The translations under genes were made by a program, and so were the position numbers. Shown one piece after another: positions 1-64,000 of a DNA stretch of 64,000 nt. The notes beneath the pieces were generated by a model that was not told the origin of the DNA, did not search any database, and worked only from the letters and a program-made list of their open reading frames with translations. The DNA comes from a virus (lineage: Duplodnaviria > Heunggongvirae > Uroviricota > Caudoviricetes), in IMG/VR virus record IMGVR_UViG_3300010882_000010. One strand, given 5' to 3'. How positions within the stretch are numbered: position 1 is the stretch's first letter; every line of letters begins with the position of its first letter.

Positions 1-56
1 AAGAGTACAACCAAATTGTAGCTAGAAATCCTGTAAGACCGGGAATACAATGTTAA

Positions 57-857
57 ATGGAACAATTAACAACAGACAGATTTTTTACTAAGAGTAAGAA
101 ACAAGGTGGAAATTTTTGGTATGATGATACAAATGCTACAGTAGCTTGTGAATGTTCATACAATTCCATGAATGATGAAAGATTGTTTGGTAAAGAGTAT
201 CGGTTTTTTGATCAGTGCATAGAATGTAATGGATATGGTAAAGTTCTTGAAGTAAAAAAGGTTAAGAATCCAATTACGAACAAAAAGGAAAAAGTTGCAA
301 AATGGGTTCAATGTAAAGAATGTAGAGGTGTGGGGATTTTTCCAAAAGATGAACCAATTATTGTAGGACCTTGTCCAAAATGCGGAGGTACAATGAAGTT
401 GGATAAAGTTAGTATTGATGATCCAATTACACTAAATGATATTGTAGTTTTGATAACTTTGACTACTTTTAAAAATTTGAAGAAATCAGATTTCATTACT
501 TTTCAAGAGAAGGTAAACAATATCAATGGGATAATTAACTTGAAAAAATATCAAGGAAAAGCAAGGTGTGCAGAATCTAAAACTCGACTTTTAAAACCAT
601 CTTACATCTTGGAAGATGTTTTAGAATACTTTCTTACTCACAGAGTACCATACAGAATTTTTCTTGATAAGGATAAGAAACTTTGCAATAATATCCAATT
701 GAAATTTACGGATAAAGAATGGGTGATAATTCCAGAATGGCTTGATGAAATTTTGTGTGAAACTAAAAAACTTAACAGAAGATATCGAACAAGATTTATC
801 GCAAATTTAAAAGAAGAATTAAAAACAGAAAAATGGGCAAAAATAATAGGGAAGTAA
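57..857 (+). CDS. Hypothetical protein with DnaJ-type zinc-finger motifs
   Basis: CIECNGYG, CKECRGVG, CPKCGG (CxxCxGxG-like). Confidence 0.6.
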   Translation: MEQLTTDRFFTKSKKQGGNFWYDDTNATVACECSYNSMNDERLFGKEYRFFDQCIECNGYGKVLEVKKVKNPITNKKEKVAKWVQCKECRGVGIFPKDEPIIVGPCPKCGGTMKLDKVSIDDPITLNDIVVLITLTTFKNLKKSDFITFQEKVNNINGIINLKKYQGKARCAESKTRLLKPSYILEDVLEYFLTHRVPYRIFLDKDKKLCNNIQLKFTDKEWVIIPEWLDEILCETKKLNRRYRTRFIANLKEELKTEKWAKIIGK

Positions 858-2119
858 TTTTTGTTGCAGATGATTGTTTAACAGAAAGACAAATTGCAGT
901 AATTAAAGAATTAGAGATTATCATGAACAGAGAAGACAAAATAGTAGATGAAGAAATGGAAAAACAAGAAAGAAGTTTAACAGAAAAGCAGATGTTAGAA
1001 AAAATTGGAAAGTTTTTTGAAGAAAAATCTTTGAAAGATAATGTTAACGTTAAAGAAGTTAGAAATTTAATGGTTGATCGAGTTTTTTCTGGAGATGATG
1101 CCTTAGATGCTAAGGTACTTTACATGATGAATTACAATAGTATTCCTAATTGGAATTCCATGTATCCGATTAATTGTGTGAAAGCAACTAATTTTGTGAT
1201 AGACAATTATAGTGATAAAGTTACTCATGCTAATTTTACTAAGAGACTTTTTAAGGTGAAAAATGTTGTGGAAATTGATGACATGTACCTACACTTTAAG
1301 GGTGATGTTTTAGTTTACTTCAACAAGAATGCGTTAGAAGTTTCAATTTTTTATGGTAGAAAATCAGATTTAGAGTTTGTTAATCAATTGACAGAAGACT
1401 TTAGAAAATTCAAGTATCGTAATTCTTATGCTAAACCGGAAATTCACTTATTAACATCTGGTGCAAGAGGATTAGAAGTTACACCATTAGAAATTACTAA
1501 GCCAAAACTTTCCATTGCAGATAATTACAATGATGATTTCCAAGAAATTCACAACACCATAATCAAAAGGTTGAAAAAGAAAAATGATAAAGGTATTGTA
1601 CTTTTGCACGGAAAACCGGGAACAGGAAAAACAAGTTACATCCGCTACTTAATTTCAAGTTTACGAAAAAACATTATTTTTTTACCACCAAATTTAGCAG
1701 GTGCCATGACAGATCCAAGTTTGATTAAAGTTTTGATAGAAAATCCGGGGTCAATTTTTGTAATTGAAGATGCTGAAACTATCATAATGGATAGAGGACA
1801 AAATGGTAATAATTCAGCAGTAAGTACTTTGTTAAATTTAGCAGATGGTTTATTATCAGACTGTTTGTCAATTCAAATTTTATGCACAATGAATTGTGAT
1901 ATTTCAAAAATTGATGAGGCCTTATTACGTAAAGGAAGATTAATTGCAAAATACGAATTTAATGAGTTGTGTACTGAAAAAGGACAAAAACTTAGTGATA
2001 AGTTAGGATTTAATACTAAGATAGAAAAACCAACAATTTTAGCTCAACTTTACAATCAAAATGATCCAACTTTTAATCCAAATACAGGACAAAAAAGAAT
2101 TGGATTTGCAATGAATTAA
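833..2119 (+). CDS. AAA+ family ATPase
   Basis: Walker A GKPGTGKT, Walker B VIEDAE, SRH DEALLRKGRL. Confidence 0.9.
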   Translation: MGKNNREVIFVADDCLTERQIAVIKELEIIMNREDKIVDEEMEKQERSLTEKQMLEKIGKFFEEKSLKDNVNVKEVRNLMVDRVFSGDDALDAKVLYMMNYNSIPNWNSMYPINCVKATNFVIDNYSDKVTHANFTKRLFKVKNVVEIDDMYLHFKGDVLVYFNKNALEVSIFYGRKSDLEFVNQLTEDFRKFKYRNSYAKPEIHLLTSGARGLEVTPLEITKPKLSIADNYNDDFQEIHNTIIKRLKKKNDKGIVLLHGKPGTGKTSYIRYLISSLRKNIIFLPPNLAGAMTDPSLIKVLIENPGSIFVIEDAETIIMDRGQNGNNSAVSTLLNLADGLLSDCLSIQILCTMNCDISKIDEALLRKGRLIAKYEFNELCTEKGQKLSDKLGFNTKIEKPTILAQLYNQNDPTFNPNTGQKRIGFAMN

Positions 2120-2137
2120 TCTGAATTAAAACCGAGG

Positions 2138-2145
2138 TAAATAGT
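2138..2145 (+). promoter_or_regulatory. Putative late promoter (TAAATAGT)
   Basis: Intergenic, identical to the octamer before the prohead protease gene; resembles the T4 late TATAAATA. Confidence 0.4.
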
Positions 2146-2171
2146 AAAATGATTAAAATAATAGTAAAATA

Positions 2172-2651
2172 ATGGTAAAGGATAAAAAAGCACTTGTATC
2201 AGAATTAACGAAATTAATTTTGGGTTCTAAAAACATGATTGATATTTTCAATGAATTTGCAGTTAATGCTAATTGGTTTGATTCTGAACTTTTTAGAAAT
2301 GATGAAGAGACTTTAGATGAAGTATTATCTAGTAAAAGACCAAGTGAAGTAGTTTTAATGATTCATAATGGAGAATACAGATATGCAGATGATTACTTTT
2401 TAATTAATAGTGAACAAAATTTAGACTCCTACAATGTACCAAAAGTAAAAGCATTTATGGAACCAATTTTAAAAAGTGACTTCTTACCTTACTTTATTGA
2501 TGATTTGCGAGACGGAACAACAAATTTCGAAGATTGGAATTTTCAAGATGCAAGAATTGAGAAATTTTTGCAAAATGAAGTAATGACTGTAGAATCAGAG
2601 TCAACAAAAAATTTTGATGATTTTTTAAATGGTAGAAAAGGAAAAAAGTAA
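2172..2651 (+). CDS. Hypothetical protein
   Basis: Intact 159 aa ORF filling the gap between neighbours. Confidence 0.7.
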   Translation: MVKDKKALVSELTKLILGSKNMIDIFNEFAVNANWFDSELFRNDEETLDEVLSSKRPSEVVLMIHNGEYRYADDYFLINSEQNLDSYNVPKVKAFMEPILKSDFLPYFIDDLRDGTTNFEDWNFQDARIEKFLQNEVMTVESESTKNFDDFLNGRKGKK

Positions 2652-2703
2652 AATAACTTTTAGTATTGAGTAGATAATAGGATATGCTACAAAATTTTTG
2701 AGA

Positions 2704-2711
2704 TATATAGT
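2704..2711 (+). promoter_or_regulatory. Putative late promoter of homing endonuclease gene (TATATAGT)
   Basis: AAATTTTTG..TATATAGTTAAA context shared with 9455. Confidence 0.45.
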
Positions 2712-2736
2712 TAAAGTAAAATAATTGAAATTAACT

Positions 2737-3609
2737 ATGAGTAAAAGAAATTATTGTTTTAATTTTAATTTTGATTATGAATTAAATGAAAGAGTTTTAG
2801 TACCAAAAAATCAAAAAGAGTATTATTATATTTATAAAATTGAATCAACTTTTAAAAATAAAAATGGTGAAAAGTACTATTATATTGGTCAACATACTAC
2901 AAAGAAATTTCCTGATGCATATTGGGGTTCTGGTAAAAAGTTGAATGATTGTTACAAAAAATATCCAATGGAAAAGGGTAATTGGAAAAAGATAATTTTA
3001 GAATTTGCCGATAGTTTTGAAGAAGTATTGAGATTAGAAAAAGATTTTATTGGAGATTTGTTTAATACAGATGATAATTGTTTAAATCTTAAAGAAGGAG
3101 GAATAGGTGGACGCAATTCTAGAGAAATTCAAGATAAAATTAATGAACAAAATAGAGGTAGAATACCTTGGAATAAAGGAATTAGTTCTTCTGAAGAAAC
3201 TAAGCAAAAATTAAGAGAAAATCATGCCGGTGGTCCTAAAAAAGGATACAATCATACAGAGGAAACAAAACAAAAAATTAGAGAAAAAAGAAAATTGCAA
3301 GTTTTTACAGAAGAAACTCGTGAAAAATTAAGAAATAAAAAGAATTCAAAAGAAACAAGGGAAAAAATTTCAAAAGCCCTTAAAGGTAAAAAACATACAG
3401 AAGAAACAAAAAGGAAGATAGGAAAAGCTAATAGTATTGCACTTATTGGAAAAAAACATTCAGAAGAGACAAGAAAAAAACAATCGGATTCTCATAAAGG
3501 TAAAAAAATTTCTAAAGAAGCAATAGAAAAAAGAACAGAAACAAGAAAAAGAAATCGAGAATTAAAACAAAATGAACAAACAGATATTATTAGCAATACC
3601 AACATATAG
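2737..3609 (+). CDS. Free-standing GIY-YIG homing endonuclease with NUMOD3 repeats
   Basis: YIYKIE...YYIGQ, conserved E in VLRLE, N in LNLKEGG; repeated HTEETKQKI units; ATG 2737 preferred over TTG 2725. Confidence 0.88.
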   Translation: MSKRNYCFNFNFDYELNERVLVPKNQKEYYYIYKIESTFKNKNGEKYYYIGQHTTKKFPDAYWGSGKKLNDCYKKYPMEKGNWKKIILEFADSFEEVLRLEKDFIGDLFNTDDNCLNLKEGGIGGRNSREIQDKINEQNRGRIPWNKGISSSEETKQKLRENHAGGPKKGYNHTEETKQKIREKRKLQVFTEETREKLRNKKNSKETREKISKALKGKKHTEETKRKIGKANSIALIGKKHSEETRKKQSDSHKGKKISKEAIEKRTETRKRNRELKQNEQTDIISNTNI

Positions 3610-4168
3610 TCCATATATTCATTATCAATGTATGGAATCATTTTATGGAATAAGAAAACCTGATGGATATGAAATAGAAGTACAATTTGTATGTGGATAT
3701 TCGGCAGCACAAGCACGTAATAAAGCTTGTAATCAGGCAATTAAGAGGGGATTTGACTACTTGTTAATGATAGACGCTGATCAAATTGCGCCAGCAGATA
3801 CTTTAGAAAAGTTAATTGCTTGTAATTCAGAAGTTTCATGTGGTTGGGCTATGCAGTGTGTGAATGACAATAGGACTAATATCTCAAAGTATGTGGCAGA
3901 GAAATCTTGGTATGATTTCTTTAGAATTGAAGAGTTAGATAGTTTGCCAGGTATTATTGAAGCAGATGCTATTGGTTTTGCATGTGTAATGATTAAGGTT
4001 TCTGTTTTTCAAAAATTAGAATATCCTTATTTTCGCTACATAGAATATGGAGATGGTACATGTCTTTCAGAAGATTTACAATTTAGTAGTTCTTTAAGAG
4101 CAAAAGGAATTCCAATAGTTGTTGATAAGAGTTTAAACTTGCCTCATCAAAAAATAATCAGCATATGA
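3572..4168 (+). CDS. GT-A (family 2-like) glycosyltransferase
   Basis: ILLAIPTY, ARNKAC, DYLLMIDADQ (DxD), GFACVMIK, LSEDLQFS. Confidence 0.8.
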   Translation: MNKQILLAIPTYSPYIHYQCMESFYGIRKPDGYEIEVQFVCGYSAAQARNKACNQAIKRGFDYLLMIDADQIAPADTLEKLIACNSEVSCGWAMQCVNDNRTNISKYVAEKSWYDFFRIEELDSLPGIIEADAIGFACVMIKVSVFQKLEYPYFRYIEYGDGTCLSEDLQFSSSLRAKGIPIVVDKSLNLPHQKIISI

Positions 4169-4452
4169 AAACTTTAGATCAATTTCTTAATGAGAAAGAA
4201 AACAAAGGATTAGATGTTGAACAAAGGATAAAGTTTACTGAAGTTTTGCAAGAATATCGTAAAGTTTCACATCTTTCTGAAAATGATGAAATCATAACAG
4301 GTAAAGGAGAAACAGGACTTTTTGTTTCAGTAAAAGGCGGGAGAATGACAATTAAAGACAAAGAAGGAAATCTAAAATTCAGTAGTGCTAATAAGCCTGA
4401 ATCCATAGGAAAATTCGTAGAACAATTTTGGTTTTGGAATAAAGGAGGTTGA
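4165..4452 (+). CDS. Putative internal head protein (capsid-targeting leader)
   Basis: N-terminus MKTLDQFLNE resembles the T4 CTS MKTYQEFIAE and the leaders at 33.5-42.2 kb. Confidence 0.55.
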   Translation: MKTLDQFLNEKENKGLDVEQRIKFTEVLQEYRKVSHLSENDEIITGKGETGLFVSVKGGRMTIKDKEGNLKFSSANKPESIGKFVEQFWFWNKGG

Positions 4453-4464
4453 AAAATCAAAATT

Positions 4465-4519
4465 GTTAGTAACTTGTTTAAATGGTGGTGCTTTTGTATC
4501 ACCATTTTTAGTATTTTTG
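4465..4519 (+). promoter_or_regulatory. Class I bipartite early promoter
   Basis: GTTAGTAAC at 4465, TATTTTTG 47 nt downstream. Confidence 0.7.
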
Positions 4520-4545
4520 TAATATCAAATCAAAATTCAAAAGAG

Positions 4546-4713
4546 ATGAAAATTTTAAAAATCACCAAAGAGGATATCATTCTTGCCAATAGAAGAGCCG
4601 GTAGAATAATAGAATTGGAAGAAAATCCAACAGGTTGGAGAGGTGTGCATAAAATTTTCAAGAGCAAAAAGACCTACAACAGAAAATTAAAGCACAAAAA
4701 TTCAGTGCTTTAA
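4546..4713 (+). CDS. Small basic hypothetical protein
   Basis: MKILKITKEDIILANRRAGR...KTYNRKLKHK; ATG 4546 lies after the promoter. Confidence 0.65.
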   Translation: MKILKITKEDIILANRRAGRIIELEENPTGWRGVHKIFKSKKTYNRKLKHKNSVL

Positions 4714-4731
4714 CAGATGAAGATGCAAATT

Positions 4732-4786
4732 GTTAGTAACTTTTTTAGTTCTTTTGGAAATCGTTTTAAAATTTTCAGTATTTTTG
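4732..4786 (+). promoter_or_regulatory. Class I bipartite early promoter
   Basis: GTTAGTAAC at 4732, TATTTTTG at +47. Confidence 0.7.
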
Positions 4787-4803
4787 TCAAACTAAAACAG
4801 AGG

Positions 4804-4917
4804 ATGAAATTTTTTAAACTAGGAGTTTTAATCATATTGGCAACAATTTTGCCATGTGGTTTTTTAGTATTAGGAGTTTTCATCTATCAAGAATTTAAAA
4901 AATTAAAAACAGAATGA
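4804..4917 (+). CDS. Small membrane protein
   Basis: Hydrophobic 37 aa ORF with ATGA overlap into the next gene. Confidence 0.5.
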   Translation: MKFFKLGVLIILATILPCGFLVLGVFIYQEFKKLKTE

Positions 4918-6323
4918 AGTACTTAATTTCAGATGCAGAAAATGCAAATTATCTTGCAAAAGTAGCAGAATTAAAAGAAGTTGAAAAAGTTCCTGGCACA
5001 GACCGGTTGTATTACACTACAATTGATAATAGAACAGTCATTATTGATGATTCTTATCAAGTTGGAGATGTTATTGTTTACTTTCCATCGGGTTGTAAAA
5101 TTAATGGAGAGCTGCTTTCATCTTTAAATGCTTTCCGTAATGAAAATTTGAATGCTGATCCTAATCCAGATAAAACAGGATTTTTTGAAGATAATGGTCG
5201 GGTTAAAATGATTAAATTGCAAAAAATGTACTCAGAAGGTTACATCATTAGATGGAATCTTTTTGAAGCTTTTCTCTATGATAAAGGAATTAAAGGGGTT
5301 GTAGCTTTAGTTAGTGAAACTTTTGACAGTGTAGAACAAGATAAAGTAAAATTGCAAATTTGCGAAAAGTACGTAGTAAAGATAAAAGAATCGGGTGCAA
5401 GTATGGGAAGTAAACGTGCTAAAAAAAGTGCAATAGAGTTAATTTGTGATGACCAATTCAAGTTTCATGTTAAAGTAACAAGAATGGGAGAAGTTGCATG
5501 GAAGTTGACGCCAGAAAAGCATATCAATGTTTCTTGCAAGTATCATGGAACATCGGGAATTTCAGCTAACATTTTGTGCAAGAGAGAATTAGGATGGTGG
5601 GAAACTAAGTTTAAAAAATGGTTTGGATTTAAATTCCAAGAACAAGAGTACAAGGATGTTGCAGCAAGTAGAACTATTATTAAAGGAGTCGGTTCAGTTA
5701 ATCAAGATGCAGCCGATTTTAGGGGTTTTGATATTTGGAATCATGTGCATAATTTGATTAAGTCTAAATTATGGCAAGGAATGACTTTGTACTATGAAAT
5801 TGTTGGTTACACTCCAGGAGGAAAAATTATCCAAAAAGGTTACGATTATGGTTACAAAGCACCGGTTGATGATAAAATTGAAAACTACAAAATGGGAGAA
5901 AATTTTGGAGTTAAGGTTTATCGAATTACTTTGACGGATCCAAAGGGTAAAGTTTTTGAATGGTCAATGAACCAAATTGAAGATTTTTGTCAAAACACCG
6001 GCTTGGAAACTCCATTAGTTTACTTTGATGGTAAAGTTTCAGAGTTAATTGAAAAGGATAGATTTGATAATATTGCAAAAGCTGGTGAATGGGTTGGATT
6101 AAGTACAGGCGATCCAAAAGATATCTACAATTATTTTGCAACCATGAATCCTATGGAAAAGGATTGTCCAATTTGCAAAACTAAGGTTCCATTTGAGGGT
6201 GTAGTAATTCGGTTTGAAGGTAAAAATCGCTATGATGCTTTCAAATTAAAGTGTAAAGCTTTTGATGAAAGAGAAAGTAAAGCACTTGATAAAGGTGAAT
6301 CTAACATGGAAGATGAAGCCTAA
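4914..6323 (+). CDS. RNA ligase, DRB0094/Rnl2-like family
   Basis: N-terminal OB-like domain (VPGTDRL...VIVYFP); motif I KYHGTS, III YYEIVG, IIIa VKVYRI, IV EGVVIR, V FKLKC. Confidence 0.8.
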   Translation: MKYLISDAENANYLAKVAELKEVEKVPGTDRLYYTTIDNRTVIIDDSYQVGDVIVYFPSGCKINGELLSSLNAFRNENLNADPNPDKTGFFEDNGRVKMIKLQKMYSEGYIIRWNLFEAFLYDKGIKGVVALVSETFDSVEQDKVKLQICEKYVVKIKESGASMGSKRAKKSAIELICDDQFKFHVKVTRMGEVAWKLTPEKHINVSCKYHGTSGISANILCKRELGWWETKFKKWFGFKFQEQEYKDVAASRTIIKGVGSVNQDAADFRGFDIWNHVHNLIKSKLWQGMTLYYEIVGYTPGGKIIQKGYDYGYKAPVDDKIENYKMGENFGVKVYRITLTDPKGKVFEWSMNQIEDFCQNTGLETPLVYFDGKVSELIEKDRFDNIAKAGEWVGLSTGDPKDIYNYFATMNPMEKDCPICKTKVPFEGVVIRFEGKNRYDAFKLKCKAFDERESKALDKGESNMEDEA

Positions 6324-6357
6324 TTAAAAGACAATTAACAATCAAAAAATTCAAGAT

Positions 6358-7056
6358 ATGAAAAAACAGTTTTACGTCTTAAAGGAATTAAGACAAACTT
6401 TGAAAGAAAATTTTAATGATCCAAAGTATCATCAACTTAAAGTTAACATTTGGTTAGATATTATTGTGATGTTAATTTTCAGAATTAAGAAATCCTATGG
6501 TATTTTTGTAAAGGATGTACAAGGGATGGAGATTTACGTAGACCTTATTGGAAAGACGGATTTAGGAAAGGAATACACAGAACCAAGAAATTTGAGAAAG
6601 AATTTTACAGTTGTTCCTATTGGTGCTCAACTTTGGTACACTCCTAATTTCAAAGCATGGTGTTTTAAGACGTTTGCAATAGATGGAAGTTGGTATTATG
6701 AAATTGGTTTTCTTGGTCTTGGAGATGAAAATTCTAAAAACGCTAAAGTAAAAATGGGATTTCAAAAGATAAAATCAAATCTACCTAAAATTATTGATAA
6801 CCGATTTGTGAAAGAAGGATTTCTTAAAGTATCAGATTACAATAATTACAAAGTAAAGAAATTAAAACATATCATTCATGATCATCCAGAAACGCAAAGA
6901 CTTTTCAATATCAGTGGAGATTCTGTAATTGTAGATGAACAGTTTAAGCACTATTTTCAAACATCGGCTGAATTGGGTAATGAAAAAGAAGGTGAAAATC
7001 ACTATCACATTATTGTAGATCGAAAGGAATTTTTTAAAATACGTGAAACTTTTTAA
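6358..7056 (+). CDS. Hypothetical protein
   Basis: Intact 232 aa ORF. Confidence 0.7.
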   Translation: MKKQFYVLKELRQTLKENFNDPKYHQLKVNIWLDIIVMLIFRIKKSYGIFVKDVQGMEIYVDLIGKTDLGKEYTEPRNLRKNFTVVPIGAQLWYTPNFKAWCFKTFAIDGSWYYEIGFLGLGDENSKNAKVKMGFQKIKSNLPKIIDNRFVKEGFLKVSDYNNYKVKKLKHIIHDHPETQRLFNISGDSVIVDEQFKHYFQTSAELGNEKEGENHYHIIVDRKEFFKIRETF

Positions 7057-7075
7057 TAGTAGCGTGTAATAATAA
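7046..7075 (+). promoter_or_regulatory. Class II putative promoter
   Basis: AAACTTTTT-N9-GTGTAATAATAA, same as 54951. Confidence 0.5.
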
Positions 7076-7109
7076 GATGATAATCAAAAGCTAAAATAAT
7101 ACTAAAACA

Positions 7110-7316
7110 ATGAAAAATTTTGAACTAATTTCAGTACTTGAAGAAAATCTTGCGGGTGAAGCAGAAGCAAGACAGTATTACTATGAATTAATGGAAATTT
7201 TACCAGAAGAAGATCATCCTGTAATAAAGGAAATTCTTTCAGATGAATTAAATCATTCAGAGAGATTAAAAGAATTGATTTTCAAGTATTCTGGTATAGC
7301 ACCAGCTAAAGACTAA
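7110..7316 (+). CDS. Mini ferritin-like/rubrerythrin-type protein
   Basis: LAGEAEARQYY ... ILSDELNH (E...ExxH di-iron-type motif). Confidence 0.65.
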   Translation: MKNFELISVLEENLAGEAEARQYYYELMEILPEEDHPVIKEILSDELNHSERLKELIFKYSGIAPAKD

Positions 7317-7371
7317 GAAGGAAATTAACCTTAGAATAATCAAAACAATTAATTAACTAAAATTTTAAACA

Positions 7372-8196
7372 ATGAAAAGATTTTTTCTGATGGTCGCTGC
7401 AGCCATTGCATTTGCAGCATGTTGCACAAGTTGCACAACAGTAGATTCGGGATCAGTAGGCGTACGTTTTAAGAAATGGGCTGCAAATTCTGAAGAACAA
7501 GGTGGTGTTATTGGTACCGCTAAAGGATGGGTTTGGTATAATCCATTCACACAGAACATCTACGAATATCCGATTTTTATCCAAAGAAAGTCGTATGATG
7601 ACATCGAAGTAAATTCAAAAGATGCTAGTATCTTTAAAATTTCGCCGACTATTGCTTACCGGTTAGATCAAGACAAAATTACCTACATCTTTGTTAAGTA
7701 TCGTAAACAATTGCATGAAATTGAAGAAGGTTACATCCGTACTTGTATCTATGAAGCATATCGTACTGTTGGTAATAGTTTTACAGCAGACTATTTGATG
7801 AGTAATCGTGAAGAGTTTGAGAGTCAAGTTCGTAAACGTCTTGAAAAATCCCTTATGGAAGAAGGATTTATCGTTGAAGAATTTACAGCAAAAATTGAAC
7901 CTCCAACAAGTTTGAAAAATGCAATTGATACCAAGAATGAAATGGTACAAAACGCATTGAAAGCTGAAAATCAAGTAAAAGAAGCAGAGGCAAAAGCTAA
8001 AATTGAAATTGCTAAAGCAGAAGGTACTGCAAAAGCTATGCGTATTGAAGGTGAAGGTATTGCAGCATACAATAGAAGTGTTCAGCAATCTTTAACACCA
8101 TTGCTTGTTCAAAATAATGCAATTGACAAATGGGATGGAAAATTACCTACTTACATGGGCGGTGGTGCAATTCCGTTTATCAATATTGCACGATAA
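7372..8196 (+). CDS. SPFH/band 7/prohibitin family protein
   Basis: Signal/lipobox; VDSGSVGVRF, SKDASIF, REEFESQV, AIDTKNEM, alanine-rich coiled coil, KWDGKLP. Confidence 0.9.
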   Translation: MKRFFLMVAAAIAFAACCTSCTTVDSGSVGVRFKKWAANSEEQGGVIGTAKGWVWYNPFTQNIYEYPIFIQRKSYDDIEVNSKDASIFKISPTIAYRLDQDKITYIFVKYRKQLHEIEEGYIRTCIYEAYRTVGNSFTADYLMSNREEFESQVRKRLEKSLMEEGFIVEEFTAKIEPPTSLKNAIDTKNEMVQNALKAENQVKEAEAKAKIEIAKAEGTAKAMRIEGEGIAAYNRSVQQSLTPLLVQNNAIDKWDGKLPTYMGGGAIPFINIAR

Positions 8197-8217
8197 TCTA
8201 AAATTACAATTACTACA

Positions 8218-8454
8218 ATGACAGTATTTTTTGTTTGGGGATTACCTCTAATTTTAGTCTTAGTTATGCTATGGATGTTTGGGAAAACGTTCAATAGTAA
8301 AGATGAAAAAGACTCACCATTTGCTCTGTTACACAACATCTTGTGGTTTTTAGGAGCTTTAGCACCAATTGTGGGGTGGATTATTTTCGCAATACTTTTG
8401 ATTTGGTATCTAATTAAGTACAACGATGATGATTATGATGTTAAAGATAATTGA
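8218..8454 (+). CDS. Small two-TM membrane protein
   Basis: Hydrophobic segments; ALAPIVGW motif. Confidence 0.65.
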   Translation: MTVFFVWGLPLILVLVMLWMFGKTFNSKDEKDSPFALLHNILWFLGALAPIVGWIIFAILLIWYLIKYNDDDYDVKDN

Positions 8455-8512
8455 TTTACGCGAACTTTCATGAATTACAGACCATAAGAACTAATTTTAC
8501 TACAATTACTTT

Positions 8513-8540
8513 AAGAGGATCAAATTTGGTCCTCTTTTTC
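8513..8540 (+). terminator. Rho-independent terminator
   Basis: AAGAGGATC-AAATTT-GGTCCTCTT followed by a T tract. Confidence 0.75.
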
Positions 8541-8550
8541 ATTTTAAATT

Positions 8551-8604
8551 GTTGGTAACTTTTTCTAAAATTGTAGTTTGGTAAAGAAAAAAGTGTTATT
8601 TTTG
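8551..8604 (+). promoter_or_regulatory. Class I bipartite early promoter
   Basis: GTTGGTAAC at 8551, TATTTTTG at +46; directly after a terminator. Confidence 0.7.
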
Positions 8605-8641
8605 CATTGTTAAAAATCAATCAAAATTTAAAATTTTTAAA

Positions 8642-8830
8642 ATGAGCAAGAAAATTCAAACATTATTTAGTTTAGGTGGAAAACCGAAAACAAGAAAAGT
8701 TAACTTTAGTAAAAATTCTTCGGAGATTGTTAATAAAACAAAAAAGCAATTTACGAAAATTGAACGTTTTGAAGATCCTGAAACAGGTGAAATTATTACA
8801 ATAGAAGCAACTTACGAAATTTTAAGTTAA
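8642..8830 (+). CDS. Hypothetical protein
   Basis: 62 aa ORF, first gene after the promoter. Confidence 0.6.
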   Translation: MSKKIQTLFSLGGKPKTRKVNFSKNSSEIVNKTKKQFTKIERFEDPETGEIITIEATYEILS

Positions 8831-8835
8831 GAGCA

Positions 8836-9432
8836 ATGATAAACAACCGAAATCTTTTACGGAAAATGATTAGTGATGGAATTAGAGATGGTTTCATAGT
8901 TGAACAAAAACATCCGGAACTTGATCTTTATCTTTACAACTACACAAGAAAGTGCACTTTTGAAAAAGCTTGGAATATTGCTACTTTACTGTGTCGAGGA
9001 TTGATTTTGGACGGTTCTGGTAACATCATTTCCTATCCGTTAGGAAAGTTTTTCAATTGGGAAGAACTAAGCCCAGAAGAGAGAAAAAGACTGTCTATGC
9101 TCAAGTTTGATGTTTTGGATAAGGTAGACGGATGTTTAGATAAAGAAACCGTGGTAATAACAGAAAAAGGAAGAAAAACTATTGGATGGATTTGTGAAAA
9201 CAATTATCGTGGAAATGTTTTATCATATGATCCTATTAAAGATGTTTTTGAATACAAGAAGATTAACAATTCTTGGATAAGAGAAAACATCCAAAATTGG
9301 TATCAATTAACATTAGAAGATGGTACTATTGTTAAAATAACAGGTAATCAGAAAGTTTGGTGCTCAAATATCAAAGCATATCGGAAAGTAGAGGACTTAG
9401 ATGGTAGTGAAGAAATAGTTGTAAAAAGTTGA
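8836..9432 (+). CDS. rnlA: T4 Rnl1-type RNA ligase N-extein (aa 1-99) fused to split intein N-part (aa 100-198)
   Basis: LCRGLILD...PLGKFFNWEE; motif I KVDG followed directly by intein block A CLDKETVVIT. Confidence 0.88.
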   Translation: MINNRNLLRKMISDGIRDGFIVEQKHPELDLYLYNYTRKCTFEKAWNIATLLCRGLILDGSGNIISYPLGKFFNWEELSPEERKRLSMLKFDVLDKVDGCLDKETVVITEKGRKTIGWICENNYRGNVLSYDPIKDVFEYKKINNSWIRENIQNWYQLTLEDGTIVKITGNQKVWCSNIKAYRKVEDLDGSEEIVVKS

Positions 9433-9454
9433 TAATTCATCAAATTTTTGTGGG

Positions 9455-9462
9455 TATATAGT
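9455..9462 (+). promoter_or_regulatory. Putative late promoter of homing endonuclease gene (TATATAGT)
   Basis: Same context as 2704. Confidence 0.45.
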
Positions 9463-9478
9463 TAAAAGAGTATACCAA

Positions 9479-10546
9479 ATGAAAAAGTTTTGTCCAATTT
9501 GTAAAGAAGTAATGACGGGTCAACATTTAAAAAAATGCGCTAAAAAGTATGGGATTGAAAAATCATATGAAGACTTAAGATGGGAAGCTATGGATTTTAA
9601 TTATTGGTTTTTAATCAAAGATGTTTTAAGAGAATATCAAGAAGGATATTCAGTTTCAGATATTTCACAAAGATATGATGTATTATATTGTGATATTGTT
9701 ATTATCTTAGAACATTATGAGATTAAATTACGTGGTATAAAGGAGTCTCGAAATGAAAAATCGGTAGAAAAAGGAAAGAAAACATGTTTAGAAAACTTTG
9801 GTGTAGAAAATCCCTCACAATGTGAAAGCATAAAAGAACAAAAAAGAGAAACATTTACTAAAAATTTTGGAGTGGACAATGTTTTTAAAGCTGGTATTTT
9901 TATTGAATGGTTGGAACAATTTATGCTTGAAAAGTATGGTAAAAAACGAATTACAAATCCTGAAAAAATTTCGGCAGCCCAGCAAAAATTTACACAAGAA
10001 GAATGGGAATTAAGATTAGAGAAAATTCGAAAAACTTGTGAATTAAAGTTTGGTTATGATAATTATTCTAAAGTACCGGAAAGAAGAGATGATATTTCGA
10101 AAAAAGCAAAAATACGATGGGAAAATTATACTGATGATGAAAAAGCTAGATTATTATCTGTAACATTTCAAAAGGCACCAAATTATGTTTCAAAATTAGA
10201 AATACGGATACAAGAATTATTGAATGAATTACAGATTGAGTACACTACACAAAAGTTTTTTAAACGGCATAGCTATGATTTTTTTATCGAAGAATTTGGA
10301 ATAGTAATTGAAATAAATGGCGATTTTTGGCATGCTAATCCAAAATTTTACAAATCAGATGACTTATTGCCATTTCCTGGAGAATCTAAATTAGCTAATG
10401 AAATTTGGGAAAAAGATGTTCAAAAAAAGCAAATAATAGAGGATTTAGGTTTTCGTTTGATTATAATATGGGAAGATGAAATGAAATGTACAAATGAAGA
10501 ATTGGTTAGACTATTAATCTCTAAACTTGAAAATAATGAAAATTAA
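9479..10546 (+). mobile_element. Free-standing homing endonuclease (Vsr/DUF559-like C-terminus, xGVxN repeats) between the split-intein halves
   Basis: FGVENPSQ/FGVDNVFK/FGYDNYSK repeats; YDFF...VIEINGDFWHANP...GFRLIIIWE. Confidence 0.8.
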
Positions 10547-11459
10547 GAAAATTGAAAAAATCGAACATAATTCATTACGATATGATATCGAAGTAAAAGA
10601 TAATCACAATTTTTTTGCTAATGGACTTTTGGTCCATAATTCTTGTGGGATTTCCTATTATTCCGGAGGTATTTATGGTATTGCAACAAGAGGCTCATTT
10701 AGCTCTGAACAAGCTATTTGGGCTACTGAATTATTGAATACTAAGTATAGTCATTTACTACCATACTTAGATTGGCAAAATTACACTTTTATTTTTGAGA
10801 TATGTTATGATAAAAATCGTATTGTATGTCATTATGATTTTGAAGATATTGTACTGTTAGCTATTATAGAGAATAAGACAGGAAAGAGTTTATCAGTTGC
10901 AGATATTTACAAACATTACAGTAAGGATTTCAGGTTAGTACATTGGGAAGAAAACTTGTCTGGAATGTCTTTTGAAAAGATTAAAGCACTAAACAAAGAA
11001 AATGAAGAAGGTTACGTTTTACACTTTGAAGATGATACACGAGTAAAGCTAAAATTTGCAGATTATTGTAGATTACACTCCATAATCACAAACTTTTGTG
11101 CGCGAGATATTTGGGAAGCTTTAAAAGATGGTAAGGATTTGACTACAATATTGGAAGATGTACCAGATGAGTTTGATAAGTGGGTAAGATACAAGGTTTT
11201 AACTCTAAGACAAGATTTTCAGATGTACTTTGACAAAGTAGTAGAAGCAAGAAAAAACGTAATTTTGGCTTTATTGCCAGAAGTTAGACATAACAAAAAG
11301 GAATTTGCAAAAATTAACCTACGATTAAACAAAGATAAAGGAATTGCTGGTATGGTTTTTTCTTTAGAATCGGGAAGAGATATTTCACAAAAAATTTGGG
11401 AAAAGGTTTATCCTCCTCATGAAAAAGCATTTACGAAAGGATTAGAAGATGAAGAGTAA
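10536..11459 (+). CDS. rnlA: Split intein C-part (35 aa) fused to Rnl1-type RNA ligase C-extein
   Basis: MKIKKIEKI...YDIEVKDNHNFFANGLLVHN|S; then IATRGSFSSEQA, FIFEI, EEGYVL, RVKLKF. Confidence 0.88.
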   Translation: MKIKKIEKIEHNSLRYDIEVKDNHNFFANGLLVHNSCGISYYSGGIYGIATRGSFSSEQAIWATELLNTKYSHLLPYLDWQNYTFIFEICYDKNRIVCHYDFEDIVLLAIIENKTGKSLSVADIYKHYSKDFRLVHWEENLSGMSFEKIKALNKENEEGYVLHFEDDTRVKLKFADYCRLHSIITNFCARDIWEALKDGKDLTTILEDVPDEFDKWVRYKVLTLRQDFQMYFDKVVEARKNVILALLPEVRHNKKEFAKINLRLNKDKGIAGMVFSLESGRDISQKIWEKVYPPHEKAFTKGLEDEE

Positions 11460-11462
11460 ATT

Positions 11463-11517
11463 GTTAGTAACTTTTAAAGTAAACTGAAAAATGATATCAG
11501 AATTTTCAGTATTTTTA
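11463..11517 (+). promoter_or_regulatory. Class I bipartite early promoter
   Basis: GTTAGTAAC at 11463, TATTTTTA at +47. Confidence 0.7.
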
Positions 11518-11548
11518 CCGAAGTTTAACAAAATCAAAATTTAAAGAA

Positions 11549-11830
11549 ATGGAATTACAACTTTTACTACATGTTTGGTTATTTTGGTTACCATTAGTTT
11601 TTATCATTGCTATTATAGTAGCATGTTGTTTTACTTTTGATATGCCGAATGGTCATTGGAAAAGAGATTGGATACCAATTGCAATTGGATTAATTCCAAT
11701 AACCAACATGTTAATGGCTTTAATTGCAATAATTGTTTATTCTCAGGAAGTTTTTAAAGTGAAGTATGATGCAATAGACAAAGCAAAGATACGGAATAAC
11801 AAGTTTGCACGTTGGATAACAGGACAATAA
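11549..11830 (+). CDS. Small membrane protein
   Basis: Two hydrophobic segments, GLIPITN motif. Confidence 0.65.
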   Translation: MELQLLLHVWLFWLPLVFIIAIIVACCFTFDMPNGHWKRDWIPIAIGLIPITNMLMALIAIIVYSQEVFKVKYDAIDKAKIRNNKFARWITGQ

Positions 11831-11843
11831 TTAAAAAAAAGAA

Positions 11844-12677
11844 ATGACAATAACAATTTTTTGGATAATTTACGGGATTTCCATTTTAGTAACTATGTTG
11901 ATAATACTTGGTGATGTTTTTATTAACAAAGAACCATATGATAAGGCATACTTTGGAATTACTATAATGGCTTTTATTCCTATTATAGGAACAATAGCAG
12001 CACTAATATCAACAATAGCATTTTTAAGTGGTGCTTTAGTTGTTAAAAATCAAAATCAATCAATAATCAAAAATCAAAAAGAAATGACACCATTAGAAAA
12101 TCAAAGACTTCAAGAGTCTGAAAAGAAAGAAAATTTTGGAAAAGTACTGATGTTTTTAGCAGCAGTTTTCTTTGTACTATTTTTAGTATGCTTTATTCCG
12201 CGCGAACCAAAAACAGAAACAGTAAAATTACCAACTTTTGGGTTAGAAACTAAAAGTTATACTTTTCAAACTTTGGAATATCATGATATAATCCAAGTTT
12301 TAAGTAAAGATGCTTGTCGATTTGAGTTAGAATTTATCAGCAGGTTTAAAATTAATAAAGAGAAAATTCAAGAAATTCATGAAAAATATCGATCTCAAGA
12401 GCTATTATTTAGTGGAATAGAGAATGAAATTAAATGGAATTTTATCAAAGAAGCAAGAGATTATTTCGGAATGGAAATGTTAGAAGGAGATTTTCAAAAT
12501 AATGTGAAAGTGCGAATTGATACTATACTTAGAAACATGGGAATTGAAGTAGAACATGTTGCAATGAAAATAATACCAGAAGAACATTTGAAAGAATTAT
12601 TGGAAGCAAAAACAAAAGCAATAGAATTAAAAGCTGAAGCTGATAAATATAACTACATTAACAAAAAATTACAATAA
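11844..12677 (+). CDS. Membrane protein with divergent SPFH-like C-terminal domain
   Basis: VLSKDACRFELEF...KIQEIHEKYR aligns by eye with NSKDASIFKIS...KITYIFVKYR of 7372. Confidence 0.55.
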   Translation: MTITIFWIIYGISILVTMLIILGDVFINKEPYDKAYFGITIMAFIPIIGTIAALISTIAFLSGALVVKNQNQSIIKNQKEMTPLENQRLQESEKKENFGKVLMFLAAVFFVLFLVCFIPREPKTETVKLPTFGLETKSYTFQTLEYHDIIQVLSKDACRFELEFISRFKINKEKIQEIHEKYRSQELLFSGIENEIKWNFIKEARDYFGMEMLEGDFQNNVKVRIDTILRNMGIEVEHVAMKIIPEEHLKELLEAKTKAIELKAEADKYNYINKKLQ

Positions 12678-13249
12678 TGAAAAAACCAAATTTTAAGACT
12701 AAATTCTGGCAAAAGTTTGGATATGTTCTAATTGGATTGGGAATGGCATATCTTTTTGTAGGTACTTTTGTTCCTCAAATGATACTTTATCCTATTATGA
12801 GAACTTTTGGAATTGATCCACATGAAGATATTAGAAAAAGATATGAGACAATTGTACACATCCAAGATACAACTTGTTATCCATTATGGATTGAAGACAC
12901 CTACAAGCCATTTGAATTGGTTTCAGCAGATACTGTAATTTTTAAAGTAAACATGAGCATAAAGTACATGTTGGATCCTACTTCAGAAGTTTTTCCAATT
13001 TACCGATATGCTTATCAATTACAACAATTTGACAGTATTTTTACACAGTCGGTCATTCATCTTAAAGTTCTTGAGTACGGAAGAGATAACAAGTATCTTG
13101 AAATAATAGACAGTAGACAACAATTTCAACAAATCATAGAAGAACATGTGAAACAATTTTTGAAAAAAGAAGGATTTGTTTTGTGTTATTTTAATCTTTT
13201 CTTCGATGAAGAACAAAAACCATTTTACGCAAATTATCAACAATTTTAA
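12677..13249 (+). CDS. Membrane-anchored divergent SPFH-like protein
   Basis: TM plus LVSADTVIFKVNMSIKYMLDP ... SRQQFQQII ... GFVL. Confidence 0.5.
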   Translation: MKKPNFKTKFWQKFGYVLIGLGMAYLFVGTFVPQMILYPIMRTFGIDPHEDIRKRYETIVHIQDTTCYPLWIEDTYKPFELVSADTVIFKVNMSIKYMLDPTSEVFPIYRYAYQLQQFDSIFTQSVIHLKVLEYGRDNKYLEIIDSRQQFQQIIEEHVKQFLKKEGFVLCYFNLFFDEEQKPFYANYQQF

Positions 13250-13272
13250 CAATAATCAAAATTTTAAAAGAA

Positions 13273-13863
13273 ATGAGAACTTTTTTAGGAATTGCTTTTA
13301 GCATAATGTTTGGATTACTTATTGCAGTTGCAGTAGGAGTTCCAATTGGATTACTATTACAAAGCTTAAGTGTAGACTTGAGTGGATTATTAGGAAGAAT
13401 CATAGGACAAGTTTTTATCATTAGTGGTTTATTACTTGGATTTTTAATGGGAACAGGACTTTGGCCATGGAAACCAAAGTGTAAAATTAAAATGTCTAAG
13501 GATGTTAAACTTAGTATTATTGACACAATCATTCCATGGTATGAAACATCAGTAAACGGACAACCAAAAAATGGGATTTGTGAAGTAATATCACATATCC
13601 GATACAATGAATTAAACGGATTAGCAAATTGCAGCGAAGAAAAACTTTCACAAGAGGAAATTGATGATGTATGGAAAAAGTATGAAGATTTTGTTACTAT
13701 AATGAAAACAAGGGCTCCAAGAATTTTTAGAATAGGACCTAGAGACTCTTCAGGATATTGGTGGTACCATTCAAAATGGAGTTCAATTAGTCTTGAAAAG
13801 TGGAATAAACCAAGATTAGAATTCTTGCTTAAATGGAAAAAAGAATTAGAAACCTCTAAATAG
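13273..13863 (+). CDS. Membrane-anchored hypothetical protein (YWW..W.KPR family)
   Basis: Two TM segments; C-terminus similar to 27739. Confidence 0.65.
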   Translation: MRTFLGIAFSIMFGLLIAVAVGVPIGLLLQSLSVDLSGLLGRIIGQVFIISGLLLGFLMGTGLWPWKPKCKIKMSKDVKLSIIDTIIPWYETSVNGQPKNGICEVISHIRYNELNGLANCSEEKLSQEEIDDVWKKYEDFVTIMKTRAPRIFRIGPRDSSGYWWYHSKWSSISLEKWNKPRLEFLLKWKKELETSK

Positions 13864-13870
13864 TACAATT

Positions 13871-14236
13871 ATGATAATTACATGGCAAGAAATTACAATT
13901 TTAGTTTTGTTTGCAATAGTTTTAGTTCTATTGTATAATTGGGTAGATAAACCAAAAAAGGTTAAAATTAAGTACCTAAGTAGCTATTTGAATGACAACA
14001 AATGGTTTAATAAAGATTTGTCCGGAGATTGGTGGTTGAGACTTGGTGAAGATGATAGTAAAATGCTTAGAATAACACATCTTGGAGAATTTGATGAAGC
14101 GGTTTGGTTTGAAAGCGATAATAAAACAGTAGCAATGTACTTACGATGTGCAACTAAAACAAAGAAAAGTGCACTAACAGAAGATAGACTTGAAGAAATA
14201 GTAAAGTTAGTTAAAAACGACACTTTTTATCGTTAA
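13871..14236 (+). CDS. Hypothetical protein with N-terminal TM
   Basis: Intact ORF in operon. Confidence 0.65.
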   Translation: MIITWQEITILVLFAIVLVLLYNWVDKPKKVKIKYLSSYLNDNKWFNKDLSGDWWLRLGEDDSKMLRITHLGEFDEAVWFESDNKTVAMYLRCATKTKKSALTEDRLEEIVKLVKNDTFYR

Positions 14237-14238
14237 TC

Positions 14239-14481
14239 ATGAGTAGAGAAAATTACATCCTAAGCTATTTTACGGAATACAATAAGAAAGGTATAATTAT
14301 TAACACCTACTTTGAAATAGAAGAGATTTCTTTTAGTGGAGGGTCTACTATTCTTTATTACAAAGCAAAGGGTATGCCAGAATTTTTCGCCTGTATTTTC
14401 CCATTATCTACTGAAGAGATGAAATTATTAAAAAAAGTAACACAAGAAACGTTTTACACTAAAAAAATCAAAAGCATATGA
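14239..14481 (+). CDS. Hypothetical protein
   Basis: Intact ORF, ATGA overlap. Confidence 0.65.
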   Translation: MSRENYILSYFTEYNKKGIIINTYFEIEEISFSGGSTILYYKAKGMPEFFACIFPLSTEEMKLLKKVTQETFYTKKIKSI

Positions 14482-15014
14482 AGACTTTAATTAGTAAGTA
14501 CAAAAAATTCATGTTTCCAATGTGGCCAAGTATTTGGATGCCGCCAATTTTACTTTTAATAATTGTAATTGGATTGATTATCATCTTTAGTTCTTGTAAC
14601 AAAATTCCTAATAATCAGATAGTAGGAAGTATTGAAGAAATTACAGTTCATACAATTTATCCTAATGAGTATAGTGTTTCATATGATAGAATTGATACAA
14701 TTTTAATGGTAGTTGCACAAAGTGGCGAATTTACTATTGTAGAAGATTTTGCAAAATATCCTGTAATTGGTGAAACTTATCGTGCAAAATGGGAACATCA
14801 TGCATATCGTAATAATTACTTGATTCACAAGCCCGGATGTTTTTTAATCGAGGATAAAGATGGTAAAGTTTACGAAATTAATGCAAGGGTTTTTAATGGT
14901 TGGGCTAAAGCAGATCGGGAGAGCAAGAACGTTCTTTATAGAGCAATTTGCAGAAATGCACAAAATGGAAACTTTGATTTTAAAGAAAAGAAAACTAAAA
15001 AGAAAGAAAAATAA
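14478..15014 (+). CDS. Putative lipoprotein
   Basis: Hydrophobic stretch ending IIIFSSC. Confidence 0.6.
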   Translation: MKTLISKYKKFMFPMWPSIWMPPILLLIIVIGLIIIFSSCNKIPNNQIVGSIEEITVHTIYPNEYSVSYDRIDTILMVVAQSGEFTIVEDFAKYPVIGETYRAKWEHHAYRNNYLIHKPGCFLIEDKDGKVYEINARVFNGWAKADRESKNVLYRAICRNAQNGNFDFKEKKTKKKEK

Positions 15015-15220
15015 TGGTAAAATTCGCAATTTACAATGTAGTTCTACAAAAGTTTTATGGTGGAACTATTAAAGAAGGAACAAGATGGCTTAGTGAAAGG
15101 AATGCCTATGATTATGGTTATTCTGTTTTAGAAAATGCAAAAAGTGTAATCAATTCAGAAAAACTAAATTTTTGTATTCCTATTCCAATTTTTGATAAGC
15201 CAAAAGAAACAGAAAACTAA
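15014..15220 (+). CDS. Hypothetical protein
   Basis: TAATG overlap. Confidence 0.6.
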   Translation: MVKFAIYNVVLQKFYGGTIKEGTRWLSERNAYDYGYSVLENAKSVINSEKLNFCIPIPIFDKPKETEN

Positions 15221-15238
15221 AACTAAAACTAAAACAAA

Positions 15239-15523
15239 ATGATGAATAGTAATAACAAGAAGAGTAGGTATTTTTACGTACTGATGCAAGGTTTTACAAA
15301 CAATAGTACAAAATTAATGTTTGCTAATGAATGGGTAACAACTTTTAATGGTAATTACGTTAATTTTGAGATTTGTTTAAACAATTGTAAGAATAAATGG
15401 AGTGACAGAATGGGAACAGATGTAGCACCTATTGTAACAAACGTAATCGAGTTCAAAAACAAGAAAGATTTTGAAATTGCCCAAGAAGTAGTAACTAACA
15501 AAACAGACAATAATGAAGAATAA
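15239..15523 (+). CDS. Hypothetical protein
   Basis: Intact ORF in operon. Confidence 0.6.
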   Translation: MMNSNNKKSRYFYVLMQGFTNNSTKLMFANEWVTTFNGNYVNFEICLNNCKNKWSDRMGTDVAPIVTNVIEFKNKKDFEIAQEVVTNKTDNNEE

Positions 15524-17180
15524 CAAAACATCACTTTGGAGTACTATGATCTCCATATTGAAAAAGAAAAAAGAAGGAGATCTTTTTGATCTTTTTAATC
15601 TTTACAAAGCCATAGAAAACAAAGTTGTAGTGCCATTTGATGCACGTACAATTGATCGTTATCTTAGTGAACTAAAACGCTATGATTGGATTAGAAATTA
15701 TGAAGGATTAAAAGGTAAGACTTTCTTTGTAAACAGACAGATACCATTTGATTTAACTTTAGTAACTGTTGCAACAATTCCAAATTCAGTTTCTAAACCC
15801 GTTGAAGTAACAAAAGGAAATTTTGATAAAGATGGTTGTGGAATTGGTTTTTTACGTAGATTAGCACCGGAAGCTTTAAAAGAAGTGAAACAACTTGCTG
15901 ATATTTTAGGAATTAAAGATGAAGATTTTCATGTAATTTTTCCAGAATCTCAAAAAGAAGAAAAACATGTTGAAAAAACAGAAGATTTTGAAAAAAGATT
16001 TCATGAATTTTTAACAGGTCTTAAAGATCTCGGAGATGCTTTAAAGGATGATGTGAAACTTTGTGAAATAGTAAGGGATGAAGTTACTAAATTTAATGAA
16101 GCATACTCTAAAAAATTAGGAATGGATGTAGATTTTAGTTTTCTTGGACTTTATCCTACATCTATGAGAGCATATGAAATTAAACCATATGTACCAATGG
16201 AAATTGATTATGCTACTGTTACAAAAACAATTTTGGATGCAGCATCTCAATTAAAAAGAAATGGTTTTTTAGACAAATCAAAAGAAAAACAAGATGAAAT
16301 TTTTGAGTCAAATCATTTTGAAAACAGACAAGATCTTTTAACAAATTGGAGAATTGGATTGAAAAAAGAAGGTAAGATAGAAATGGTAAACTTTTTAGAG
16401 TATGCTTGGAATCTTTCCGGAAAGAATTTTGAAAATTTTGAAGTTGAGTTAAAAAGACAAGAACCTAAAATAGCAAAAGATTGGGCTAAAATTCAGAAAA
16501 ACAATTTGAGTACTACTATTGAAAGGATGAAAATTCACAAGTTGATTTGTGATTATTACAATAGTCAACCAAAAGCAGTTAAAGTAGTTGATTACTTTGA
16601 ACTTTGGAAAGAATATCAAAAAACCGGCGGTAAAATATTAGATACTTTTGAACGTGAAATGCAATTAAAGGATTTGAAACCTGGGATGATAGTTGAGTAT
16701 GAAAACGGAGAAAGAAGATTAGTGATTCTAGGATTAGATGGTATTTTGATTTTACAAGGAAGGGGCTATAATAAATTAGAAAATTACTTAGAAGATTTGA
16801 CTAATAATGATAAAAGCAACAGAAATTTAGATATCAATACTGTTTACGAACCAAAGTATTTAGATCTACCATTTGATGATGCTTTGTTTAGTGAAAATAA
16901 TTTAATACCGATTTGGACACGTTTAAGAGAATACGGATTTTTATTACAAGTGAATTTTAATGATGGTACATCAGTTTGTACTAAGAAAATTGTGGAAAAA
17001 TGGAAGCCGATAACAGTGAAAAAATTAACAGAAGAAGCAGGTGCTAATTGGTTTATTGACATGTACTATCCTGATATTTTCAAATATCTTTGTAGGGTTG
17101 GAGGAAAAGTGTCTTTGCATGTTTACAAAGGAGAGAATACAATTTTTGTTAACCGATTTGATTTTTTGAAAAAAGATTAA
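15513..17180 (+). CDS. Multidomain hypothetical protein
   Basis: 555 aa; internal KDLKPGMIVE domain paralogous to the next gene. Confidence 0.75.
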   Translation: MKNNKTSLWSTMISILKKKKEGDLFDLFNLYKAIENKVVVPFDARTIDRYLSELKRYDWIRNYEGLKGKTFFVNRQIPFDLTLVTVATIPNSVSKPVEVTKGNFDKDGCGIGFLRRLAPEALKEVKQLADILGIKDEDFHVIFPESQKEEKHVEKTEDFEKRFHEFLTGLKDLGDALKDDVKLCEIVRDEVTKFNEAYSKKLGMDVDFSFLGLYPTSMRAYEIKPYVPMEIDYATVTKTILDAASQLKRNGFLDKSKEKQDEIFESNHFENRQDLLTNWRIGLKKEGKIEMVNFLEYAWNLSGKNFENFEVELKRQEPKIAKDWAKIQKNNLSTTIERMKIHKLICDYYNSQPKAVKVVDYFELWKEYQKTGGKILDTFEREMQLKDLKPGMIVEYENGERRLVILGLDGILILQGRGYNKLENYLEDLTNNDKSNRNLDINTVYEPKYLDLPFDDALFSENNLIPIWTRLREYGFLLQVNFNDGTSVCTKKIVEKWKPITVKKLTEEAGANWFIDMYYPDIFKYLCRVGGKVSLHVYKGENTIFVNRFDFLKKD

Positions 17181-17184
17181 GAAG

Positions 17185-17799
17185 ATGAAAAGAAAAGATT
17201 TAAAACCCGGAATGGTTGTAGAACTAAGAAATGGTGATCGATTTTTTATTACAATAATGAAATCCACAAAACATGAAGATATTGTTTGGGGTTTTAATGA
17301 ATTTGGATGGCAAGCTTTTACAGGTGGATTAGGATGTGTAGTAGATGATGATTTAGAATCTAATCAATCGCCAGAATATGGAATAGTAGCAGTTTATGAA
17401 CTTGAATTTTATGGACAATTTTCTAATCTTTTAAAAACTGAAAATTTAAAATTGATCTGGAAAAGACCAGAGAATAATGATAATTACCAAAAATTTTTAA
17501 TGGAAAGAAAAGCCGGAAAAGCTTTTATTACAGTTAGAATTGGTAATGATAAACTAGAAGTTGAAGAAGTTTTTTTACCTCCTGAATTTTTTACTGTTTC
17601 AGAAAAAATGCAAGAAGGTTACATCATTAATCATTTAGCACAATTTTATCCTAAAATTTTGCGAGCTATATTAGAAGCACCAATAGGAACGAGTAGTTTA
17701 GATGTTTCAGTATTTCCAAACAAAGAATGTGAAGAGATTACTTTCACAATTAAAACAAACGATTTAATTAATCAAAACAATAATAACGAAAAAATTTAA
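17185..17799 (+). CDS. Hypothetical protein (KDLKPGM family)
   Basis: MKRKDLKPGMVVELRNG. Confidence 0.7.
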   Translation: MKRKDLKPGMVVELRNGDRFFITIMKSTKHEDIVWGFNEFGWQAFTGGLGCVVDDDLESNQSPEYGIVAVYELEFYGQFSNLLKTENLKLIWKRPENNDNYQKFLMERKAGKAFITVRIGNDKLEVEEVFLPPEFFTVSEKMQEGYIINHLAQFYPKILRAILEAPIGTSSLDVSVFPNKECEEITFTIKTNDLINQNNNNEKI

Positions 17800-17803
17800 A
17801 ACA

Positions 17804-18373
17804 ATGACAAATGAAGAAAAAGTAGTTATTGAGGAAACTACAGAACAAGAACAACCTCAGAAAAAAGGAACAGTACAAAAAATTTTAGTATGGATTTTTC
17901 TCACAATTTTTGGTGGCTTAATAGCAGGAATGATTTTGTTTTCTATCTTTAATGATGGGGGAGCAAGAGTTGTAGTTCCAGAGAAAAATGAACACTATAC
18001 TGTAGAAAAACAATTGGTTGAAACACAAAAAGTTACTTGCAATCCATTGTATGTTACCAGTGTTAAAAATGCAAACATCCAATTAGAACCGGTTGTAATG
18101 TATCGAGTACAAGAGGATTCTGTTAGTCAAACTTTAGTAAAACAAAAATTTGGATTTAAAGTTGAATCCATTAGACTTTACATCGAGACAAAAGTTGCTA
18201 ATACTATTTTTAGTATGATTCCGGGTGGAAGTTCAGAAGAGTTCATTTTTGCACAATTACCATTAATTGCAGATACTTTAAACAAACAGTTTGCAGAAGT
18301 TGGAATTACAATGGAAGAACTTTTTGTGAATGTAACAAATCGTAGTTTAGATCAACGTTTTCAAAATCAGTAA
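17804..18373 (+). CDS. Membrane-anchored divergent SPFH-like protein
   Basis: TM, ARVVV, VTSVKNANIQLEPVVMYRV, VGITMEELFV. Confidence 0.5.
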   Translation: MTNEEKVVIEETTEQEQPQKKGTVQKILVWIFLTIFGGLIAGMILFSIFNDGGARVVVPEKNEHYTVEKQLVETQKVTCNPLYVTSVKNANIQLEPVVMYRVQEDSVSQTLVKQKFGFKVESIRLYIETKVANTIFSMIPGGSSEEFIFAQLPLIADTLNKQFAEVGITMEELFVNVTNRSLDQRFQNQ

Positions 18374-18375
18374 TC

Positions 18376-18822
18376 ATGAAAAGAAAAACAATAATTGGAA
18401 TAATCCTAATAGTTTTAGGAATTCTTGTACTTGGAGTCATGTTTAGTTCTTGTACTATTTCTGGTAGTGTAGAAACTTTAAAAATAGAATTAAAGGATAA
18501 GAAAGACGGTAATGAAGTTGTAATGAATTGGGTTCATGCCTATGTTGAAGAGTATTCAGGTAGAATAATTTGTTTAAAAGACTGTATGCCCGAATTAAGA
18601 GATAGAAGAAATTCAAGATTGAACTTTGAAGCAACAAAGAAAGCAAACAAAGCAAATCCAGGTGAACTTTACATAGTTTCTGATAATGATGAAATGAAAC
18701 TTTACTATATCAAAGATCAAAACACAAACATCAAATTTCATGTTAAAGTTTTCAAACAGGAAAATTACATGACAATAGAACCTGAGGAAGAATCAGTAAA
18801 CAATTTTCTTTTTTCATACTAA
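18376..18822 (+). CDS. Putative lipoprotein
   Basis: MKRK, hydrophobic core, MFSSC lipobox. Confidence 0.65.
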   Translation: MKRKTIIGIILIVLGILVLGVMFSSCTISGSVETLKIELKDKKDGNEVVMNWVHAYVEEYSGRIICLKDCMPELRDRRNSRLNFEATKKANKANPGELYIVSDNDEMKLYYIKDQNTNIKFHVKVFKQENYMTIEPEEESVNNFLFSY

Positions 18823-18840
18823 CACTTAAAACACAATAAT

Positions 18841-19179
18841 ATGGCAACATGGTTAATTATTACAACAATAATATTAGGGTTGATAAATATCCCGCTTTCA
18901 ATCTTTTTGGTAAATCATTGTTATTATTCTTCCGGAGGTGATGAATTTTTTGAAGTACCTAAAATTTTTTTACCGATTGCAATTATAACAGGATTTATTC
19001 CTATTTTAAATTGGATTCAAATGATAGTATTGGTAATTTTGTTTTTCATTTGTTGTTTTGATCCAAGATATCTTAAAGATACGAAGTTTATTACAAAGTA
19101 TTTTCCTAATAAGGAAGGATATGATAAGAAACAAAAACCGGTATTTAAGAAAATATCAAGTTATGATGATTGGTTATGA
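18841..19179 (+). CDS. Small membrane protein (paralog of 19170)
   Basis: EVPKIFLP..TGFIPILNW..YLKDT. Confidence 0.7.
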   Translation: MATWLIITTIILGLINIPLSIFLVNHCYYSSGGDEFFEVPKIFLPIAIITGFIPILNWIQMIVLVILFFICCFDPRYLKDTKFITKYFPNKEGYDKKQKPVFKKISSYDDWL

Positions 19180-19457
19180 GTAATGAATTATTAGCAACAA
19201 TAATTTTTGGATCTGTTAATGTTTTGATTTCTTTCTTTTTAGTTAGATATGGACAGTATTTAGTTAAGGGTGAAGTAGGATATCATGAAGTTCCAAAAAT
19301 TCTGTTTCCGGTAGCAGTTTTTACCGGTTTTATCCCAATTTTTGGGTGGATGCAATGTGTAATTTTCTTTTTCTTAGCAATAACAATTGCTTTTGACCAA
19401 CAATATCTTAAAGATACAGTTTTTACAAGAAAATGGTTTGCTAAAAAACCGGAATGA
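19170..19457 (+). CDS. Small membrane protein (paralog of 18841)
   Basis: EVPKILFP..TGFIPIFGW..YLKDT. Confidence 0.7.
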   Translation: MVMSNELLATIIFGSVNVLISFFLVRYGQYLVKGEVGYHEVPKILFPVAVFTGFIPIFGWMQCVIFFFLAITIAFDQQYLKDTVFTRKWFAKKPE

Positions 19458-19462
19458 AGATT

Positions 19463-19517
19463 GTTAGTAACTTTTTTAATTTCTTTGCTCATGGTAAAGA
19501 AATTTTTAGTATTTTCA
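19463..19517 (+). promoter_or_regulatory. Class I bipartite early promoter
   Basis: GTTAGTAAC at 19463, TATTTTCA at +47. Confidence 0.65.
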
Positions 19518-19541
19518 TTTTACAATTAAAGAGTTTAAATT

Positions 19542-20348
19542 ATGAATAAAACTTTGTTTGAAAATCTTACTGATTTCTATGGAATTGAAAATCAAAATGG
19601 AGAAATAATGGACTTTGAAAAAGGAACAACTACAGAAGAATTTTGCAGAAAATTTTCGGGTGCTTTATTGGGTAATCCACAAGCTTTGATTTCAATGATT
19701 TCTAACATGGGAACAAGAGACCTACCTCCTAAAGAAGTTGTTTATTGGAAACCGGATGGACCAAAAAATATCGAATTTAGACCAGCAATAATAGGTGAAA
19801 AGTTTTTGAGTTACAATAGAGAAGGAGATTTCATTCAAATCTACAGAGATGGAGAATTGATTTCGGAAGAGCTTTTTAGATTTGGTGGAGTTGGTGGTAG
19901 ATGGCAAGATGGTTTTATGATATTGATACACTACTTTGAATCTACGTATGAGGATAAGTATTCAGATGAAGCTAAATTACGCGCAAAGAAGAAAAAGCCT
20001 TACTTAATGAAGCCTTGTTTAGATCATCTTTGGTGTATAATAGATGAATCTGGAAAAATGATTTACGAAACAAAAGAGAAGTTTCATCATGATCTTTATC
20101 AAGTAGCTAGCTTCATTTTTGTAGAAAAAGAAAGGTACTTTGATGCTAGAACGGGTCATGTTTATACTGAGAATGGTAGAACTAAAATGGTAACAGACGA
20201 TTACGTTTTTATCGAAGTTTGGGGATCGGAAGGATATGGAAGAGAAAAGAAACCGAGTACAGATGGAGTTCATATGATAGCACGCAGAGATACTGAATTA
20301 TTGAAAGAGGGACAAGTTTTTTACTTTCCAAAATCAAGAAGAAATTAA
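19542..20348 (+). CDS. Hypothetical protein
   Basis: 268 aa ORF, first gene after the promoter. Confidence 0.7.
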   Translation: MNKTLFENLTDFYGIENQNGEIMDFEKGTTTEEFCRKFSGALLGNPQALISMISNMGTRDLPPKEVVYWKPDGPKNIEFRPAIIGEKFLSYNREGDFIQIYRDGELISEELFRFGGVGGRWQDGFMILIHYFESTYEDKYSDEAKLRAKKKKPYLMKPCLDHLWCIIDESGKMIYETKEKFHHDLYQVASFIFVEKERYFDARTGHVYTENGRTKMVTDDYVFIEVWGSEGYGREKKPSTDGVHMIARRDTELLKEGQVFYFPKSRRN

Positions 20349-20367
20349 CAATCAAAATCAAAATAGT

Positions 20368-20799
20368 ATGGAACAACAAGATGCAACAAACAATTTAGGT
20401 CCGATGTACACTGGAACACAAGCAGGCAGGATTTTCTTTTTTACCTTAGTAATTGCGCTAATCATAGGATGTATTGCAGGTTTTGCAATGCATGGTAATA
20501 TGGTTACTGATGAATCTAAGATCTCAAAAACAATTAGAATGAAGTGGCCATTGGTAGAAGAAATTCACTCTACTTCAGTTTTTGATACTACAATTCACAA
20601 AAGTTACAATTACAGATGGTTTTTTGAAGCGTGGGATGGAACTATAGCAGAAGTGTCAAAAGAAGATTTTCAAAGTAAGGGAACTAATGATAAGTGGAGA
20701 AGTGTATGGTACCGAAATAATTTGAAATTATCACCAGAATTACAAGAAGTTAAAGAATACTTTGATACTAAAAACGAACAAACTAAAATAACACAATAA
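20368..20799 (+). CDS. Membrane-anchored hypothetical protein
   Basis: Single TM near the N-terminus. Confidence 0.65.
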   Translation: MEQQDATNNLGPMYTGTQAGRIFFFTLVIALIIGCIAGFAMHGNMVTDESKISKTIRMKWPLVEEIHSTSVFDTTIHKSYNYRWFFEAWDGTIAEVSKEDFQSKGTNDKWRSVWYRNNLKLSPELQEVKEYFDTKNEQTKITQ

Positions 20800-20803
20800 T
20801 ACT

Positions 20804-21070
20804 ATGAACATACTACTATTTTTAATTGCAGTAGGCTTAATTTTCGGAGCGGGTTATCTTTGTGGAACAGAATACAAAATGGTAATTATCCATGATAGTT
20901 GGGAGTGGCCAAAGGATGATAGGTCTGAAAACATGTCACGACAAGATGCTGTAATGAAGTTGAAAAATGAACTTGCAAATTCAGGAGCACTTTACTTTAA
21001 GAAAAATGAGGATGGAACTTGGATGGTAATGATGAAAGTAAGAAGATTGACTAAAAATTTTGTGAAATAA
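20804..21070 (+). CDS. Hypothetical protein with signal/TM
   Basis: Hydrophobic N-terminus. Confidence 0.65.
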   Translation: MNILLFLIAVGLIFGAGYLCGTEYKMVIIHDSWEWPKDDRSENMSRQDAVMKLKNELANSGALYFKKNEDGTWMVMMKVRRLTKNFVK

Positions 21071-21297
21071 TGGGACTATTTAAAAAAGCAGATGAACCGG
21101 CACTTTTGGGATGTGTTTTACCATCTTTAATTGTTATTCTTACTATAGTTTTTGGATTTCTTAGAATTTTTAAAATCATAAAATGGGGATTTTGGTGGGT
21201 AGTTTCACCAATTTGGATTACTTTAGGATTTGGATTTATCCTCTTTATTTGGGTTTTCATCCGGTATTACAGAGATGTAGAAAAGAACAAGAAATGA
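21070..21297 (+). CDS. Small Trp-rich membrane protein
   Basis: IIKWGFWWVVSPIWI; family with 26768 and 26978. Confidence 0.7.
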   Translation: MGLFKKADEPALLGCVLPSLIVILTIVFGFLRIFKIIKWGFWWVVSPIWITLGFGFILFIWVFIRYYRDVEKNKK

Positions 21298-21554
21298 GTG
21301 TGACTTGGGAAATAGTAAAATGGCTTTTTAGATCAGCTTTTAAAGTTGGTTTAATTATTGTAATCATTTGGTTAGGATGGAAAGTTATCTCTAAAGCAAT
21401 AGATGGAATTAAAGTAGAAGAGGAATACAGACCATCAATGCAAGATACTTTAAGATACAAGCCAAAATCGAATTCATCAGTAGATGATGGAGGAATTTTT
21501 GTTGTACCTATGATAGGTGGAGACGGTAACAGTATTGATTTCATCTACTATTAA
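21294..21554 (+). CDS. Membrane-anchored hypothetical protein
   Basis: ATG 21294 (ATGA overlap) is the likely start. Confidence 0.6.
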   Translation: MSVTWEIVKWLFRSAFKVGLIIVIIWLGWKVISKAIDGIKVEEEYRPSMQDTLRYKPKSNSSVDDGGIFVVPMIGGDGNSIDFIYY

Positions 21555-21569
21555 AAAATTAAAAGAACT

Positions 21570-21863
21570 ATGGAAGACTACAGATTATTGGTATTATACC
21601 AAAATGATTTAAGACTTAATTCAAAAGTGATTTATCAAGAAACAGGAAAAGTTGGACTTAATGATTTCAAATGGGAAATTAATTTGTTAGATAATTCGCC
21701 AATAAGGAGATTTGAGATGATCTTGTTTGTTGAAAGAATAGGATGTGATCAAGTTAAAGTTTTGAAATCGAGATATGATGGTAAAAGAATGCAAGAGCAA
21801 CTTAATCTTTATTACAAAGGAGATTTTCAAACAATAAAATCATTACACACAAAATCATGTTAG
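21570..21863 (+). CDS. Hypothetical protein
   Basis: Intact ORF. Confidence 0.6.
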   Translation: MEDYRLLVLYQNDLRLNSKVIYQETGKVGLNDFKWEINLLDNSPIRRFEMILFVERIGCDQVKVLKSRYDGKRMQEQLNLYYKGDFQTIKSLHTKSC

Positions 21864-22288
21864 AAACTACAATTTGCAATTCATTACAAAACAAAGAAAA
21901 TCAAGTTGTTGTAGATAATATCTTGACTATTATTGGTTTTTGTAGACACAGAGATGAGTTAGGAGATAAACTCTATGAGTATGATAGAATGCACAATTTT
22001 TCTATGGAAAGTAATTGGGAATGCTACAAAAATGAGTATAAAGTACAAGCAGAAGGATTAGAATGGGTTTGGAATTACGGGTACTTTTATCTCTATGAAG
22101 TAATCAATTTTGAGTACATCCCGATTTTGAAGGTTTGTGAACAGTTAGGACTTCTTGTTTTTCATGGAAATTCAGAACCTGATAAAAATTACGCACCAGA
22201 TGGACAAGAGTGTAGAAAAGAAGGATATCGTAAAAGAAATTGTGGAAGCTACATGGATTGTTGTATGGGAGGACCGAATACTTTTTAA
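21857..22288 (+). CDS. Hypothetical protein
   Basis: Intact ORF, Cys-rich tail. Confidence 0.6.
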   Translation: MLETTICNSLQNKENQVVVDNILTIIGFCRHRDELGDKLYEYDRMHNFSMESNWECYKNEYKVQAEGLEWVWNYGYFYLYEVINFEYIPILKVCEQLGLLVFHGNSEPDKNYAPDGQECRKEGYRKRNCGSYMDCCMGGPNTF

Positions 22289-22338
22289 AACAATAATAAT
22301 GGAAGTAAAAGAAATTAAAGTAACAGAACAAGAAAAAC

Positions 22339-22557
22339 ATGTTTTTTGATAATATGGTAAAAAGGATGGTCTCTTTGTTTGTACTAGAATTAGAAGGAAC
22401 TAAAGATTTGAAATTATTTGAAGATTCTTGTTTAGAATTTTTTAGTCTTGGCTATGAAAGCGGAAAAAGACAACAAAAAGATGAAAATTTTAAGGAAAGA
22501 TTAAAATTTAAAAGTGATCAACCTGGTAGTCCTTATTATGGAACATCAGCATGTTAA
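22339..22557 (+). CDS. Hypothetical protein
   Basis: Intact ORF. Confidence 0.5.
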   Translation: MFFDNMVKRMVSLFVLELEGTKDLKLFEDSCLEFFSLGYESGKRQQKDENFKERLKFKSDQPGSPYYGTSAC

Positions 22558-22583
22558 ACAGTAATTATTAAAAATCTAGCATA

Positions 22584-23027
22584 ATGGAAAAAAGATTTAA
22601 AAACACACCTGAACAGATAACCGAACTACTTGATAATGAGATTTTTGTGTTCGGTAGTAACCTAGAAGGGGTTCATATGGGTGGTGCAGCAAAATTTGCA
22701 GTAGAAAAATGTGGTGCGATTTGGGGTCAATCTACTGGAATGATGGGAAATTCTTGGGGAATACCAACACTTTCATTTTCTGAAACAATAAAAGGTTTTG
22801 CTGATATGCTACCACTTGAAGATATCAAAAGAGAAATTTCAGTACTCTATGATTTTGCAGCATATGAAACAGATTTAGTCTTCTTTGTTACTAAAATTGG
22901 AACGGGTATAGCTGGATTTTCTATCGAAGAAATTGCACAACTTTTTTTTGATTTAGAAGACAAAAGACCAAAAAATATCATACTACCTATTGAGTTTGAA
23001 AGAAAACCATTAATTCACGAATCATGA
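22584..23027 (+). CDS. Macrodomain-like phage protein (A1S_2505-type)
   Basis: IFVFGSNLEGVHMGGAA...GIPT...FVTKIGTGIAG. Confidence 0.7.
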   Translation: MEKRFKNTPEQITELLDNEIFVFGSNLEGVHMGGAAKFAVEKCGAIWGQSTGMMGNSWGIPTLSFSETIKGFADMLPLEDIKREISVLYDFAAYETDLVFFVTKIGTGIAGFSIEEIAQLFFDLEDKRPKNIILPIEFERKPLIHES

Positions 23028-23812
23028 AACAATTAAAATTAGGTACAATAGTTTACTTTCCAGATCTTCGTAAAAATGAAATGAAAGTTGTAGAGTTTAA
23101 GATTACTGGAATTTTGATAAGGGATACTTTAGTGGATTCTACTAATTGGACGTACTTAACTCCAGATATTTTTCAATGGGAAAATTGGGATGATGAAAGA
23201 GATTATTGTCCAGAAGAACATGAAATTCGTTTGTGTTTTGGTGGAAAACTTAATCCAAAAAATTTAGTATGGAATAATAGTAAAGTTCTTTATCTTAGCA
23301 AAGAAACTTGTGAAACCATAATTAGAACTAGGAGAATTGAAGATATTGAGTACAAATTAAAAGAAATTGACAGGTACATCCAAGAGAATGAAAAACACAA
23401 AGATGATTATCTTGCTAAATTAAAGTACAATACTACACTTTACAAAGATGATAAGAATTTTGTCGGTTGTATTCATGAAGAGTATGGTGGAAAAATGGGT
23501 TACACTATTGTAGAAAAAGGAAAAGATACTTTAATTTTGGACTGTAATGATTGTAGACATGGCTTTACTTGCAGAATTGAAGTTAAGAAAAATGAGGATA
23601 AGTACAGGTTTTTAAAAATGATCGGGGATGCAAGTTACGATTTTCACCACAATGATCCACAATATTATTTTATTATTGGTAATCAAGAATTTCACAAAAT
23701 CGGTCATCAAATGTTAATAGATTATTATCAGGGTTACATTGATAGAAGTATTGAAAATAAAGCTAAATTAGAACAAGAATTAAAAGAACTTAAAGCAATT
23801 AAGAGAAAATGA
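23024..23812 (+). CDS. Hypothetical protein
   Basis: ATGA-coupled ORF. Confidence 0.7.
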   Translation: MKQLKLGTIVYFPDLRKNEMKVVEFKITGILIRDTLVDSTNWTYLTPDIFQWENWDDERDYCPEEHEIRLCFGGKLNPKNLVWNNSKVLYLSKETCETIIRTRRIEDIEYKLKEIDRYIQENEKHKDDYLAKLKYNTTLYKDDKNFVGCIHEEYGGKMGYTIVEKGKDTLILDCNDCRHGFTCRIEVKKNEDKYRFLKMIGDASYDFHHNDPQYYFIIGNQEFHKIGHQMLIDYYQGYIDRSIENKAKLEQELKELKAIKRK

Positions 23813-24363
23813 GACAGAATATCCGTGCTTATATTGAAACTGGAAGTATGATTAATTATCTTTATGGTAATAATGATACAAAACCAATAGCTTGGAAAGG
23901 TGCTACTATATTACATTATTCAGATAGGTCAGCAGCAGAAGTAATTTGGGTAAGTGAAGATGGAATGAAGTGTCAAATTCAAAAGTATAAAGTAAAACGA
24001 GTTGATAAAAGAGGATGTTGTGAAAATCAAGAATATCTGTATGATGAGTTAGAACCTCATGTTACTGAATTAGTTTGGAGACCGAGAACTCAAAAATGGG
24101 TTAAAATATGGAATGAGATTGACTTAAAGCCCACTTATAGAAAAGAGTTTGAAAGTAAAACAAAGAATTTAGCAGATAAAGAATGGCAGAAAGTTTGGGA
24201 AGAATATTATGGATCTGTAATGAAGGAAGTAATGATAGAAGGTTTTAATGATCTACAAAAGAAAATGGTATTAGTAGAAGGTAAAACTTACCTTAAAAAG
24301 TGTAGTGCACCTGTTAATATCATTTTTGGAATTAAAGATGAGTATTACGATTTTAGTTTTTAA
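23809..24363 (+). CDS. Hypothetical protein
   Basis: ATGA-coupled ORF. Confidence 0.7.
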   Translation: MRQNIRAYIETGSMINYLYGNNDTKPIAWKGATILHYSDRSAAEVIWVSEDGMKCQIQKYKVKRVDKRGCCENQEYLYDELEPHVTELVWRPRTQKWVKIWNEIDLKPTYRKEFESKTKNLADKEWQKVWEEYYGSVMKEVMIEGFNDLQKKMVLVEGKTYLKKCSAPVNIIFGIKDEYYDFSF

Positions 24364-24366
24364 AGT

Positions 24367-24786
24367 ATGAAAAAGAAAAAATGGCTAATTCAGAAAGTAA
24401 CTTTAATGGTAGGAGATGTAACAGTTTACTATTGTTATGGTTTAATTACGAACAATAAAATGGGGAAGATTTTAGATGGTGAAGGATTATTTCGTGCATA
24501 TGAGTATTTTGAATTTTGTACAGAACAACAATATCTTTATCGAATTCAAGATCTTAAACATGCGGGTTACACAGTAATGACAAGATGACCACATACTGGT
24601 TATATCGGATCTTCAAATGAAGATGAAAGTTCTTTGATTAGTGCTTTTGATTTTAATTGGGAAGATGTTAAAAAAGCCAAAGAAAAAAGAGAAAGAGAAA
24701 AACAAAATGAAAAAGACTATGCAATGTTTCAGAAAAGAGAAGCTGAATACAGATACATGGAAGTTGTAAGAAACAATAATTTTTAA
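24367..24786 (+). pseudogene. Hypothetical gene with in-frame TGA at 24586-24588
   Basis: 73 aa ORF; the same frame stays open 65 more codons to TAA 24786 and fills the gap to the next gene. Confidence 0.45.
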
Positions 24787-24800
24787 AAAAGAATACTAAA

Positions 24801-25100
24801 ATGGAAAAATTAAAAGCAAATGTAGGAGAAGTTGTTAGATTTTTTGTTAGAAAACAAGAAGGTACTGACTATGAATTATTTTTCATGGCAGGTACAATTA
24901 CATCAGTAGATGGAGAAGAATTTCAAATTGATATGGATAATATTCCAAACGTTACAGGTTCGGGAGAATTCCTTGAAACAATCCCTGTTTCAATAAAGAG
25001 GGAATTGTGTGCAAAAAATAATACTAAGTTAAGTAAAATTGGAACACAACTTACTAAAAAAGAGAATTTGCACTTAAAGAATAGTTTACCAACTTTTTAA
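24801..25100 (+). CDS. Hypothetical protein
   Basis: Intact ORF. Confidence 0.65.
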   Translation: MEKLKANVGEVVRFFVRKQEGTDYELFFMAGTITSVDGEEFQIDMDNIPNVTGSGEFLETIPVSIKRELCAKNNTKLSKIGTQLTKKENLHLKNSLPTF

Positions 25101-25110
25101 TTACAATATT

Positions 25111-25377
25111 ATGGACAAATTTAATTTCGTAATCTGGAAAATTTTAATCTTACCTAAAATAATTTTTGATGGTATTGTTTTAAAATTAACAACAATTCAA
25201 GCTGTAATGATTTTACTGTGTTGCATATTACTTGCTATAGCACTTGTTGCAATTTTATGCATGGGTAGTATGTTGGGACTTGGATATTGGTGCATATGGA
25301 CAGGTTGTTTGATTTTCATTTACTGGTTTTTTCGATATTTTAACTTTTTGAAAGAGAAGTTTAAGAACAAAGAATAG
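25111..25377 (+). CDS. Small membrane protein
   Basis: Hydrophobic core. Confidence 0.65.
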   Translation: MDKFNFVIWKILILPKIIFDGIVLKLTTIQAVMILLCCILLAIALVAILCMGSMLGLGYWCIWTGCLIFIYWFFRYFNFLKEKFKNKE

Positions 25378-25421
25378 TAAAGAAAACTAAAACTAATTAA
25401 GAAAACTGAATAATAATTAAG

Positions 25422-26081
25422 ATGAAATTATTAAAAGAGTTAAAACCAGGAGATTTGCTTTATGCTTGTACCAAAGACGGTAGAGTTTTTGAGTATGAAG
25501 TAAATCATGTTGCATATCCTGATTTATGCAAAACAGTTTATAGTAGTGGTAATATCAAGTTTGAAATTTTTCTAAGAAATATCGACTATAAATATCAGCT
25601 TGTTGGTGAATACAGAGAAACAGAACTTGCTTATGGTAGAACAATTTCTGTTAGAATGAATAAAGAACAAGAAATTTTAGAAGATGATATTTTTCATTTT
25701 TCTTGTAACAAATCTTTGCTTATTACTAAAATTTTGCATAGTTTTGAAACTCAATTAGTTACACTTTCTTCTCAAATTTCGAAGTTAAAGGATGATTTTA
25801 AGATGATTGAGAAATCTAAAATTAATGTAGCACATGACCATAAGAAAGAATTGAAAGATCAATTAAAGGATTCTAAATTTAGTTATGTTGCTTATTGTCC
25901 TGAATGTGGTAATTTTATTCCTTATACAGTTCAAGATTTTAAGGAACAAATGGAGAGAACAAGGATGATAGTTGATGACGGAAGAAGAGTTGTTTTAGAT
26001 GATTGGATGGTTTTTAATTGTTCTTATTGTTTAGAAGATTTTAACACTTATCCTTATACTGATAAAATTAACAAAGAATAA
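25422..26081 (+). CDS. Hypothetical protein with C-terminal zinc ribbon
   Basis: CPECG...CSYC. Confidence 0.7.
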   Translation: MKLLKELKPGDLLYACTKDGRVFEYEVNHVAYPDLCKTVYSSGNIKFEIFLRNIDYKYQLVGEYRETELAYGRTISVRMNKEQEILEDDIFHFSCNKSLLITKILHSFETQLVTLSSQISKLKDDFKMIEKSKINVAHDHKKELKDQLKDSKFSYVAYCPECGNFIPYTVQDFKEQMERTRMIVDDGRRVVLDDWMVFNCSYCLEDFNTYPYTDKINKE

Positions 26082-26082
26082 C

Positions 26083-26622
26083 ATGTGGAAAAATTGCCTT
26101 GTAATTTCTGAAGATTATCCGGTTACTTTCAAAGAAGTAAAGAATTCCAATGTTCATGTTTTAGAGTCGGGTAGTGCTTTTAAAGATAATGAGTTTGTAC
26201 TCGATGAGTTACACTTGAAAAAAATTTGCAGATTTTCAGAGGTATTTTACACTTTTAAAGATTTTGTTAATTACAGAGTAATTGCAAGTACTCATCAAGG
26301 AATTAGAAATAGCTATAATGGATTTTCTGATATGGGAATTAAACTCGCAGAAAGTACATCAATAAAGTTGGCAAATATCAGTCCAGCAGATATGATGGTT
26401 TGTCAAGCACTTTTAGTCGATAAGAAAGTAGTACCTATTAAAGTTTTTGCTAATGATTATGGTGAAACAGTTTTAACAGAAGAAGGTGATATTACAATTC
26501 AAGTAATTAAAGAAAACTATAGTAGACAAGAAGTTGTTGATTTACTTCTAAAATTACAGAATAAGTTTAGAAATGCTATTCATACTAAGGATATTGAACA
26601 ATTTATCGAAAATTGCGTATGA
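26083..26622 (+). CDS. Hypothetical protein
   Basis: Intact ORF. Confidence 0.7.
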   Translation: MWKNCLVISEDYPVTFKEVKNSNVHVLESGSAFKDNEFVLDELHLKKICRFSEVFYTFKDFVNYRVIASTHQGIRNSYNGFSDMGIKLAESTSIKLANISPADMMVCQALLVDKKVVPIKVFANDYGETVLTEEGDITIQVIKENYSRQEVVDLLLKLQNKFRNAIHTKDIEQFIENCV

Positions 26623-26661
26623 TAAAATTTCTACTATTTTAAAAATTTAAAACAGAATATC

Positions 26662-26766
26662 ATGAGTTTTTTAATTCCATTTTTGGTTTTTTTCGTTGGG
26701 TATTTGGTAGTTCATTATTGGATGAGACCAGTACTTAATAGAAGTTTAAAAAAAACGTTACAGTAA
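26662..26766 (+). CDS. Very small membrane peptide
   Basis: MSFLIPFLVFFVGYLVVHYWMRP..., fills a gap (not in ORF track). Confidence 0.45.
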   Translation: MSFLIPFLVFFVGYLVVHYWMRPVLNRSLKKTLQ

Positions 26767-26767
26767 A

Positions 26768-26968
26768 ATGAAGCGATTTAAGTTTGGTTGCTGGGGTCCA
26801 GTAACTTTGTTTTTCTTTGCACTTTTCTTCACTTTAAAGGTTGTTAATGTCTTAAATTGGAGTTGGTTTTGGGTTTGTGCCTCACTTTGGATAGTTCCAG
26901 CTAGTATTGGTTTAGGAATTTTAGGAATAATTTTGTTCGGATTAATAATAGCACTAATTGCAAAATAA
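26768..26968 (+). CDS. Small Trp-rich membrane protein
   Basis: LKVVNVLNWSWFWVCASLWI. Confidence 0.7.
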   Translation: MKRFKFGCWGPVTLFFFALFFTLKVVNVLNWSWFWVCASLWIVPASIGLGILGIILFGLIIALIAK

Positions 26969-26977
26969 TACAATAAT

Positions 26978-27202
26978 ATGGAAGATATTATCGAAAGAAT
27001 TTGGGACAAAATCTGTATTCTAATGGGAATCTTTTTTGGATTTATTGCTTTAGGTTTTGTAATTTTAAAAGTATTATCTGTAATTTCTTGGAGTTGGTGG
27101 TGGATTTTTGCACCACTTTGGATTCCTAGTAGTTTAATTTTACTTTTAATAATAGCAAGTGCAATAATGATTGTGATAAAGCCGGAAGTTTTTATCGACT
27201 AA
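26978..27202 (+). CDS. Small Trp-rich membrane protein
   Basis: LKVLSVISWSWWWIFAPLWI. Confidence 0.7.
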   Translation: MEDIIERIWDKICILMGIFFGFIALGFVILKVLSVISWSWWWIFAPLWIPSSLILLLIIASAIMIVIKPEVFID

Positions 27203-27218
27203 AATTACGTAAAATGAA

Positions 27219-27455
27219 ATGAAAAAGTTAATTGATGTACCTATTGGAAAACAGTACATCTGTAGTGATTGTAGAATTGTAGAACCTCTTGAAGTAATGA
27301 TTTCATCACGGATTTGTTTTTGTGAACAATGTTGTTTTGCACCAGGTTTTGAAGAGTGTTCTAATATGGCTTGTCAGTACAAAACAAGAGAAGATAAAAA
27401 GCAAGTTGTTTTTCAATTTAAGGGTTATTATCAAATGGAAAATGAAATTCCATAA
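27219..27455 (+). CDS. Small Cys-rich protein
   Basis: CEQCCF..ECSNMAC..REDKKQVVF. Confidence 0.65.
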   Translation: MKKLIDVPIGKQYICSDCRIVEPLEVMISSRICFCEQCCFAPGFEECSNMACQYKTREDKKQVVFQFKGYYQMENEIP

Positions 27456-27742
27456 TGAATGAAATTAACAGTATTTTTGAATTTGTGAAGTATTACACAC
27501 CTAATCTGAAAGAAAAAGTAATTCAGTATGGGATTAGTAATGAAGGTAGTATTGTAGATGGTAAGTTTGTTACAGAATTGGATCAATTACGGTTTATCAA
27601 AGTACACTTTGTAGAAACTTTAGAAAATTACAATAAACAAATTGTGAGACCAAAAGAACCTCCAAAGTTTTGGACAGATCCACCTAGAACAGACTCACAA
27701 CAAGTTTTAGAAGATTTGTTTAAAATTTTTAAGATGAAATGA
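27455..27742 (+). CDS. Hypothetical protein
   Basis: Coupled ORF. Confidence 0.65.
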   Translation: MNEINSIFEFVKYYTPNLKEKVIQYGISNEGSIVDGKFVTELDQLRFIKVHFVETLENYNKQIVRPKEPPKFWTDPPRTDSQQVLEDLFKIFKMK

Positions 27743-28122
27743 GTACAAAGGAAACTGTAAAAATGATAAATCATCTTCTTAAATCTGTAGATGCAATGTT
27801 AAATCAGTATGTAAGGGAAGATGGACAGATGCAATTACAAGAAGCTAATATCGGTCTTTGTACTATTTTAGACTTTCAAACTCCTAATATTAAAGTAGAG
27901 AAAAAGCATGAGTTTTTTATACAGATGATTAGAAGATTTCAAGACACTGATTATCCAGCATGCAAAGAAAGAATGACACAAAAATATTGGCAAAATGATA
28001 TCTGTTGTTCATATTGGTGGCACTATAATTGTGAACGTTACACAACAGAACCGGCAGAATGGTACAAACCAAGAATCGTGTTTCTTAAAAAATGGAAAGC
28101 AGAGTTAAATGGACAAAAATAG
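27739..28122 (+). CDS. Hypothetical protein (YWW..W.KPR family)
   Basis: Similar to the C-terminus of 13273. Confidence 0.7.
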   Translation: MSTKETVKMINHLLKSVDAMLNQYVREDGQMQLQEANIGLCTILDFQTPNIKVEKKHEFFIQMIRRFQDTDYPACKERMTQKYWQNDICCSYWWHYNCERYTTEPAEWYKPRIVFLKKWKAELNGQK

Positions 28123-28300
28123 TCAGATAATTGAAGTTTTAAGGAGATTAATAGAAACAAGACATTGTCAATCTTGTGATAAAGATTCAAATCAAGATTG
28201 TCCAGAATGTAGACATCATCAATTTAAAATTGATTATTACAAACCAGCACAGAAGTACTTAAATTATTTTGCAGAGGAAATTTTAGAGATTTTTCAATAA
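28109..28300 (+). CDS. Small Cys-containing protein
   Basis: CQSC..CPEC. Confidence 0.6.
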   Translation: MDKNSQIIEVLRRLIETRHCQSCDKDSNQDCPECRHHQFKIDYYKPAQKYLNYFAEEILEIFQ

Positions 28301-28605
28301 TTTTCTTCTCTTTCAGGTCGCACGGCAATTATTCTATCTGAAAATTCTTTAACTTTCTTTCGATATTCTTGAATTTCTTCTATTACAACTTTACGATTTT
28401 CAAGAGTTTGATCTTCAATAATTTGTAGAAATGCTTTAAATTTACTTTCAATATCAGATAATTCTTTAAGGATTTTCTTTTGAGAGTTGGTTTGGGTTAA
28501 AATTGTAGTAATTATCATTTTTTTCATCTGTTTAAAGAAAAGATAAAGACTGATAAAAATAGCAATTAACATGATAGTAATAGCTAAGAAATCTACGAAT
28601 AACAT
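28294..28605 (-). CDS. Membrane-anchored coiled-coil protein (only clear intact minus-strand gene)
   Basis: Occupies an otherwise empty interval; N-terminal TM then heptad-like region. Confidence 0.65.
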   Translation of the reverse strand: MLFVDFLAITIMLIAIFISLYLFFKQMKKMIITTILTQTNSQKKILKELSDIESKFKAFLQIIEDQTLENRKVVIEEIQEYRKKVKEFSDRIIAVRPEREENY

Positions 28606-28651
28606 AATTTGTAGTAAGTTTTTATTATTTATTCCAGATTTTCATGAAATT

Positions 28652-28706
28652 GTTAGTAACTTTTTTAATAATAAGACTTTTAATGAAAGAATTTTTAGTA
28701 TTTTTA
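28652..28706 (+). promoter_or_regulatory. Class I bipartite early promoter
   Basis: GTTAGTAAC at 28652, TATTTTTA at +47. Confidence 0.65.
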
Positions 28707-28750
28707 TAAAATTAATTAATTAAAAAACTTTTTAAATAAAAACTATTAAG

Positions 28751-29257
28751 ATGGAAATTTTATCAAAGAAAAATCCAAAAACCGATAATTCTGCTGGACT
28801 TTTAATGTGGGATATTATTAATGGAGTTCCTAAAATTTTACTTTGTCATCCAGGAGGACCATATTATGCAAATAAAGATGCAAAAGGTTGGTCAATTCCA
28901 AAAGGTTTAATTGAGGGTGGCGAGTACAAATTTGCAGCAGCAATTAGAGAATTTTTTGAAGAAACACAAATTAGTCCACCTTTACAAAATATTAAGTATC
29001 TTGATTTAGGTTTTGTTACATACAAATCCGGAAAACAAGTATATGCTTGGGCTTTTCAAGGTAAATTTCCTGGTAAGATTATTTCTAATAAATTTGAAAT
29101 GGAGTTTCCTAAAGGAAGCGGAAAAACAGAGTGGTTTCCCGAAAATGATAAAGGAGAAATGTTTACGTTAAAAGAAGCAAGAGATAAAATTGTAGTTTCT
29201 CAAGAACCATTCCTTGATAAAATGGAAAAATGGTTTAAAGATAATCTCTACATCTAA
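28751..29257 (+). CDS. NUDIX hydrolase
   Basis: LLCHPGGPY..KD..GWSIPKG..AAIREFFEET (Nudix box). Confidence 0.88.
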   Translation: MEILSKKNPKTDNSAGLLMWDIINGVPKILLCHPGGPYYANKDAKGWSIPKGLIEGGEYKFAAAIREFFEETQISPPLQNIKYLDLGFVTYKSGKQVYAWAFQGKFPGKIISNKFEMEFPKGSGKTEWFPENDKGEMFTLKEARDKIVVSQEPFLDKMEKWFKDNLYI

Positions 29258-29260
29258 ATT

Positions 29261-29314
29261 GTTAGTAACTTTTTCTAAATTTTAAGTTTTGTATCAGTAT
29301 TTTTAGTATTTTTA
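29261..29314 (+). promoter_or_regulatory. Class I bipartite early promoter
   Basis: GTTAGTAAC at 29261, TATTTTTA at +46. Confidence 0.7.
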
Positions 29315-29344
29315 CAGTATCAAAATTAATCAAAATTCAAAACA

Positions 29345-29815
29345 ATGGAAAATCAAGTTTACATCATTTTTAATCTTGACACTCAAAAAGTGGAAGGATT
29401 TGCAGTTTATACTGATAAAGAATTTGCAGAACGTCGTAGAAACGAATTGTTTGCAGAAAAAATTAGTTATGGTCATTATGATAAGGATGAAAGAAATCCT
29501 TATGAGGTTAGACCTATGAATGTTTGTAATTATACAAACGCTTCTTACAACCAAGTTTTTGTTGGACCAATTCAAGATGGTTACGAATTTGAAGATAAAG
29601 GAGACGATGAAGGTCTTTTTATCGAAGTTAATAATTTAGTACGCTTTAATGATAAAGTTTATCGTGCCGAAAGTGAACCTAATAATACTTGTGAAAAGTA
29701 TCTTTGTCAATTTTGTGATTTAGATTTTCGTTCAAGAGAATGTCAATGTTTAGTTTGTGCTTTTGAGTGTAGAGAAGACGCAAAAGGTGTAGTTTTTAAA
29801 TTAGTTCAACTTTAA
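29345..29815 (+). CDS. Hypothetical protein with C-terminal Cys-rich domain
   Basis: CQFCDL..ECQCLVC..REDAKGVVFK. Confidence 0.7.
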   Translation: MENQVYIIFNLDTQKVEGFAVYTDKEFAERRRNELFAEKISYGHYDKDERNPYEVRPMNVCNYTNASYNQVFVGPIQDGYEFEDKGDDEGLFIEVNNLVRFNDKVYRAESEPNNTCEKYLCQFCDLDFRSRECQCLVCAFECREDAKGVVFKLVQL

Positions 29816-29826
29816 TATCAAAAATT

Positions 29827-30000
29827 ATGTTACCAGATAAAATATCACCAGCAGAATATCAAGCACTTTCAGAGCAAAATAAAAGATTTTATCCAGCTTA
29901 TTATCGGAAAGGTAATGAAATAATTGAGTATATCTCAAGTGCTGAATCCCAAAGAGCATGGGATAATACAAGAGCACAACATGCCTATGGATGTTATTAA
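29827..30000 (+). CDS. Small hypothetical protein
   Basis: 57 aa ORF filling a gap (not in ORF track). Confidence 0.55.
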   Translation: MLPDKISPAEYQALSEQNKRFYPAYYRKGNEIIEYISSAESQRAWDNTRAQHAYGCY

Positions 30001-30025
30001 AAATTAATTAAAAATTCAAAATATC

Positions 30026-30454
30026 ATGGCACTATTAGAAAAATTAAAAGAAGCAAAAAGTAATGTAGACAAAACACGTTCTATTTTACATAGAGCTTTA
30101 GAGGCTCAATATGAGCTTTTAAGAGAATCAGCAGCAGAATTAGCTACTTTAATGGTAGAATTACAAAAAGAAAAATATCCAGACTACAAATTTTGGTATC
30201 ATATTCCAGGTACAAATGGTATGATATCAGTTGAATTATTAGAAGTGGTTCCAGGACAGTCTGGTAAAGTAAAGTTTTTAGCAAAAGAAAATGGTAAAAT
30301 GAGGGAATTTAGCTACATTTTTCCAAGTGAATTAGAGTTTACTAAACTTTGTGAAGACGGTAAAACTTTAAATAGAGATAAAAAAGTTACTAAAACTTGT
30401 GCTGATATCTACAAGGAAGCTTTAGGTATTAAGAAAATTTCAGAAATTCTTTAA
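30026..30454 (+). CDS. Hypothetical protein
   Basis: Intact ORF. Confidence 0.65.
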   Translation: MALLEKLKEAKSNVDKTRSILHRALEAQYELLRESAAELATLMVELQKEKYPDYKFWYHIPGTNGMISVELLEVVPGQSGKVKFLAKENGKMREFSYIFPSELEFTKLCEDGKTLNRDKKVTKTCADIYKEALGIKKISEIL

Positions 30455-30478
30455 AAAATCAATCAAAATTTCAATAAT

Positions 30479-30715
30479 ATGGAAAATCAAAATTATCGCA
30501 CTTTACCAGAAGATTTCAAATTTCAGGCTGGTAAAAATTATCAAGTAAAGTATCGTAAAACAACACATCGTTTTATTTTTGAAAAAGAATTTGACATGTA
30601 CCGTCATGAGCACAATAAAGAAGTTTCTGGTTATGTTACTAATGATGATATGTTTGGACATCTTGAGTATTATTATAATCATGATGAAAAATCAAAAATC
30701 GAAGAAGTAAAATAA
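30479..30715 (+). CDS. Hypothetical protein
   Basis: Intact ORF. Confidence 0.65.
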   Translation: MENQNYRTLPEDFKFQAGKNYQVKYRKTTHRFIFEKEFDMYRHEHNKEVSGYVTNDDMFGHLEYYYNHDEKSKIEEVK

Positions 30716-30984
30716 TGAAATCAGCGTTTAAATTATCAAGAATTCATGACACAGAGGCAAGGAAGTGTATCATTTGCAAAAATGTTGTTTCCTACAAAAA
30801 ATACATTTCAGTTGCTTGGTTAAAATCTTACAGACATGTTGATGTTAATAATTTTACAGATGGTGTAGTTTGTAGAGGTACTTGTTGTGATCAATGGATA
30901 AAAGAAAATCTAAAACTTTATGCAATTACAAAGAGCATGGATGAAGCTACACTTAATGAACAAAAAAAGAAAACTACCTATTGA
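30715..30984 (+). CDS. Cys-containing hypothetical protein
   Basis: CIIC..CRGTCC; frame stays open 25 codons past the TGA. Confidence 0.6.
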   Translation: MKSAFKLSRIHDTEARKCIICKNVVSYKKYISVAWLKSYRHVDVNNFTDGVVCRGTCCDQWIKENLKLYAITKSMDEATLNEQKKKTTY

Positions 30985-31094
30985 CAATGCAATGAGAATA
31001 TTGCCAGAAAAGTACAAGGTAAAAAAGTAGGTTGTAGATTACAAAATATCAAAGTTACTTAAGAAATTAGGTAACTTTTTTCTTTTTAAAAGTG

Positions 31095-31124
31095 CAACTT
31101 TTCAAGTATTTTGAATAATAATAG
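31095..31124 (+). promoter_or_regulatory. Class II putative promoter
   Basis: CAACTTTTC-N9-GAATAATAATAG. Confidence 0.4.
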
Positions 31125-31138
31125 AAAGATTTTTAAAG

Positions 31139-31315
31139 ATGGATCAAGAAGAAAATTTAGTAAAACAATTCTTAGAAAACAGAGAAAAGTACTTAAAATT
31201 TGCTAAAGATAGATGTAGAATAATTAATGATCCTCTTACAAGGGCGATAAGAACAATTAAAAACGTGGATCCAAAACTATTTAATCTTACAGATAGTATT
31301 GAATGGCATAGTTAG
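31139..31315 (+). CDS. Small hypothetical protein
   Basis: 58 aa ORF after the promoter (not in ORF track). Confidence 0.55.
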   Translation: MDQEENLVKQFLENREKYLKFAKDRCRIINDPLTRAIRTIKNVDPKLFNLTDSIEWHS

Positions 31316-31339
31316 TAATTATTAAAAAAGAAAACTAAG

Positions 31340-31678
31340 ATGACAGAAAAACAAATTTATAATAAATTACAGGATTTAGTTAATTTAGATCCATTAAAAC
31401 TTACTCTTAAGCGAAAAGTAGAAGGAAGAACAATTAAGTTTATTGTTGAATATCAAGAAGAAAAATTAACAGGTTTAAGGGTTTTAGGAATTGTTGAAAA
31501 TCAAAATTTTTTAAAACAAAATGCAGAATTAGGTGATGTTTGTTATGCGGGTGATGTGAATACAGGCGATATGCAACTTTGGATTTTTAATGGTACAAAG
31601 TGGGAGCAAATTAATTTCATGACTCTGGAAGAAAAAACTGAATTTTTTCTTAAAGTTGAAAAAGAGGAGATATTATAA
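31340..31678 (+). CDS. Hypothetical protein
   Basis: Intact ORF. Confidence 0.65.
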   Translation: MTEKQIYNKLQDLVNLDPLKLTLKRKVEGRTIKFIVEYQEEKLTGLRVLGIVENQNFLKQNAELGDVCYAGDVNTGDMQLWIFNGTKWEQINFMTLEEKTEFFLKVEKEEIL

Positions 31679-31932
31679 TGGCAGAATTTAATGGAGAATG
31701 GTATCATTCTCGGGATCAATCAGATTGGTGTGGTGTTATCGGACCAAATTGGACAGGTTGTAAAACAGATAAAGGTCCTGGAATAACAAGCAAAGTAATT
31801 TCAACATCCGATGAATTAGAATACACAACAGGTGGAAAGTATGATATTTTTGGAACTATTGTAAAATCTTGTCAAGGATCAAAAAAGAAAGAACGTTATC
31901 TTAAAGTTGAAATAGAAACAATAATACCATAA
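31678..31932 (+). CDS. Hypothetical protein
   Basis: TAATG overlap. Confidence 0.6.
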   Translation: MAEFNGEWYHSRDQSDWCGVIGPNWTGCKTDKGPGITSKVISTSDELEYTTGGKYDIFGTIVKSCQGSKKKERYLKVEIETIIP

Positions 31933-31934
31933 TA

Positions 31935-32366
31935 ATGAAAGAATCAGAAAAAACACAAAAGTACAAAATAGGTGAACAAGTAATTTGTTGTGGCTGGTGT
32001 ACAACATCATTACAAACTATTAAAGATATTGATTGGATTTATCATCCAAGATTAGAACAATATTGCTGGGGATACAGATTTGAAACAGGAGTGGGGATTT
32101 CTTCAACTGGTCTTACTTTTAATTTTGTGCCAGAAGGATATTTAAGAAAAATTCATACCATGGAAGAAGTAGAAAAGATAGTTTGTCCAAAATGTGGAGT
32201 TTTATTGCATGAAGCAACTTATTATGCAAATCCTAAAGAACTAGAACTTAAAATGGCAACTAAAGAAATTGAAACAATAAAAGAACAGGGAATCACTCAC
32301 TATCATTGTAATGAAAAATGTGGAGAAAATTGTTGCGGTGTGTATGTTTGGATTAAAAAAGATTAA
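31935..32366 (+). CDS. Hypothetical protein with zinc ribbon
   Basis: CPKCG...CNEKCG. Confidence 0.65.
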   Translation: MKESEKTQKYKIGEQVICCGWCTTSLQTIKDIDWIYHPRLEQYCWGYRFETGVGISSTGLTFNFVPEGYLRKIHTMEEVEKIVCPKCGVLLHEATYYANPKELELKMATKEIETIKEQGITHYHCNEKCGENCCGVYVWIKKD

Positions 32367-32369
32367 GAT

Positions 32370-32819
32370 ATGAAACAATTAACTATAGCACTTGTTGCGC
32401 ATGATAGAAGAAAAGCTGATATGTTAGAATGGGTAAAACATAATATGGTATTTTTAACAAGCCATAAACTTGTATGTACTGGAACAACAGGTGGATTAAT
32501 TGAAAATTTAATGAACAGTCATTATTTTCCTGTCGAACGAACTTACGAAATTATAAAAATGAATAGTGGACCTCTTGGTGGAGATGCTGAAATCGCAGCA
32601 ATGGTTGTAAGAAAAGAAATTGACCTTGCTATTTTTCTTATTGACGATCTCAATCCTCATCCACATACTACTGATATAAATATGTTACTAAGACAATGTA
32701 GAATACATAATGTCCCTATAGCATGTAACAGATATTCAGCAGATTTAATGATAACAAGTACTTTATGGGATGAAGATAACTATGTTCCTTCTGAACCTAA
32801 GTATATTGAATTAAATTAA
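32370..32819 (+). CDS. mgsA: Methylglyoxal synthase
   Basis: IALVAHD.RK, CTGTTG, SGPLGGD, PHPH..DI..LLR.C..HNVP.ACN..SAD. Confidence 0.93.
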   Translation: MKQLTIALVAHDRRKADMLEWVKHNMVFLTSHKLVCTGTTGGLIENLMNSHYFPVERTYEIIKMNSGPLGGDAEIAAMVVRKEIDLAIFLIDDLNPHPHTTDINMLLRQCRIHNVPIACNRYSADLMITSTLWDEDNYVPSEPKYIELN

Positions 32820-33108
32820 GTTCCCTTTCTAAATTTATATCATTTGGTATTTTAAATTCAAACTTAAAATCTTGTTCTATAAACGCTTTTTGTTTTATAA
32901 GATTTTTTTCTTTATGTAATTTAAAAGTATAATCACTTTTTACTTCTATAATTTTGTTATCAGATATAATATAAAAATCAGGATAATAATTATGAATACT
33001 ATTTTTATATTCATATTTTATACATTTTCTTATTTCAATATCTTCTTCTTTGTAAGTTTTTAAAAGTTCATCTAAAATTTGTGGTTCATATCCTTGAAGT
33101 TTTAGATA
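32797..33108 (-). pseudogene. Start-less remnant of a PD-(D/E)xK homing-type endonuclease
   Basis: 103-codon open frame LQGYEPQILDELL...YYPDFYI...IIEVKSDYT; stop codon immediately upstream and no Met. Confidence 0.65.
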
Positions 33109-33261
33109 TTATTACTTTTGATATTATTTATGGAATTGAAAAAGAAGAAATTTTAGAACAATTTTTAAATGTAAAAAAGGAAGAAATATTATAGGTTTTA
33201 AATTATAATTTTGTATAGAGGACTTAGAAATGAGTCTTCTTTTTATTTTAAAAAATTCAAA

Positions 33262-33269
33262 TATATAAT
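33262..33269 (+). promoter_or_regulatory. Putative late promoter (TATATAAT)
   Basis: Same TATATAATAAAA context as 63051; heads the internal-protein array. Confidence 0.4.
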
Positions 33270-33285
33270 AAAATTAAAGGTAAGA

Positions 33286-33564
33286 ATGAATAATTTATTT
33301 TTAGGTCATGTTTATATTGAAAATAATATTGAATATAGACCTACTAAAGAAAATAAACAATTTATAGTAGGTTTACATCTTACAAGACCTCTTAATTCCG
33401 GAATTTGGTTACATAATTTAAGTGGAGATTCAATTTATTTTCCTAAAACCGGATTTATAGCTGGCGGAATTTATAATTATCCAATAATTAAAATAGTTTA
33501 TGAAGATCCAGAAAGTGATAATAATGCTTTCTTGGGTTGTTATTATAATAAAATTAATAAATAA
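33286..33564 (+). CDS. Hypothetical protein
   Basis: ATG 33286 is the likely start. Confidence 0.55.
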   Translation: MNNLFLGHVYIENNIEYRPTKENKQFIVGLHLTRPLNSGIWLHNLSGDSIYFPKTGFIAGGIYNYPIIKIVYEDPESDNNAFLGCYYNKINK

Positions 33565-33567
33565 GTA

Positions 33568-34062
33568 ATGAAACAAAGAATACCAATATTTGAAGATTTT
33601 ATAAATGAAGTAAGTAGAGGTCCAAAACAATTATATTATTATCTTATTTGGAATAATGGAAAGGAGGAAATTATTTCAGGATATAGTTTTAGTAATGCGT
33701 TAGAAATAGCAGATTACAATATTTCTAATTCTCAATTACCAGACCAATTAAAAAGTTGGAAAGAAGTTAATAGAAGTGAAGCTATTAAATTAGATAAAAA
33801 AATAAGAACTAATGAAGGTTTTGGATATTTTGGCTCTGATGAGTATTTAGAATCAAGAATAGAAACTATTGAAAGCTTAAAGAAGGGAGATAAAATTCAA
33901 GTTATTCTTAATGATAAACAAGAATTGAATGGTGATTTTATTATGGCAGAATTTAATAAAAATGATTATGAAGAAGGTATTATTTGGATGAAGTTATTAA
34001 AAAATGGTAGAAAAGAAAAACTTACAATAGGTAGTATTGAAGAAATTAAAAAATTGAAATAA
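33568..34062 (+). CDS. Putative internal head protein 1
   Basis: Leader MKQRIPIFEDFINE. Confidence 0.65.
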   Translation: MKQRIPIFEDFINEVSRGPKQLYYYLIWNNGKEEIISGYSFSNALEIADYNISNSQLPDQLKSWKEVNRSEAIKLDKKIRTNEGFGYFGSDEYLESRIETIESLKKGDKIQVILNDKQELNGDFIMAEFNKNDYEEGIIWMKLLKNGRKEKLTIGSIEEIKKLK

Positions 34063-34065
34063 GCA

Positions 34066-35067
34066 ATGAAACAAAGAATATCTAATCTTGAAACATACTT
34101 AAACGAGTCTTCAAATGATTCTTATGAATTATTGAAATCTGTTTTATTAGATAAAAAAGGTAAACTTAAAACCGAATATACTGATTATATTTATAATTCA
34201 ACAAGTTTTACTTATAATAAAAAAGAGGATAGATTTGAATGGAGACTTTATTTAGATAGAGGTGAAAATCCAAAAGAATTTTTATTAAATATTATTGAAG
34301 ATTTCAATAGTAAAAAAGATGGCGGTCTTGAAGATTATTTTAGAGAAAAAGTTCAGGATGCTTATATGGAAATTGAGTTTGAAATAGAAAAAAATTTAAT
34401 AAATGCTACAGCAAAATATCTTTCTGAAATAGGAATTGAAAGTTATGAGTATGATGATATTAGAGAACTTATTGTTTATGATTATTTTATGATAGATTTT
34501 GAGCCTATTTTTAAAACAATTTATAGAACAGATGTGCAAGTTGCTTTAGTTCTTAATGCAAATGATGATATGAATTATGAAGGATATAATAATTTAATTT
34601 CAGACAATGATAATTCTGTTACAATTAAAGAAATTACACAAAAGGGAAGTTCGTGGGGATGGTTATTAAAATCACAAGGATATACACCAAAACAATTACA
34701 AAATGCTATTATTGAAGAAGTAGATGAAGGTAAATTTATTAACTCTTGTAGAAAAGAAATAAGAAATATGAGTTATGGTGGATTTATTACTTTCTTAGGA
34801 ACAATGACTATTAAAGATTTTCTTGAAATAAAAAGTTCAGTAAAAGGTAGAAGTTCTATTACAGTTTCTAAAGATTGTACTTGTGGTATTTATGGACCAT
34901 ACAATGGATCTGGTAGTATTTTAGGTATTGAATTGGAAAAAAATATTCAAATTCCTTATAATTCAGATAAATGGAGATTAGATTTGGATAATTATAGTGA
35001 AATGGGTTATGATATTCAAGACGTATTTTCTTTAGCAAGCGCTGCTTTTAAAGGTGGAATTTGGTAA
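34066..35067 (+). CDS. Putative internal head protein 2
   Basis: Leader MKQRISNLETYLNE. Confidence 0.65.
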   Translation: MKQRISNLETYLNESSNDSYELLKSVLLDKKGKLKTEYTDYIYNSTSFTYNKKEDRFEWRLYLDRGENPKEFLLNIIEDFNSKKDGGLEDYFREKVQDAYMEIEFEIEKNLINATAKYLSEIGIESYEYDDIRELIVYDYFMIDFEPIFKTIYRTDVQVALVLNANDDMNYEGYNNLISDNDNSVTIKEITQKGSSWGWLLKSQGYTPKQLQNAIIEEVDEGKFINSCRKEIRNMSYGGFITFLGTMTIKDFLEIKSSVKGRSSITVSKDCTCGIYGPYNGSGSILGIELEKNIQIPYNSDKWRLDLDNYSEMGYDIQDVFSLASAAFKGGIW

Positions 35068-35113
35068 AAAATAACAGGATTATATCCTACATTATTATAA
35101 AAAATAATTAACT

Positions 35114-35326
35114 ATGAATAAACGTATTAGTAATTTAAATGATTTTATGAATGAAGATGTTGATTTTTCAAAAGATATTAAAATATATTCTTATAAAGAC
35201 GATTTAATAATTTCAAAACATTGGAAAGACAATTATTTTTTGGTTGAAATACCGGGTATAACACGTATAAAATTACCTAAAACAGAAATTTCATCATTGG
35301 CAATATTTTTTAATAATATTAAATAA
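35114..35326 (+). CDS. Putative internal head protein 3
   Basis: Leader MNKRISNLNDFMNE. Confidence 0.65.
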   Translation: MNKRISNLNDFMNEDVDFSKDIKIYSYKDDLIISKHWKDNYFLVEIPGITRIKLPKTEISSLAIFFNNIK

Positions 35327-35374
35327 AACTTACAATAATATAGGGTATATTCCTGAAAAATAATAAATATAATA

Positions 35375-35800
35375 ATGAAATCATTTGGAGAAATATTAAA
35401 TGAAGCACAAAAGCTTGATTATTATGTTGTAAATACTTTTGGTAGTGCAGCACAATATCCAATTACATCATCTGTAAAAGGATTTGAAATAAAAAGAGAA
35501 CCTATTAAACCTATTTCTATTTACGGAAATTATAATGTAGGAATGGATGATGAAGGTACAAATAATGTTACTGTTGTAAATTTACAATTTGAAATGTCAG
35601 ATAATTCTAAATTTGATATTGGAGTTGATAGTAGGAATCCAAAAAGAGAAAATCTTACTATTAGAGTAGATGGAAAACGACCATTTTCTTATAGTTTTGG
35701 AATTTTTGAAGATATTTTTAATAAAGAAGGAAATAAAGATGTAATTTATACTTGTTTAATTTTAATCAAGGAATTATTTTACGATAAATATGAAGGATAA
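35375..35800 (+). CDS. Putative internal head protein 4
   Basis: Leader MKSFGEILNE. Confidence 0.65.
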   Translation: MKSFGEILNEAQKLDYYVVNTFGSAAQYPITSSVKGFEIKREPIKPISIYGNYNVGMDDEGTNNVTVVNLQFEMSDNSKFDIGVDSRNPKRENLTIRVDGKRPFSYSFGIFEDIFNKEGNKDVIYTCLILIKELFYDKYEG

Positions 35801-35813
35801 AAAATAAATTATT

Positions 35814-36956
35814 ATGAAACAGAGATTTATTTCATTAGAAAATTATATTAAGGAAAATTGGGAAAATCAATTTGATTTTGCTAATAATCAACCAACTTGG
35901 AGAGATCCCACAGATTATATTGAAGTTGGAAAAGAAGTTACTATAGAAGGAACCGATTATGAAGTTCTTTCTATTGAAAAGTTTGGAAAAGATAGAGATG
36001 GTGGAAAAACAGTAGCAAAAATGACAGTTAAAGATTTAAAAACAGGTAATCCTCTTAAAGCAAAATGGAATGGATACATGCATGTTTTAGAAAATCTTAA
36101 TGAAGCTAAGGATTTAAGAACTTTAAGAAATCCAGAAAAATCTATACTTGGACAATTTTTTAAAGATAAAAAGAATGAAGAATCTTGGGCAGTTTTTGTT
36201 TATCATAATAATGGTCCAAACTGGAATATTGGGTATACATCTCAAAGATTTTGGGAAAGTCCAAAAGATTGGAATGTGTATGCTGATAATCTTAGTAAAA
36301 ATGACGCAATAGAAAAAGCCGAAAAGTTTTTATTGGATAATGAAGATAAAAGAAAAAGAGGTGAATCAAAATACTCAGACTTAAGAGGAGATGATGCAGT
36401 TTTCGTTGGAATCATTGAAGATAAAGAATTATTAGAATCAAAGGGTTATGAGTATTTAGGATCTTTGGAACATCCTGATATGAATGAAGGAATTTTTTAT
36501 AAGTTAGGACGTATGGTTTATGATATTGGAACTTCAGTAGGATTTAGTGTTGAGGCGGGAGAAAGAGGCGATCTTGATGTTACTTATAACAGGGTTAAAA
36601 AAACATGGGATTTTAATCCAAATATTCCTAAATCTTTACATAGCAAGATTAAAAAAGACATATTTTCAATAATAAATGAAGCAACAACGAGTAGTAAATG
36701 TTTTAATGAAGGGACAGTTAATGAAGTTAAAAGAGGAGCTTTTGATGGAAAAGAGTTAACAGATAAAGATATTGATGATTACTTTAAAACTATAGGTAAA
36801 ACGGGGATTATCGGACTTTGGAATAATATGATGTTTCATACCAGTTTAACAAGAGAAGAGCTTAAAGAAATTTTTGCGGAAAGAGGATATGATATGGAAA
36901 TTCCTAAAGAAGATTATAAACATGTAAAATTTGTAGGCTACAATAAAAATTACTAA
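35814..36956 (+). CDS. Putative internal head protein 5 (possible polyprotein)
   Basis: Leader MKQRFISLENYIKE; internal LNE/LLE/INE/FNE/VNE. Confidence 0.65.
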   Translation: MKQRFISLENYIKENWENQFDFANNQPTWRDPTDYIEVGKEVTIEGTDYEVLSIEKFGKDRDGGKTVAKMTVKDLKTGNPLKAKWNGYMHVLENLNEAKDLRTLRNPEKSILGQFFKDKKNEESWAVFVYHNNGPNWNIGYTSQRFWESPKDWNVYADNLSKNDAIEKAEKFLLDNEDKRKRGESKYSDLRGDDAVFVGIIEDKELLESKGYEYLGSLEHPDMNEGIFYKLGRMVYDIGTSVGFSVEAGERGDLDVTYNRVKKTWDFNPNIPKSLHSKIKKDIFSIINEATTSSKCFNEGTVNEVKRGAFDGKELTDKDIDDYFKTIGKTGIIGLWNNMMFHTSLTREELKEIFAERGYDMEIPKEDYKHVKFVGYNKNY

Positions 36957-36960
36957 ATAA

Positions 36961-37347
36961 ATGAAAATACCATTATTTGAGGACTTTATAAATGAATATA
37001 AATTTTCTACAATACAACAAGATTTAGGTGAAAATATATTATATTTTCATAATAATTTTTCTAAGGAACAAGAAAAACTAATAAGAACATATCTTAAATT
37101 ACCAAAAGATTATGATTTTGTTGCAAGTATTAGTGAATGGACTGAACCTCAAAAATATGAAAAAATTGAAAATATTATAAATCAAGAATTGGAACCTTGG
37201 GCAACTGTTGGAAATTTAGAATTTAGATTACTTGATTCTTTTGGTAAGATTAAAATTGTTGAATATAGAAATACTTATATAAAACAAAGAAAAACAACAA
37301 TATTTTTAATGAATCCAGATGTTGCAAGTGCAAATGGATTAGTTTAA
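36961..37347 (+). CDS. Putative internal head protein 6
   Basis: Leader MKIPLFEDFINE. Confidence 0.65.
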   Translation: MKIPLFEDFINEYKFSTIQQDLGENILYFHNNFSKEQEKLIRTYLKLPKDYDFVASISEWTEPQKYEKIENIINQELEPWATVGNLEFRLLDSFGKIKIVEYRNTYIKQRKTTIFLMNPDVASANGLV

Positions 37348-37362
37348 AATTAAAAAACTATT

Positions 37363-37641
37363 ATGAGAATACCATTATTTGAGGACTTTATAAATGAATA
37401 TAAAACTATAAATTTAACTGATTATCCAACAGAAGAGGTTGAAAAGAAAATTAATATTTTAGAAATTGGAGAAAAAGTTTTTCTTGTTAAAAAGGATGGT
37501 ATGAAAATTAGTAATTGTACTTTTGAAGGATTAATAAAAGATAATAAAAGTATTCAGATACAACAAAAAGGTGTCAGAGGAACATGGATTATTCCAATTG
37601 AAAATATTTTGAAAATAGATACTAAAGAATTTAGTTTATAA
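37363..37641 (+). CDS. Putative internal head protein 7
   Basis: Leader MRIPLFEDFINE. Confidence 0.65.
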   Translation: MRIPLFEDFINEYKTINLTDYPTEEVEKKINILEIGEKVFLVKKDGMKISNCTFEGLIKDNKSIQIQQKGVRGTWIIPIENILKIDTKEFSL

Positions 37642-37664
37642 AAATAAAATAAATAAAATAAATT

Positions 37665-38063
37665 ATGAAACAGTTTATCTCATCTTTTGATGAATTTATA
37701 GTTGAAGACTACGATTACCGTTTTGATACGGGAGATTATTATGATCGAAGAAAATCGCGGGATCCGCATGGATTTTCAACTGATTATGATAAAGATTTTT
37801 CATATTTAGTTGGAAAGACAGTAGGTCTTAAAACAGAAAGATATGGAAGAATTGACAAAGTAAGTGCCAAAATCAAACAAGTAGAAAATAATGGCGAAGA
37901 CATTGTATTGAACTTTGGAAATATTGGTGCTTTTGTAAATAAAGACGAACAAAAATCAAATGAAATTCCGTTAGATGTTATTGAAAAGGGTGGAAAAGTT
38001 TCAATTAGCGTTAGAGATATGAGTAGTGGTGATGATTGGAGAGGAATACTTAACATAAAATAG
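37665..38063 (+). CDS. Putative internal head protein 8
   Basis: Leader MKQFISSFDEFIVE. Confidence 0.65.
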   Translation: MKQFISSFDEFIVEDYDYRFDTGDYYDRRKSRDPHGFSTDYDKDFSYLVGKTVGLKTERYGRIDKVSAKIKQVENNGEDIVLNFGNIGAFVNKDEQKSNEIPLDVIEKGGKVSISVRDMSSGDDWRGILNIK

Positions 38064-38074
38064 AATTATAAAAT

Positions 38075-38443
38075 ATGAAACAAAGAATTCAAAATTTTGA
38101 ACAATATATAATTGAGGCAAGAAATATTAAAATTAATGGAGTTAATATTTCTAATGAAGACGAATTAAGAAAGGTTACAAATAAATTACCTGTTTTTGTT
38201 AAAAAAATATCTTTTAATGATTATGGTTCTGGATGGGGAAATTCTAATTATATTGGTTTAACTTTTGAAAAAGAATATGGTGTAGGAACTCTTAAAAAAT
38301 ATGCAAAAATATTTACTGAATTAATGCAAGAAGAGTTTCCAGGGTTTAAACCATTTGAAACTATAATTAATCCTATTTTAATAAATTCAGGTAAAAGAGA
38401 TTTAAGAAAAGAAGGGTTTGGAGATTTTATGTTAGTTTGGTAA
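38075..38443 (+). CDS. Putative internal head protein 9
   Basis: Leader MKQRIQNFEQYIIE. Confidence 0.65.
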   Translation: MKQRIQNFEQYIIEARNIKINGVNISNEDELRKVTNKLPVFVKKISFNDYGSGWGNSNYIGLTFEKEYGVGTLKKYAKIFTELMQEEFPGFKPFETIINPILINSGKRDLRKEGFGDFMLVW

Positions 38444-38470
38444 AGATAAAATGATAAAATAATAAAATAT

Positions 38471-39043
38471 ATGAAACAAAGAATAAGTACTTTAGAAAAT
38501 TACATCAATGAAAATCTTAATACAATGCAAAGAAGAGATATTGATGGATTTACAAAACCAGAACGTGAATGGATCTGGAAAACTTTAGGTATGCAAAATG
38601 GGTCAGATGTTTATCAAGTTCATTCAATGGAAGGAGTTAATAAAGCAGTAGCAAAAAGGGGTCAAGAAAATCCGGATTTTACAAAAGTAACAAAAAATCT
38701 AGGCAAGAAACTTGAAGGACCTATTAATTTTGGAGGACCAACAAGCCACAGAAATTGGTTTGTATATCAAGGAGAAAATTCTCCTGTGATTTCTATGGAA
38801 TCGGAAAATAATCAAGGTAATCAAGTCACTTATTTTTATTTTATGGATGCAGATGCTATTAATGAAAGTAAAATTATTGAATATTCTGTAATAAATCTTA
38901 ATGAAAAATTTGATATTAAAAAATTAGAATGGAAAAATTTTGATTATGAATTAGGTGAATTTTTATCAGATTATTTAGATACTATGAAATTAAAAGATAT
39001 AGCAGATGCTTTAAGATATGCAGCAGATAATTTAGATGAATAA
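38471..39043 (+). CDS. Putative internal head protein 10
   Basis: Leader MKQRISTLENYINE. Confidence 0.65.
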   Translation: MKQRISTLENYINENLNTMQRRDIDGFTKPEREWIWKTLGMQNGSDVYQVHSMEGVNKAVAKRGQENPDFTKVTKNLGKKLEGPINFGGPTSHRNWFVYQGENSPVISMESENNQGNQVTYFYFMDADAINESKIIEYSVINLNEKFDIKKLEWKNFDYELGEFLSDYLDTMKLKDIADALRYAADNLDE

Positions 39044-39061
39044 AAATATTAAAAAAATAAT

Positions 39062-39544
39062 ATGAAACAAAGGATACTAAATTTAGAAGAGTTTATTATG
39101 GAAGGAAACTTAAATGAAGCACAAGCAATAAGAATTTCCGGTTTTACAATTCTTTCAAAAGTATATCAAACAATGAAAGATGGATTACCATTTAAAGTTG
39201 TTATTAATGGAATACAATGTGCTGGATATTTAAATCCCATGTATTCTTATACTGGTGATGGCTTAGACTGTGATGAACTTATTATTGGTGTAGAACATCC
39301 AAGTGATTGGAGAAAAGGAGATAGAGTACTAATTACACAAGCAGGTGGAGGACATCGTCATTATGCAATCCATTTTGGAGCATTACCTGAAAAAGAAAAA
39401 CAACCAAAAAGTTTAAGATTTACTGGTGCTTATTTAGAAACAAAACACTTAGGCGAAGAATTTAAAAGACAATTAACAGATATTGTTATTAATCATCCAG
39501 ATTGGTTAACAGATAAATTTAAAGATAAATTTGGATTAAAATAG
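39062..39544 (+). CDS. Putative internal head protein 11
   Basis: Leader MKQRILNLEEFIME. Confidence 0.65.
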   Translation: MKQRILNLEEFIMEGNLNEAQAIRISGFTILSKVYQTMKDGLPFKVVINGIQCAGYLNPMYSYTGDGLDCDELIIGVEHPSDWRKGDRVLITQAGGGHRHYAIHFGALPEKEKQPKSLRFTGAYLETKHLGEEFKRQLTDIVINHPDWLTDKFKDKFGLK

Positions 39545-39571
39545 TTTTCTAGAGAAAACAAAAAAACACTT

Positions 39572-40288
39572 ATGAAACAGAGAATTTTAACATTCGAACA
39601 ATTTATTACAGAATCAAAATTAAATGAAAATGGACCTTTTAAACAACCATTAGAACAAATTTTTGGTTCTTTAATTAAAGGTTGGTATTATGATAGAAAT
39701 ATTGACGGTTTTTCAGAAGGTATGGATATTGCAGGAATTCCTGTTACTTTCTTTTTAAGACATCCAGATGAAATTGATGAAATTCCCGATTTTACTTTAG
39801 TAATTGAAGTAGGAGATGATGGTGAAAGTGGTGTTGCAATTTTAGAAGGTGAAAAAGAAATTAAGAAATTTTTAAAAGATGAATTATCAAAATTACAAAA
39901 AGCTACAAGTCCTAAAGAAATGGATAAAATAATTATTAAAGCAGGGTTTGAGTTAGTAGAAAGTCATATTGCATATCCAAAGGGTAAAAAAGTAAATGAA
40001 GCTGCTAGAAATCCATATCAAGATTTTATTAATTATTTTAAACAAGCAATTGCCGGAGCTGGTAAAGAAAATCATTATAAAATTAAAGATGCTTTATCTT
40101 GGTTTATTAAATCTAATTTTGATAAAAATGAGTTTGTAAGTGAAATGGACTGGAGATCAAATTATGGAAATAGTAAAGGATATGCACAATATCTTAAAGC
40201 AAAACATGTACTAAATGATAATGGATTACATGGTGAACCTGTACCACATGATGAAATGTTAAAAATTGTAAATAATCTTTTAGGATAA
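39572..40288 (+). CDS. Putative internal head protein 12
   Basis: Leader MKQRILTFEQFITE. Confidence 0.65.
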   Translation: MKQRILTFEQFITESKLNENGPFKQPLEQIFGSLIKGWYYDRNIDGFSEGMDIAGIPVTFFLRHPDEIDEIPDFTLVIEVGDDGESGVAILEGEKEIKKFLKDELSKLQKATSPKEMDKIIIKAGFELVESHIAYPKGKKVNEAARNPYQDFINYFKQAIAGAGKENHYKIKDALSWFIKSNFDKNEFVSEMDWRSNYGNSKGYAQYLKAKHVLNDNGLHGEPVPHDEMLKIVNNLLG

Positions 40289-40305
40289 TAAAATTAAGTT
40301 AAAAT

Positions 40306-40764
40306 ATGAAAAGAATTATTTCATTTAAAGATTTCATAAATGAAAATAAAGGTTTTCTTAATGAAGGAAAATTTTATAATTTAGATTATGATATTAAAAA
40401 TTTTATAAAAGATAATCCAGATTTTAATGCAAAATCTTATATTGAATTAAATGCACATAATACAAGTATTTCTATTCGTAAACAATATTATTATCTTGAA
40501 GGTATTGCAGATACAATAATTTATCAAAGTGGTTTAGGAAGAAATGTTAAATATGAATCTATTGGAAACGGAAATCCCAAAATTATTTTTAATGTAAGAT
40601 TAGATGAAGATAGAGTTAAAGACGGATTGGAATCATTAGTTGGATATTTTGGAAGTGATAAAAGAACAGGTGCTCATTATTCAGAAATTGAAGAAAATGA
40701 AAAGGAGGAAACAATAGTTAGTGCCGAAAATGATTATGGTGATATTTCTAGCCGATTATTATAA
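40306..40764 (+). CDS. Putative internal head protein 13
   Basis: Leader MKRIISFKDFINE. Confidence 0.65.
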   Translation: MKRIISFKDFINENKGFLNEGKFYNLDYDIKNFIKDNPDFNAKSYIELNAHNTSISIRKQYYYLEGIADTIIYQSGLGRNVKYESIGNGNPKIIFNVRLDEDRVKDGLESLVGYFGSDKRTGAHYSEIEENEKEETIVSAENDYGDISSRLL

Positions 40765-40778
40765 AAAGATAAACTATT

Positions 40779-40961
40779 ATGAATTATTGTGAATATTGCG
40801 GAAAAGAAGTAAAAGGAAATAAACGGTTTTGTTCTAAAAAATGTGCACAAGCTGTAAACGAAGAAAAATATGAACTTTATAATCATTTTGTAGACCAAGA
40901 GAATGGACAAGATAATTCATATTTAGATTATATTGATACAGGAATTTCAATTTATGGATAA
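40779..40961 (+). CDS. Small zinc-ribbon protein (no leader)
   Basis: YCEYCGKEV...FCSKKC. Confidence 0.65.
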   Translation: MNYCEYCGKEVKGNKRFCSKKCAQAVNEEKYELYNHFVDQENGQDNSYLDYIDTGISIYG

Positions 40962-40975
40962 AAATAAAAAATATA

Positions 40976-41359
40976 ATGAGTAGGATTAAATCATTTGAGG
41001 AATTTATAAACGAAAGCACAGTTTTTGAGTTGGGAAAAGCTTATGAGAAAATTAGAGTAAGTGAATTTCCAATTGAGCCAAGAAAGTTTATTAAAGATCA
41101 TTTTAGAAAAAATATAATTGAAGTTTATAAAGTAGATAATAATCTCAAAAGTGACTATAATGAACTTTTAAGTATAAGAACATATGGTAAACTTATTGAT
41201 GAAGTTTCTTTTAATGATGATGGCGCAATAATGTATTTCAAAGCATATTTATTTAAATTAACGGGAGAAAAATTGTTATTTATTAATTATCAAGCACAAG
41301 GCGTAAAAAATTCTTATCATTGTGCACTTTTAGAAAATAAAGAATTACAATATATCTAA
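40976..41359 (+). CDS. Putative internal head protein 14
   Basis: Leader MSRIKSFEEFINE. Confidence 0.65.
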   Translation: MSRIKSFEEFINESTVFELGKAYEKIRVSEFPIEPRKFIKDHFRKNIIEVYKVDNNLKSDYNELLSIRTYGKLIDEVSFNDDGAIMYFKAYLFKLTGEKLLFINYQAQGVKNSYHCALLENKELQYI

Positions 41360-41375
41360 TATGAAAATTTCAATT

Positions 41376-41383
41376 TATAAATA
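41376..41383 (+). promoter_or_regulatory. T4-type late promoter TATAAATA
   Basis: Exact T4 gp55 consensus, intergenic, upstream of 41418. Confidence 0.45.
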
Positions 41384-41417
41384 AAATATAGTTTTCTTTA
41401 AGAAACAAAAAAAACTT

Positions 41418-42245
41418 ATGAAACAAAGAATTTCAAATTTAAATAATTTTATTAATGAAAATAGATTTGGTGCTGGTATAAATACATATCTTAATTTAAA
41501 AGATGGACGCAAAAATCAATTTTTTACAAAACACTATAAAAATTGGAATGATAGTGATAAAAATGTAATTTTTATTATAGAAGATCCAAATAAATCAAAT
41601 TCTTATAGTGTGATGTCAGCTACTTATAGTAGTTATGATAATCCAGCTCATTGGGAATCTTATAATACACCAAAAGATGGTATGAGTTTACGAGAAGCAG
41701 AAAACGTTGCAAAAGAATTAGCTGATGTAAATTCTCAAATTCATCAAAAATATTATTATTTTAAATATCATAAAAATGATAATTCAATTTATGAATATAT
41801 TGGGGTTTTAGATAATAAAGAATTAAAAAGTATTTCCGAAAATAAAGATTTTATACAAGAATCAAAATATGATTTTTTATCTCAAGATTTTGGTATTGAT
41901 TTTAAAATTGATGAAGTTATTAAATCAATCGAAAGATTTTTAACTAAATATAATATTTCTTCTGAATTTTTACAATTAACTAAGACATCTACAGAATATA
42001 TTGAATTATTGGGTCATTCAGAATTATTTACAGGATTAAGTAGTTTATATCAAAAAATATTATTAAAATTTGATAGATATTTAACACATATTTATGAATA
42101 TAAATTATGGGTTTCTAAAGATCCTAAAGGTAATAGTGGTCCTATTTATGAAAAAGAAATTCAAAAAGGTATTAAGTATTTTTTAGGAGGAGGAATGGAA
42201 GAAGAATTACAAAAATTTAGAAATTCTGTTAGTAAAGTTTCTTAA
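41418..42245 (+). CDS. Putative internal head protein 15
   Basis: Leader MKQRISNLNNFINE. Confidence 0.65.
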   Translation: MKQRISNLNNFINENRFGAGINTYLNLKDGRKNQFFTKHYKNWNDSDKNVIFIIEDPNKSNSYSVMSATYSSYDNPAHWESYNTPKDGMSLREAENVAKELADVNSQIHQKYYYFKYHKNDNSIYEYIGVLDNKELKSISENKDFIQESKYDFLSQDFGIDFKIDEVIKSIERFLTKYNISSEFLQLTKTSTEYIELLGHSELFTGLSSLYQKILLKFDRYLTHIYEYKLWVSKDPKGNSGPIYEKEIQKGIKYFLGGGMEEELQKFRNSVSKVS

Positions 42246-42257
42246 AAATTTTAGGAA

Positions 42258-42265
42258 TAAATAGT
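42258..42265 (+). promoter_or_regulatory. Putative late promoter (TAAATAGT)
   Basis: Immediately upstream of the protease-scaffold and capsid operon. Confidence 0.5.
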
Positions 42266-42282
42266 AAAAATAATAGTAACAC

Positions 42283-44361
42283 ATGAAAAACGAAAAAGTA
42301 GTTTTAATTTGTGAAAGTACTGGTACAAATTTGGATGTAGTTGATAAAAATAATTATCGGCTAGAGGGGATATTTGCGGTTTTTGATAAGGAAAATAATA
42401 ATCATAGAATTTATGAGTGGAATGAATATAAACCACATATGAATTATCTTCAAGATCAAATTAAGAAGAATAAATTAGTTGGTGAGTTAGATCATCCTGA
42501 TAAATTTGATATTTCTCTTCAAAATGTTTCTCATATTGTAGAGAAGCTTTGGTATGATGAAAAAGAAAATGTTCTTAAAGGACAAATTCGTCTTTTAGAT
42601 ACTGATCCAAATGGTATGAATGCAAGAAAACTTTTAGATGCGGGATTTCCATTAGGTATTTCTTCTCGTGCGGCAGGTACTGTTCAAGAAAATAAAAAAG
42701 TTCGTCTTAACAAAGTTTTTACTTATGATTTAGTTTGTTCAACAGGTTTTCAAGGTGCTGATTTAGAACGTATTACAGAATCTGTAGGGTTTAATCCTGA
42801 AGATTATTCTAAAGAACCTACTTTAACTTTATTAAATGAATCATTAGGTATTGACAATAATAATATTAAAGTTTATGATGTAACAGACCAATATCCAGAA
42901 TATCTTACCGGAAGTGAAATTATTGATCAAATAGGTATTGAAAGTTATATTAAACAATATATTGTTGGCGAAAGAGGAAAGGATAGAATTAAAAATGAAT
43001 CTGAAATATATAATAAAAATAATGCAAAAAATATGAAAGATACTAGTAATTTTGTTTCTATTGATGAAATGCACAAGTATTCATTACATGTAAAAGAAGA
43101 AGTTAGTCGTATTGATAAAACGTTACAAAGTATTTCTGAAAGTATTTCTAAAATAGTTACAGGTGATGATACATCTAAAGACGAAAAAATTCTTGCTTTA
43201 GAAAAAGAGATTTCTAAATTAAGAAAAGATTCTTTAGATTTATCTGAAAAAATGTCTACTGTTTACAAATGGTCTGAGGAAATTTCTAAAGATCATAATT
43301 ATCTTGTAGAGTATACTGAAAAAATTGCGGAAGACCATAATCATTTGGTAAACTATGCAGAAAAAATTGCAGAAGATCACAATTACCTTACTAATTATAC
43401 TGAAAAGATTGCTGAAGATCATAATTACCTTGCAAATTATGCAGAGAAAATTGCAGAGGATCATAATTATGTAGCAAGTTATGTTGATGATAAAATTAGA
43501 CCACTTCTTGAAAATACAATAAATTATGCTGAAATGGTTGCTGAAAAAGCTAATATTGGTATGAATTATGTTGAGGATGTAATTGTAAATGAATTACACA
43601 AAACACAAGAGTATGTGAATGATGTATTGGTGGAAAAACTTAATGTTCTTTGGAATTATAGTGAATATCTTGGAGAAAAAGCAAATGAAGTAACTTCTTA
43701 TGCTGAATATCTTGGAGAAAATGCAGCAACAAAAGAAGATTTAGAATCAGTGATTGGTTACACAGAATTAGTAGCTGAATCTGTTAAATCTTTAAAAGTT
43801 AATGAATCAAAGAATACTACAATAAATGAAAATGCAACAGTTAATAGATACACAAGCCTAAATGAGAAAATAGACAATCTTCTCCATTCGATTAAAACAG
43901 AAAAGATCAATGAAAACAAATTTTTAGGTAATCTAACAAATGAACAACAAAAAAGATTTATCAATTTTACAGACGTACAAAAAGAACAGTTCGAAAAATC
44001 GTTAAATCCGGCAATGAATCAAGAACAGATTCAAATGATGTTTGAGTCAATTTCGACTCCTAAAATTCTTTCTAATGAAGAAAGATGGCTTGCAGCAATG
44101 CCAGAGAATGTTAAACCTCTTTGGGAAAGTGTAACTCCTGAATTAAAAGAAAGAATTTTTAGAAACGCACAATTGTACAATTTTAACAATGATTATGCGG
44201 TAAAACACTATTGGAACTCTAAAATTAGTTTACTTGGCGGACAAAATGATACTACTTTGATAAAAGAAAGTACTCAAAATGAATTAGAAGATGAAAAAGT
44301 TAAAACTCTTGGATATGGTTCAGACTATATCAAATCTATCTTCGAAAAAATGGGTAACTAA
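42283..44361 (+). CDS. gp21: Prohead core protease (gp21-like) fused to scaffold (gp22-like)
   Basis: LEGIFA...N.NHRIY, LVGELDHP, VSH, GISSRAAG, YDLV; C-terminal coiled coil with repeats; precedes the capsid gene. Confidence 0.85.
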   Translation: MKNEKVVLICESTGTNLDVVDKNNYRLEGIFAVFDKENNNHRIYEWNEYKPHMNYLQDQIKKNKLVGELDHPDKFDISLQNVSHIVEKLWYDEKENVLKGQIRLLDTDPNGMNARKLLDAGFPLGISSRAAGTVQENKKVRLNKVFTYDLVCSTGFQGADLERITESVGFNPEDYSKEPTLTLLNESLGIDNNNIKVYDVTDQYPEYLTGSEIIDQIGIESYIKQYIVGERGKDRIKNESEIYNKNNAKNMKDTSNFVSIDEMHKYSLHVKEEVSRIDKTLQSISESISKIVTGDDTSKDEKILALEKEISKLRKDSLDLSEKMSTVYKWSEEISKDHNYLVEYTEKIAEDHNHLVNYAEKIAEDHNYLTNYTEKIAEDHNYLANYAEKIAEDHNYVASYVDDKIRPLLENTINYAEMVAEKANIGMNYVEDVIVNELHKTQEYVNDVLVEKLNVLWNYSEYLGEKANEVTSYAEYLGENAATKEDLESVIGYTELVAESVKSLKVNESKNTTINENATVNRYTSLNEKIDNLLHSIKTEKINENKFLGNLTNEQQKRFINFTDVQKEQFEKSLNPAMNQEQIQMMFESISTPKILSNEERWLAAMPENVKPLWESVTPELKERIFRNAQLYNFNNDYAVKHYWNSKISLLGGQNDTTLIKESTQNELEDEKVKTLGYGSDYIKSIFEKMGN
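43276..43485 (+). repeat. Five tandem 42 bp / 14 aa repeats in the scaffold region
   Basis: EEISKDHNYLVEYT, EKIAEDHNHLVNYA, EKIAEDHNYLTNYT, EKIAEDHNYLANYA, EKIAEDHNYVASYV. Confidence 0.9.
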
Positions 44362-44405
44362 AAATTAAAACGTTAAAGCGTTAAAAAATTAAAAAGATAA
44401 TTAAA

Positions 44406-46178
44406 ATGAAATTATTAAACGAAAAACAAATCTTTGAAGAATGGTCACCAATGATCATGGAAAAAGCTGGTGTAGAAGACAAAGGTAAATTACAATGGTT
44501 GTCAAAATATTGTCATTTTCATGCGTTAAATGAAAGTTCTTTTATTCCTAATATGCCAAGTTGGCCACTTGCTAGCTTGCAAAACACTCCAGGTATGGGT
44601 AATGTTCGCACTGGTACGATTGCTGGTGGAGCAAACAACTTCTACAATGGAACAACAGGTTCTGGTGATAAATTCCCAAGCCTACTTCCTCTTGCTATTC
44701 AAGTAGGCGCAAGAACAGTAGGTTTTGATATTGTGCCGGTTATCCCAATGAACGGTCCTAGCGGAGTTCTTACTTACTTAGACTATGTTTATGCTGGTGG
44801 TAAAAACAATCCGTCAATCTCTCAAGATGCTGAATTAGAATATCCTGCAGATGAACTTCAAGAAATGCCAACTGTTATTAAAGCTGATATTACACTTCCT
44901 ACTGGTGAATTTTTCGAAATTGGAAAACTTTACAATGCTGGTGATTTGGATATGATCTATGTTGGTAAATCACGTGTAGATGGTTTCTCTATTTTCAGAA
45001 TTTTAAAAGAAGGTGAAAAATACAGAACTACTGCAAGTAAAGCTTTACAAACTTCTGCAACTGTTGCAGGTGTTACTATTGCTGATGTTTTTGGTATTGG
45101 ATCAACAGAAGAACTTGAAACAAGTAAAAAAGATGCAACTGGTGCAATTGTAGCTGGTAGTGATGTTGTTATTGGTAACTCAAAACCGTCATTAGTTAAA
45201 GCTCTTGAAGATCACATTCAAGGTTTTGCTGGTTCTGGTGCTTTTGATAGTGATGATTGGACAGGTAACTTTGTAAACGGTAAGATGATTGCTGAACCTA
45301 TGCGTAGAGGTATTGGAGAACAAACTCCATTCAGAACTATGGGTCTTCAAGCTTTCACAAAATATGTTGAAGCTGGTACTTTTCAAGTTGCTGCTACTGT
45401 AACTACAGAACAAATCCAAGACTTGAATCGTCAATTTGGTATTGATGTTGTAGGTATGGTTGAAAACTCACTTACTAATGAAATTTCACAACACATCAAT
45501 AAACACATCTTGAGTCGTGCTTTTGCTCTTGGTTGGTCAAACCATAAACAATTCTCAATTGTTGAAGGTCAATCTTTGAACATGACTGCAGTTCCTGGTG
45601 TGGCTTCTGTTGTTGTACGTCATGTAGGTAAAGATAATAGTATGCAAGATATGACAGTTGCAGGCTTTGTTGACTATGCAGCTGGTGGTCCTGGTGCTTC
45701 TTTCGAAAATCAATGGACAATTCAAAGACGTGTATTCTCTAAAATCCTTGCTGCCGGTAATATTATCGCACAAAGAGGACGTAGAGGACCTGCTAACTTT
45801 ATTGTAACTAACTTGCAAATTGCAACAGTATTACAAGATAGTGCACAATTTACTTTTGCTCCTATGGCTAATACTATCAACCAAAATAACGGATCTTTAT
45901 TCCCAGTAGGTGCTATTGCAGGTATTACTGTTTATGTTGATCCTAATATGGCTTGGGACGATAATAGAGTACTTGTAGGACGTAAAGGTGCTGATGAAGA
46001 ACCGGGTTTAAAATTCATGCCTTACTTACTTGCTGAAAGTATCCAAACTATTGCTGAAGGAACTATGGCTCCTAAAATTGCAGTAAAATCGCGTTATGCT
46101 CTTGTAGAAGCAGGTTTCCATCCTGAAACTCAATACTTGACTTTCTGGGTTGAAACAGGTGGTATCTCAATTGTGTAG
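44406..46178 (+). CDS. gp23: Major capsid protein (T4 gp23-like)
   Basis: VVPVIPMNGPSG.L.YL, EISQHINKHIL, GRRGPANFIV, ITVYVDP, GLKFMPY, KSRYAL; follows the protease. Confidence 0.9.
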   Translation: MKLLNEKQIFEEWSPMIMEKAGVEDKGKLQWLSKYCHFHALNESSFIPNMPSWPLASLQNTPGMGNVRTGTIAGGANNFYNGTTGSGDKFPSLLPLAIQVGARTVGFDIVPVIPMNGPSGVLTYLDYVYAGGKNNPSISQDAELEYPADELQEMPTVIKADITLPTGEFFEIGKLYNAGDLDMIYVGKSRVDGFSIFRILKEGEKYRTTASKALQTSATVAGVTIADVFGIGSTEELETSKKDATGAIVAGSDVVIGNSKPSLVKALEDHIQGFAGSGAFDSDDWTGNFVNGKMIAEPMRRGIGEQTPFRTMGLQAFTKYVEAGTFQVAATVTTEQIQDLNRQFGIDVVGMVENSLTNEISQHINKHILSRAFALGWSNHKQFSIVEGQSLNMTAVPGVASVVVRHVGKDNSMQDMTVAGFVDYAAGGPGASFENQWTIQRRVFSKILAAGNIIAQRGRRGPANFIVTNLQIATVLQDSAQFTFAPMANTINQNNGSLFPVGAIAGITVYVDPNMAWDDNRVLVGRKGADEEPGLKFMPYLLAESIQTIAEGTMAPKIAVKSRYALVEAGFHPETQYLTFWVETGGISIV

Positions 46179-46198
46179 TCTAAAACTACTAAATAATG

Positions 46199-46231
46199 AA
46201 ATGGTCTTCTAAATGGAGATCATTTTTCTTT
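46199..46231 (+). terminator. Rho-independent terminator after the capsid gene
   Basis: AAATGGTCTTC-TAAAT-GGAGATCATTT followed by a T tract. Confidence 0.7.
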
Positions 46232-46338
46232 TTAAAGAGATTTGAAAACTTTTCTAAAACTTTAAAATTAATTTGTATAAAAATTAAGTTAGAATAATAT
46301 TTGAATAAATATAAAAAGATTAAAATAATTAGCATAAA

Positions 46339-47298
46339 ATGCCTAACAAAAAAATTGATATTGAAGCTGCCGCAAAAGCTGAAATAGAAAAATTAGAAAA
46401 TTCAGATGTAGAACAAGTTCAAAGTTTGGGTAATATTAAAGATATTAAATCTGACTTTTCTGCAAAAAATCAAGTTGAAGAAGTTAATTTTGCAAATGAA
46501 ATTGGTTGGAAAACAATTGATCTTCAAACTTTACCAACACAAGGAATGTTTTATCCTATTGGAACAAAAATGGCAATACGAGCTGCAACAGTTGGAGAAA
46601 TTAGACATTGGTCTACTATGGATGAATCTGATATTAATTCAATTGAAAATGCTTTAAATCTTGTTATTGAAAAGTGTTTACAAATTGTAATACCTGGAAA
46701 AAGAGCATTCCATAAAGATCTTAAAGAAATTGATCGTCTTTACTTAATTTTTGCAATTCGCGAATTAACATTCAAAAATGGAGAAAACAAATTAATGACA
46801 GATGTTAAAAATTCATCTGGAAGTTCACACAAAATTGAAATTACTAAAGATGTGATTTCTTACTTTAAACCGGATCAAAAATTGTTAAAATTTTATTCTG
46901 AAGTAGAACGCTGCTTTATTTTTCCATTAAAGTCAGGTGAAATGTTTAAGATGTATCTTCCATCTCTTGGTATTACTTCATTTTTGAAAAATTATCGTTT
47001 GAAAAAACAACAAGAAGGTAAACAATTAGATGAAGATTTTGAAAAATTTGCAATTTTCATGTTTGAAGATTGGAGAATTTTAAATGATTCAGTTTATGAA
47101 AATAAACACCAAGAATCATACAATTGGAGCATTGAAAAACTTTCAGTATTTTCAAATGTGGTAGATTTGTTCAAAGGTAGTGTACAACCTGGTATTACTA
47201 CAATGATAGAGGGGGAAGAGGTTAGCGCCTCATTAAACTTTCCAGGAGGAATCAAAAGTCTTTTCGTTATTCCAGATGTCTTGGATCAACTTATCTAA
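46339..47298 (+). CDS. Baseplate hub assembly / tail chaperone (gp26-like)
   Basis: LPTQGMFYP...IRAATVGE, LKEIDRLYLIFAIR; paired with a gp51-like ORF. Confidence 0.6.
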   Translation: MPNKKIDIEAAAKAEIEKLENSDVEQVQSLGNIKDIKSDFSAKNQVEEVNFANEIGWKTIDLQTLPTQGMFYPIGTKMAIRAATVGEIRHWSTMDESDINSIENALNLVIEKCLQIVIPGKRAFHKDLKEIDRLYLIFAIRELTFKNGENKLMTDVKNSSGSSHKIEITKDVISYFKPDQKLLKFYSEVERCFIFPLKSGEMFKMYLPSLGITSFLKNYRLKKQQEGKQLDEDFEKFAIFMFEDWRILNDSVYENKHQESYNWSIEKLSVFSNVVDLFKGSVQPGITTMIEGEEVSASLNFPGGIKSLFVIPDVLDQLI

Positions 47299-47557
47299 AG
47301 TTGAATTTCAACTTCTTAAACATGCAAAATTACAACCTACTGCATATATTGAGACTTGGCCATTTTACCGATATGAGTATTTAATGGAGCATCTTAAAGA
47401 ATGGAATGAGGCTGAAGAAAAACGTCAAAAAGAGGAAGAAAAGAAACAAAAAGGAGAAAGTTTTGATATGAAGAAAATGGCTAAAGATATGAATGTGTTT
47501 AAAGGTCATGGACAACAAGGATTTTCACAACCCAAACTACCAAATTACAAATTGTAA
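47276..47557 (+). CDS. gp51-like baseplate hub assembly chaperone
   Basis: EFQLLKHAKL..IETWPFYRYEYLMEHLKEWNE. Confidence 0.55.
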   Translation: MSWINLSKVEFQLLKHAKLQPTAYIETWPFYRYEYLMEHLKEWNEAEEKRQKEEEKKQKGESFDMKKMAKDMNVFKGHGQQGFSQPKLPNYKL

Positions 47558-47561
47558 AATT

Positions 47562-47590
47562 AAAGAGGATTTAAAGTCCTCTTTTTCTTT
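47562..47590 (+). terminator. Rho-independent terminator
   Basis: AAAGAGGAT-TTAAA-GTCCTCTTT followed by a T tract. Confidence 0.75.
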
Positions 47591-47600
47591 TTAAATAAAA

Positions 47601-47630
47601 AAACTTTACATTTTTTTAGTGTTTAAATAA
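47601..47630 (+). promoter_or_regulatory. Class II putative promoter
   Basis: AAACTTTAC-N9-GTGTTTAAATAA. Confidence 0.4.
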
Positions 47631-47631
47631 A

Positions 47632-48582
47632 ATGAATTTTGATATAATAATTTCTAATCCTCCTTTTAATAGTGGTACCACTAAAGCTGCTATTCCTATT
47701 TATAATTTAATTTTTGAAAAAATTAGAGAATATTCAGATAAAATAGTTTATTTAATACCAGTTAGATGGACTTCAGGTGGTAAAGGACTTGAGTATTTTA
47801 GAAAAAAAATTAAACAATCTAAAAGAATAAAATCAATAATAGATTATAATTTTCCATCATTATATCTTAAATTTAACGGATTTGATATTCGAGATGGTTT
47901 AATAATTTTAGATTATGATAAAAAATATCTAGGAATTTGTAATTATGAATATTATTCAAAAAATTATACCGAAATTATACAAAGAAGTTTAAATAATAAT
48001 ATTTCCGATTTTATTTTTAGAAATAGCATAGAAGAAAGTATTATATCAAAAATTTTTAATAATTCTACTAAATTTTTTGATAATTTTGTTTCATTTCGTT
48101 CTCCATTTGGAAATTTTACTAAGGTACAATTAAAAGAAAAAGAATTTAAAAATGCTATTAAAGTTTTCGCAACTAATGGTATTGGCGGAAATTGTAAAAG
48201 AGTAAAATATTGGATAGATAAAAATTTAGTTGTTAAAAATATTGAAAAAATTAAAAAATGGAAATTATTTCACGGAAAAGCAGGTTCTAAAAATTCTCAA
48301 GCAGAAATTATTTTAGGAAAACCTAATGAAATTTGTACTGAAAGTTTTTTAATGATAGATTTTGAAAGTGAGCAAGAATCTAAAAATTGTTTAGATTTTA
48401 TGCAAACTAAATTTTTTCAAATATTATTAAAAATAGGTAGATCAGGATATTCTATTTCAAAGAAAAGTTTTCAATTTATACCTTGGTTAGATTTTAATAA
48501 AATCTATACAGATGAATTTTTATTTAATCACTTTAATTTAGATAAAAAAGAAATTCAATATATAATAAAAGAAATTAAGTAA
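47632..48582 (+). CDS. Eco57I-like N6-adenine MTase C-terminal half (motif IV plus TRD, no motif I)
   Basis: Begins MNFDIIISNPPF; LIPVRWTSGGKGL, ICTESFL, TKFF; no FxGxG SAM-binding motif found. Confidence 0.75.
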   Translation: MNFDIIISNPPFNSGTTKAAIPIYNLIFEKIREYSDKIVYLIPVRWTSGGKGLEYFRKKIKQSKRIKSIIDYNFPSLYLKFNGFDIRDGLIILDYDKKYLGICNYEYYSKNYTEIIQRSLNNNISDFIFRNSIEESIISKIFNNSTKFFDNFVSFRSPFGNFTKVQLKEKEFKNAIKVFATNGIGGNCKRVKYWIDKNLVVKNIEKIKKWKLFHGKAGSKNSQAEIILGKPNEICTESFLMIDFESEQESKNCLDFMQTKFFQILLKIGRSGYSISKKSFQFIPWLDFNKIYTDEFLFNHFNLDKKEIQYIIKEIK

Positions 48583-48944
48583 TGATTTCAGAAATATATG
48601 CAAAACTTCCAGATGATGTAACTTTTCAAGAAGATTTTATAATTCATTCAGATGTATATGAGTCTATTTTACAAAAAGTTAGAATGATTCTTTTTACAAA
48701 TAGAGGTGAAATTTTAGGTGATCCAAATTTTGGAGTTAGTCTTACAGAGTATGTTTTTGCATTAAATGCAAGTAATCAAACTATTAAAAAAGAAATTGAG
48801 GAACAAATTTCACATTATATTCCTGAAGCTCTTTATATTGATATTTCAGTAAATGTTACTTTTCGACAAGAAAATTTTCAAGATGTTTGTTATATTGATA
48901 TTCGTATTGATGGAACAGATGCAATGCGACTTTTAGTTTCTTAA
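48582..48944 (+). CDS. gp25: Baseplate wedge protein, gp25-like
   Basis: ILFTNRGEILGDPNFGVSL.EYVF. Confidence 0.8.
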   Translation: MISEIYAKLPDDVTFQEDFIIHSDVYESILQKVRMILFTNRGEILGDPNFGVSLTEYVFALNASNQTIKKEIEEQISHYIPEALYIDISVNVTFRQENFQDVCYIDIRIDGTDAMRLLVS

Positions 48945-48954
48945 CTTTTAAATT

Positions 48955-49008
48955 GTTAGTAAATTTTTTCTTTTTTAACGTTTTATATCAAACTTTTTAG
49001 TATTTTTG
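48955..49008 (+). promoter_or_regulatory. Class I bipartite early promoter
   Basis: GTTAGTAAA at 48955, TATTTTTG at +46. Confidence 0.65.
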
Positions 49009-49039
49009 TATTTAAATTAAAGTTTAAATATTAAAATAG

Positions 49040-49150
49040 ATGACGTTATTAGAATTTTATAATGCACCTCAATTTCAAGGTAAATCTGGACTTTATCTTT
49101 TATATTATAAAAACGAAGGCAAAAAATATTATAAATATAGATTTACTTAA
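49040..49150 (+). pseudogene. Possible GIY-YIG N-terminal stub (36 aa)
   Basis: KSGLYLLYYKNEGKKYY resembles KSGIY...YIG. Confidence 0.3.
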
Positions 49151-49167
49151 AGATATTAAATAATTTT

Positions 49168-49443
49168 ATGCACTACAAAATAGAAATTAAAGGATCAGAA
49201 AGAGATATTTTTACACCATTACAACAAGCAAAGAAAATTACAGAAGCTTTAAAATTAGAGTTTCTTTGTGTTGATTTTGCAATTTGGGACCAAGAAGCAT
49301 ATCTATCTTATGATAAGTACTTTTCAATAACAGTTAGACCAACTTCAGATGTTTTAGATTTGTATCAAATTTGGGAATACAAAAATAAAGAAGAACTTGC
49401 GAAAGTAAAAGATGAAATCAAAAAGAAAGAAAAAGAATCATGA
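49168..49443 (+). CDS. Hypothetical protein
   Basis: Intact ORF. Confidence 0.65.
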   Translation: MHYKIEIKGSERDIFTPLQQAKKITEALKLEFLCVDFAIWDQEAYLSYDKYFSITVRPTSDVLDLYQIWEYKNKEELAKVKDEIKKKEKES

Positions 49444-49519
49444 TGTTATTGGTAATTCTTTTTGTTGTTTACATCTTATCACTTTTACTTGGTCTTTTAC
49501 TTTCACCAAAAGAATTTAA

Positions 49520-50305
49520 ATGAATTTTAATTGTATCATAATGAATCCACCTTATGGAGATTTGCACTTACCAATACTTGTACAGTCTCTTAAAATTTCA
49601 ACTAATGTAATTAGTTTGCAGCCGGTTAGATGGTTGCAGGATCCTCTTAGTTCTTTTAAATCATTTTCAGATTACAAAAAGTTTTCATATCTATCAGTAC
49701 ATGTTGCTCATTTAATTTCTAAGAATATTGCATCAGAACAGTTTGATGCAGTAATAACAATGGATTTAGGAATTTACACTACTAATCATAATTTTCCATC
49801 TGTTCAACTTTATGATACTGAAGTTTTTGCAAAAATTAAACCATTTCTAAGTACTCCAATTGTACTTTATCAAGAATCTTTACATCAAGAACAGTATTTT
49901 GTACCAATTAGAGACTTTTTGCCGGTTAATAGAATTAAACATCGGTATGAAGTTTGTTATTCTTACTTAGACATCATCCACAAAGGTAAAATTCAATCCG
50001 GTTTAACAATTCAAGAAGCAATTATTCAGAATAAGCAAGTTACACAAGGAATGGATAATAAAAAGATTTTAGGAGTTGTTTTTCAGACACTTAATGAAGC
50101 ACAGAATTTTAGAACTTCTACTTTTAGTACTTTCTATCAATATTGTGTTTTAACTTTAATGACAGATGTTCATGTTTATCACAAATGGTTGCCATATATG
50201 CTTGATTATGAAGAACCTTGGATTGATGAAAGATTTTATCAGTATTTTAAGATATCAAAGAAAAAACAAAAAGAGATAGAAACTAAAATACTACCACACA
50301 AATGA
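49520..50305 (+). CDS. Second N6-adenine MTase C-terminal half (motif IV plus TRD)
   Basis: Begins MNFNCIIMNPPY; LQPVRWL; ends WLPY.LDYEEPW.DERFYQYF. Confidence 0.7.
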   Translation: MNFNCIIMNPPYGDLHLPILVQSLKISTNVISLQPVRWLQDPLSSFKSFSDYKKFSYLSVHVAHLISKNIASEQFDAVITMDLGIYTTNHNFPSVQLYDTEVFAKIKPFLSTPIVLYQESLHQEQYFVPIRDFLPVNRIKHRYEVCYSYLDIIHKGKIQSGLTIQEAIIQNKQVTQGMDNKKILGVVFQTLNEAQNFRTSTFSTFYQYCVLTLMTDVHVYHKWLPYMLDYEEPWIDERFYQYFKISKKKQKEIETKILPHK

Positions 50306-50748
50306 AACAACTTAAAATTGATAATGAAGCATTTGAGATTGATGATAATATCTTTGAATTGATTAAATTACTTAATGAAATTGGTATTAAGACTTTTGCA
50401 TGTTGTGAAGGACATCCATATGGTGAGCACTATAATGACTATTATTCTGAAAAAGAGTGTCAATTTTACATCGCTTTTGATGAATGCATGAATTTTGGAT
50501 TTATGCTTAACTTTATTAACAATTATCTCATCTATGAACCGTTTTCATTTACTACTGTAGTTCAATTTATTACAGAACAATTTCCTGTTTGTGACAGTAA
50601 AGAATTAAGATGGGTTTTTAGAATTACTTACCGAAATGAAGATAAAGAATTAATAATGGATTACATCAATAATATTGTAGTTACTAGAATTAAGAAAGCA
50701 CAGAAAAAATTAATGAAAATGTTAAAGTACAAGAAAGCAGATTGTTAG
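50302..50748 (+). CDS. Hypothetical protein (IDxxI..LN..G..T..CCEGH family)
   Basis: Motif loosely TYW3-like. Confidence 0.65.
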   Translation: MKQLKIDNEAFEIDDNIFELIKLLNEIGIKTFACCEGHPYGEHYNDYYSEKECQFYIAFDECMNFGFMLNFINNYLIYEPFSFTTVVQFITEQFPVCDSKELRWVFRITYRNEDKELIMDYINNIVVTRIKKAQKKLMKMLKYKKADC

Positions 50749-50797
50749 TAACTTTTTCTAAATTTTGAGTTTTGTGTCAGTATTTTTAGTATTTTTG
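50744..50797 (+). promoter_or_regulatory. Class I bipartite early promoter
   Basis: GTTAGTAAC at 50744, TATTTTTG at +46; spacer nearly identical to the 29261 copy. Confidence 0.7.
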
Positions 50798-50817
50798 TAC
50801 TATCAAAATTTAACAAA

Positions 50818-51045
50818 ATGACAAAAGAAAAAGAAGAAATTATCAATAGTATGATAGTAATTGCTGATGAAAAGCAATTACTATTAGAGGAAATTTACGA
50901 CGAATTTCCTGGTATTAAAAGACAAGAAACTTGTCCGTCTTCACTTTTTTAGTCTAATTATGGTCAATTAATCGGAATGGTTAAGATGATGGAGGTTGTT
51001 AATATTGATACAAGAAAATACGAGAAAACATTAGACAAATTTTAA
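50818..51045 (+). pseudogene. Hypothetical gene with in-frame TAG at 50950-50952
   Basis: 44 codons, TAG, then 30 codons to TAA just before the next ATG. Confidence 0.45.
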
Positions 51046-51048
51046 GTT

Positions 51049-51249
51049 ATGGAATTTAAGTTTAAAGTAAAAGATGAGGTAATTAAATCTGATGAGCCAT
51101 ATGAAATGGGAGAAGGTTGTGAGTGGAAAATATTACAAATGTGGCATAATTCTTGGTCTCATACGAATGAATACTTAATTGAAGGTGGTTATTGTAATCA
51201 GTTTCATGAAGTGGTAATAGAAGATAAAATTGAATTATTAGGTACTTAA
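51049..51249 (+). CDS. Hypothetical protein
   Basis: Intact ORF. Confidence 0.6.
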   Translation: MEFKFKVKDEVIKSDEPYEMGEGCEWKILQMWHNSWSHTNEYLIEGGYCNQFHEVVIEDKIELLGT

Positions 51250-51261
51250 AAATTAAGAATT

Positions 51262-52296
51262 ATGGGAGGTAAAGCTATGGCTCTTCATGGAGTCCAAACA
51301 GAAAGAAAATCAACAGAAGATCATTTGAGAATTCAAAGTGAATTAGTTCCTGTTATTGCTGAAATGTTTAAAACTGAAGTAAAAACAGTTCTTTTTTACA
51401 GAACTAAAGATTCTCATGGTGATCTTGATTTGCTTGTGTTAAATAATGGAAATTTAGGTAATATCAACAACAAATTAAAAGAACGATTTGGAGTTATGAA
51501 CAATAATGGAGGTGTTTGCTTTTCTTTTGCATATGATAATTACCAAGTAGATGTAATTCCAATTTCGAAAGAAAGTTGGATGTGTACCGATTTTTTTAAC
51601 TATGATCCTAGCGGGAATTTGTGTGGTAAAATAGCTCACAAGTTTGGTGCTAAATTTGGTAATAATGGCTTGGAATATCCATTTCGTAACTTTTCTGGTA
51701 GGCTTTCAAAGGATTTGGTAATTACAAAAGACCATAGAAAAGCTTTAGAGTTTTTGGGTTTTGATTATGAAAGGTATGCACAAGGTTTTGACACAGTAGA
51801 AGAAATTTTTGAATGGGTAATCAGTTCAAAGTATTTCAATTTAGAAATTTTTCAAATTGAAGCACTTGGTCATAAAGATCGTTTAAGACAAAGAAAACGT
51901 GATACTTACAATAAATTTTTAGAGTACATAGCAGCAAAAAATTTGACAAATCCTTGGGTGTTTGAAAAGGATAAATCGGTTTATCTTGATAAAATCGAAG
52001 AAGCTTTTCCAGAATCAAAGTTGAAAGAAAAGCTTGCAAAATTAAAAGAAGAAGACGATTTAAACAAATTATCATCTGAAAAGTTTAATGGTAGTTTAGT
52101 TATGGAATGGACCGGTTTACAAGGTAAAGAACTTGGAAATTGTCTTAGTGATTTTAGAAGTGAAGTTTGTTCTTCAATAGGTGAAATTAGATTTAGAGAT
52201 TTCATCTTAAATTTTGAAGATGATGCAGATATTAGAACCTATTTTGACGGTTGGTATTCACTTAATAAAGAACGTTATGATAACAGTAGCAGATAA
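51262..52296 (+). CDS. Pol-beta/PolX-type nucleotidyltransferase with CCA-enzyme-like tail
   Basis: YRTKDSHGDLDLLV, YQVDVI, AHKFGAKFGNNGL; tail NGSLVMEWTGLQGKELG. Confidence 0.6.
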   Translation: MGGKAMALHGVQTERKSTEDHLRIQSELVPVIAEMFKTEVKTVLFYRTKDSHGDLDLLVLNNGNLGNINNKLKERFGVMNNNGGVCFSFAYDNYQVDVIPISKESWMCTDFFNYDPSGNLCGKIAHKFGAKFGNNGLEYPFRNFSGRLSKDLVITKDHRKALEFLGFDYERYAQGFDTVEEIFEWVISSKYFNLEIFQIEALGHKDRLRQRKRDTYNKFLEYIAAKNLTNPWVFEKDKSVYLDKIEEAFPESKLKEKLAKLKEEDDLNKLSSEKFNGSLVMEWTGLQGKELGNCLSDFRSEVCSSIGEIRFRDFILNFEDDADIRTYFDGWYSLNKERYDNSSR

Positions 52297-52492
52297 TTGT
52301 TATGGACTTTTAATAGCCGATGTAAACAACTTTAAGATTTGTGCTAATTGTAGGTACTTTATGCGAGGTTGTATTGAAACACAGTGCATAAAGAATGGTT
52401 ATGAAGGACACGCCGAACCAGAAGATACTGACTGTGAAAATTTTAGATTTTCTACAGAAGCAGAAGTATTTCTTAGAAATTTAGTTGGATAA
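52259..52492 (+). CDS. Small Cys-rich protein
   Basis: ICANCRYF..C..C; start uncertain (ATG at 52277 also possible). Confidence 0.5.
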   Translation, partial: HLIKNVMITVADNCYGLLIADVNNFKICANCRYFMRGCIETQCIKNGYEGHAEPEDTDCENFRFSTEAEVFLRNLVG

Positions 52493-52508
52493 TTTTAAAA
52501 ATTAAGAT

Positions 52509-52811
52509 ATGAGTACAACTTTTGGAATTTTAATGGTAGAAGATGCTAAAATTGAAGACATCTTACTACAGTTGCCAAAATCATCAATGAAAAATCTTCT
52601 TAGAGAAGAGATGTTTGAAACAGTTGCTTTTCGAGATTCTTCCGGTGTTTACTATCGTGGAATGGGTGAAAAATTTGCAAGAATTTTACCAGAAGATACA
52701 GAAGTTTATGCTTTAGATAATTCTCAACAAGGTATTGAAACTCTTAGAGATTTGAAAATTGAAATTGAACATACTAAGAATGGTGGGTATGGAGAAAGCA
52801 CATACAAGTAA
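52509..52811 (+). CDS. Hypothetical protein
   Basis: Intact ORF. Confidence 0.65.
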   Translation: MSTTFGILMVEDAKIEDILLQLPKSSMKNLLREEMFETVAFRDSSGVYYRGMGEKFARILPEDTEVYALDNSQQGIETLRDLKIEIEHTKNGGYGESTYK

Positions 52812-52840
52812 AACTTTTTCTGTTTTGTGTGTTTAAAATT
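52811..52840 (+). promoter_or_regulatory. Class II putative promoter
   Basis: AAACTTTTT-N9-GTGTTTAAAATT. Confidence 0.45.
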
Positions 52841-52865
52841 ACTTAGAAACTAAAAAGAACTCAAT

Positions 52866-53765
52866 ATGGACTTAACAAACTTTAGACAATTTTACCTCCA
52901 AGTTCCTAAATTAGGGGAGGTTTTTCATTTTTGTGATTATGATAGACCAAATACAACAGAAACTTTTTTGATGTGTGTACCTGAAGAGAAGTTGTGTAGT
53001 TGTGAAGGTTGTTATTTTAAAGATCTTTGGGATGACGCAGAAGAACAATGTACTTTGGTTAGATATTGTAGTAGTTGTAGAAGAGAAGAAGCAAGTGAAG
53101 AATGGAGACAAGGTGAAGTTAATGATAATGTGATATTTATTGATATTCCTAATATGCAAGGGATAGAAATGAGAATAGGAGATACTTTCAAATTTGGAAA
53201 CAAAACTTTAGTAACTATTGGAGCAAAAGAAAATAATGGACATGAAAATTGTCATCTTTGTTATGGTAAGGAATTTCATACACCAATTTGTGATTTGTTA
53301 CCATGTTGTCAGTACAGTTTTGTTTTTCAAGATCTTAGTAAAATGCCAATTCTAGAAGAAGGAATGAATATTGTAAAAAATGAACTAGCGATTAGAGTAG
53401 TTAAAAGACCTATGATAACAAAAGAAAAGTTTGTTGAATTGTGTGGAATGATAGAAAAGCAAGAAAAGAAAGATCATGAATTTGCAGATTTCATGGAAAA
53501 TTATCTTGATGGCAGGTTTATTCCGGTAATGAATGAAACAAATAATTTAGTAATTGAACAGTTAATGAATGCTGTTTTTCATGACTCTGAAAATGATGAG
53601 TATGGATACACTTGGTGGAGTTGGTTTGTGTATGAGTGTGATTTAGGCAAGAAACCTATGGAAGCACGATTTGGTAGGAAAACTTTTGTAGTAGATTCAC
53701 CGGAAGTTTTTTACGATTTTATGGTACTTTGGCTTGAATGGGAACCTGAAGTTAAAAAAGCATAA
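52866..53765 (+). CDS. Multidomain protein with two Cys-rich modules
   Basis: CEGCYF..C..C and CHLCY..C..C; C-terminal WFVYECDLG domain. Confidence 0.7.
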   Translation: MDLTNFRQFYLQVPKLGEVFHFCDYDRPNTTETFLMCVPEEKLCSCEGCYFKDLWDDAEEQCTLVRYCSSCRREEASEEWRQGEVNDNVIFIDIPNMQGIEMRIGDTFKFGNKTLVTIGAKENNGHENCHLCYGKEFHTPICDLLPCCQYSFVFQDLSKMPILEEGMNIVKNELAIRVVKRPMITKEKFVELCGMIEKQEKKDHEFADFMENYLDGRFIPVMNETNNLVIEQLMNAVFHDSENDEYGYTWWSWFVYECDLGKKPMEARFGRKTFVVDSPEVFYDFMVLWLEWEPEVKKA

Positions 53766-53767
53766 TA

Positions 53768-54112
53768 ATGGAACAACAAAGTTTAGAAGAAATTTTAGGT
53801 CCAGGTGAGGATCATTACATGAATATTACAAAAGAGTACATCATTTGTGCAGCTATTAAACGGTTAGTACCAAGAGATTTACCAGGTATGTATTGGACTA
53901 ATGACATCTGTGATATTGAAATTGGTTTTAGACATCATGATATAATGAGGAGATTTCCAGAGGAAGTTAGTAGAAAACTTGAAGATCAAGGATTTTACAC
54001 CTCAAAAGGAAGATATGTTAATAGAATAGAAGGAATGGAAGTTGCAATAGCTTGTGGACAAGTTTGCAAAACCGGTTTTAAAGAACTTTATTCTGAAGAT
54101 ATCTACCAATGA
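53768..54112 (+). CDS. Phage hypothetical protein
   Basis: IICAAI..GFRH..QGFYTSKGRYVNR. Confidence 0.7.
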   Translation: MEQQSLEEILGPGEDHYMNITKEYIICAAIKRLVPRDLPGMYWTNDICDIEIGFRHHDIMRRFPEEVSRKLEDQGFYTSKGRYVNRIEGMEVAIACGQVCKTGFKELYSEDIYQ

Positions 54113-54172
54113 AATTAGAGATTTTTTAATTTGGCAAAAGTTTGTCAATAACACTCTCCAGAAAAACTGGAG

Positions 54173-54180
54173 TAAATAAT
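54173..54180 (+). promoter_or_regulatory. Putative late promoter (TAAATAAT) preceded by two small hairpins
   Basis: TTGGCAAA-AG-TTTGTCAA and CTCCAG-AAAAA-CTGGAG lie upstream. Confidence 0.4.
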
Positions 54181-54202
54181 AGTATTAACGAAAATTAAAC
54201 GA

Positions 54203-54946
54203 ATGGAAGAAACTAATCCAAGTAGACTTGATGGTTTAAATTCAGTACCAGATGCGGAACAATTAATTCAACAAAATCCCATCATTATCAGTAGAGAAAA
54301 TCAAAAGAAATTCAGTTGGAAACGATTTTTAATTAACACTTTATTATCAATTGTTTCTGTAGTAGCTTTAGGAATGGGTATTATTTTGTACCTTGCTTTC
54401 AAAAAAGATGTTTACAACCACAATTACAAAGCTGAAATTGAGTTAAACCATTGGAAGTACAAATCTGCAGTTGTAGATGCAATGCAAGGATTCATGGATT
54501 CTAAAGTAAAAACACACAATATTTCGGCGCTTGTAATGTTAAATGCTTGTGATGAGTACAATATTGATCCAAGATTACCATTGTGTCAAGGACTGTTAGA
54601 ATCTCATTATGGAACAACCGGTTTAGCAAGACACACTAACTCAGTTTTTAATATGGGGGCTTATGATGGCAGACCATTAGATCAAATTTCAGGTAGGTGG
54701 AAGTATGCACATCCTAATCAAAGTATTGATCCATACTTAAAGAAATTGAGGAAAACTTATCTTGGTCATTCTAAAACAGAAGAGGATCTTTTGAAAAATT
54801 TTGTGAATTTAAGTAACAAGAGATATGCTACTTACGAAAAGTATGAACAAGATTTGTTACTAATTTGGAATGAAATCAATGCAACTACAGATTTAGATAG
54901 CTTAATAAGAAATTATCAGTATTCTAAGGTAGAACTTGGAAGATAA
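54203..54946 (+). CDS. GH73 glucosaminidase-like muralytic enzyme with N-terminal TM
   Basis: QGLLESHYG (catalytic Glu), NSVFNMG, RYAT..Y; TM at about aa 42-64. Confidence 0.75.
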   Translation: MEETNPSRLDGLNSVPDAEQLIQQNPIIISRENQKKFSWKRFLINTLLSIVSVVALGMGIILYLAFKKDVYNHNYKAEIELNHWKYKSAVVDAMQGFMDSKVKTHNISALVMLNACDEYNIDPRLPLCQGLLESHYGTTGLARHTNSVFNMGAYDGRPLDQISGRWKYAHPNQSIDPYLKKLRKTYLGHSKTEEDLLKNFVNLSNKRYATYEKYEQDLLLIWNEINATTDLDSLIRNYQYSKVELGR

Positions 54947-54950
54947 AACA

Positions 54951-54980
54951 AAACTTTTTCTTTATTGCGTGTAATAATAA
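54951..54980 (+). promoter_or_regulatory. Class II putative promoter
   Basis: AAACTTTTT-N9-GTGTAATAATAA. Confidence 0.5.
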
Positions 54981-54999
54981 CAATAAAATTATTACACCT

Positions 55000-55210
55000 A
55001 TGATTGAAATTAAAAAAACATGGTAAAGCTATTGAACCATTAAATTTTGTTTGTCCTAATTGTGAATGTGAATTTTCTGCCGGAATTAAAGATTGTGAAG
55101 CAGTTTTTGGTAGATATTCTAAAATTCCATCATACTTGATTGCATGTCCAGAATGTATTGCAAAAGTAACTATAAAAATTAATGATGAAGTTAGCTACAA
55201 AAGAGATTAA
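55000..55210 (+). CDS. Zinc-ribbon protein; ATG 55000 is out of frame by one A in an A7 run
   Basis: CPNCECEF..CPEC; an A6 run would give MIEIKKHG...; TTG 55004 is the in-frame alternative. Confidence 0.55.
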
Positions 55211-55230
55211 ACTAATTAAACTATAATAAG

Positions 55231-55629
55231 ATGACAAAAGAAGAAACAAAATTAAAGATTAAAGAACTACGCAGGCAAGAAATTGAGGAAAATCCGATGA
55301 ATTGGCGTACAAGAAAACAATTACAAAATTATCTTTTTCCGAGAAATAATAAAGAATGGTGGGGTTGGGCAGATGAATTTTCTCAAAATACAAAAATTAC
55401 TGATTGGTGTTTAATTCAAGAACATCTTAGAATGATTGCAAGATTATTAAGAAAATTAGAATCTTTACCTGATGAATTATTATCAAGAGGTATGCAAAAT
55501 GATATTATTAAAGAAAGAGAAAGATATCATACTTTAAGAGAAATGTGGGAAGATACTGCTGATGTTCGTTCTGGAATATGTTCACCAAGAGGACCACATG
55601 TAACTAAAACTGTAAGAATAAACTCGTAA
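55231..55629 (+). CDS. Hypothetical protein
   Basis: Intact ORF. Confidence 0.65.
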   Translation: MTKEETKLKIKELRRQEIEENPMNWRTRKQLQNYLFPRNNKEWWGWADEFSQNTKITDWCLIQEHLRMIARLLRKLESLPDELLSRGMQNDIIKERERYHTLREMWEDTADVRSGICSPRGPHVTKTVRINS

Positions 55630-55649
55630 ACTAATTAAACTAGAATAAG

Positions 55650-56582
55650 ATGAAACAGATGACACAACTTGACACGTACAACGTGGCAGAACAACTAATT
55701 GAAGAGCATGGCTTTACTACATCTAAAGAAGTAACAGAAGCTCTTAGAAAAATGGATTTTTATGCAGCAGCAGGCTTGGTATCAAGATATCTAAAATTGA
55801 TTGCTGATAAAGAAGGATGGGATGTAGAATTTAATGGTCAATACCATATCTACGGTTATCCAGAACTTGTTGAAAAGGAAGAAGACTTAGATGATGAAAT
55901 GGATTGGGATGATGTAGATCCGGCACAATTTGCAGAAGATTTTTATGATCTTTGTGTTGATGAATTTGGAGATTTTGACTATGAAGAATCAAAAGATGCT
56001 ATTGAACAATATGCAATTGATGAATTAGGTAATGAAGATCCTGATGTGTCGATAAATTGGATAAAGGAAGTTTATGAAAGAATTAAAAGATATCAACCTA
56101 AATTAAAATTTACTCTTAATGATTTTGCATTATTGTTTGATGTAAAATGGACAGATGTTGTACATGATAACTATAGAATGGGAATAAATGGATATGAGAA
56201 AGTAGAGTCGAATGAAAAGGTGTACAATCAGATAAAGAACCAAGTTATTGAGAATGAAACAGAATGTCCCGATTTTAATGATACAGATGATTGTATTGAA
56301 TGTCAATATCCTACAGTAAATCAAGAAATTGAAGATGAAGACTATTTTCATGTTGAAGACAGAGATATTGCAGAAGGAACTTTAAAATATGCAGCTTGTG
56401 AATTAAAGAAAGCTTGTTACTTATCAGGTGAAAATGATTTTATGGAAGTTGTAGAATGGGTTTCAGGCGATGGTTATGATATCAAAGTTTATCAAGAACA
56501 TGAGGAAGAACCTGTTGTAATTGAAATGACAAAAGGTGAAATTCAATTGATGAATCTTTTAATTGCTAAAATTGAAGGATAA
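55650..56582 (+). CDS. Acidic multidomain hypothetical protein
   Basis: N-domain paralogous to 58628. Confidence 0.7.
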   Translation: MKQMTQLDTYNVAEQLIEEHGFTTSKEVTEALRKMDFYAAAGLVSRYLKLIADKEGWDVEFNGQYHIYGYPELVEKEEDLDDEMDWDDVDPAQFAEDFYDLCVDEFGDFDYEESKDAIEQYAIDELGNEDPDVSINWIKEVYERIKRYQPKLKFTLNDFALLFDVKWTDVVHDNYRMGINGYEKVESNEKVYNQIKNQVIENETECPDFNDTDDCIECQYPTVNQEIEDEDYFHVEDRDIAEGTLKYAACELKKACYLSGENDFMEVVEWVSGDGYDIKVYQEHEEEPVVIEMTKGEIQLMNLLIAKIEG

Positions 56583-56657
56583 ACACCGAGAAAATTTTTG
56601 AGGATTTTGAAAAAATCCTGGAGGGAGTGGATTTGGGAGATAAAGTTGTTGACAATT

Positions 56658-56712
56658 GTTAGCAACTTTTCTGTTTTTAAAGAGTTTCATATCAAAATTT
56701 TTAGTATTTTTA
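56658..56712 (+). promoter_or_regulatory. Class I bipartite early promoter
   Basis: GTTAGCAAC at 56658, TATTTTTA at +47. Confidence 0.65.
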
Positions 56713-56732
56713 CAGTACAAAATCAAAAGAAA

Positions 56733-57329
56733 ATGAATGGAATAGTACAAAATTTCATAGCACCGAATTTGGGAAAAGTGTGGTTAATTACTGATACGCA
56801 CTGGAATCATAAATCAATAATTAAGTATGAAAATCGTCCGGAAAATCATGGTGAATTAATTTGTGAAAATTGGAAAGATATGGTAGAAGAAAAAGATGTT
56901 GTAATTCATCTTGGTGATGTAATTTTTGCTAAACAAGGAACACTTAATGAAATTTTGGCACCTCTTCCAGGACGTAAAATTCTCATTAAAGGTAATCATG
57001 ATAGAAATTCAGCTTGGTACCTAACTAAGGGTTTTGATGAAGTACACAAGCACTATCTTATCATTTGTGATGAAATTTTACTTTCACACAAGCCTATGGA
57101 TATTGAAGCAATTGAAGCGGAATTGGGAATTAAAATTCGGTACAACATACATGGACACTTCCATTCTAAAGTACGCGAGATTAGTCCAGATTCTCCACCA
57201 GAGGATACCGAAGGTAGAAGAGCAGAAGATTACGCTTTTTACTCAAAGAGACATCTAAGGCTTTCTATTGAGGAAGAAAACTACAAGCCGGTAGAACTTA
57301 ATGACTACCTAAAAAGATTTGAAAAGTAA
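56733..57329 (+). CDS. Calcineurin-like metallophosphoesterase
   Basis: DTHW, HLGD, GNHD, SHKP, HGHFH; ATG 56733. Confidence 0.9.
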   Translation: MNGIVQNFIAPNLGKVWLITDTHWNHKSIIKYENRPENHGELICENWKDMVEEKDVVIHLGDVIFAKQGTLNEILAPLPGRKILIKGNHDRNSAWYLTKGFDEVHKHYLIICDEILLSHKPMDIEAIEAELGIKIRYNIHGHFHSKVREISPDSPPEDTEGRRAEDYAFYSKRHLRLSIEEENYKPVELNDYLKRFEK

Positions 57330-57333
57330 TTAT

Positions 57334-57362
57334 AAGGCTCTCTTAATCAGAGAGTCTTTTTC
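57334..57362 (+). terminator. Rho-independent terminator
   Basis: AAGGCTCTCT-TAATC-AGAGAGTCTT followed by a T tract. Confidence 0.75.
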
Positions 57363-57418
57363 ATTTAAAAAATTACCAGAAAAATCCGGAATAAATAATA
57401 AAAAAAGATATTTTTCAT

Positions 57419-58168
57419 ATGAAAATTGCAATTCTTAGAATTATTGCTATTACAGTAATTGTAGCCCAAGTATTTGCACTAATTGTTTCCTTTTCAACAT
57501 GTTCGCATAAAAGTAAACAATTGGACTGTGCTAACGAGAAGATAGAGATGTGTGAAGAAAATATCACACTATTACAAGATAGTGTTTATCTTGTTAAAAG
57601 AGAGATAGATAGTGTTTATAATGAGAAGTTAATTTTGCTAGAAACTAAAAGTAAATTAGAAAACGACATCTCAAAGTTAAAACAGGATAATAATCAAATG
57701 GCTAATACTATTAAAGATTTTCAAATTTTAAAAGAAAAAAATTTTGATATCATAGTTCAAGATACAATTAAAGAAGATAAAATAATCCATTTAGTACAGG
57801 GAATAGATACTACTTTTAAAGTAAATTGGTCTGATGAATTGATTAATAGTGAGTTGTCTATAAAAATTAAGGGTTGTGAATTATCTTGTAATGAGTTTAA
57901 TTATGGAATTAGGATTCCAATTGAAATTTTTCTTACTAAAGATTTAAATGTAATTTTGAAAAGTAGTAATCAAAAGGTAATGTTTAGTAATGTTACTACC
58001 TTAGTAGATCCGATAGCAATTAAAAATGCTAAAAAGAAACATCATGCTATTGGATTACAATTGGGAATGGGTATTGTCCCGGGCTACGATTTTTTAGGCA
58101 AGAAATTTGCTATAACAGCAGGACCCTGTATCAGTATTGGTTACACTTTCACTTTCTATCAATGGTAA
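57419..58168 (+). CDS. Membrane-anchored coiled-coil protein, spanin candidate
   Basis: N-terminal TM ending FSTC, long coiled coil, C-terminal Gly/aromatic strand motif AIGLQLGMG..SIGYTFTFYQW; TAAATAAT at 57392. Confidence 0.5.
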   Translation: MKIAILRIIAITVIVAQVFALIVSFSTCSHKSKQLDCANEKIEMCEENITLLQDSVYLVKREIDSVYNEKLILLETKSKLENDISKLKQDNNQMANTIKDFQILKEKNFDIIVQDTIKEDKIIHLVQGIDTTFKVNWSDELINSELSIKIKGCELSCNEFNYGIRIPIEIFLTKDLNVILKSSNQKVMFSNVTTLVDPIAIKNAKKKHHAIGLQLGMGIVPGYDFLGKKFAITAGPCISIGYTFTFYQW

Positions 58169-58240
58169 ATGATAAAATTGTGAACTCTCAAACTTTCATT
58201 TGAGTTCCTATTAACAATAAAAGAAAATCTAGTTAAAATT

Positions 58241-58296
58241 GTTAGTAAGTTTTTTTAATATGGTGACTATTTGTGTCACCATTTTTGTTATTTTTA
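58241..58296 (+). promoter_or_regulatory. Class I bipartite early promoter
   Basis: GTTAGTAAG at 58241, TATTTTTA at +48; spacer contains the hairpin TGGTGAC-TATTTGT-GTCACCA. Confidence 0.6.
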
Positions 58297-58327
58297 CAGT
58301 CTACTAATTTAAACTAAAAGAAAAGAG

Positions 58328-58609
58328 ATGAAACATGAATTAAAATTTTTGGATTACACAGGAACCTGGCCTTGTGCTTGTTATGGAACTTTAACTTTTT
58401 CTGTAGATGGAACTGTTTACGAATGGGATAGTTCACTTTCTTCTGGAGGAAGAGTTAGGTTTGATGATAATTGGTGTGAACATGTTGAACAAGGAGATTG
58501 GAGTGTAGAATTTCCAGAAGATTGTAATTTTGATTCAGAACTAAAAGAAGCAATTACAGAAATGGTAAATGATAATGTTGATCCTGGATGTTGTGGCGGA
58601 TGTGTCTAA
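58328..58609 (+). CDS. Hypothetical protein
   Basis: Ends GCCGGCV. Confidence 0.7.
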   Translation: MKHELKFLDYTGTWPCACYGTLTFSVDGTVYEWDSSLSSGGRVRFDDNWCEHVEQGDWSVEFPEDCNFDSELKEAITEMVNDNVDPGCCGGCV

Positions 58610-58627
58610 CTAGCAAAAATTTAAAAT

Positions 58628-59131
58628 ATGGCAATTTCATTAAAAGCAACACAATTAGCTCGTATTGAAGTAAAACGAGTGGCTTGGAAATTAATTAAAG
58701 AAAAAGGATTTACGGATTATCTTGAAGTAGCAGAAGTTTTAAGAAAAGAAGGATTTGTTTTTGATATTGATGTTGCTTATTATGCACTTGCTTATGTTGC
58801 TAAAAAAGAAGATTGGCAATCTTTTCGTACTTTACTTAATGGAAAACACAGTTGGAATAAAAATCAAAAGTACGTTCATTATACTTACTGGATACCGGTA
58901 GTTGGTAGTAAAGTAGTTATTAGAACTGAAGATGCTTTTGTGGAGTGTAAAGTAACAAAAGAATATCAAAAAGAATGGCAACTACAAGCAAGTGGTAACA
59001 GTAAATTAGCAGGTTATGCAACAATAGCAAAGTTAGAACACATTGGGCTTAATAAAGAAGATTTAATTCAAAAGGAAGTAGCAAGGTATGAAGCTAAACT
59101 AAAACTTTTCAAACTTATCGAGTTTAATTAA
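58628..59131 (+). CDS. Hypothetical protein (paralog of the 55650 N-domain)
   Basis: VA..LI.E.GFT...EV.E.LRK. Confidence 0.7.
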   Translation: MAISLKATQLARIEVKRVAWKLIKEKGFTDYLEVAEVLRKEGFVFDIDVAYYALAYVAKKEDWQSFRTLLNGKHSWNKNQKYVHYTYWIPVVGSKVVIRTEDAFVECKVTKEYQKEWQLQASGNSKLAGYATIAKLEHIGLNKEDLIQKEVARYEAKLKLFKLIEFN

Positions 59132-59150
59132 TAATAAAAATAGTAAAATT

Positions 59151-59360
59151 ATGACAAAAGAAATTCAAGAAAAAACAATTGATGAAATAGTAAGGATAGT
59201 AGCATATCCAAAACCGGAAATGTTTGATAATCTTTGCAAAATACTTGAAAGAGTGTACTTTCAAGGTAAGTTAGATTTTGTTGATGAAAATTTAGAATTA
59301 CCAGCAGAATCGAAAGAAGCATTAAAAGCGGAATTAATGAAAGCATATCAAGTAGAATAG
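59151..59360 (+). CDS. Hypothetical protein
   Basis: Intact ORF. Confidence 0.6.
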   Translation: MTKEIQEKTIDEIVRIVAYPKPEMFDNLCKILERVYFQGKLDFVDENLELPAESKEALKAELMKAYQVE

Positions 59361-59361
59361 T

Positions 59362-59517
59362 ATGATTGTAATGTTGATTTTATTGCTATATGCCTATCTT
59401 TTCTTACACTATCCTTACTGGTTAGAAGAAAAGAAGGTTTTAGTTGTAGAACATTACAATTATTTGAAAGAATTTTTTGAAAAACTAGAAAAAAGAAGAA
59501 ATGAAAAGAAACTGTGA
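59362..59517 (+). CDS. Small membrane protein
   Basis: 51 aa, hydrophobic N-terminus, fills a gap (not in ORF track). Confidence 0.45.
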   Translation: MIVMLILLLYAYLFLHYPYWLEEKKVLVVEHYNYLKEFFEKLEKRRNEKKL

Positions 59518-60613
59518 AAATTGTATCAAAATTTGGAGAGAACATATCACTGGACAAGTTGTCAGTGACTTAGAAAAAGAATTAGGTCTCGAAAATGGTG
59601 CAGAAAGAACTATCGAACAGATGACCAAACTTGATAATTTAGTTTGTGATGAATGCAGACGTCTCCAAGATAAGCAGATTTCATTAGAAGATCGAATGAA
59701 AATCAATGAAAAATCTCTAAGAACAAGAGTAAAATTAAAAAGCTATGTAATAATTCGTATTGATGGTAAGGCTTTTTCAACGTACACCAAAGGTCTTAAC
59801 AAACCATTTGATTATGGTTTGATGCAAGATATGATAGAAACAACTAGATATCTTTGTGAAAATATCCAGGGTGCTAAATTAGGTTATACACAATCTGATG
59901 AAATTTCAATATTGCTTACTGACCTTGATAATGAAAAGACTAACATGTGGTTTGATGGTCAAATCCAAAAGATGTGCTCTGTTGCAGCAAGTTTAGCTAC
60001 ATCAAAATTTAATCAACTCAGACTTGCACGAGAGTGTGATACATGGCATATTAAATATCCGGCAGCCGGAGAATATTCAGCAAGTAATATCATGAACTTT
60101 AAACTTGCACAATTTGATGCAAGAGTTCTTAGTTTTGAAGCTTTTAATCCACAAGAAGTTGTTAATTGTTTCATTTGGAGACAACAAGATGGAATTCGTA
60201 ATTCAAAACAAGCTTTAGGTCAAGCATACTTTTCAGCTAGCAAACTTAGTTGTAAAAATGTGGATGAAGTTTGTCAAATGTTGAGAGAAGAAAAGGGAAT
60301 TGAATGGGAAGATTTAAGAATTTTTAAACAAAGAGGATGGTGTACAATTAAGAAAAATCAATTGTGGGTTAGACCTCAAGATAATATCAGTTTCAAACCA
60401 AGACAAATTGAATCTCTTGATTTAATTGGTCAGAATACACTTGAAGTTGGTAAAATTATTGATATTATGGTACATCAAGGGAAAGAAGTACCGGGGATTT
60501 TGTATGAACGTAGTGCTTGGATAATTGATAAAGAAATTCCAATTTTTACAGAAAATCGTGAGTACATCTTAAAATTACTACCTAATTATGAGAGAGGAGT
60601 TTGTTTTATTTAA
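59501..60613 (+). CDS. thg1: tRNA(His) guanylyltransferase Thg1-like protein
   Basis: IIRIDGKAFS, PFD, GYTQSDEISILL, WFDGQIQK, FDARV, WRQQDGIRNS. Confidence 0.92.
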   Translation: MKRNCENCIKIWREHITGQVVSDLEKELGLENGAERTIEQMTKLDNLVCDECRRLQDKQISLEDRMKINEKSLRTRVKLKSYVIIRIDGKAFSTYTKGLNKPFDYGLMQDMIETTRYLCENIQGAKLGYTQSDEISILLTDLDNEKTNMWFDGQIQKMCSVAASLATSKFNQLRLARECDTWHIKYPAAGEYSASNIMNFKLAQFDARVLSFEAFNPQEVVNCFIWRQQDGIRNSKQALGQAYFSASKLSCKNVDEVCQMLREEKGIEWEDLRIFKQRGWCTIKKNQLWVRPQDNISFKPRQIESLDLIGQNTLEVGKIIDIMVHQGKEVPGILYERSAWIIDKEIPIFTENREYILKLLPNYERGVCFI

Positions 60614-60615
60614 TT

Positions 60616-60829
60616 ACGGAATTATACCCTATTTTATTGTATGTATTCACAAAGGCGAAATAGTTTTAAAAAGTCGATGAATAGATAGAATATAGAATCA
60701 CAAACTTATGAACAGAGCACTTAAATTAAGAATCTACCCAAACCAAGAACAGCAAACACTTTTAAATAAGACGTTTGGTTCCCTGTGAAACGTCAAAGTA
60801 CTCTACAATAATGTAGGGTACAATTCCGT
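60616..60829. mobile_element. 214 bp MITE-like element with 16 bp inverted ends carrying a tnpB stub
   Basis: ACGGAATTATACCCTA (60616-60631) vs TAGGGTACAATTCCGT (60814-60829), 15/16 complementary. Confidence 0.6.
60708..60812 (+). pseudogene. tnpB: TnpB (IS200/IS605) N-terminal HTH remnant
   Basis: MNRALKLRIYPNQEQQTLLNKTFGSL*NVKVLYN matches the typical TnpB start (K.RIYP..EQ..L..TFG..R.VYN). Confidence 0.75.
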
Positions 60830-60864
60830 TTATTTTCTCATCAAAAAATAACAAGTTTTTAATA

Positions 60865-60894
60865 AAACTTTTTATTATTTTTGAATAATAAATA
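60865..60894 (+). promoter_or_regulatory. Class II putative promoter
   Basis: AAACTTTTT-N9-GAATAATAAATA. Confidence 0.4.
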
Positions 60895-60913
60895 TATAAA
60901 ATTAAATTTAATT

Positions 60914-61876
60914 ATGAATAATCAATTGCAATTATTTACCGGAAAATATAGACCAAAATCATTAGAAGAAATTATATTATCAGATAGAATTCGTAAAGAA
61001 ATTGGAGATGGACAAATAAAACAAAATATTTTATTTTATGGTCCACAAGGTAGTGGAAAAACAAGTTTAGCAAAAATTTTAACAAAAAATTTACCAACAC
61101 TTTATGTTAATGCATCAGATGAAACAGGTGTAGATTTAGTGCGTACTAAAATTGTTGATTTTTGTTCTTCAATTTCTGTTTTAGATGGAAAAGAAACAAT
61201 TAAAGTAATTTTTTTAGATGAATGTGATAATCTTTCAGATGCAGCTTTTAAAGCATTACGAGCTACTATTGAAAAGTATTCAGAATTGGGAATTGCTAGA
61301 TTTATCGGTACTTGTAATTTTATCAATAAAGTGCCACAACCAATTCAAGACAGATTTTGTTGTATCAATTTTAATCCCATTTCAAAAGAAGAAGAAAAAG
61401 AATTGACAGTAAAGTACATTAAACGAATTATGGGTTTGATGAAAACACTAGAAATTACAATTTCAAAAGATGCAGCAATTGAGTTTGTAAAGCGTAATTT
61501 TCCATCAATGCGTTCTCTAGTTTCTAAAACACAATCATTCTATGATAAAGGAATTAAGGAGATTAGTATTGAAGACATTAAAGTTTTAAATTATAATTTT
61601 GAAGACGTCTACAAAATTATTATGACAGGTTCAGATCCTTATGCTAATTACGTTCTTTTAATGGGACAGTATGTGAACAAAGTTGATGATGTAATGCAAT
61701 CTCTAGGACAAGATTTTGTGGAATATCTTAGAGAGTTTTATCCAGCTAAAATTGGTAAAATACCACAAATTTTAATTGAAATTGCACACTATCAAGCACA
61801 AAGAAATTTAGTGATTGATTCAAGTATTTCATTACTAGGTTTAGTTTTTAAACTCCAAACAATAGTAAATCAATAG
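60914..61876 (+). CDS. gp44: Sliding clamp loader ATPase subunit (gp44/RFC small-like)
   Basis: KYRPKSLEEII, GPQGSGKTS, NASDETGVD.VR, LDECD, FPSMR; ATG 60914. Confidence 0.92.
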   Translation: MNNQLQLFTGKYRPKSLEEIILSDRIRKEIGDGQIKQNILFYGPQGSGKTSLAKILTKNLPTLYVNASDETGVDLVRTKIVDFCSSISVLDGKETIKVIFLDECDNLSDAAFKALRATIEKYSELGIARFIGTCNFINKVPQPIQDRFCCINFNPISKEEEKELTVKYIKRIMGLMKTLEITISKDAAIEFVKRNFPSMRSLVSKTQSFYDKGIKEISIEDIKVLNYNFEDVYKIIMTGSDPYANYVLLMGQYVNKVDDVMQSLGQDFVEYLREFYPAKIGKIPQILIEIAHYQAQRNLVIDSSISLLGLVFKLQTIVNQ

Positions 61877-61877
61877 C

Positions 61878-62075
61878 ATGGAAGGAATAATGATACATCG
61901 TATGATGAGACCAAGACATATTGACGTTAGAGGAACATGTGAAGATTGTAAAACAGATTTCAGAGCATATGTTACAGAAAATAATGTTAGAAAAGATAAA
62001 GAAGGAAAAAGTTGGGCAATTTTTAGTTGTCCAAGTTGTAATAAAGAATTTAAAGAATTGGTAAAATTTTGGTAA
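61878..62075 (+). CDS. Zinc-ribbon protein
   Basis: CEDC..CPSC. Confidence 0.7.
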   Translation: MEGIMIHRMMRPRHIDVRGTCEDCKTDFRAYVTENNVRKDKEGKSWAIFSCPSCNKEFKELVKFW

Positions 62076-62078
62076 CAT

Positions 62079-62597
62079 ATGCCAGGAAGTGCAACAGAGA
62101 ATAAGTTTATTGTAAGGGAGTGGTTTAATCAAATTCAACCAAGATTAATTCTAGATGTAGGTCCAGGATGTGGTACTTATTCTACTCTTTTAAGAAGTGG
62201 AAAACCGACAGAGGATAATCAAAAATGGTATGGTGTTGAAGTTTTTGAACCATACATTGAGAAGTACAATTTAAAATCTAAGTATGAGCATATTATTGTT
62301 CAAGATGTTAAAGAGGTAGATTTTTCTAAATTACCAACTTTTGATTTAATAATAGCAGGTGATATTTTAGAACATCTTGAAAAACAAGATGCTATTACAG
62401 TAATTGAAAGATTAAAACAGCATACAAAGAATTTGATAATTTCAATTCCAATTATTGATTATCCACAAGGACCATCAGAGGGGAACGTTCATGAAACACA
62501 TCTTTCTAATTTTAATTGGAATGAGATGAAAGAAATTGTAAAGCCTAAAGAATTTTTAGTTGGAACTATTTTAGGATACTACTGGTGGCAAGGATGA
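62079..62597 (+). CDS. Class I SAM-dependent methyltransferase
   Basis: ILDVGPGCG, GVEVF, DVKE, FDLIIAGDILEHL. Confidence 0.88.
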   Translation: MPGSATENKFIVREWFNQIQPRLILDVGPGCGTYSTLLRSGKPTEDNQKWYGVEVFEPYIEKYNLKSKYEHIIVQDVKEVDFSKLPTFDLIIAGDILEHLEKQDAITVIERLKQHTKNLIISIPIIDYPQGPSEGNVHETHLSNFNWNEMKEIVKPKEFLVGTILGYYWWQG

Positions 62598-62779
62598 GTA
62601 AGAACGTAAACAAAAGACAAGGTAGAATTATTGATGTAGATGCAATTTGCAATAATTGTGGAACTTTTTTTGATGCTTGTTGTTCTTGGTCTAAAACAGT
62701 AAAAATTGGAGATGAAGACTGGATAATTTTTCATTGTCCAAAATGTGGAACACCATTTAGAAACAGAGTAAAAATTTAA
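62594..62779 (+). CDS. Zinc-ribbon protein (paralog of 61878)
   Basis: CNNC..CPKC; ATGA overlap start. Confidence 0.7.
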   Translation: MSKNVNKRQGRIIDVDAICNNCGTFFDACCSWSKTVKIGDEDWIIFHCPKCGTPFRNRVKI

Positions 62780-62793
62780 AAAATTAAGATAAC

Positions 62794-63018
62794 ATGACAA
62801 AAATTTGTGAAGTTTGGGATAGTAGTTTAATTGATCAAACTATTTTTGATGCAGATGAAAAATCTTTAATAGTAATTTTCAAGAATAGTGGACAACACTA
62901 TAAATATTGTGGTATAACAGAAGATGAATATAATTCTTTTACTGAATCATCTTCACAAGGAAAATGGTTTTTAGAAAATATTAAAAATAATTCTGATTAT
63001 ACAGTAGTAAAACTTTAA
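62794..63018 (+). CDS. KTSC domain protein
   Basis: SSLI..FD..L.V.FKN.G.Y.Y......Y..F..SSSQGKWF...IK. Confidence 0.85.
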   Translation: MTKICEVWDSSLIDQTIFDADEKSLIVIFKNSGQHYKYCGITEDEYNSFTESSSQGKWFLENIKNNSDYTVVKL

Positions 63019-63050
63019 TTGTATTGTTGTTTATCATTTTGAAAATAGAA

Positions 63051-63058
63051 TATATAAT
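63051..63058 (+). promoter_or_regulatory. Putative late promoter of homing endonuclease gene (TATATAAT)
   Basis: Intergenic, 16 nt before the ATG. Confidence 0.4.
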
Positions 63059-63073
63059 AAAAATAAAGTTTTT

Positions 63074-63862
63074 ATGTATATTTATAAAACAACAAATTTA
63101 ATAAATGGGAAAATTTATATTGGGCAAAGTACAAAATCTATAAAAGAAACTAAAAATTATTTAGGTTCAGGACAACCTTATTTTATTAATGCTTTAAAAA
63201 AATATGGTAAAGAAAATTTTAAAAAAGAAATTTTAGAAGTTTGTAATTCACTTGAAGAACTTAATAAGAAAGAAAAATTTTGGATTAAAGAATTTAATTC
63301 ATTAAATTCAAATATTGGTTATAATTTACAAAATGGTGGGAGTGGATATACAGAAGAATTAAAATTAAGACAAAGTAAAAATAGAAAGGATAAACCAAGT
63401 CATAAAAAAGGAATACCATTATCTATAGAAACAAGAGAAAAAATGAGTAAAACTAGAAAAGGTATGAAAAAATCAGATGAACATAAAAGAAAAATAGGAA
63501 TAGCTAATCTAGGAAATAAACATAATAAAGGAAGAAAATGTTCAGAAGAAGTAAAACAAAAAATTAGTAAAGCTTTAAAAGGACGAAAACAATCGGAAGA
63601 ACAAAAATTACAAAATAGTATTAGTTTACAAAAATTTTATAATAATCTTACAAAAGAACAATCATTAGAACTTTTACAAAAAGGACGAAAAACACAAGGA
63701 GAAAAATTACCATATTTTTTTAGAGTTTTTAAAAAAGAAAATAATGAATTATTAGGAGATTTTTTTCATATTATGGATGTTGTTGAGAATTTTAATACTA
63801 CACGATATATTGTAAAAAATAATAAACATAAATTTTTTGATTTTAAAAAAATAGAAAAATAA
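63074..63862 (+). CDS. Free-standing GIY-YIG homing endonuclease with NUMOD3 repeats
   Basis: MYIYKTTNLINGKIYIGQS, YLGSG, KYGKENF, GYNL; SIETREKMS/SEEVKQKIS repeats. Confidence 0.92.
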   Translation: MYIYKTTNLINGKIYIGQSTKSIKETKNYLGSGQPYFINALKKYGKENFKKEILEVCNSLEELNKKEKFWIKEFNSLNSNIGYNLQNGGSGYTEELKLRQSKNRKDKPSHKKGIPLSIETREKMSKTRKGMKKSDEHKRKIGIANLGNKHNKGRKCSEEVKQKISKALKGRKQSEEQKLQNSISLQKFYNNLTKEQSLELLQKGRKTQGEKLPYFFRVFKKENNELLGDFFHIMDVVENFNTTRYIVKNNKHKFFDFKKIEK

Positions 63863-63866
63863 ATTA

Positions 63867-64000
63867 ATGACAAGTGAAAATGGTAGAAAAATTGGAAGTG
63901 GTCGACATGAATCTCAAAGAGGTGGTATGCCAGGTGTTCGATATACTAAGCATGATATGAGAGATTTAATTCTTGATACTTTTAGATTATTACCACGTGA
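63867..64000 (+). CDS. Partial ORF running off the window
   Basis: ATG 63867, open to the window end. Confidence 0.5.
   Translation, partial: MTSENGRKIGSGRHESQRGGMPGVRYTKHDMRDLILDTFRLLPR

Follow-up and report, generated by a model that had tools for sequence, protein, structure and literature searches.

Why is the tetranucleotide TATA so scarce in a phage genome of about 30% GC, and why is it frequent in a few blocks of the same genome? The phage is a jumbo phage (217.7 kb, here rounded to 218 kb) of gut-type Bacteroidales, and its group comprises relatives of the Lak megaphages. The window is the whole stretch of DNA that was analysed, 64,000 nucleotides in length. A first-pass annotation, made from the letters of the window, had described a strong, mosaic avoidance of TATA despite the high AT content.

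The window contains 246 TATA, whereas 1015 are expected by base composition and 473±19 by dinucleotide shuffles. In the 236 resident genes of the 217.7-kb genome, 185 TATA are present against 763 expected by the within-gene synonymous-codon shuffle (O/E 0.24, z -34), and against 548 expected by the 3-periodic (frame-specific) maximal-order Markov model (O/E 0.34, z -15.5). Under the codon shuffle, TATA is the most extreme of all 256 tetramers in the resident genes. These results confirm that TATA is under-represented after control for composition and coding, far more strongly than by chance. The avoidance described earlier is thus borne out, and it survives control for codon and dinucleotide usage. 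The resident part corresponds to about 172 of the 218 kb. The genome retains 625 TATA sites, and 390 of them are located inside unpurged islands. In the window, the islands (14.6 kb) have 157 TATA, or 10.8 per kb, and the background (49.4 kb) has 89, or 1.8 per kb. Between about three quarters and nine tenths of the TATA words of the phage have been removed through synonymous rewriting, except in a few blocks that resemble later imports. The relevant segments and genes of the window are as follows.

1..32369, no strand: resident and purged DNA, with 65 TATA over 32.4 kb, or about 2 per kb where base composition predicts about 15 per kb
833..2119, + strand: gene called AAA in the first-pass annotation, 1 TATA against 5.8 by synonymous shuffle
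4914..6323, + strand: RNA-ligase gene, 0 TATA against 6.1 expected
9479..10546, + strand: endonuclease gene inside the split ligase, unpurged class, 4 TATA against 7.3 (P 0.78)
32370..44361, + strand: largest unpurged island in the window, 119 TATA, GC 0.26, with an MgsA-like gene (32370), gene 33211, a leader-tagged head-cargo array (33568-42245) and the prohead protease/scaffold gene (42283-44361)
42254..42269, + strand: exact copy of the late-type promoter motif GGAATAAATAGTAAAA, without TATA, upstream of the protease-capsid operon
44406..46178, + strand: major capsid gene (Gp23 family), 0 TATA against 16.8 by composition, 7.4 by Markov and 2.5 by shuffle
47632..49136, + strand: unpurged island, 23 TATA, GC about 0.22; a gamma-class N6-adenine methyltransferase is represented by its C-terminal ~60% (47632-48582) and is followed by a gp25-like gene (48582-48944) and spacer
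49520..50305, + strand: distant paralogue of the 47632 product, purged class, 1 TATA against 6.5
51262..52296, + strand: gene called a nucleotidyltransferase in the first-pass annotation, 0 TATA against 3.5 expected
62794..63862, + strand: unpurged island with a KTSC-domain gene and a GIY-YIG/NUMOD3 homing endonuclease, 15 TATA, GC 0.21

The counts agree with the earlier manual scan, which had reported about one TATA in the gene at 833, none in the RNA-ligase, capsid and 51262 genes, and three within 34141-34200 (located at 34177, 34186 and 34192). The scan had also found the word abundant in the homing endonucleases and in the half-methyltransferase at 47632, with about one in its counterpart at 49520. 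The GIY-YIG endonuclease gene at 63074 has 9 TATA, and the genes at 47632 and 49520 have 11 and 1, respectively. The endonuclease gene at 9479 has its own upstream element with TATATAG at 9455-9460. In the prohead protease/scaffold gene, 8 of the 9 TATA are located before 43660.

The depletion is specific to the word. After TATA, the lowest TA-containing words are CTAG (0.54), TACG (0.62) and ATAT (0.69), and ATAT reaches 1.18 under the frame-specific maximal-order Markov model. The majority of TA-words are near 1, so that a general shortage of such words, named in the first-pass annotation as a possible refutation, is not observed. TA-N-TA words range from 0.75 to 1.06, and TTAA, AATT and TAAT are near 1. 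In the comparison with other palindromic tetramers, also proposed there, CTAG (0.36), GATC (0.51) and GGCC (0.52) are low in the phage as well, whereas ATAT, TTAA and AATT are not.

TATA is depleted in all three reading frames (0.31, 0.07 and 0.24). Between the genes of the resident DNA there are 38 TATA, where composition predicts 258 and the Markov model 78. The word is removed by silent routes: TAT is replaced with TAC before A, ATA is avoided after T, and xTA is avoided before Tyr; it is removed from the spacers also. Tyr had been described as written TAC before A, and this holds for the resident genes, where the share of TAT among Tyr codons is 18% when A follows and 76% in other contexts. 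The corresponding values in the islands are 74% and 88%. As TATA is self-complementary, strand effects are readable from the flanks only. The flank effects are mirrored at ±2 and ±3 (r 0.95), a value equalled by only 0.5% of alternative base mappings, and the composition of the coding strand itself is very asymmetric. Y-N-TATA-N-R is the most depleted and A-N-TATA-N-T is spared, the preferences being weak and symmetric. The exception is C at -1 (0.56) as compared with G at +1 (0.27). The mirror-symmetric preferences indicate recognition of duplex DNA. For RCATT words, the depletion is confined to the sense strand.

The purge is restricted to one lineage. A check of relatives had been suggested in the first-pass annotation; at 66-72% capsid identity their TATA O/E is 0.81-0.96, and the signature is absent. 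The capsid orthologues of six relatives have 3-8 TATA each. The values of other phages are 1.08 (Lak), 0.98 (LR756500), 0.92 (PTm1) and 0.92 (T4). Candidate hosts were sampled as 80 Bacteroidales loci, picked via an MgsA-like phage gene (73-74% identical to Tannerellaceae), and their median Markov O/E is 0.83. Tenacibaculum phage PTm1, in the same phage group, serves as a positive control for site avoidance: GATC occurs 5 times against 124 expected.

We infer that selection rather than mutation emptied the resident DNA of TATA, and that the agent was restriction-like. The avoidance of a TATA-directed, restriction-like activity on DNA is our leading explanation, to which we give somewhat less than an even chance. 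The resident genome would have been under a long, lineage-specific pressure against the duplex word TATA. The agent would be a sequence-specific DNA activity for which TATA is a palindromic target and the flanks matter weakly and symmetrically, possibly a restriction-like nuclease or glycosylase encountered in the Bacteroidales host range. Every lost site would raise the odds of escaping cleavage, and TATA would be removed wherever a silent change was possible, spacers included. The cargo array, the tail-fibre-like giants, the truncated methyltransferase with the gp25-like gene, and the homing endonucleases would have arrived once most of the purge was over. A restriction-like agent fits best because the purge is frame-independent, intergenic and mirror-flanked, because it affects the phage and not the sampled candidate-host DNA, and because other palindromes are low. 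A long-acting, TATA-specific force beyond codon and dinucleotide usage stands from the first-pass annotation, and its option of a restriction or modification system is the best fit.

To our knowledge, no restriction enzyme or methyltransferase is specific for TATA, and TATA and ATAT are the only 4-bp palindromes for which we know of no enzyme. Searches of the literature found no TATA-specific enzyme either. The probability given to restriction was lowered for this reason. If a classical 4-cutter were at work, a genome with 625 sites would still be shredded, except where a single site often escapes cutting, where the pressure no longer acts, or where the phage is now protected in some other way. 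A bolder proposal, which we hold as tentative and rather unlikely as a whole, is that the purge was left by a TATA-specific, DNA-targeting defence of Bacteroidales not described so far, that this pressure made the lineage rebuild a TATA-free late promoter, and that the TATA-normal blocks postdate a host switch or counter-defence. Candidates for such a defence are a restriction endonuclease, a base-excision restriction enzyme and other systems linked to methylation.

An unlikely alternative is that spurious transcription starts are avoided. TATA would then lie at the heart of a promoter-like or readily melting element used by the host polymerase or by the phage's gp55-type late machinery, and would be purged in both orientations. 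Promoter-like words are indeed rare on both strands of the lineage: TAAATA/TATTTA (0.23/0.26), which is the core of the late motif of the phage, TATTTG/CAAATA (0.31/0.32) and TACATA/TATGTA (0.38/0.18). In the islands and relatives the same words are mostly near 1, TATGTA being low in the islands too (0.37). The recurrent upstream motif of the relatives is AATATATAAAA, a TATATAA-type element, and the T4 late promoter is TATAAATA. The late promoter here, in contrast, is free of TATA, and the word is present in none of the three upstream motif classes of the phage (GGAATAAATAGTAAAAG; GTTAGTAAC...TAnnTTTG-type; AAACTTTTT...GTGTAATAATAA). Moreover, the depletion does not follow the resemblance to a promoter. 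The contexts TATAAT (0.44) and TATACT (0.52) rank among the mildest cases, whereas TATACG (0/21), TATAAG (1/32, 0.03) and TATACA (0.12) are the most depleted. T4 and the relatives have TATA promoters, yet they are unpurged. The spurious late promoters considered in the first-pass annotation are thus disfavoured.

It is distinctly unlikely that a lineage-specific mutational or repair bias destroyed duplex TATA without selection on the word, for example by site-specific nicking or base excision with error-prone repair, the imports being too young to be affected. A strand-symmetric, TATA-specific process of this kind would yield much the same picture. It would naturally be frame-independent and active in spacers, young DNA would stay unaffected, and in genes only silent outcomes would survive, as observed. 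However, no single substitution route or product word stands out (TACA 1.12, TGTA 0.98, CATA 0.96, TATG 0.91). The same dinucleotide repeat shifted by one base, ATAT, is not affected, and therefore slippage is unlikely. Functional pressure is suggested by the late promoter consensus, which has been rebuilt free of TATA, and we know of no 4-bp-specific mutator of this kind.

The genes fall into two classes. A two-class Poisson mixture gives O/E values of 0.17 and 0.70 (BIC better by 83), and the fit does not improve with a third, intermediate class. The unpurged class contains the head-cargo array, the tail-fibre-like giants, the truncated methyltransferase and the homing endonucleases. The TATA density of the islands matches that of relatives. 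We infer that the islands came into the genome when the purge was largely over. An improbable alternative is that they are old residents, exempt through function or expression class. Their codon usage is otherwise near resident usage, no donor of the island genes was found (best matches 30-51% identity), and a native late motif is located upstream of at least one island gene (genome position 207611). On the other hand, the islands combine an atypical word composition and sharp boundaries with mobile or exchange-prone genes: the GIY-YIG endonuclease, the truncated methyltransferase, tail-fibre-like orphans and the cargo array. They are unlike one another in GC (0.21 to 0.36), and a purged gene (1 TATA against 13.5) is present within the terminal island. 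In relatives the homologue of gene 33211 adjoins the protease gene; here the cargo array intervenes, an insertion relative to them. In strains with an identical capsid gene, the gene order is unchanged. Outside the window, another cargo cassette, whose leader peptides are the same, is purged (12 TATA against about 51). As the two cassettes are alike in kind and differ in purge, the mosaic follows residence time, not function. The first-pass annotation had proposed TATA density as an internal clock. It does mark modules of different history; with two states only, it distinguishes resident from imported DNA and does not work as a graded clock.

The binding of flexible TpA-rich DNA by a nucleoid or silencing protein or a structure-specific nuclease, at a cost local to each gene, is very improbable. 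TATA has two adjacent TpA steps, the phage (30% GC) is far more AT-rich than the candidate hosts (34-56% GC), and a local cost could give gene-by-gene differences; nevertheless, the effect is strictly word-specific, with TA-N-TA, TAAT, TTAA and ATAT undepleted, the gene classes are two-state and not graded, and the like cargo cassettes differ. Least probable of all is a UAUA-specific endoribonuclease (a host toxin or a phage RegB-like enzyme), the mRNA interferase of the first-pass annotation: 276 of the 289 genes are on one strand, so that spacers are transcribed too, a cost per transcript would favour gradual site loss, and C before TATA is spared asymmetrically, but the mirrored flanks are not expected of an RNA reader, the residual TATA are spread evenly along genes without positional bias, and late cargo genes are both purged and unpurged.

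The words that phages avoid are classically read as a record of what the host can cut. Here the avoided word has no cutter known to us, and the phage belongs to a group with poorly known hosts and defences. If the agent is a nuclease, the restriction-like reading predicts a new enzyme specificity, and the methylomes of Tannerellaceae-like genomes from the same samples are the place to look. Whatever the cause, TATA density separates resident from imported genes in the genome, and it suggests a recent arrival for the tail-fibre module and for one head-cargo cassette.

In virulent dsDNA phages, the avoidance of sites, even when they are reduced only in part, is well established as a defence against restriction (Rusinov et al. 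2018, PMC6286503). As in those cases and in the GATC of PTm1, a short palindrome is scarce in the phage and not in the sampled DNA of candidate hosts, it is removed silently in all frames and in spacers, and GATC, CTAG and GGCC are low too. In contrast, the avoided word here is TATA, for which we know of no enzyme or methylase. The removal is incomplete (O/E 0.1-0.3, against ~0.04 for GATC in PTm1), and unpurged blocks with 390 sites are part of the present genome.

Selection against spurious promoter motifs within genes is known from the avoidance of the -10 hexamer in bacteria. The phage is similar in that the core of its own late promoter and a host -7-like word are purged on both strands, and it differs in that its promoters are TATA-free, TATAAT is relatively spared, and T4 and near relatives with TATA promoters are unpurged. 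RNA-site systems are represented by MazF and ACA, and by T4 RegB (GGAG). The loss of a word of 3-4 nt likewise protects individual transcripts from these enzymes, whereas the mirrored flanks without positional bias point here to duplex DNA.

The compositional atypicality and amelioration of acquired genes is the concept of Lawrence and Ochman, and T4-type genomes have a plastic periphery. Unlike in typical horizontal acquisition, the marker here is a single tetranucleotide and not GC or codon usage, the resolution is limited to two states, and no donors were found. As in horizontal acquisition, the blocks with the odd signature coincide with exchange-prone classes: tail fibres, internal-protein arrays, homing endonucleases and methyltransferases.

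The window corresponds to positions 80388–144387, minus strand, of a single 217.7-kb contig with a GC content of 30%; of its 289 heuristic genes, 276 share the same strand. Genes were called as greedy longest ORFs, and the main results were all reproduced with the raw sequence. The phage's capsid protein, a member of the T4 Gp23 family, shows 40–44% identity to its counterparts in Lak megaphages and LR756500 and 33% to that of Tenacibaculum phage PTm1, and no match above 72% identity was found in a set of 5.8 billion proteins. Other contigs with an identical capsid gene exist, and the one 2.1-kb piece compared is identical.

The window contains 246 TATA, whereas 1015 are expected from composition, 474 from a first-order model, 391 from a maximal-order model and 473 ± 19 from dinucleotide shuffles. 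The whole genome contains 625, against 3183 (composition), 1467 (first-order) and 1136 (maximal-order). In the codon shuffle, synonymous codons are permuted within each gene, and the protein and the codon usage of the gene are kept. Under this shuffle, the 236 plus-strand genes of the resident (TATA-purged) part of the genome contain 185 TATA against 763 expected (observed/expected, O/E, 0.24; z = −34), and the runner-up word by significance has a z of about −22. The 3-periodic maximal-order Markov model is conditioned on the trinucleotides of each reading frame and thereby accounts for codon junctions. According to this model, resident TATA is 185 against 548 (O/E 0.34, z = −15.5), and ATAT is 1.18. 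Most TA-containing words are close to 1 in the codon shuffle, the next lowest being CTAG (0.54), TACG (0.62) and ATAT (0.69).

The first-pass annotation had described a mosaic avoidance of TATA, and every one of its gene-level counts was correct on recounting. It had named two outcomes as contrary to its claim, an explanation by codon or dinucleotide usage and an equal depletion of all TA-containing words. As the depletion survives both the codon shuffle and the frame-specific model and is not shared by most TA-containing words, neither holds. Codon usage is thus ruled out as the cause, and so is a general avoidance of TA- or AT-rich words, the depletion being word-specific. Slippage at (TA)2 is rejected because ATAT is unaffected in the Markov model. 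Among the 16 palindromic tetramers, CTAG (0.36), GATC (0.51) and GGCC (0.52) are also low in the resident genome. CTAG and GATC are low in the islands (blocks with near-normal TATA density) and in relatives too, and GGCC is low in the islands (0.39) and 1.23 in relatives.

Other words are also biased. CCC-containing words are strongly avoided in the resident genome (ACCC 11 against 108, CCCA 0.36), and CCCC is absent from the window. CG-containing palindromes are enriched in the Markov model (CCGG 1.47, CGCG 1.99, GCGC 1.77). These biases may be connected with a modification of cytosine, if the phage has one. Two 6-bp palindromes are depleted in the resident genome, ATGCAT (11 against 43) and TTCGAA (16 against 43); TTCGAA is low also in islands and relatives, and ATGCAT is not low in relatives. 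RCATT words are avoided on the sense strand only (TGCATT 5 against 48, its complement AATGCA 1.12; GCATTA 0.20, GACATT 0.21, ACATTA 0.29), in the islands too and not in relatives. This signal is strand-specific and separate from the TATA purge, and perhaps arises at the RNA level.

The depletion is found in all three reading frames (O/E 0.31, 0.07 and 0.24). The position altered within TATA varies by frame, and the change is silent in every case.

Codon shares in resident genes
TAT among Tyr codons: 18% before A, 76% otherwise
ATA among Ile codons: 6% after T, 26% otherwise
xTA among Leu/Ile/Val codons: 2.5% before Tyr, 38.5% otherwise

Resident spacers contain 38 TATA against 258 (composition) or 78 (Markov), and the residual sites are evenly distributed along genes. 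TATA is self-complementary, and the flanks were therefore used to distinguish DNA from RNA. The depletion at ±2/±3 is mirrored: at −2 it is 0.30, 0.18, 0.26 and 0.17 for A, C, G and T, and at +2 it is 0.37, 0.12, 0.32 and 0.16 for T, G, C and A. The mirror correlation is r = 0.95, which only 0.5% of alternative base mappings equal. The most depleted context is Y-N-TATA-N-R and the spared one is A-N-TATA-N-T; position −1 is the exception (C 0.56 against 0.27 for +1 G). The coding strand is strongly asymmetric in composition, and the symmetry of the flanks in spite of this points to a reader or process on duplex DNA.

Resident TATA is 0.06–0.12 of the compositional expectation in each sixth of the genome, and the islands are at 0.49–0.64, the range of relatives. 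A Poisson mixture on per-gene counts gives two classes with O/E of 0.17 and 0.70 (BIC better by 83). The first-pass annotation had also read the mosaic as an internal clock; as a graded clock this is unsupported, since a third class gains nothing. The islands in the window are as follows.

32370–44361, unpurged island
47632–49136, unpurged island
62794–63862, unpurged island

Single genes of the unpurged class also occur in the window, e.g. 9479, 11844, 25422 and 60881. Island genes in the window include a head-cargo array with a common leader peptide, a gp25-like gene and a GIY-YIG endonuclease. The largest island lies outside the window and spans both contig ends; it consists of giant orphans that follow the baseplate region and probably encode tail fibres, and a single purged gene is interspersed. 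The island 32370–44361 carries at its left edge an MgsA-like (methylglyoxal-synthase-like) gene (32370–32819) with 73–74% identity to Tannerellaceae (Parabacteroides/Tannerella) and other Bacteroidales, and this similarity is a clue to the host range. The product of gene 47632–48582 matches, along its whole length and with 29–39% identity, the C-terminal part of adenine methyltransferases that have 507–539 residues and N6_Mtase plus Eco57I domains. It covers the C-terminal 60% of such a gamma-class enzyme and is therefore truncated or split, the cofactor-binding half being absent. A very distant paralogue is encoded by gene 49520, and a PDB sequence search with both products gave no matches.

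Later import of the islands is favoured over their exemption. A second cassette of same-leader genes (22894–36238 of the genome in window orientation, outside the window), with a capsid-targeting-like leader (MKQRIGTLEDFITE and similar), is purged (12 against about 51). The TATA difference is therefore independent of gene function or timing. Inside this cassette, a low-GC, TATA-normal gene without the leader (27937–28689) is probably a later insertion. Gene 33211 has a homologue in relatives that directly precedes the protease gene, whereas here the cargo array separates the two genes. GC varies among islands from 0.21 to 0.36. Against import, island codon usage is otherwise near resident usage, and no donors of island genes were found in IMG/VR or the 5.8-billion-protein set. 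Islands are slightly below relatives (0.75 against about 0.90), which may be the beginning of amelioration.

The purge is absent from all sampled relatives and comparison genomes. Six loci of relatives (66–72% capsid identity) show O/E of 0.81–0.96 in the codon shuffle and about 1.0 in the Markov model, and the values are 1.08 for Lak-C1, 0.98 for LR756500, 0.92 for PTm1 and 0.92 for T4. The capsid gene has no TATA in this phage and 3–8 in six orthologues. A family trait is thus ruled out by 11 related loci and T4. Mimicry of candidate Bacteroidales hosts is likewise ruled out by a median O/E of 0.83 (Markov) over 80 loci.

Together, these results show that TATA, and precisely this word, is under strong negative pressure at the level of duplex DNA in this lineage. 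The best-fitting explanation is that the phage avoids a restriction-like activity directed at TATA; we adopt it tentatively, at somewhat less than even chances. The chief objections to it are that no such enzyme is known to us and that hundreds of TATA sites remain. Literature searches returned nothing relevant on TATA under-representation in phages or on a TATA-specific enzyme or methylase.

Avoidance of spurious promoters fits worse and is unlikely. Upstream regions show three motif classes, none containing TATA.

GGAATAAATAGTAAAAG, late-type promoter motif, e.g. 42254–42269 before the protease–capsid operon
GTTAGTAAC box with a TAnnTTTG-like element, host-type promoter motif
AAACTTTTT...GTGTAATAATAA, third promoter motif class

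Relatives (L013, L006, L018 and L019; 66–68% capsid identity) use AATATATAAAA about 20–30 nt before start codons, so that the late consensus here is a TATA-free version. In favour of promoter avoidance, the late core and related words are purged on both strands of the resident genome: TAAATA/TATTTA 0.23/0.26 (22 against 97 and 33 against 128; islands 0.76, relatives 0.93–1.02), TATTTG/CAAATA 0.31/0.32 and TACATA/TATGTA 0.38/0.18. Such words are mostly about 1 in islands and relatives, except TATGTA (0.37 in islands). Selection in this genome thus acts against promoter-like words. The depletion pattern of TATA is nevertheless unlike that of a promoter word, being weakest in TATAAT and TATACT and strongest in TATACG, TATAAG and TATACA. 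T4 promoters are TATAAATA, and T4 has no purge. Genes 2725 and 9479 (an endonuclease) share an upstream element, AAATTTTTG-N3-5-TATATAGTTAAA, at 2704–2709 and 9455–9460; it differs from the three main classes and may represent a promoter that travels with mobile genes.

A mutational or repair process specific to TATA is only a little less probable than promoter avoidance. Structural or nucleoid effects fit worse than a restriction-like activity and are improbable: TA-N-TA words, with two TpA steps at another spacing, are not depleted, which excludes generic flexibility or melting as the cause. A UAUA-specific RNase, for which the mirrored flanks at ±2/±3 are unsuited, fits worse too and is the least probable.

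If cytosine were replaced by 5-methylcytosine, A/T-only sites would be left exposed to classical enzymes, and an A/T-only target would be understandable; this is speculation. In the same phage group, PTm1 (locus L011, 174681–224680) shows 5 GATC against 124, textbook site avoidance (Rusinov et al., 2018; PMC6286503). Its CCGG (3 against 19) and CGCG (0) also show strong classical avoidance, and its record annotates type II restriction-modification genes of its own. Word avoidance and compositional islands are of kinds already known; what is new is that TATA is the target, that a single lineage is affected and that the mosaic has two states.

Follow-up and report, generated by a model that had tools for sequence, protein, structure and literature searches.

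A putatively trans-spliced Rnl1-type RNA ligase encoded by a fractured gene of a large uncultured phage

Fractured genes, in which split inteins occur together with a free-standing Vsr-like endonuclease, were described by Dassa, London, Stoddard, Schueler-Furman, and Pietrokovski in 2009 (PMC2677866). The layout has been known since then from loci that include gp41-1, NrdJ-1, IMPDH-1, and a DNA ligase, and the hosts in that study were gp41, IMPDH, DnaE, NrdA, NrdJ, DNA ligase, and terminase only. Hairpins were reported upstream of 15 of the 16 endonuclease ORFs, and an overlap of the endonuclease 3′ end with the downstream start is described in Figure 4B of the same paper (PMC2677866). Block B of inteins contains a histidine that is more conserved than any other single residue of these elements and that many of them require. 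A small number of natural inteins splice in its absence, and compensation by a bulky residue at position -1 has been described for inteins of this kind (PMC6333167).

The locus presented here lies in a window of 64,000 nucleotides, the whole stretch of DNA that was analysed, from a large uncultured phage known from a metagenome-derived viral record that is about 75 % complete. Its host gene encodes an Rnl1-type RNA ligase. On the evidence set out below, it is quite likely a functional fractured gene, the product of which would be restored by trans-splicing.

Anatomy of the fractured ligase gene

The cassette is inserted precisely at the junction of Gly99, the last residue of motif I (KVDG), with the native Ser next to it (Table 1). 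Both halves of the ligase are encoded on the same strand, by ORFs that carry the split-intein halves at their end and start, respectively. In the N-half ORF (8836-9432, 198 aa), Cys100 (nucleotide 9133) comes directly after K96-V-D-G99. In the C-half ORF (10536-11459), VHN is followed by Ser at nucleotide 10641 (Ser39 if read from TTG 10527), and the start of this ORF overlaps the 3′ end of the endonuclease gene, the stop codon of which occupies 10544-10546. The positions that the initial annotation had assigned to the N half, IntN, IntC, and Ser 10641 were all borne out, and its reading of the locus as a fractured gene proved right in every structural respect.

Table 1 Features of the fractured ligase locus, with positions in the window
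Feature	Position	Strand	Remarks
N-extein of Rnl1-type RNA ligase	8836..9132	+	99 aa; ends with motif I K96-V-D-G99, site of the adenylylated lysine
IntN	9133..9432	+	99 aa plus TGA stop; block A Cys1-Leu-Asp; TIGR01445
Weak RNA hairpin, spacer	9445..9485	+	base pairing extends over the start codon of the endonuclease (ATG 9479)
Free-standing Vsr-like (EDxHD-type) homing endonuclease	9479..10546	+	355 aa; own start and stop
IntC	10536..10640	+	35 aa from ATG 10536; alternative TTG at 10527; TIGR01443
C-extein of ligase	10641..11459	+	272 aa plus stop; begins Ser+1-Cys-Gly; motifs III, IV, V

Profile searches identified the host enzyme from both sides of the split. Pfam family PF09511 was matched by the N half with 34.7 bits and by the C half with 26.8 bits (cut-off 28.3), and the Rnl1 profile phrog_562 was covered from position 14 to 108 by the N half (2.8e-16) and from 107 to 363 by the C half (1.7e-42). 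The rejoined exteins, which had been proposed to restore KVDG-S around the adenylylated lysine, aligned without a gap between KxDG and S to five intein-less actinophage Rnl1 ligases, with the junction reading as in these homologues. The closest annotated relatives are actinophage "RNA ligase" genes (33-40 % identity). The C-extein could be aligned to the T4 Rnl1 structures 2c5u, 5tt6, and 9do4 (E about 1e-12), including FE..NRIV, EGYV, and K-x-K of motifs III, IV, and V, while the N-extein alone gave nothing significant against the PDB because the query was too short. With T4 RNA ligase 1 (RnlA, gp63; 2c5u, 5tt6) the phage ligase thus has in common KxDG-S, motifs III-V, PF09511, and phrog_562; the tRNA-specific C-terminal domain of T4 Rnl1 falls outside the alignment, which ends near residue 280. 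Since the T4 RnlA equivalog TIGR02308 scored 50 bits, far under its cut-off of 242.25, the ligase is filed as Rnl1-like and not as a T4 RnlA orthologue. Three tblastn matches (H31-H33) that seemingly reached into IntN were spurious, as these genes lack an intein and have the normal length (349-394 aa).

The two intein halves were recognized by the curated terminal models, as the initial annotation had led one to expect: IntN scored 31.0 bits with TIGR01445 (intein_Nterm, cut-off 24.5) and IntC 35.9 bits with TIGR01443 (intein_Cterm, cut-off 15.6). With Pfam PF14890 the halves singly gave 15.1 and 34.4 bits, both under the cut-off of 35.8 and the second just under it, which is expected because each query is only half an intein. 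IntC contains block F (D-I-E-V...H-N-F-F-A-N-G) and block G (L-L-V-H-N), and the junction reads LLVHN followed by Ser. Cys1, blocks F and G, the penultimate His, the terminal Asn, and Ser+1 are those of a class 1 intein, and Cys1 is invariant in 150 of the 150 best IntN relatives. The Met-Lys-Ile/Leu-Lys with which IntC starts is also present inside two contiguous inteins (P0043, P0155). Association of IntN with IntC is predicted by a model of their complex, the runs of which agree in at least 95 % of the contacts with a partner pLDDT of at least 82. This model scored 0.88, the best of three controls scoring 0.00; split-intein complexes have already been solved, and the pass may reflect likeness to them. 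Of 78 solved complexes, 51 attain the mark set for this score, as do 2 of 108 mismatched pairs.

The endonuclease encoded between the halves consists of an N-terminal Cys/His-rich segment, DUF7487 repeats (37.1 bits, cut-off 27), and a C-terminal Vsr-like catalytic core. It matches the "homing endonuclease" family phrog_3339 (1.5e-16), and, in line with the Vsr-like character proposed earlier for the enzyme, the core could be aligned to E. coli Vsr (1cw0, E 1.4e-3) and I-Bth0305I (3r3p, E 0.046); scores with Pfam Vsr and TIGR00632 were under the cut-offs. The catalytic positions that are kept, namely Asp, Glu at the position of Vsr Phe62, FWH, and a downstream Asp, match the description of the EDxHD motif (PMC2677866). 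I-Bth0305I resides in a group I intron, whereas the phage enzyme, which shares its catalytic core with I-Bth0305I and other EDxHD endonucleases and with Vsr, lies between split-intein halves and has a long N-terminal region with DUF7487 repeats. The promoter of its own with which the endonuclease gene had been credited found no support: a consensus scan of the 46-nt spacer (9433-9478) returned no promoter-like site on the + strand. Neither other inteins nor further endonuclease copies were found in the same genome.

Relatives, alleles, and selection

A phmmer search with IntN returned 450 proteins at E≤1e-3 among 1.84 billion representatives, nearly all with IntN at their C-terminus. Among the best 150 of these 450, taken as 50 %-identity representatives, 22 to 37 are Rnl1-type N halves. 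To judge from these sequences, the intein is a member of a large metagenomic split-intein family located at motif I of several ligase families, between which it appears to have switched. The initial annotation had suggested that Rnl1 might be a new host of a split intein. This stands in so far as no description of an Rnl1-hosted intein was found in the published literature, so that the Rnl1-type RNA ligase is a host enzyme without a published intein found, the gene layout itself being known; the numbers just given show that the present case is not a one-off.

Metagenome contigs L007/L008 and L009, which are independent, contain the same three-gene cassette with identities of 50-62 %, and the arrangement was found in independent JGI and Logan assemblies. 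At the identical site, contiguous mini-inteins occur in P0043, P0155, and P0158, and in ten close intein-less relatives the empty site reads KxDG-SCG. In a tree of the C-exteins, the alleles that carry the intein are interspersed with empty ones. The sister of the window's allele is the empty P0157 (99/97), and that of the split P0156 is the contiguous P0158 (97/99). A duplicate row of P0158 in this tree, labelled as intein-less, is to be disregarded and has no bearing on these results. Searches of described phages were negative. Positions 8000-12000 had no blastn match among GenBank phages, IntN had no tblastn match, and thus no cultured or annotated example, among 50,697 GenBank phage records, and a scan of IMG/VR with the N half gave only one distant relative, which matched the extein alone.

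Comparison with L007 indicates purifying selection on all five segments. For dN/dS, the N-extein gave 0.21, IntN 0.12, the endonuclease 0.26, and the C-extein 0.16; these values are rough because dS is saturated, and those for IntN ranged from 0.12 to 0.21. In IntC, 33 of 35 residues are identical to those of L007, with saturation at the synonymous sites (pN 0.05, pS 0.84).

Predicted trans-splicing and a block B that lacks histidine

The three ORFs most likely share a transcript. The ligase fragments would be translated separately, after which IntN (99 aa) and IntC (35 aa) would associate to form a Hint fold and trans-splice. Formation of a thioester at Cys1, transfer to Ser+1, and cyclisation of Asn35 would then yield a ligase of 371 aa in which the K-V-D-G-S active site is intact. 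Splicing is supported indirectly, by purifying selection and by the predicted association of IntN with IntC. Before splicing, the adenylylated lysine and motifs III to V would be on different polypeptides, and since the insertion adjoins motif I of this lysine, ligase activity is predicted to be strictly conditional on splicing. The endonuclease presumably cuts intein-less alleles near the sequence coding for KxDG-SCG, the whole cassette being spread by homing.

Block B of IntN reads T-G-N-Q instead of the usual T-x-x-H: the Thr is kept and the His is replaced by Gln, and IntN does not contain a single His. The initial annotation had passed over this absence. The His is present in 133 of 147 IntN relatives. 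The five alleles of one whole clade all carry TGNQ, at an identity of 50-60 %; two of them are the contiguous mini-inteins P0155 and P0158. Candidates for residues co-varying with Gln73 are W19, N28, I53, Q54, I80, and A82. As the -1 residue is Gly, compensation by a bulky residue (PMC6333167) does not apply here. A wider proposal, put forward tentatively, is that the inteins form an uncharacterised split-intein family dedicated to motif I (KxDG/KxHG) of covalent nucleotidyltransferases, with repeated transfers between ligase families that are not orthologous (among them Rnl1, PHA02142/DraRnl-like, and NAD-dependent DNA ligase), and that the clade of the window may have evolved splicing without the block B His through Gln73 and co-varying residues but without a bulky residue at -1, a compensatory solution that would be new.

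The deviating block B might also mean that splicing does not take place. The intein halves would then act as a tight non-covalent clamp only, or the ligase would not be reconstituted and the fragments would decay. The presence of the His in most IntN relatives and its essential role in many inteins (PMC6333167) point in this direction. However, the Gln has been retained in all five divergent alleles, and in the two mini-inteins among them failed splicing would wedge some 136 aa beside the catalytic lysine. Every allele compared retains the Asp of block F and also Cys1, Ser+1, the terminal Asn, and the penultimate His, four residues that serve no purpose other than the splicing chemistry. The low dN/dS of IntN, the low pN of IntC, and the existence of natural inteins that splice without this His (PMC6333167) argue against loss of splicing as well, which is considered unlikely.

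Splicing could also be conditional or slow, so that the cassette would serve as a post-translational timer or switch of RNA-repair activity during infection, for instance by attenuating translation of the endonuclease and coupling that of the C half. The IntC start codon lying over the endonuclease stop suggests coupled translation, the ATG of the endonuclease gene lies within a hairpin, the first step might be slowed by the altered block B, and such control has been discussed by Dassa et al. (PMC2677866). Yet the hairpin, with an MFE of -9.5 kcal/mol (z -1.1 vs shuffles), is not distinctive and is absent from L007, in which the spacing is different, the spacer measuring only 6 nt. No regulation is apparent from the sequence, and a selfish element suffices as an explanation; a timer is regarded as quite improbable. 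An artefact of assembly or gene calling, or a chance resemblance, which a metagenome-derived record might bring to mind, has a negligible probability and is refuted for practical purposes by the recurrence of the arrangement in independent contigs and assemblies, the HMM scores over curated cut-offs, and the 450 members of the IntN family.

In conclusion, the locus is most simply read as a real and probably functional fractured gene, with splicing and ligase activity predicted from its sequence.

Comparison with described fractured genes

With this locus, RNA-repair ligases join the enzymes present in phages as protein-level "genes in pieces". Empty, mini-intein, and fractured states occur within one close clade, which supports the model of Dassa et al. 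of gene breakage by endonuclease invasion. A ligase with splicing-conditional activity would be a clean natural test case, and the conserved Gln in block B, combined with Gly at -1, would offer a natural system for the first splicing step without histidine. The family also provides protein engineering with a stock of Cys1/Ser+1 split inteins that are possibly orthogonal.

With respect to block B, the intein is best compared with the orthologues of the Tko CDC21-1 intein (cited in PMC6333167), in which the His is likewise naturally absent and the intein has been retained in the clade. Those inteins have a bulky Leu at -1, whereas the phage intein has Gly at this position, carries Gln in block B, and is split. 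With the loci of Dassa et al. the phage locus shares two same-strand ORFs that encode the host halves with IntN and IntC, the Vsr-like endonuclease gene between them, the overlap of its 3′ end with the downstream start, the phage setting, and insertion at a catalytic motif. The upstream hairpin resembles those described by these authors, but it is weak and lacks the TATAAATA element. The split into about 100 and 35 aa is that of gp41-1, which the phage Cys1/Ser+1 class 1 intein resembles in this respect. The described loci differ from the present one in their hosts, which do not include Rnl1, and the phage intein differs from theirs in having Gln in place of the block B His.

Anatomy of the split RNA ligase

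The three ORFs that the initial annotation had described, two halves of an Rnl1-type RNA ligase with an endonuclease gene between them, were confirmed by an ORF check and translation. In the N half, the nucleophile of the N-terminal intein part (IntN) is Cys100 at nt 9133, and the ORF is closed by TGA, with TAA directly after it. In the C half, VHN of the C-terminal intein part (IntC) is followed by Ser at nt 10641, and the ligase part (C-extein) is 272 aa long. The stop codon of the endonuclease gene overlaps the IntC start; an endonuclease 3' end overlapping the downstream start was likewise described by Dassa et al. (2009; PMC2677866).

Features of the fractured ligase locus and of the genes around it
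Feature	Position	Strand	Description
NUMOD3-containing homing endonuclease	2725-3609	+	free-standing; phrog_314, 2.1e-35
Second RNA ligase	4914-6323	+	PHA02142 OB-fold (DraRnl-like) type; intein-less, motif I K209-YHG-TSG uninterrupted
SPFH/band-7-like lipoprotein	7372-8196	+	just 5' of the ligase; phrog_200, 5.3e-58
Terminator-like hairpin	8513-8536	+	strong; 10-bp stem and T-run
N half	8836-9432	+	99-aa N-extein with K96-V-D-G99 at its end, then 99-aa IntN (translation, motif location)
Endonuclease ORF between ligase halves	9479-10546	+	355 aa
C half	10536-11459	+	IntC of 35 aa (start at ATG 10536) or 38 aa (start at TTG 10527), by translation
Major capsid protein	44406-46178	+	40-44% identity to Lak megaphages (Prevotella) and uncultured 462-kb phage LR756500
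Thg1-like tRNA-His guanylyltransferase	59501-60613	+	PF04446, 3.4e-25; phrog_4717

An HMM search bore out the intein assignment, as the curated cut-offs of TIGR01445 (intein N) and TIGR01443 (intein C) were both exceeded. When IntN (+5 aa) and IntC (+5 aa) were modelled as a complex, the score was 0.88, against 0.00 for the best of three controls; 51 of 78 solved complexes and 2 of 108 mismatched pairs reach this mark. The model runs share at least 95% of their contacts, with a partner pLDDT of at least 82. Because split-intein complexes have already been solved, the model is read as showing likeness to these and not as independent proof of binding.

The N half covers positions 14-108 and the C half positions 107-363 of the Rnl1 profile phrog_562, which makes them parts of a single ligase cut at a single point. 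PF09511 was above its cut-off on the N half. The C-extein matched the T4 Rnl1 structures 2c5u, 5tt6, and 9do4 (E about 1e-12), with motifs III (FE..NRIV), IV (EGYV), and V (K-x-K) in register. With 50 bits, the protein stays far under the cut-off of 242 set for the T4 RnlA equivalog, which is why it is regarded as Rnl1-like rather than as a T4 RnlA orthologue. The joined exteins aligned continuously, gapless at the junction, with five intein-less actinophage RNA ligases (from Atuin, Sham, StarPlatinum, Wakanda, and Seahorse), DKVDG-SCGISYY in the window standing against DKKDGSLGILY. KxDG-SCG is present at the empty site in ten closer intein-less metagenome relatives, and the +1 Ser is the residue native to the ligase family.

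Alleles, relatives, and hosts of the intein

Searches with the C half and IntN yielded alleles that carry a contiguous mini-intein at exactly this site (proteins P0043, P0155, and P0158; intein length about 136-138 aa in the first two) as well as further split C halves (P0156, P0168, P0169, and P0214). The IntC-like part of the mini-inteins starts with Met-Lys-Ile/Leu-Lys, as does the separate ORF of the window. In the C-extein tree, in which a duplicate row of P0158 was disregarded, alleles that bear the intein are interspersed with empty alleles: empty P0157 is the sister of the window (99/97), empty P0165 that of contig L007 (100/98), and contiguous P0158 that of the split P0156 (97/99). 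A homing element predicts just such a sporadic pattern, in which a single close clade contains all three states; the pattern also fits the model of Dassa et al. (2009), in which an endonuclease gene invades a mini-intein. Between P0156 and P0158, the endonuclease gene was recently either gained or precisely lost. The QFP.(Y/F)H tail that ends the longer IntN of contigs L007 and L009 is found in the P0158 linker too.

Two relatives of the N half were found in a collection of 5.8 billion proteins, and the three-gene cassette recurs on the contigs that encode them (L007/L008 from JGI and Logan, L009 from Logan). Compared with the window, the N-extein is 59-62% identical, IntN 51-58%, the endonuclease 51%, and the C-extein 50%; IntC shares 33 of 35 residues. 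Against L007, Nei-Gojobori dN/dS was 0.21, 0.12, 0.26, and 0.16 for N-extein, IntN, endonuclease, and C-extein, respectively; although these values are rough, dS being saturated, every part of cassette and exteins is clearly constrained. For IntC, a pN of 0.05 with a pS of 0.84 shows that conservation is at the protein level and does not stem from recent gene conversion.

Of 1.84 billion representatives searched by phmmer with only IntN as the query, 450 proteins matched at E<=1e-3. Among the best 150 of these, the match nearly always ends at the protein C-terminus, and they are therefore split inteins. Cys1 is preceded by KxDG in about 100 of these 150, by KxHG in about 25, or by KxEG; a minority of insertions lie two residues further along or after KTDEER. 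By Pfam, their hosts are of the PHA02142 OB-fold RNA-ligase type (61/150), PF09511 (Rnl1; 22/150), or the NAD-dependent DNA ligase adenylation domain (2/150), the Rnl1 group increasing to 32-37 when BLAST clustering and an Rnl1 N-extein HMM built for this analysis were used. The IntN tree rests on 99 columns only and has poor resolution, but its well-supported branches by themselves require that the host label changed at least four times for Rnl1 and at least seven times for the PHA02142-type cluster. This suggests repeated transfer of the intein between ligase families that have little beyond motif I in common. The PHA02142-type ligase of the window itself lies 3.9 kb upstream of the fractured Rnl1.

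In the literature, the block B histidine is described as the most conserved intein residue (PMC6333167). IntN of the window is without any histidine, and its block B reads TGNQ. At this position, 147 aligned relatives have His (133), Asn (7), Asp (6), or Glu (1), and none has Gln. In the window's intein clade, Gln occurs in each of the five members (window, L007, L009, P0155, and P0158; support 100/95), together with six more clade-specific positions (W19, N28, I53, Q54, I80, and A82). The −1 residue at the window's junction is Gly. Since contiguous inteins keep the Gln too and no other splicing residue varies, it is read as a functional variant rather than as decay. Seven relatives have TGNN (P0075, P0078, P0095, P0117, P0119, P0130, and P0135), six of them in one supported clade of the IntN tree; all seven are inserted after KxHG and therefore have an extein His at −2, which might compensate.

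Genome setting and known fractured genes

The 217.7-kb IMG/VR record holding the window is about 75% complete, with a GC content of about 29%, all genes on one strand, and one intein locus with one endonuclease copy. No sign of stop-codon recoding was seen, the genes examined being intact under table 11. The Thg1-like enzyme and the second ligase also belong to its RNA-repair/tRNA-maintenance gene set. The 3' end of the NUMOD3 endonuclease gene overlaps the start of ORF 3572-4168; its other flanking ORF is 2172-2651. In Arthrobacter phage Atuin (L001 1-714), a band-7-like membrane protein is encoded a few genes 5' of the RNA ligase. The terminator-like hairpin is followed by promoter-like sites at 8543-8571 and 8607-8634 and a 62-aa ORF (8642-8830); this region may mark the start of the fractured-ligase transcription unit. 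A promoter of its own, attributed earlier to the endonuclease gene between the halves, found no support: the 46-nt spacer 5' of it has no plus-strand promoter-like site, and a hairpin over its start codon is no better than in shuffled sequence (z −1.1) and is not kept at the related locus L007.

The proposal that Rnl1 is a new intein host stood in part. No Rnl1-hosted intein was found in the literature, where the hosts given are gp41, IMPDH, DnaE, NrdA, NrdJ, DNA ligase, and terminase (Dassa et al. 2009) and, in surveys, RtcB and archaeal DNA ligase. The IntN family is absent from GenBank phage records; such loci are nevertheless frequent in metagenomes. The points that deserve further study are the absence of His from block B and an intein family that is specific to motif I and switches hosts.

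The arrangement itself, recognized as a fractured-gene layout in the initial annotation, is the one that Dassa et al. (2009) described under that name. The endonuclease has a DUF7487 match above cut-off, weak matches to Vsr, DUF559, and MTES_1575, and a match to phrog_3339 'homing endonuclease' (1.5e-16). Aligned to E. coli Vsr (1cw0; E 1.4e-3) and I-Bth0305I (3r3p; E 0.046), it keeps the catalytic Asp (YDF), a Glu at the Vsr Phe62 position, FWH, and the downstream Asp, the same catalytic signature as that of the Vsr-like homing endonucleases of Dassa et al. (2009).

What the first reader, a model, noticed from the sequence alone, without database searches (positions are those of the whole stretch)
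33568..42245. Array of 15 unrelated genes sharing a capsid-targeting-like leader: candidate modular virion cargo-delivery system
Seen: 15 of 16 consecutive ORFs begin with the same 10-14 aa amphipathic leader (consensus MKQRIxx[FL]E[DEN][FY]I[N]E) and then diverge completely. The array lies directly upstream of the prohead protease-scaffold and capsid genes; the capsid protein itself starts MKLLNE. Established: T4 internal proteins carry the CTS MKTYQEFIAE, are packaged into the head, are cleaved by gp21 after (I/L)xE, and are injected; IPI* blocks the GmrSD nuclease. Inference: this phage packages a large, variable set of proteins for injection at infection, plausibly anti-defence or host-takeover effectors. 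I could not assign any of the cargo domains.
Basis: partly seen in the sequence, partly recalled or inferred. Interest (0 to 1): 0.92.

Follow-up and report, generated by a model that had tools for sequence, protein, structure and literature searches.

The report
Capsid-targeting leader array in jumbo phage
Fifteen neighbouring, mostly unrelated genes of an uncultured termite-gut jumbo phage begin with the same short tag, which matches the signal phage T4 uses to load proteins into its head and then cut them free, so they are probably carried inside the virus particle: a known trick, used here on an unusually large scale.

Summary
Of 16 consecutive + strand ORFs (33568-42245), 14 start with M(K)(Q)RIxx[FL]xx[FY][ILMV]xE. 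One (35375) starts with a 10-residue short form. One (40779) is a zinc-ribbon/HNH-like remnant. The motif is N-terminal 25 times and internal twice in about 300 ORFs (shuffles: 0.04). About 30 genes of the 217.7-kb record carry it.

The next genes are a T4 gp21-type prohead protease (Pfam S77) fused to a scaffold, then a gp23-type capsid protein. The leader aligns with the T4 capsid-targeting sequence MKTYQEFIAE at the four residues mapped in T4 for targeting and cleavage. It recurs in seven related metagenomic phages (protease 35-64% identical), with almost no cargo shared. In three of these relatives the two genes that flank the array here are adjacent.

Best reading (0.75): propeptides that load cargo into the prohead core and are removed after Glu. 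Packaging, cleavage and injection are untested. Cargo function is nearly unknown: one esterase domain, and one family with an unverified "antirestriction" label.

This is the known T4 principle in a distant lineage, greatly expanded. This scan has reported similar leader sets on other uncultured T4-like phages.

The parts
33286..33564 (+). Conserved 92-aa gene that flanks the array on the left (function unknown)
   Evidence: tblastn homologs in L015, L016, L017 and L007. In L016, L017 and L007 the homolog lies immediately upstream of the protease-scaffold gene. In L015 one leader gene separates them. No Pfam/PHROG match.
33568..34062 (+). Leader gene 1, 164 aa, MKQRIPIFEDFINE then cargo
   Evidence: no Pfam/PHROG family
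34066..35067 (+). Leader gene 2, 333 aa, MKQRISNLETYLNE then a roughly 300-aa globular domain belonging to a widespread uncharacterised family
   Evidence: phrog_23767 6e-15. 658 representative clusters at E<=0.001. AF2 model pLDDT 90, leader as a separate helix 2-14. Best fold match is an AFDB cluster auto-named 'Antirestriction protein', E 1.6e-13, TM 0.63. Nothing clear among solved structures. The homolog P0002 lacks the leader.
35114..35326 (+). Leader gene 3, 70 aa, MNKRISNLNDFMNE
35375..35800 (+). Leader gene 4, 141 aa, short T4-type leader MKSFGEILNE
   Evidence: compare MKSFSEFLNE in L019 and T4 MKTYQEFIAE
35814..36956 (+). Leader gene 5, 380 aa, MKQRFISLENYIKE; three internal [ILV]NE sites
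   Evidence: shares a 79-residue module with a 551-aa leader protein of the second cluster
36961..37347 (+). Leader gene 6, 128 aa, MKIPLFEDFINE
   Evidence: shares 37 identical bases of leader DNA with gene 7
37363..37641 (+). Leader gene 7, 92 aa, MRIPLFEDFINE
37665..38063 (+). Leader gene 8, 132 aa, MKQFISSFDEFIVE
38075..38443 (+). Leader gene 9, 122 aa, MKQRIQNFEQYIIE
38471..39043 (+). Leader gene 10, 190 aa, MKQRISTLENYINE
39062..39544 (+). Leader gene 11, 160 aa, MKQRILNLEEFIME followed by a second site GNLNE
39572..40288 (+). Leader gene 12, 238 aa, MKQRILTFEQFITE followed by SKLNE
   Evidence: 31% identical over 154 residues to the single leader gene of L015
40306..40764 (+). Leader gene 13, 152 aa, MKRIISFKDFINE followed by NKGFLNE
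40779..40961 (+). The one ORF without a leader, 60 aa, Cys-rich; probably a remnant of a homing endonuclease
   Evidence: weak HNH-endonuclease PHROG matches and zinc-ribbon Pfam matches
40976..41359 (+). Leader gene 14, 127 aa, MSRIKSFEEFINE
41418..42245 (+). Leader gene 15, 275 aa, MKQRISNLNNFINE
   Evidence: weak module shared with a 158-aa leader protein of the second cluster; single-sequence AF2 model unusable, pLDDT 42
42283..44361 (+). Prohead protease (gp21 type) fused to a repeat-bearing scaffold; the presumed docking partner and processing enzyme
   Evidence: Pfam Peptidase_S77 5.5e-14, PHROG 207 3.4e-36. His71 and Ser127/128 invariant against T4 gp21 and in 43 relatives. Glu11 of an LIxE site invariant, like T4 LIE-9. 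24 [IL]xE sites, including four IAE in the repeats.
44406..46178 (+). Major capsid protein (gp23 type)
   Evidence: Pfam Gp23 4.8e-41. Starts MKLLNE. A conserved [LI]xE at about residue 43 (ALNE) in relatives is a candidate propeptide cut.
4165..4452 (+). Isolated gene, 95 aa, with short leader MKTLDQFLNE (5 of 10 residues identical to the T4 CTS)

Best explanation
The shared N-terminus is a capsid-targeting propeptide of the T4 kind.

Proposed steps:
1. Each tagged protein is made late, together with the head proteins.
2. Its leader, a short helix with Ile5, Phe/Leu8, Phe/Tyr11 and Ile/Leu12 on one face, docks it onto the scaffold core. Here the scaffold is fused to the protease.
3. The capsid shell closes around the core.
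4. The gp21-type serine protease cuts after the invariant Glu of [ILMV]-x-E. In about a third of the proteins it cuts again at a second [ILV]NE a few residues further on, and in some at [ILV]NE sites between domains.
5. The freed cargo stays in the head with the DNA and most likely leaves with it at infection.

The array is a growth zone for such genes. It sits between two genes that are adjacent in three of the related phages.

Shown here:
- The leader, its restriction to N-termini, and its match to the T4 CTS at the functionally mapped positions.
- The intact protease, scaffold and capsid genes.
- Conservation of the leader with turnover of the cargo.
- Enrichment of [IL]NE inside the cargo.

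Inferred:
- Docking, cleavage and retention in the virion.
- Ejection.
- Any role in the host.
For: 1. Context. A Peptidase_S77 protease-scaffold and a Gp23 capsid gene directly follow the array. The catalytic His/Ser are invariant, and the N-terminal LIxE site matches T4's LIE-9.

2. Match to T4. T4 IPII and IPIII start MKTYQEFIAE. T4 genetics maps targeting to residues 4 and 7 and processing to residues 8 and 10, with cleavage after L/I-x-E (PMC9026906). Right-aligned, these positions correspond to leader positions 8, 11, 12 and 14, which are F/L, F/Y, I/L/V/M and E in 28 of 28 leaders. My search pattern fixed those four classes, so this shows a match, not independent conservation. Arg4 and Ile5, which the pattern did not fix, are present in 20 and 25 of 28.

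3. Intermediate forms link the two: MKTLDQFLNE and MKSFGEILNE in this genome, MKTFTEYINE in L018, MKSFSEFLNE in L019, and MKTYSEFLLE in L020 (7 of 10 identical to T4).

4. Statistics. 25 N-terminal against 2 internal occurrences; shuffles 0.04. Seven related loci have 1-9 leader-like N-termini each, against 0.04-0.1 expected.

5. Selection acts on the peptide, not the DNA. Synonymous codons vary at conserved residues. All but one pair of leaders share 16 identical bases or fewer.

6. Modularity. Only one of 27 trimmed cargos matches the sampled leader clusters of the related phages, and weakly (window 39572 against L015, 31% over 154 residues including the leader); none matches the 425-kb relative. 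The one close homolog of gene 2 lacks the leader, yet sits between the portal and protease genes of another phage.

7. Hotspot. The left flank gene (33286-33564) and the protease gene are adjacent in L016, L017 and L007. They are separated by 1 gene in L015 and by 16 here.

8. Cut sites in the cargo. [IL]NE is 3.5 times enriched in leader-trimmed cargo (p 9e-5) and [IL]NE[ASGN] 7 times. [IL]ND, [IL]NQ and [IL]NK are not enriched.

9. Precedent. T4 Ip1-3 share only the leader, are injected, and each blocks a different GmrSD nuclease (PMC12373910; PMC3012670).
Against: - There are no data on the virion. The phage is uncultured, known only from termite-gut metagenomes.
- The record is about 75% complete and its portal gene was not found.
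- Most cargos are mildly acidic (19 of 27 with pI below 6) and reach 921 residues, unlike the small basic T4 internal proteins.
- [IL]xE as a whole is neither depleted nor enriched in the cargo. If the protease cut every such site the cargo would be shredded, so accessibility must be invoked, as in T4.
- The T4 gp23 cleavage site does not align with an [IL]xE in this capsid protein.
- Cargo function is unknown for nearly all, so 'effector' is an analogy.
Confidence: 0.75

Rival explanations
1. The tagged proteins enter the prohead by the leader but act only as assembly or core components, like T4 gp67, gp68 and the scaffold. They would fill or shape the large head and then be degraded or expelled, rather than delivered to the host.
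For: - The array lies in the head-morphogenesis module next to the scaffold gene.
- The homolog of gene 2 sits between the portal and protease genes in L014, the position of T4 genes 67 and 68.
- Internal [IL]NE sites would allow fragmentation.
- T4 IPIII mutants show head-assembly defects (PMC9026906).
Against: - Structural core parts should be conserved between relatives. Instead the cargo sets share almost no homologs (one weak match) while the protease, capsid and flank genes are conserved.
- Copy number at the junction ranges from 0 to 16 genes.
- One cargo carries an esterase domain with a GSSMG nucleophile elbow.
- The gene 2 family also occurs in early-type accessory regions of Bacillus phages and in bacteria.
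Confidence: 0.12
2. The leader is a recognition tag for some other machine: a modifying enzyme (as in RiPP-like systems where one enzyme serves many tagged substrates), an export route, or another phage compartment. On this reading it is not a capsid signal.
For: Shared leaders therefore do not always mean a CTS.
Against: - No radical-SAM gene was found in the 217.7-kb record, while all 14 control genomes gave matches.
- The leader has no hydrophobic core of the Sec, Tat or lipoprotein kind (read directly).
- It ends in the gp21 cut motif and matches the T4 CTS residue by residue.
- In the eight sampled loci of the fused protease-scaffold clade (L007 and L014-L020) it clusters around the protease gene. 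It is at chance level in the sampled 25-42 kb around the capsid genes of PTm1, LR756500 and Lak-C1.
Confidence: 0.05
3. The shared start is a by-product with no sorting role: either recent tandem duplications whose bodies diverged, or a DNA/RNA-level signal (translation start enhancer, recombination site).
For: - Genes 6 and 7 share 37 identical bases.
- MKQ, MKR and MKK starts are common in this AT-rich genome.
- Assemblies break at the repeated leader.
Against: - Conservation runs 14 residues, to an invariant Glu.
- Synonymous codons differ at conserved residues.
- Most leader pairs share only 14-16 bases.
- Cargo sizes range from 51 to 921 residues with no detectable homology.
- The same peptide heads different cargo in phages whose protease is only 35-64% identical.
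- About 270 other ORFs of the genome lack it.
Confidence: 0.04

Closest known systems
[quoted passage not shown] 1994, as cited in PMC3012670, PMC9026906 and PMC12373910)
   Same: - A short N-terminal propeptide is shared by otherwise unrelated proteins.
- It ends in (L/I)-x-E.
- The protease, scaffold and capsid genes are of gp21, gp22 and gp23 type.
- Cargo genes cluster in variable hotspots.
- Sequence matches at the mapped residues.
   Different: - Most leaders have four extra residues, with a conserved Arg-Ile (14 rather than 10 residues).
- There are about 30 tagged genes in one genome, 15 of them in tandem. T4 has three, and at least ten kinds are known across the T-evens.
- Cargo is mostly acidic, up to 921 residues, and sometimes polyprotein-like.
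- The protease and scaffold are one polypeptide.
- The host is not an enterobacterium (termite gut, probably Bacteroidota).
- Packaging has not been demonstrated.
Ejection (inner-head) proteins of giant phages phiKZ, 201phi2-1 and SPN3US (PMC5694885, PMC7411985, PMC10052503)
   Same: A jumbo phage with many head-internal proteins processed by a gp21-related protease after Glu. Paralog or cargo numbers differ between relatives.
   Different: Those propeptides are mostly longer than 100 residues and are cut at AxE/AQE-type sites. Many of the proteins form true paralog families. Here the leader is 10-14 residues, T4-like, and sits on unrelated bodies.
Virion-packaged polyvalent proteins and the phage P1 Dar system (PMC5512222, PMC9024508)
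   Same: Proteins are loaded in the head and delivered with the DNA in the earliest phase of infection. Large multi-domain cargos may be cut into parts.
   Different: Polyvalent proteins join many domains in one chain and use MuF, portal-associated or other loading routes. Here many separate genes each carry their own address tag. None of the multidomain homologs scanned reached a polyvalent-domain family cut-off.

Membership tests
T4-type CTS / internal-protein system | A short (10-19 residue) N-terminal propeptide shared by proteins that are otherwise unrelated | tested here: met
   15 of 16 array ORFs and about 30 in the record carry it. Trimmed bodies show only a few weak partial BLASTP matches.
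T4-type CTS / internal-protein system | The propeptide ends in the gp21 cleavage motif (L/I)-x-E | tested here: met
   All 28 leaders collected end [ILMV]-x-E; the search pattern required this ending, so it is a match, not an independent test. The residue after Glu is mostly S, A, N or G. The motif definition comes from PMC9026906.
T4-type CTS / internal-protein system | Residues equivalent to T4 CTS positions 4 and 7 (targeting) and 8 and 10 (processing) are kept | tested here: met
   Right-aligned to MKTYQEFIAE, these are F/L, F/Y, I/L/V/M and E in all 28 leaders. The search pattern fixed those classes, so this is a match rather than independent conservation. Short forms are 5-7 of 10 identical to T4. 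This is equivalence by alignment only.
T4-type CTS / internal-protein system | A gp21-family serine protease, a scaffold core and a gp23-type capsid protein are encoded | tested here: met
   Peptidase_S77 5.5e-14, Gp23 4.8e-41, invariant His71 and Ser127/128.
T4-type CTS / internal-protein system | The proteins are present in mature heads with the propeptide removed | not testable with these tools
   Uncultured phage; no proteome is available.
T4-type CTS / internal-protein system | The proteins are ejected into the host with the DNA | not testable with these tools
   No experimental system.
phiKZ/SPN3US-type ejection proteins | Long (about 80-130 residue) propeptides cut at small-x-E sites; membership in head paralog families | tested here: not met
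   Leaders are 10-14 residues with Ile/Leu/Val/Met two residues before the Glu. No paralog family unites the cargo. Feature taken from PMC5694885.
Tag for a radical-SAM or other maturase (RiPP-like) | A cognate modifying enzyme is encoded with the tagged genes | tested here: not met
   No Radical_SAM match in the record, while controls matched in 14 of 14. The record is only about 75% complete, so this is not final.
Sec/Tat/lipoprotein signal peptides | A positively charged n-region followed by a hydrophobic h-region of about 7-15 residues | tested here: not met
   Direct reading of the leaders: alternating polar and acidic residues, no hydrophobic run.
Antirestriction proteins (for cargo gene 2 only) | Homology to a characterised antirestriction family (ArdA, ArdB/KlcA, ArdC, Ocr, IPI) | tested here: inconclusive
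   The best fold match is an AFDB cluster auto-named 'Antirestriction protein' (E 1.6e-13, TM 0.63). No Pfam or NCBIfam family hits any of 52 family members above noise. No clear match among solved structures.

The most novel reading that the evidence does not exclude
In a clade of uncultured jumbo phages with a fused protease-scaffold, the T4 capsid-targeting sequence is an ancient, portable address tag. About one gene in ten of this genome carries it. New cargo genes accumulate at a defined junction beside the protease gene. If so, the whole injected proteome (enzymes, polyproteins cut at [IL]NE, candidate antirestriction proteins) can be read from sequence alone, which would give a direct route to counter-defence factors of phages of termite-gut (probably Bacteroidota) bacteria.
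Probability: 0.4. Interest if true: 0.75.

Novelty: new variant of a known kind. Interest (0 to 1): 0.6.

Why it matters
If the leader works as in T4, the proteins that travel inside the particles of an uncultured jumbo-phage lineage can be listed from the genome without growing the phage. In T4 all three such proteins turned out to be specific inhibitors of host nucleases, so roughly 30 tagged orphans per genome, differing almost completely between relatives, would be a rich and cheaply identified pool of candidate counter-defence or takeover factors.

The result also shows that the T4 CTS is conserved at the residue level far outside the T-even phages. That makes its docking site on the scaffold a testable, conserved interface. 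It also suggests that short leaders from these phages could be tried as packaging tags in laboratory phage systems.

Tried and rejected
- Complex prediction, leader (30 residues, 31-row alignment) against the full protease-scaffold (43-row alignment): score 0.00, 'no answer'. No evidence either way.
- Cargo annotation: Pfam, PHROGs and NCBIfam found no family for nearly all cargos. PDB sequence searches on three large cargos gave nothing usable.
- ESM Atlas look-ups on three cargos: models at pLDDT 0.36-0.50, hits at noise level. These included weak ADP-ribosyltransferase-type rows for gene 2 that I could not substantiate.
- Single-sequence AF2 of gene 15: pLDDT 42, unusable.
- Fold searches with the good model of gene 2: no clear solved-structure match (Foldseek PDB best E 0.46; VIA best Z 5.1). 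One BFVD match to an uncharacterised Gordonia phage protein. Atlas rows weak.
- Word-indexed homolog search with gene 2 alone and as a two-sequence profile found only one relative. The exhaustive profile search was needed to find more.
- Portal gene: not found in the record by BLAST or Pfam Portal_T4. That Pfam search matched nothing in the controls either, so it is uninformative.
- Megablast of the region against GenBank phages: no match.
- An exact leader DNA pattern in IMG/VR found only one other contig.
- Tenacibaculum phage PTm1, LR756500 and Lak-C1 show no leader set in the 25-42 kb sampled around their capsid genes. PTm1 therefore gives no help towards a virion-protein check.
- No RNA holder listed among public runs.
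- Read laying joints with 20-22 base sides between leader positions look like repeat artefacts and were not interpreted.
- Repoila et al. 1994 could not be read.

Full report
**The observation.**
The + strand between 33568 and 42245 holds 16 back-to-back ORFs.
- Fourteen open with a 12-14 residue leader of the form M(K)(Q)RIxx[FL][EDNK]x[FY][ILM]xE.
- ORF 35375 opens with the 10-residue MKSFGEILNE.
- ORF 40779 (60 aa, Cys-rich) has no leader and weakly matches zinc-ribbon and HNH-endonuclease profiles.

The window lies in a 217.7-kb, 30% G+C virus record that is rated linear and about 75% complete. In my crude set of 300 ORFs for that record, the core I..[FL][EDNQK].[FY][ILMV].E is N-terminal 25 times and internal twice in 66,888 residues. 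Residue shuffles give 0.04 N-terminal hits. A looser scan finds about 30 tagged genes, all on one strand. They include a second cluster about 75 kb away, with bodies of 935, 551 and 392 residues, and several singletons; one singleton is window 4165, which starts MKTLDQFLNE. After the leader is trimmed, all-against-all BLASTP finds only a few short shared modules. The observation therefore stands, and it extends beyond the reported coordinates.

**Context.**
The array ends 37 bases before a 692-residue protein whose N-terminal domain is a T4 gp21-type prohead protease (Pfam Peptidase_S77 5.5e-14; PHROG head maturation protease 3.4e-36). Its remainder is a repeat-bearing scaffold. Next comes a Gp23-family major capsid protein (4.8e-41).
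- Aligned with T4 gp21 and with 42 relatives, His71 and Ser127/128 are invariant.
- So is Glu11 of an N-terminal L-I-x-E, the counterpart of the LIE-9 site discussed for T4 gp21.
- The scaffold part carries 24 [IL]xE sites, four of them IAE within its repeats.
- The capsid protein has a conserved [LI]xE near residue 43 in the four non-T4 sequences aligned.

These features fit a protease with T4-like specificity, but they do not prove it.

**Comparison with T4.**
I read the T4 genes from the T4 record. IPII and IPIII start MKTYQEFIAE, and IPI starts MKTFKEFTS...ITE. According to the review of L. W. Black's work (PMC9026906):
- the first ten residues of IPIII suffice for packaging;
- residues 4 and 7 carry the targeting, and residues 8 and 10 the processing;
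- gp21 cuts after L/I-x-E.

Right-aligned on the Glu, those four T4 positions fall on leader positions 8, 11, 12 and 14, which are F/L, F/Y, I/L/V/M and E in all 28 leaders collected. My search pattern fixed those classes, so this is a match rather than independent evidence of conservation. Arg4 and Ile5, which the pattern left free, are present in 20 and 25 of 28. The common form here is thus the T4 CTS with a four-residue N-terminal extension (Q-R-I-x). The 10-residue forms in this genome and its relatives bridge the two.

**Relatives.**
By capsid protein, the nearest GenBank phages are an uncultured 462-kb phage (44%), the Lak megaphages (40%) and the Tenacibaculum jumbo phages (33%). Much closer relatives exist only in metagenomes.
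- A protein search with the protease-scaffold found 1,932 proteins at E<=1e-10.
- I fetched seven loci with 35-64% identical proteases. Each has 1-9 genes with a leader-like N-terminus within about 10 kb of the protease, against 0.04-0.1 expected from shuffles.
- The 425-kb IMG/VR contig has at least 19 genes starting MKQRIPTLDEFINE or close variants, in at least three clusters.
- L019 (389-kb contig) has six consecutive short-leader genes right upstream of its protease.
- L018 has leader-like starts on up to six genes in the 10 kb upstream of its protease; three (MKTFTEYINE, MRTFEQYINE, MRSFEQYINE) pass the strict motif.
- L020 has MKTYSEFLLE, 7 of 10 identical to T4.
- PTm1, LR756500 and Lak-C1 show none above chance in the 25-42 kb sampled around their capsid genes.

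Only one of the 27 trimmed cargos of this genome has a tblastn match (E<1e-3) in the sampled leader clusters of these relatives, and it is weak. By contrast the protease (39-64%) and the capsid protein (62-73%) match throughout. Synonymous codons vary at the conserved leader residues. Apart from genes 6 and 7 (37 identical bases), leaders share at most 16 bases. Selection therefore acts on the peptide.

**The array as a hotspot.**
The 92-residue gene just left of the array (33286-33564) has homologs in four relatives.
- In L016, L017 and the 425-kb contig, the homolog abuts the protease gene.
- In L015 (protease 64% identical) a single leader gene lies between them. That gene is weakly similar to window gene 12.
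- In this window 16 genes lie between them.

The junction has thus been filled to very different degrees in close relatives. Homing-endonuclease-like ORFs sit inside both clusters here and next to the capsid genes of several relatives.

**Processing sites inside the cargo.**
About a third of the leaders are followed within 3-8 residues by a second [ILV]NE. In the leader-trimmed cargo, [IL]NE is 3.5 times as frequent as in the other proteins of the genome (p 9e-5), and [IL]NE followed by A, S, G or N is 7 times as frequent. The control motifs [IL]ND, [IL]NQ and [IL]NK are not enriched. The 935-residue protein has three E-x-[IL]NE junctions. This supports [IL]NE as a functional site and agrees with another first-stage note that some cargos are polyproteins. 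Overall [IL]xE density in the cargo is ordinary.

**What the cargo is.**
Almost all bodies are orphans in Pfam, PHROGs and the PDB sequence search. They are mostly mildly acidic.

There are two exceptions.
1. The 392-residue protein of the second cluster has a YqiA-type alpha/beta-hydrolase domain (UPF0227, 2.9e-8, above the Pfam cut-off) with a GSSMG nucleophile elbow.
2. Window gene 2 (333 aa) matches phrog_23767.
   - Its one close homolog (34% identical) lacks the leader and lies between the portal and protease genes of another phage.
   - More distant homologs lie among small early-type genes near the ends of Bacillus Nitunavirus genomes.
   - An exhaustive profile search found 658 representative clusters.
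   - With 52 of these as an alignment, AlphaFold gave a confident model (pLDDT 90, pTM 0.85). The leader is a separate, less confident helix (residues 2-14) ahead of a globular body.
   - No solved structure matches clearly.
   - The best predicted-structure match is an AlphaFold DB cluster whose automatic name is 'Antirestriction protein' (E 1.6e-13, TM 0.63). No curated family supports that name, so it is only a lead.

**Origin.**
Public runs that hold the region are all termite-gut metagenomes, from three studies. A run of a separate study holds identical pieces of the array. Only 6% of the ORFs have a Shine-Dalgarno-like 4-mer upstream. This fits a Bacteroidota host, as do the phage relatives, but neither point is proof.

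**Mechanism and rivals.**
The best-supported reading (0.75) is T4-like. The leader docks the protein on the scaffold core, the shell encloses it, the S77 protease removes the leader after Glu, and the cargo stays with the DNA. Ejection and a role in the host follow from the T4 precedent, where Ip1-3 share only the leader and each inhibits a different GmrSD nuclease (PMC12373910). They are not shown here.

Rivals:
- The proteins are packaged but purely structural or core proteins (0.12). The turnover of the cargo and the enzyme domain argue against this.
- The leader is a tag for another enzyme or route (0.05). No radical-SAM gene was found, there is no signal-peptide core, and the leader is tied to the protease clade.
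- The leader is a duplication or nucleic-acid-level by-product (0.04). Synonymous variation and conservation across phages argue against this.

A complex prediction of leader with protease-scaffold gave no verdict.

**Novelty.**
The principle is established: a conserved CTS on diverse, polymorphic internal proteins of T-even phages (PMC3012670, PMC9026906, PMC12373910). I found no paper that links a capsid-targeting sequence to Flavobacteriia phages or to huge phages.

What is new here:
- the same signal, recognisable residue by residue, in a distant termite-gut jumbo-phage clade;
- a 14-residue extended form;
- about 30 tagged genes in one genome, 15 of them in tandem at a defined junction;
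- tandem and internal [IL]NE sites.

Earlier reports of this scan describe comparable leader sets in other uncultured T4-like phages, so this is one more case of a recurring pattern. I rate it a new variant of a known kind, interest 0.6.

Noticed in passing
window 44406-44423 and relatives L015, L016, L017, L018, L019, L020, L007: The capsid protein itself starts M-K-L-[LI]-N-E in all close relatives (MIKLINE in LR756500). The same [LI]NE that ends the leaders therefore sits at residues 4-6 of the capsid protein. T4 gp23 has no Glu there. Whether this is a cut site or a docking element is unexplained.
   Followed up: partly
L002:1163-3970 (- strand; same genome, second cluster): A 935-residue leader protein has three E-x-[IL]NE junctions (about residues 303, 405 and 508) and weak similarity to the next gene. 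It looks like a polyprotein to be cut into domain-sized pieces.
   Followed up: partly
L002:10145-11323 (- strand; same genome): A 392-residue leader protein has a C-terminal YqiA/UPF0227 alpha/beta-hydrolase domain (GSSMG elbow, later Asp and His candidates). It is the only cargo with a recognisable enzyme domain.
   Followed up: partly
window 40779-40961; L002:8013-8765; relatives L015 5743-7350, L016 7619-9916, L018 13832-14839, L020 13868-14911: Homing-endonuclease-like genes (HNH/zinc-ribbon remnant; DUF7487 with a TnsA-like domain) lie inside the leader arrays and beside the capsid genes of several relatives. They may help move cassettes.
   Followed up: no
L002:7252-8031 (- strand): A PG_binding_1 (endolysin-type cell-wall binding) protein without a leader sits in the middle of the second leader cluster.
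   Followed up: no
L018 1246-7200 and L019 6143-8709: In two relatives several short-leader genes are true paralogs. They share a motif right after the cut site: QKYIFGGTDNRNT in L018, and [YN]FRLGGS.KKGF in L019. These are conserved cargo families absent from this genome.
   Followed up: no
window 39545-39571 and 41385-41417: Two similar intergenic elements (a short inverted repeat, GTTTTCT...AGAAAAC-like, followed by an A-run) precede leader genes 12 and 15. Their role is unknown.
   Followed up: no
window 36973-37397: Public assemblies of the source runs break exactly at the two genes that share 37 identical leader bases (contig ends). This shows how the repeated leader fragments assemblies of such phages.
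   Followed up: partly
whole record G000: The record is rated about 75% complete and linear. No portal gene was detected in it, so the head module is split from the portal or the portal lies in the missing part.
   Followed up: partly
L001 27492-28280 (LR756500): One gene of the 462-kb uncultured phage starts MKFLETYENHIEE, loosely like the leader. It did not pass my motif and was not pursued.
   Followed up: no
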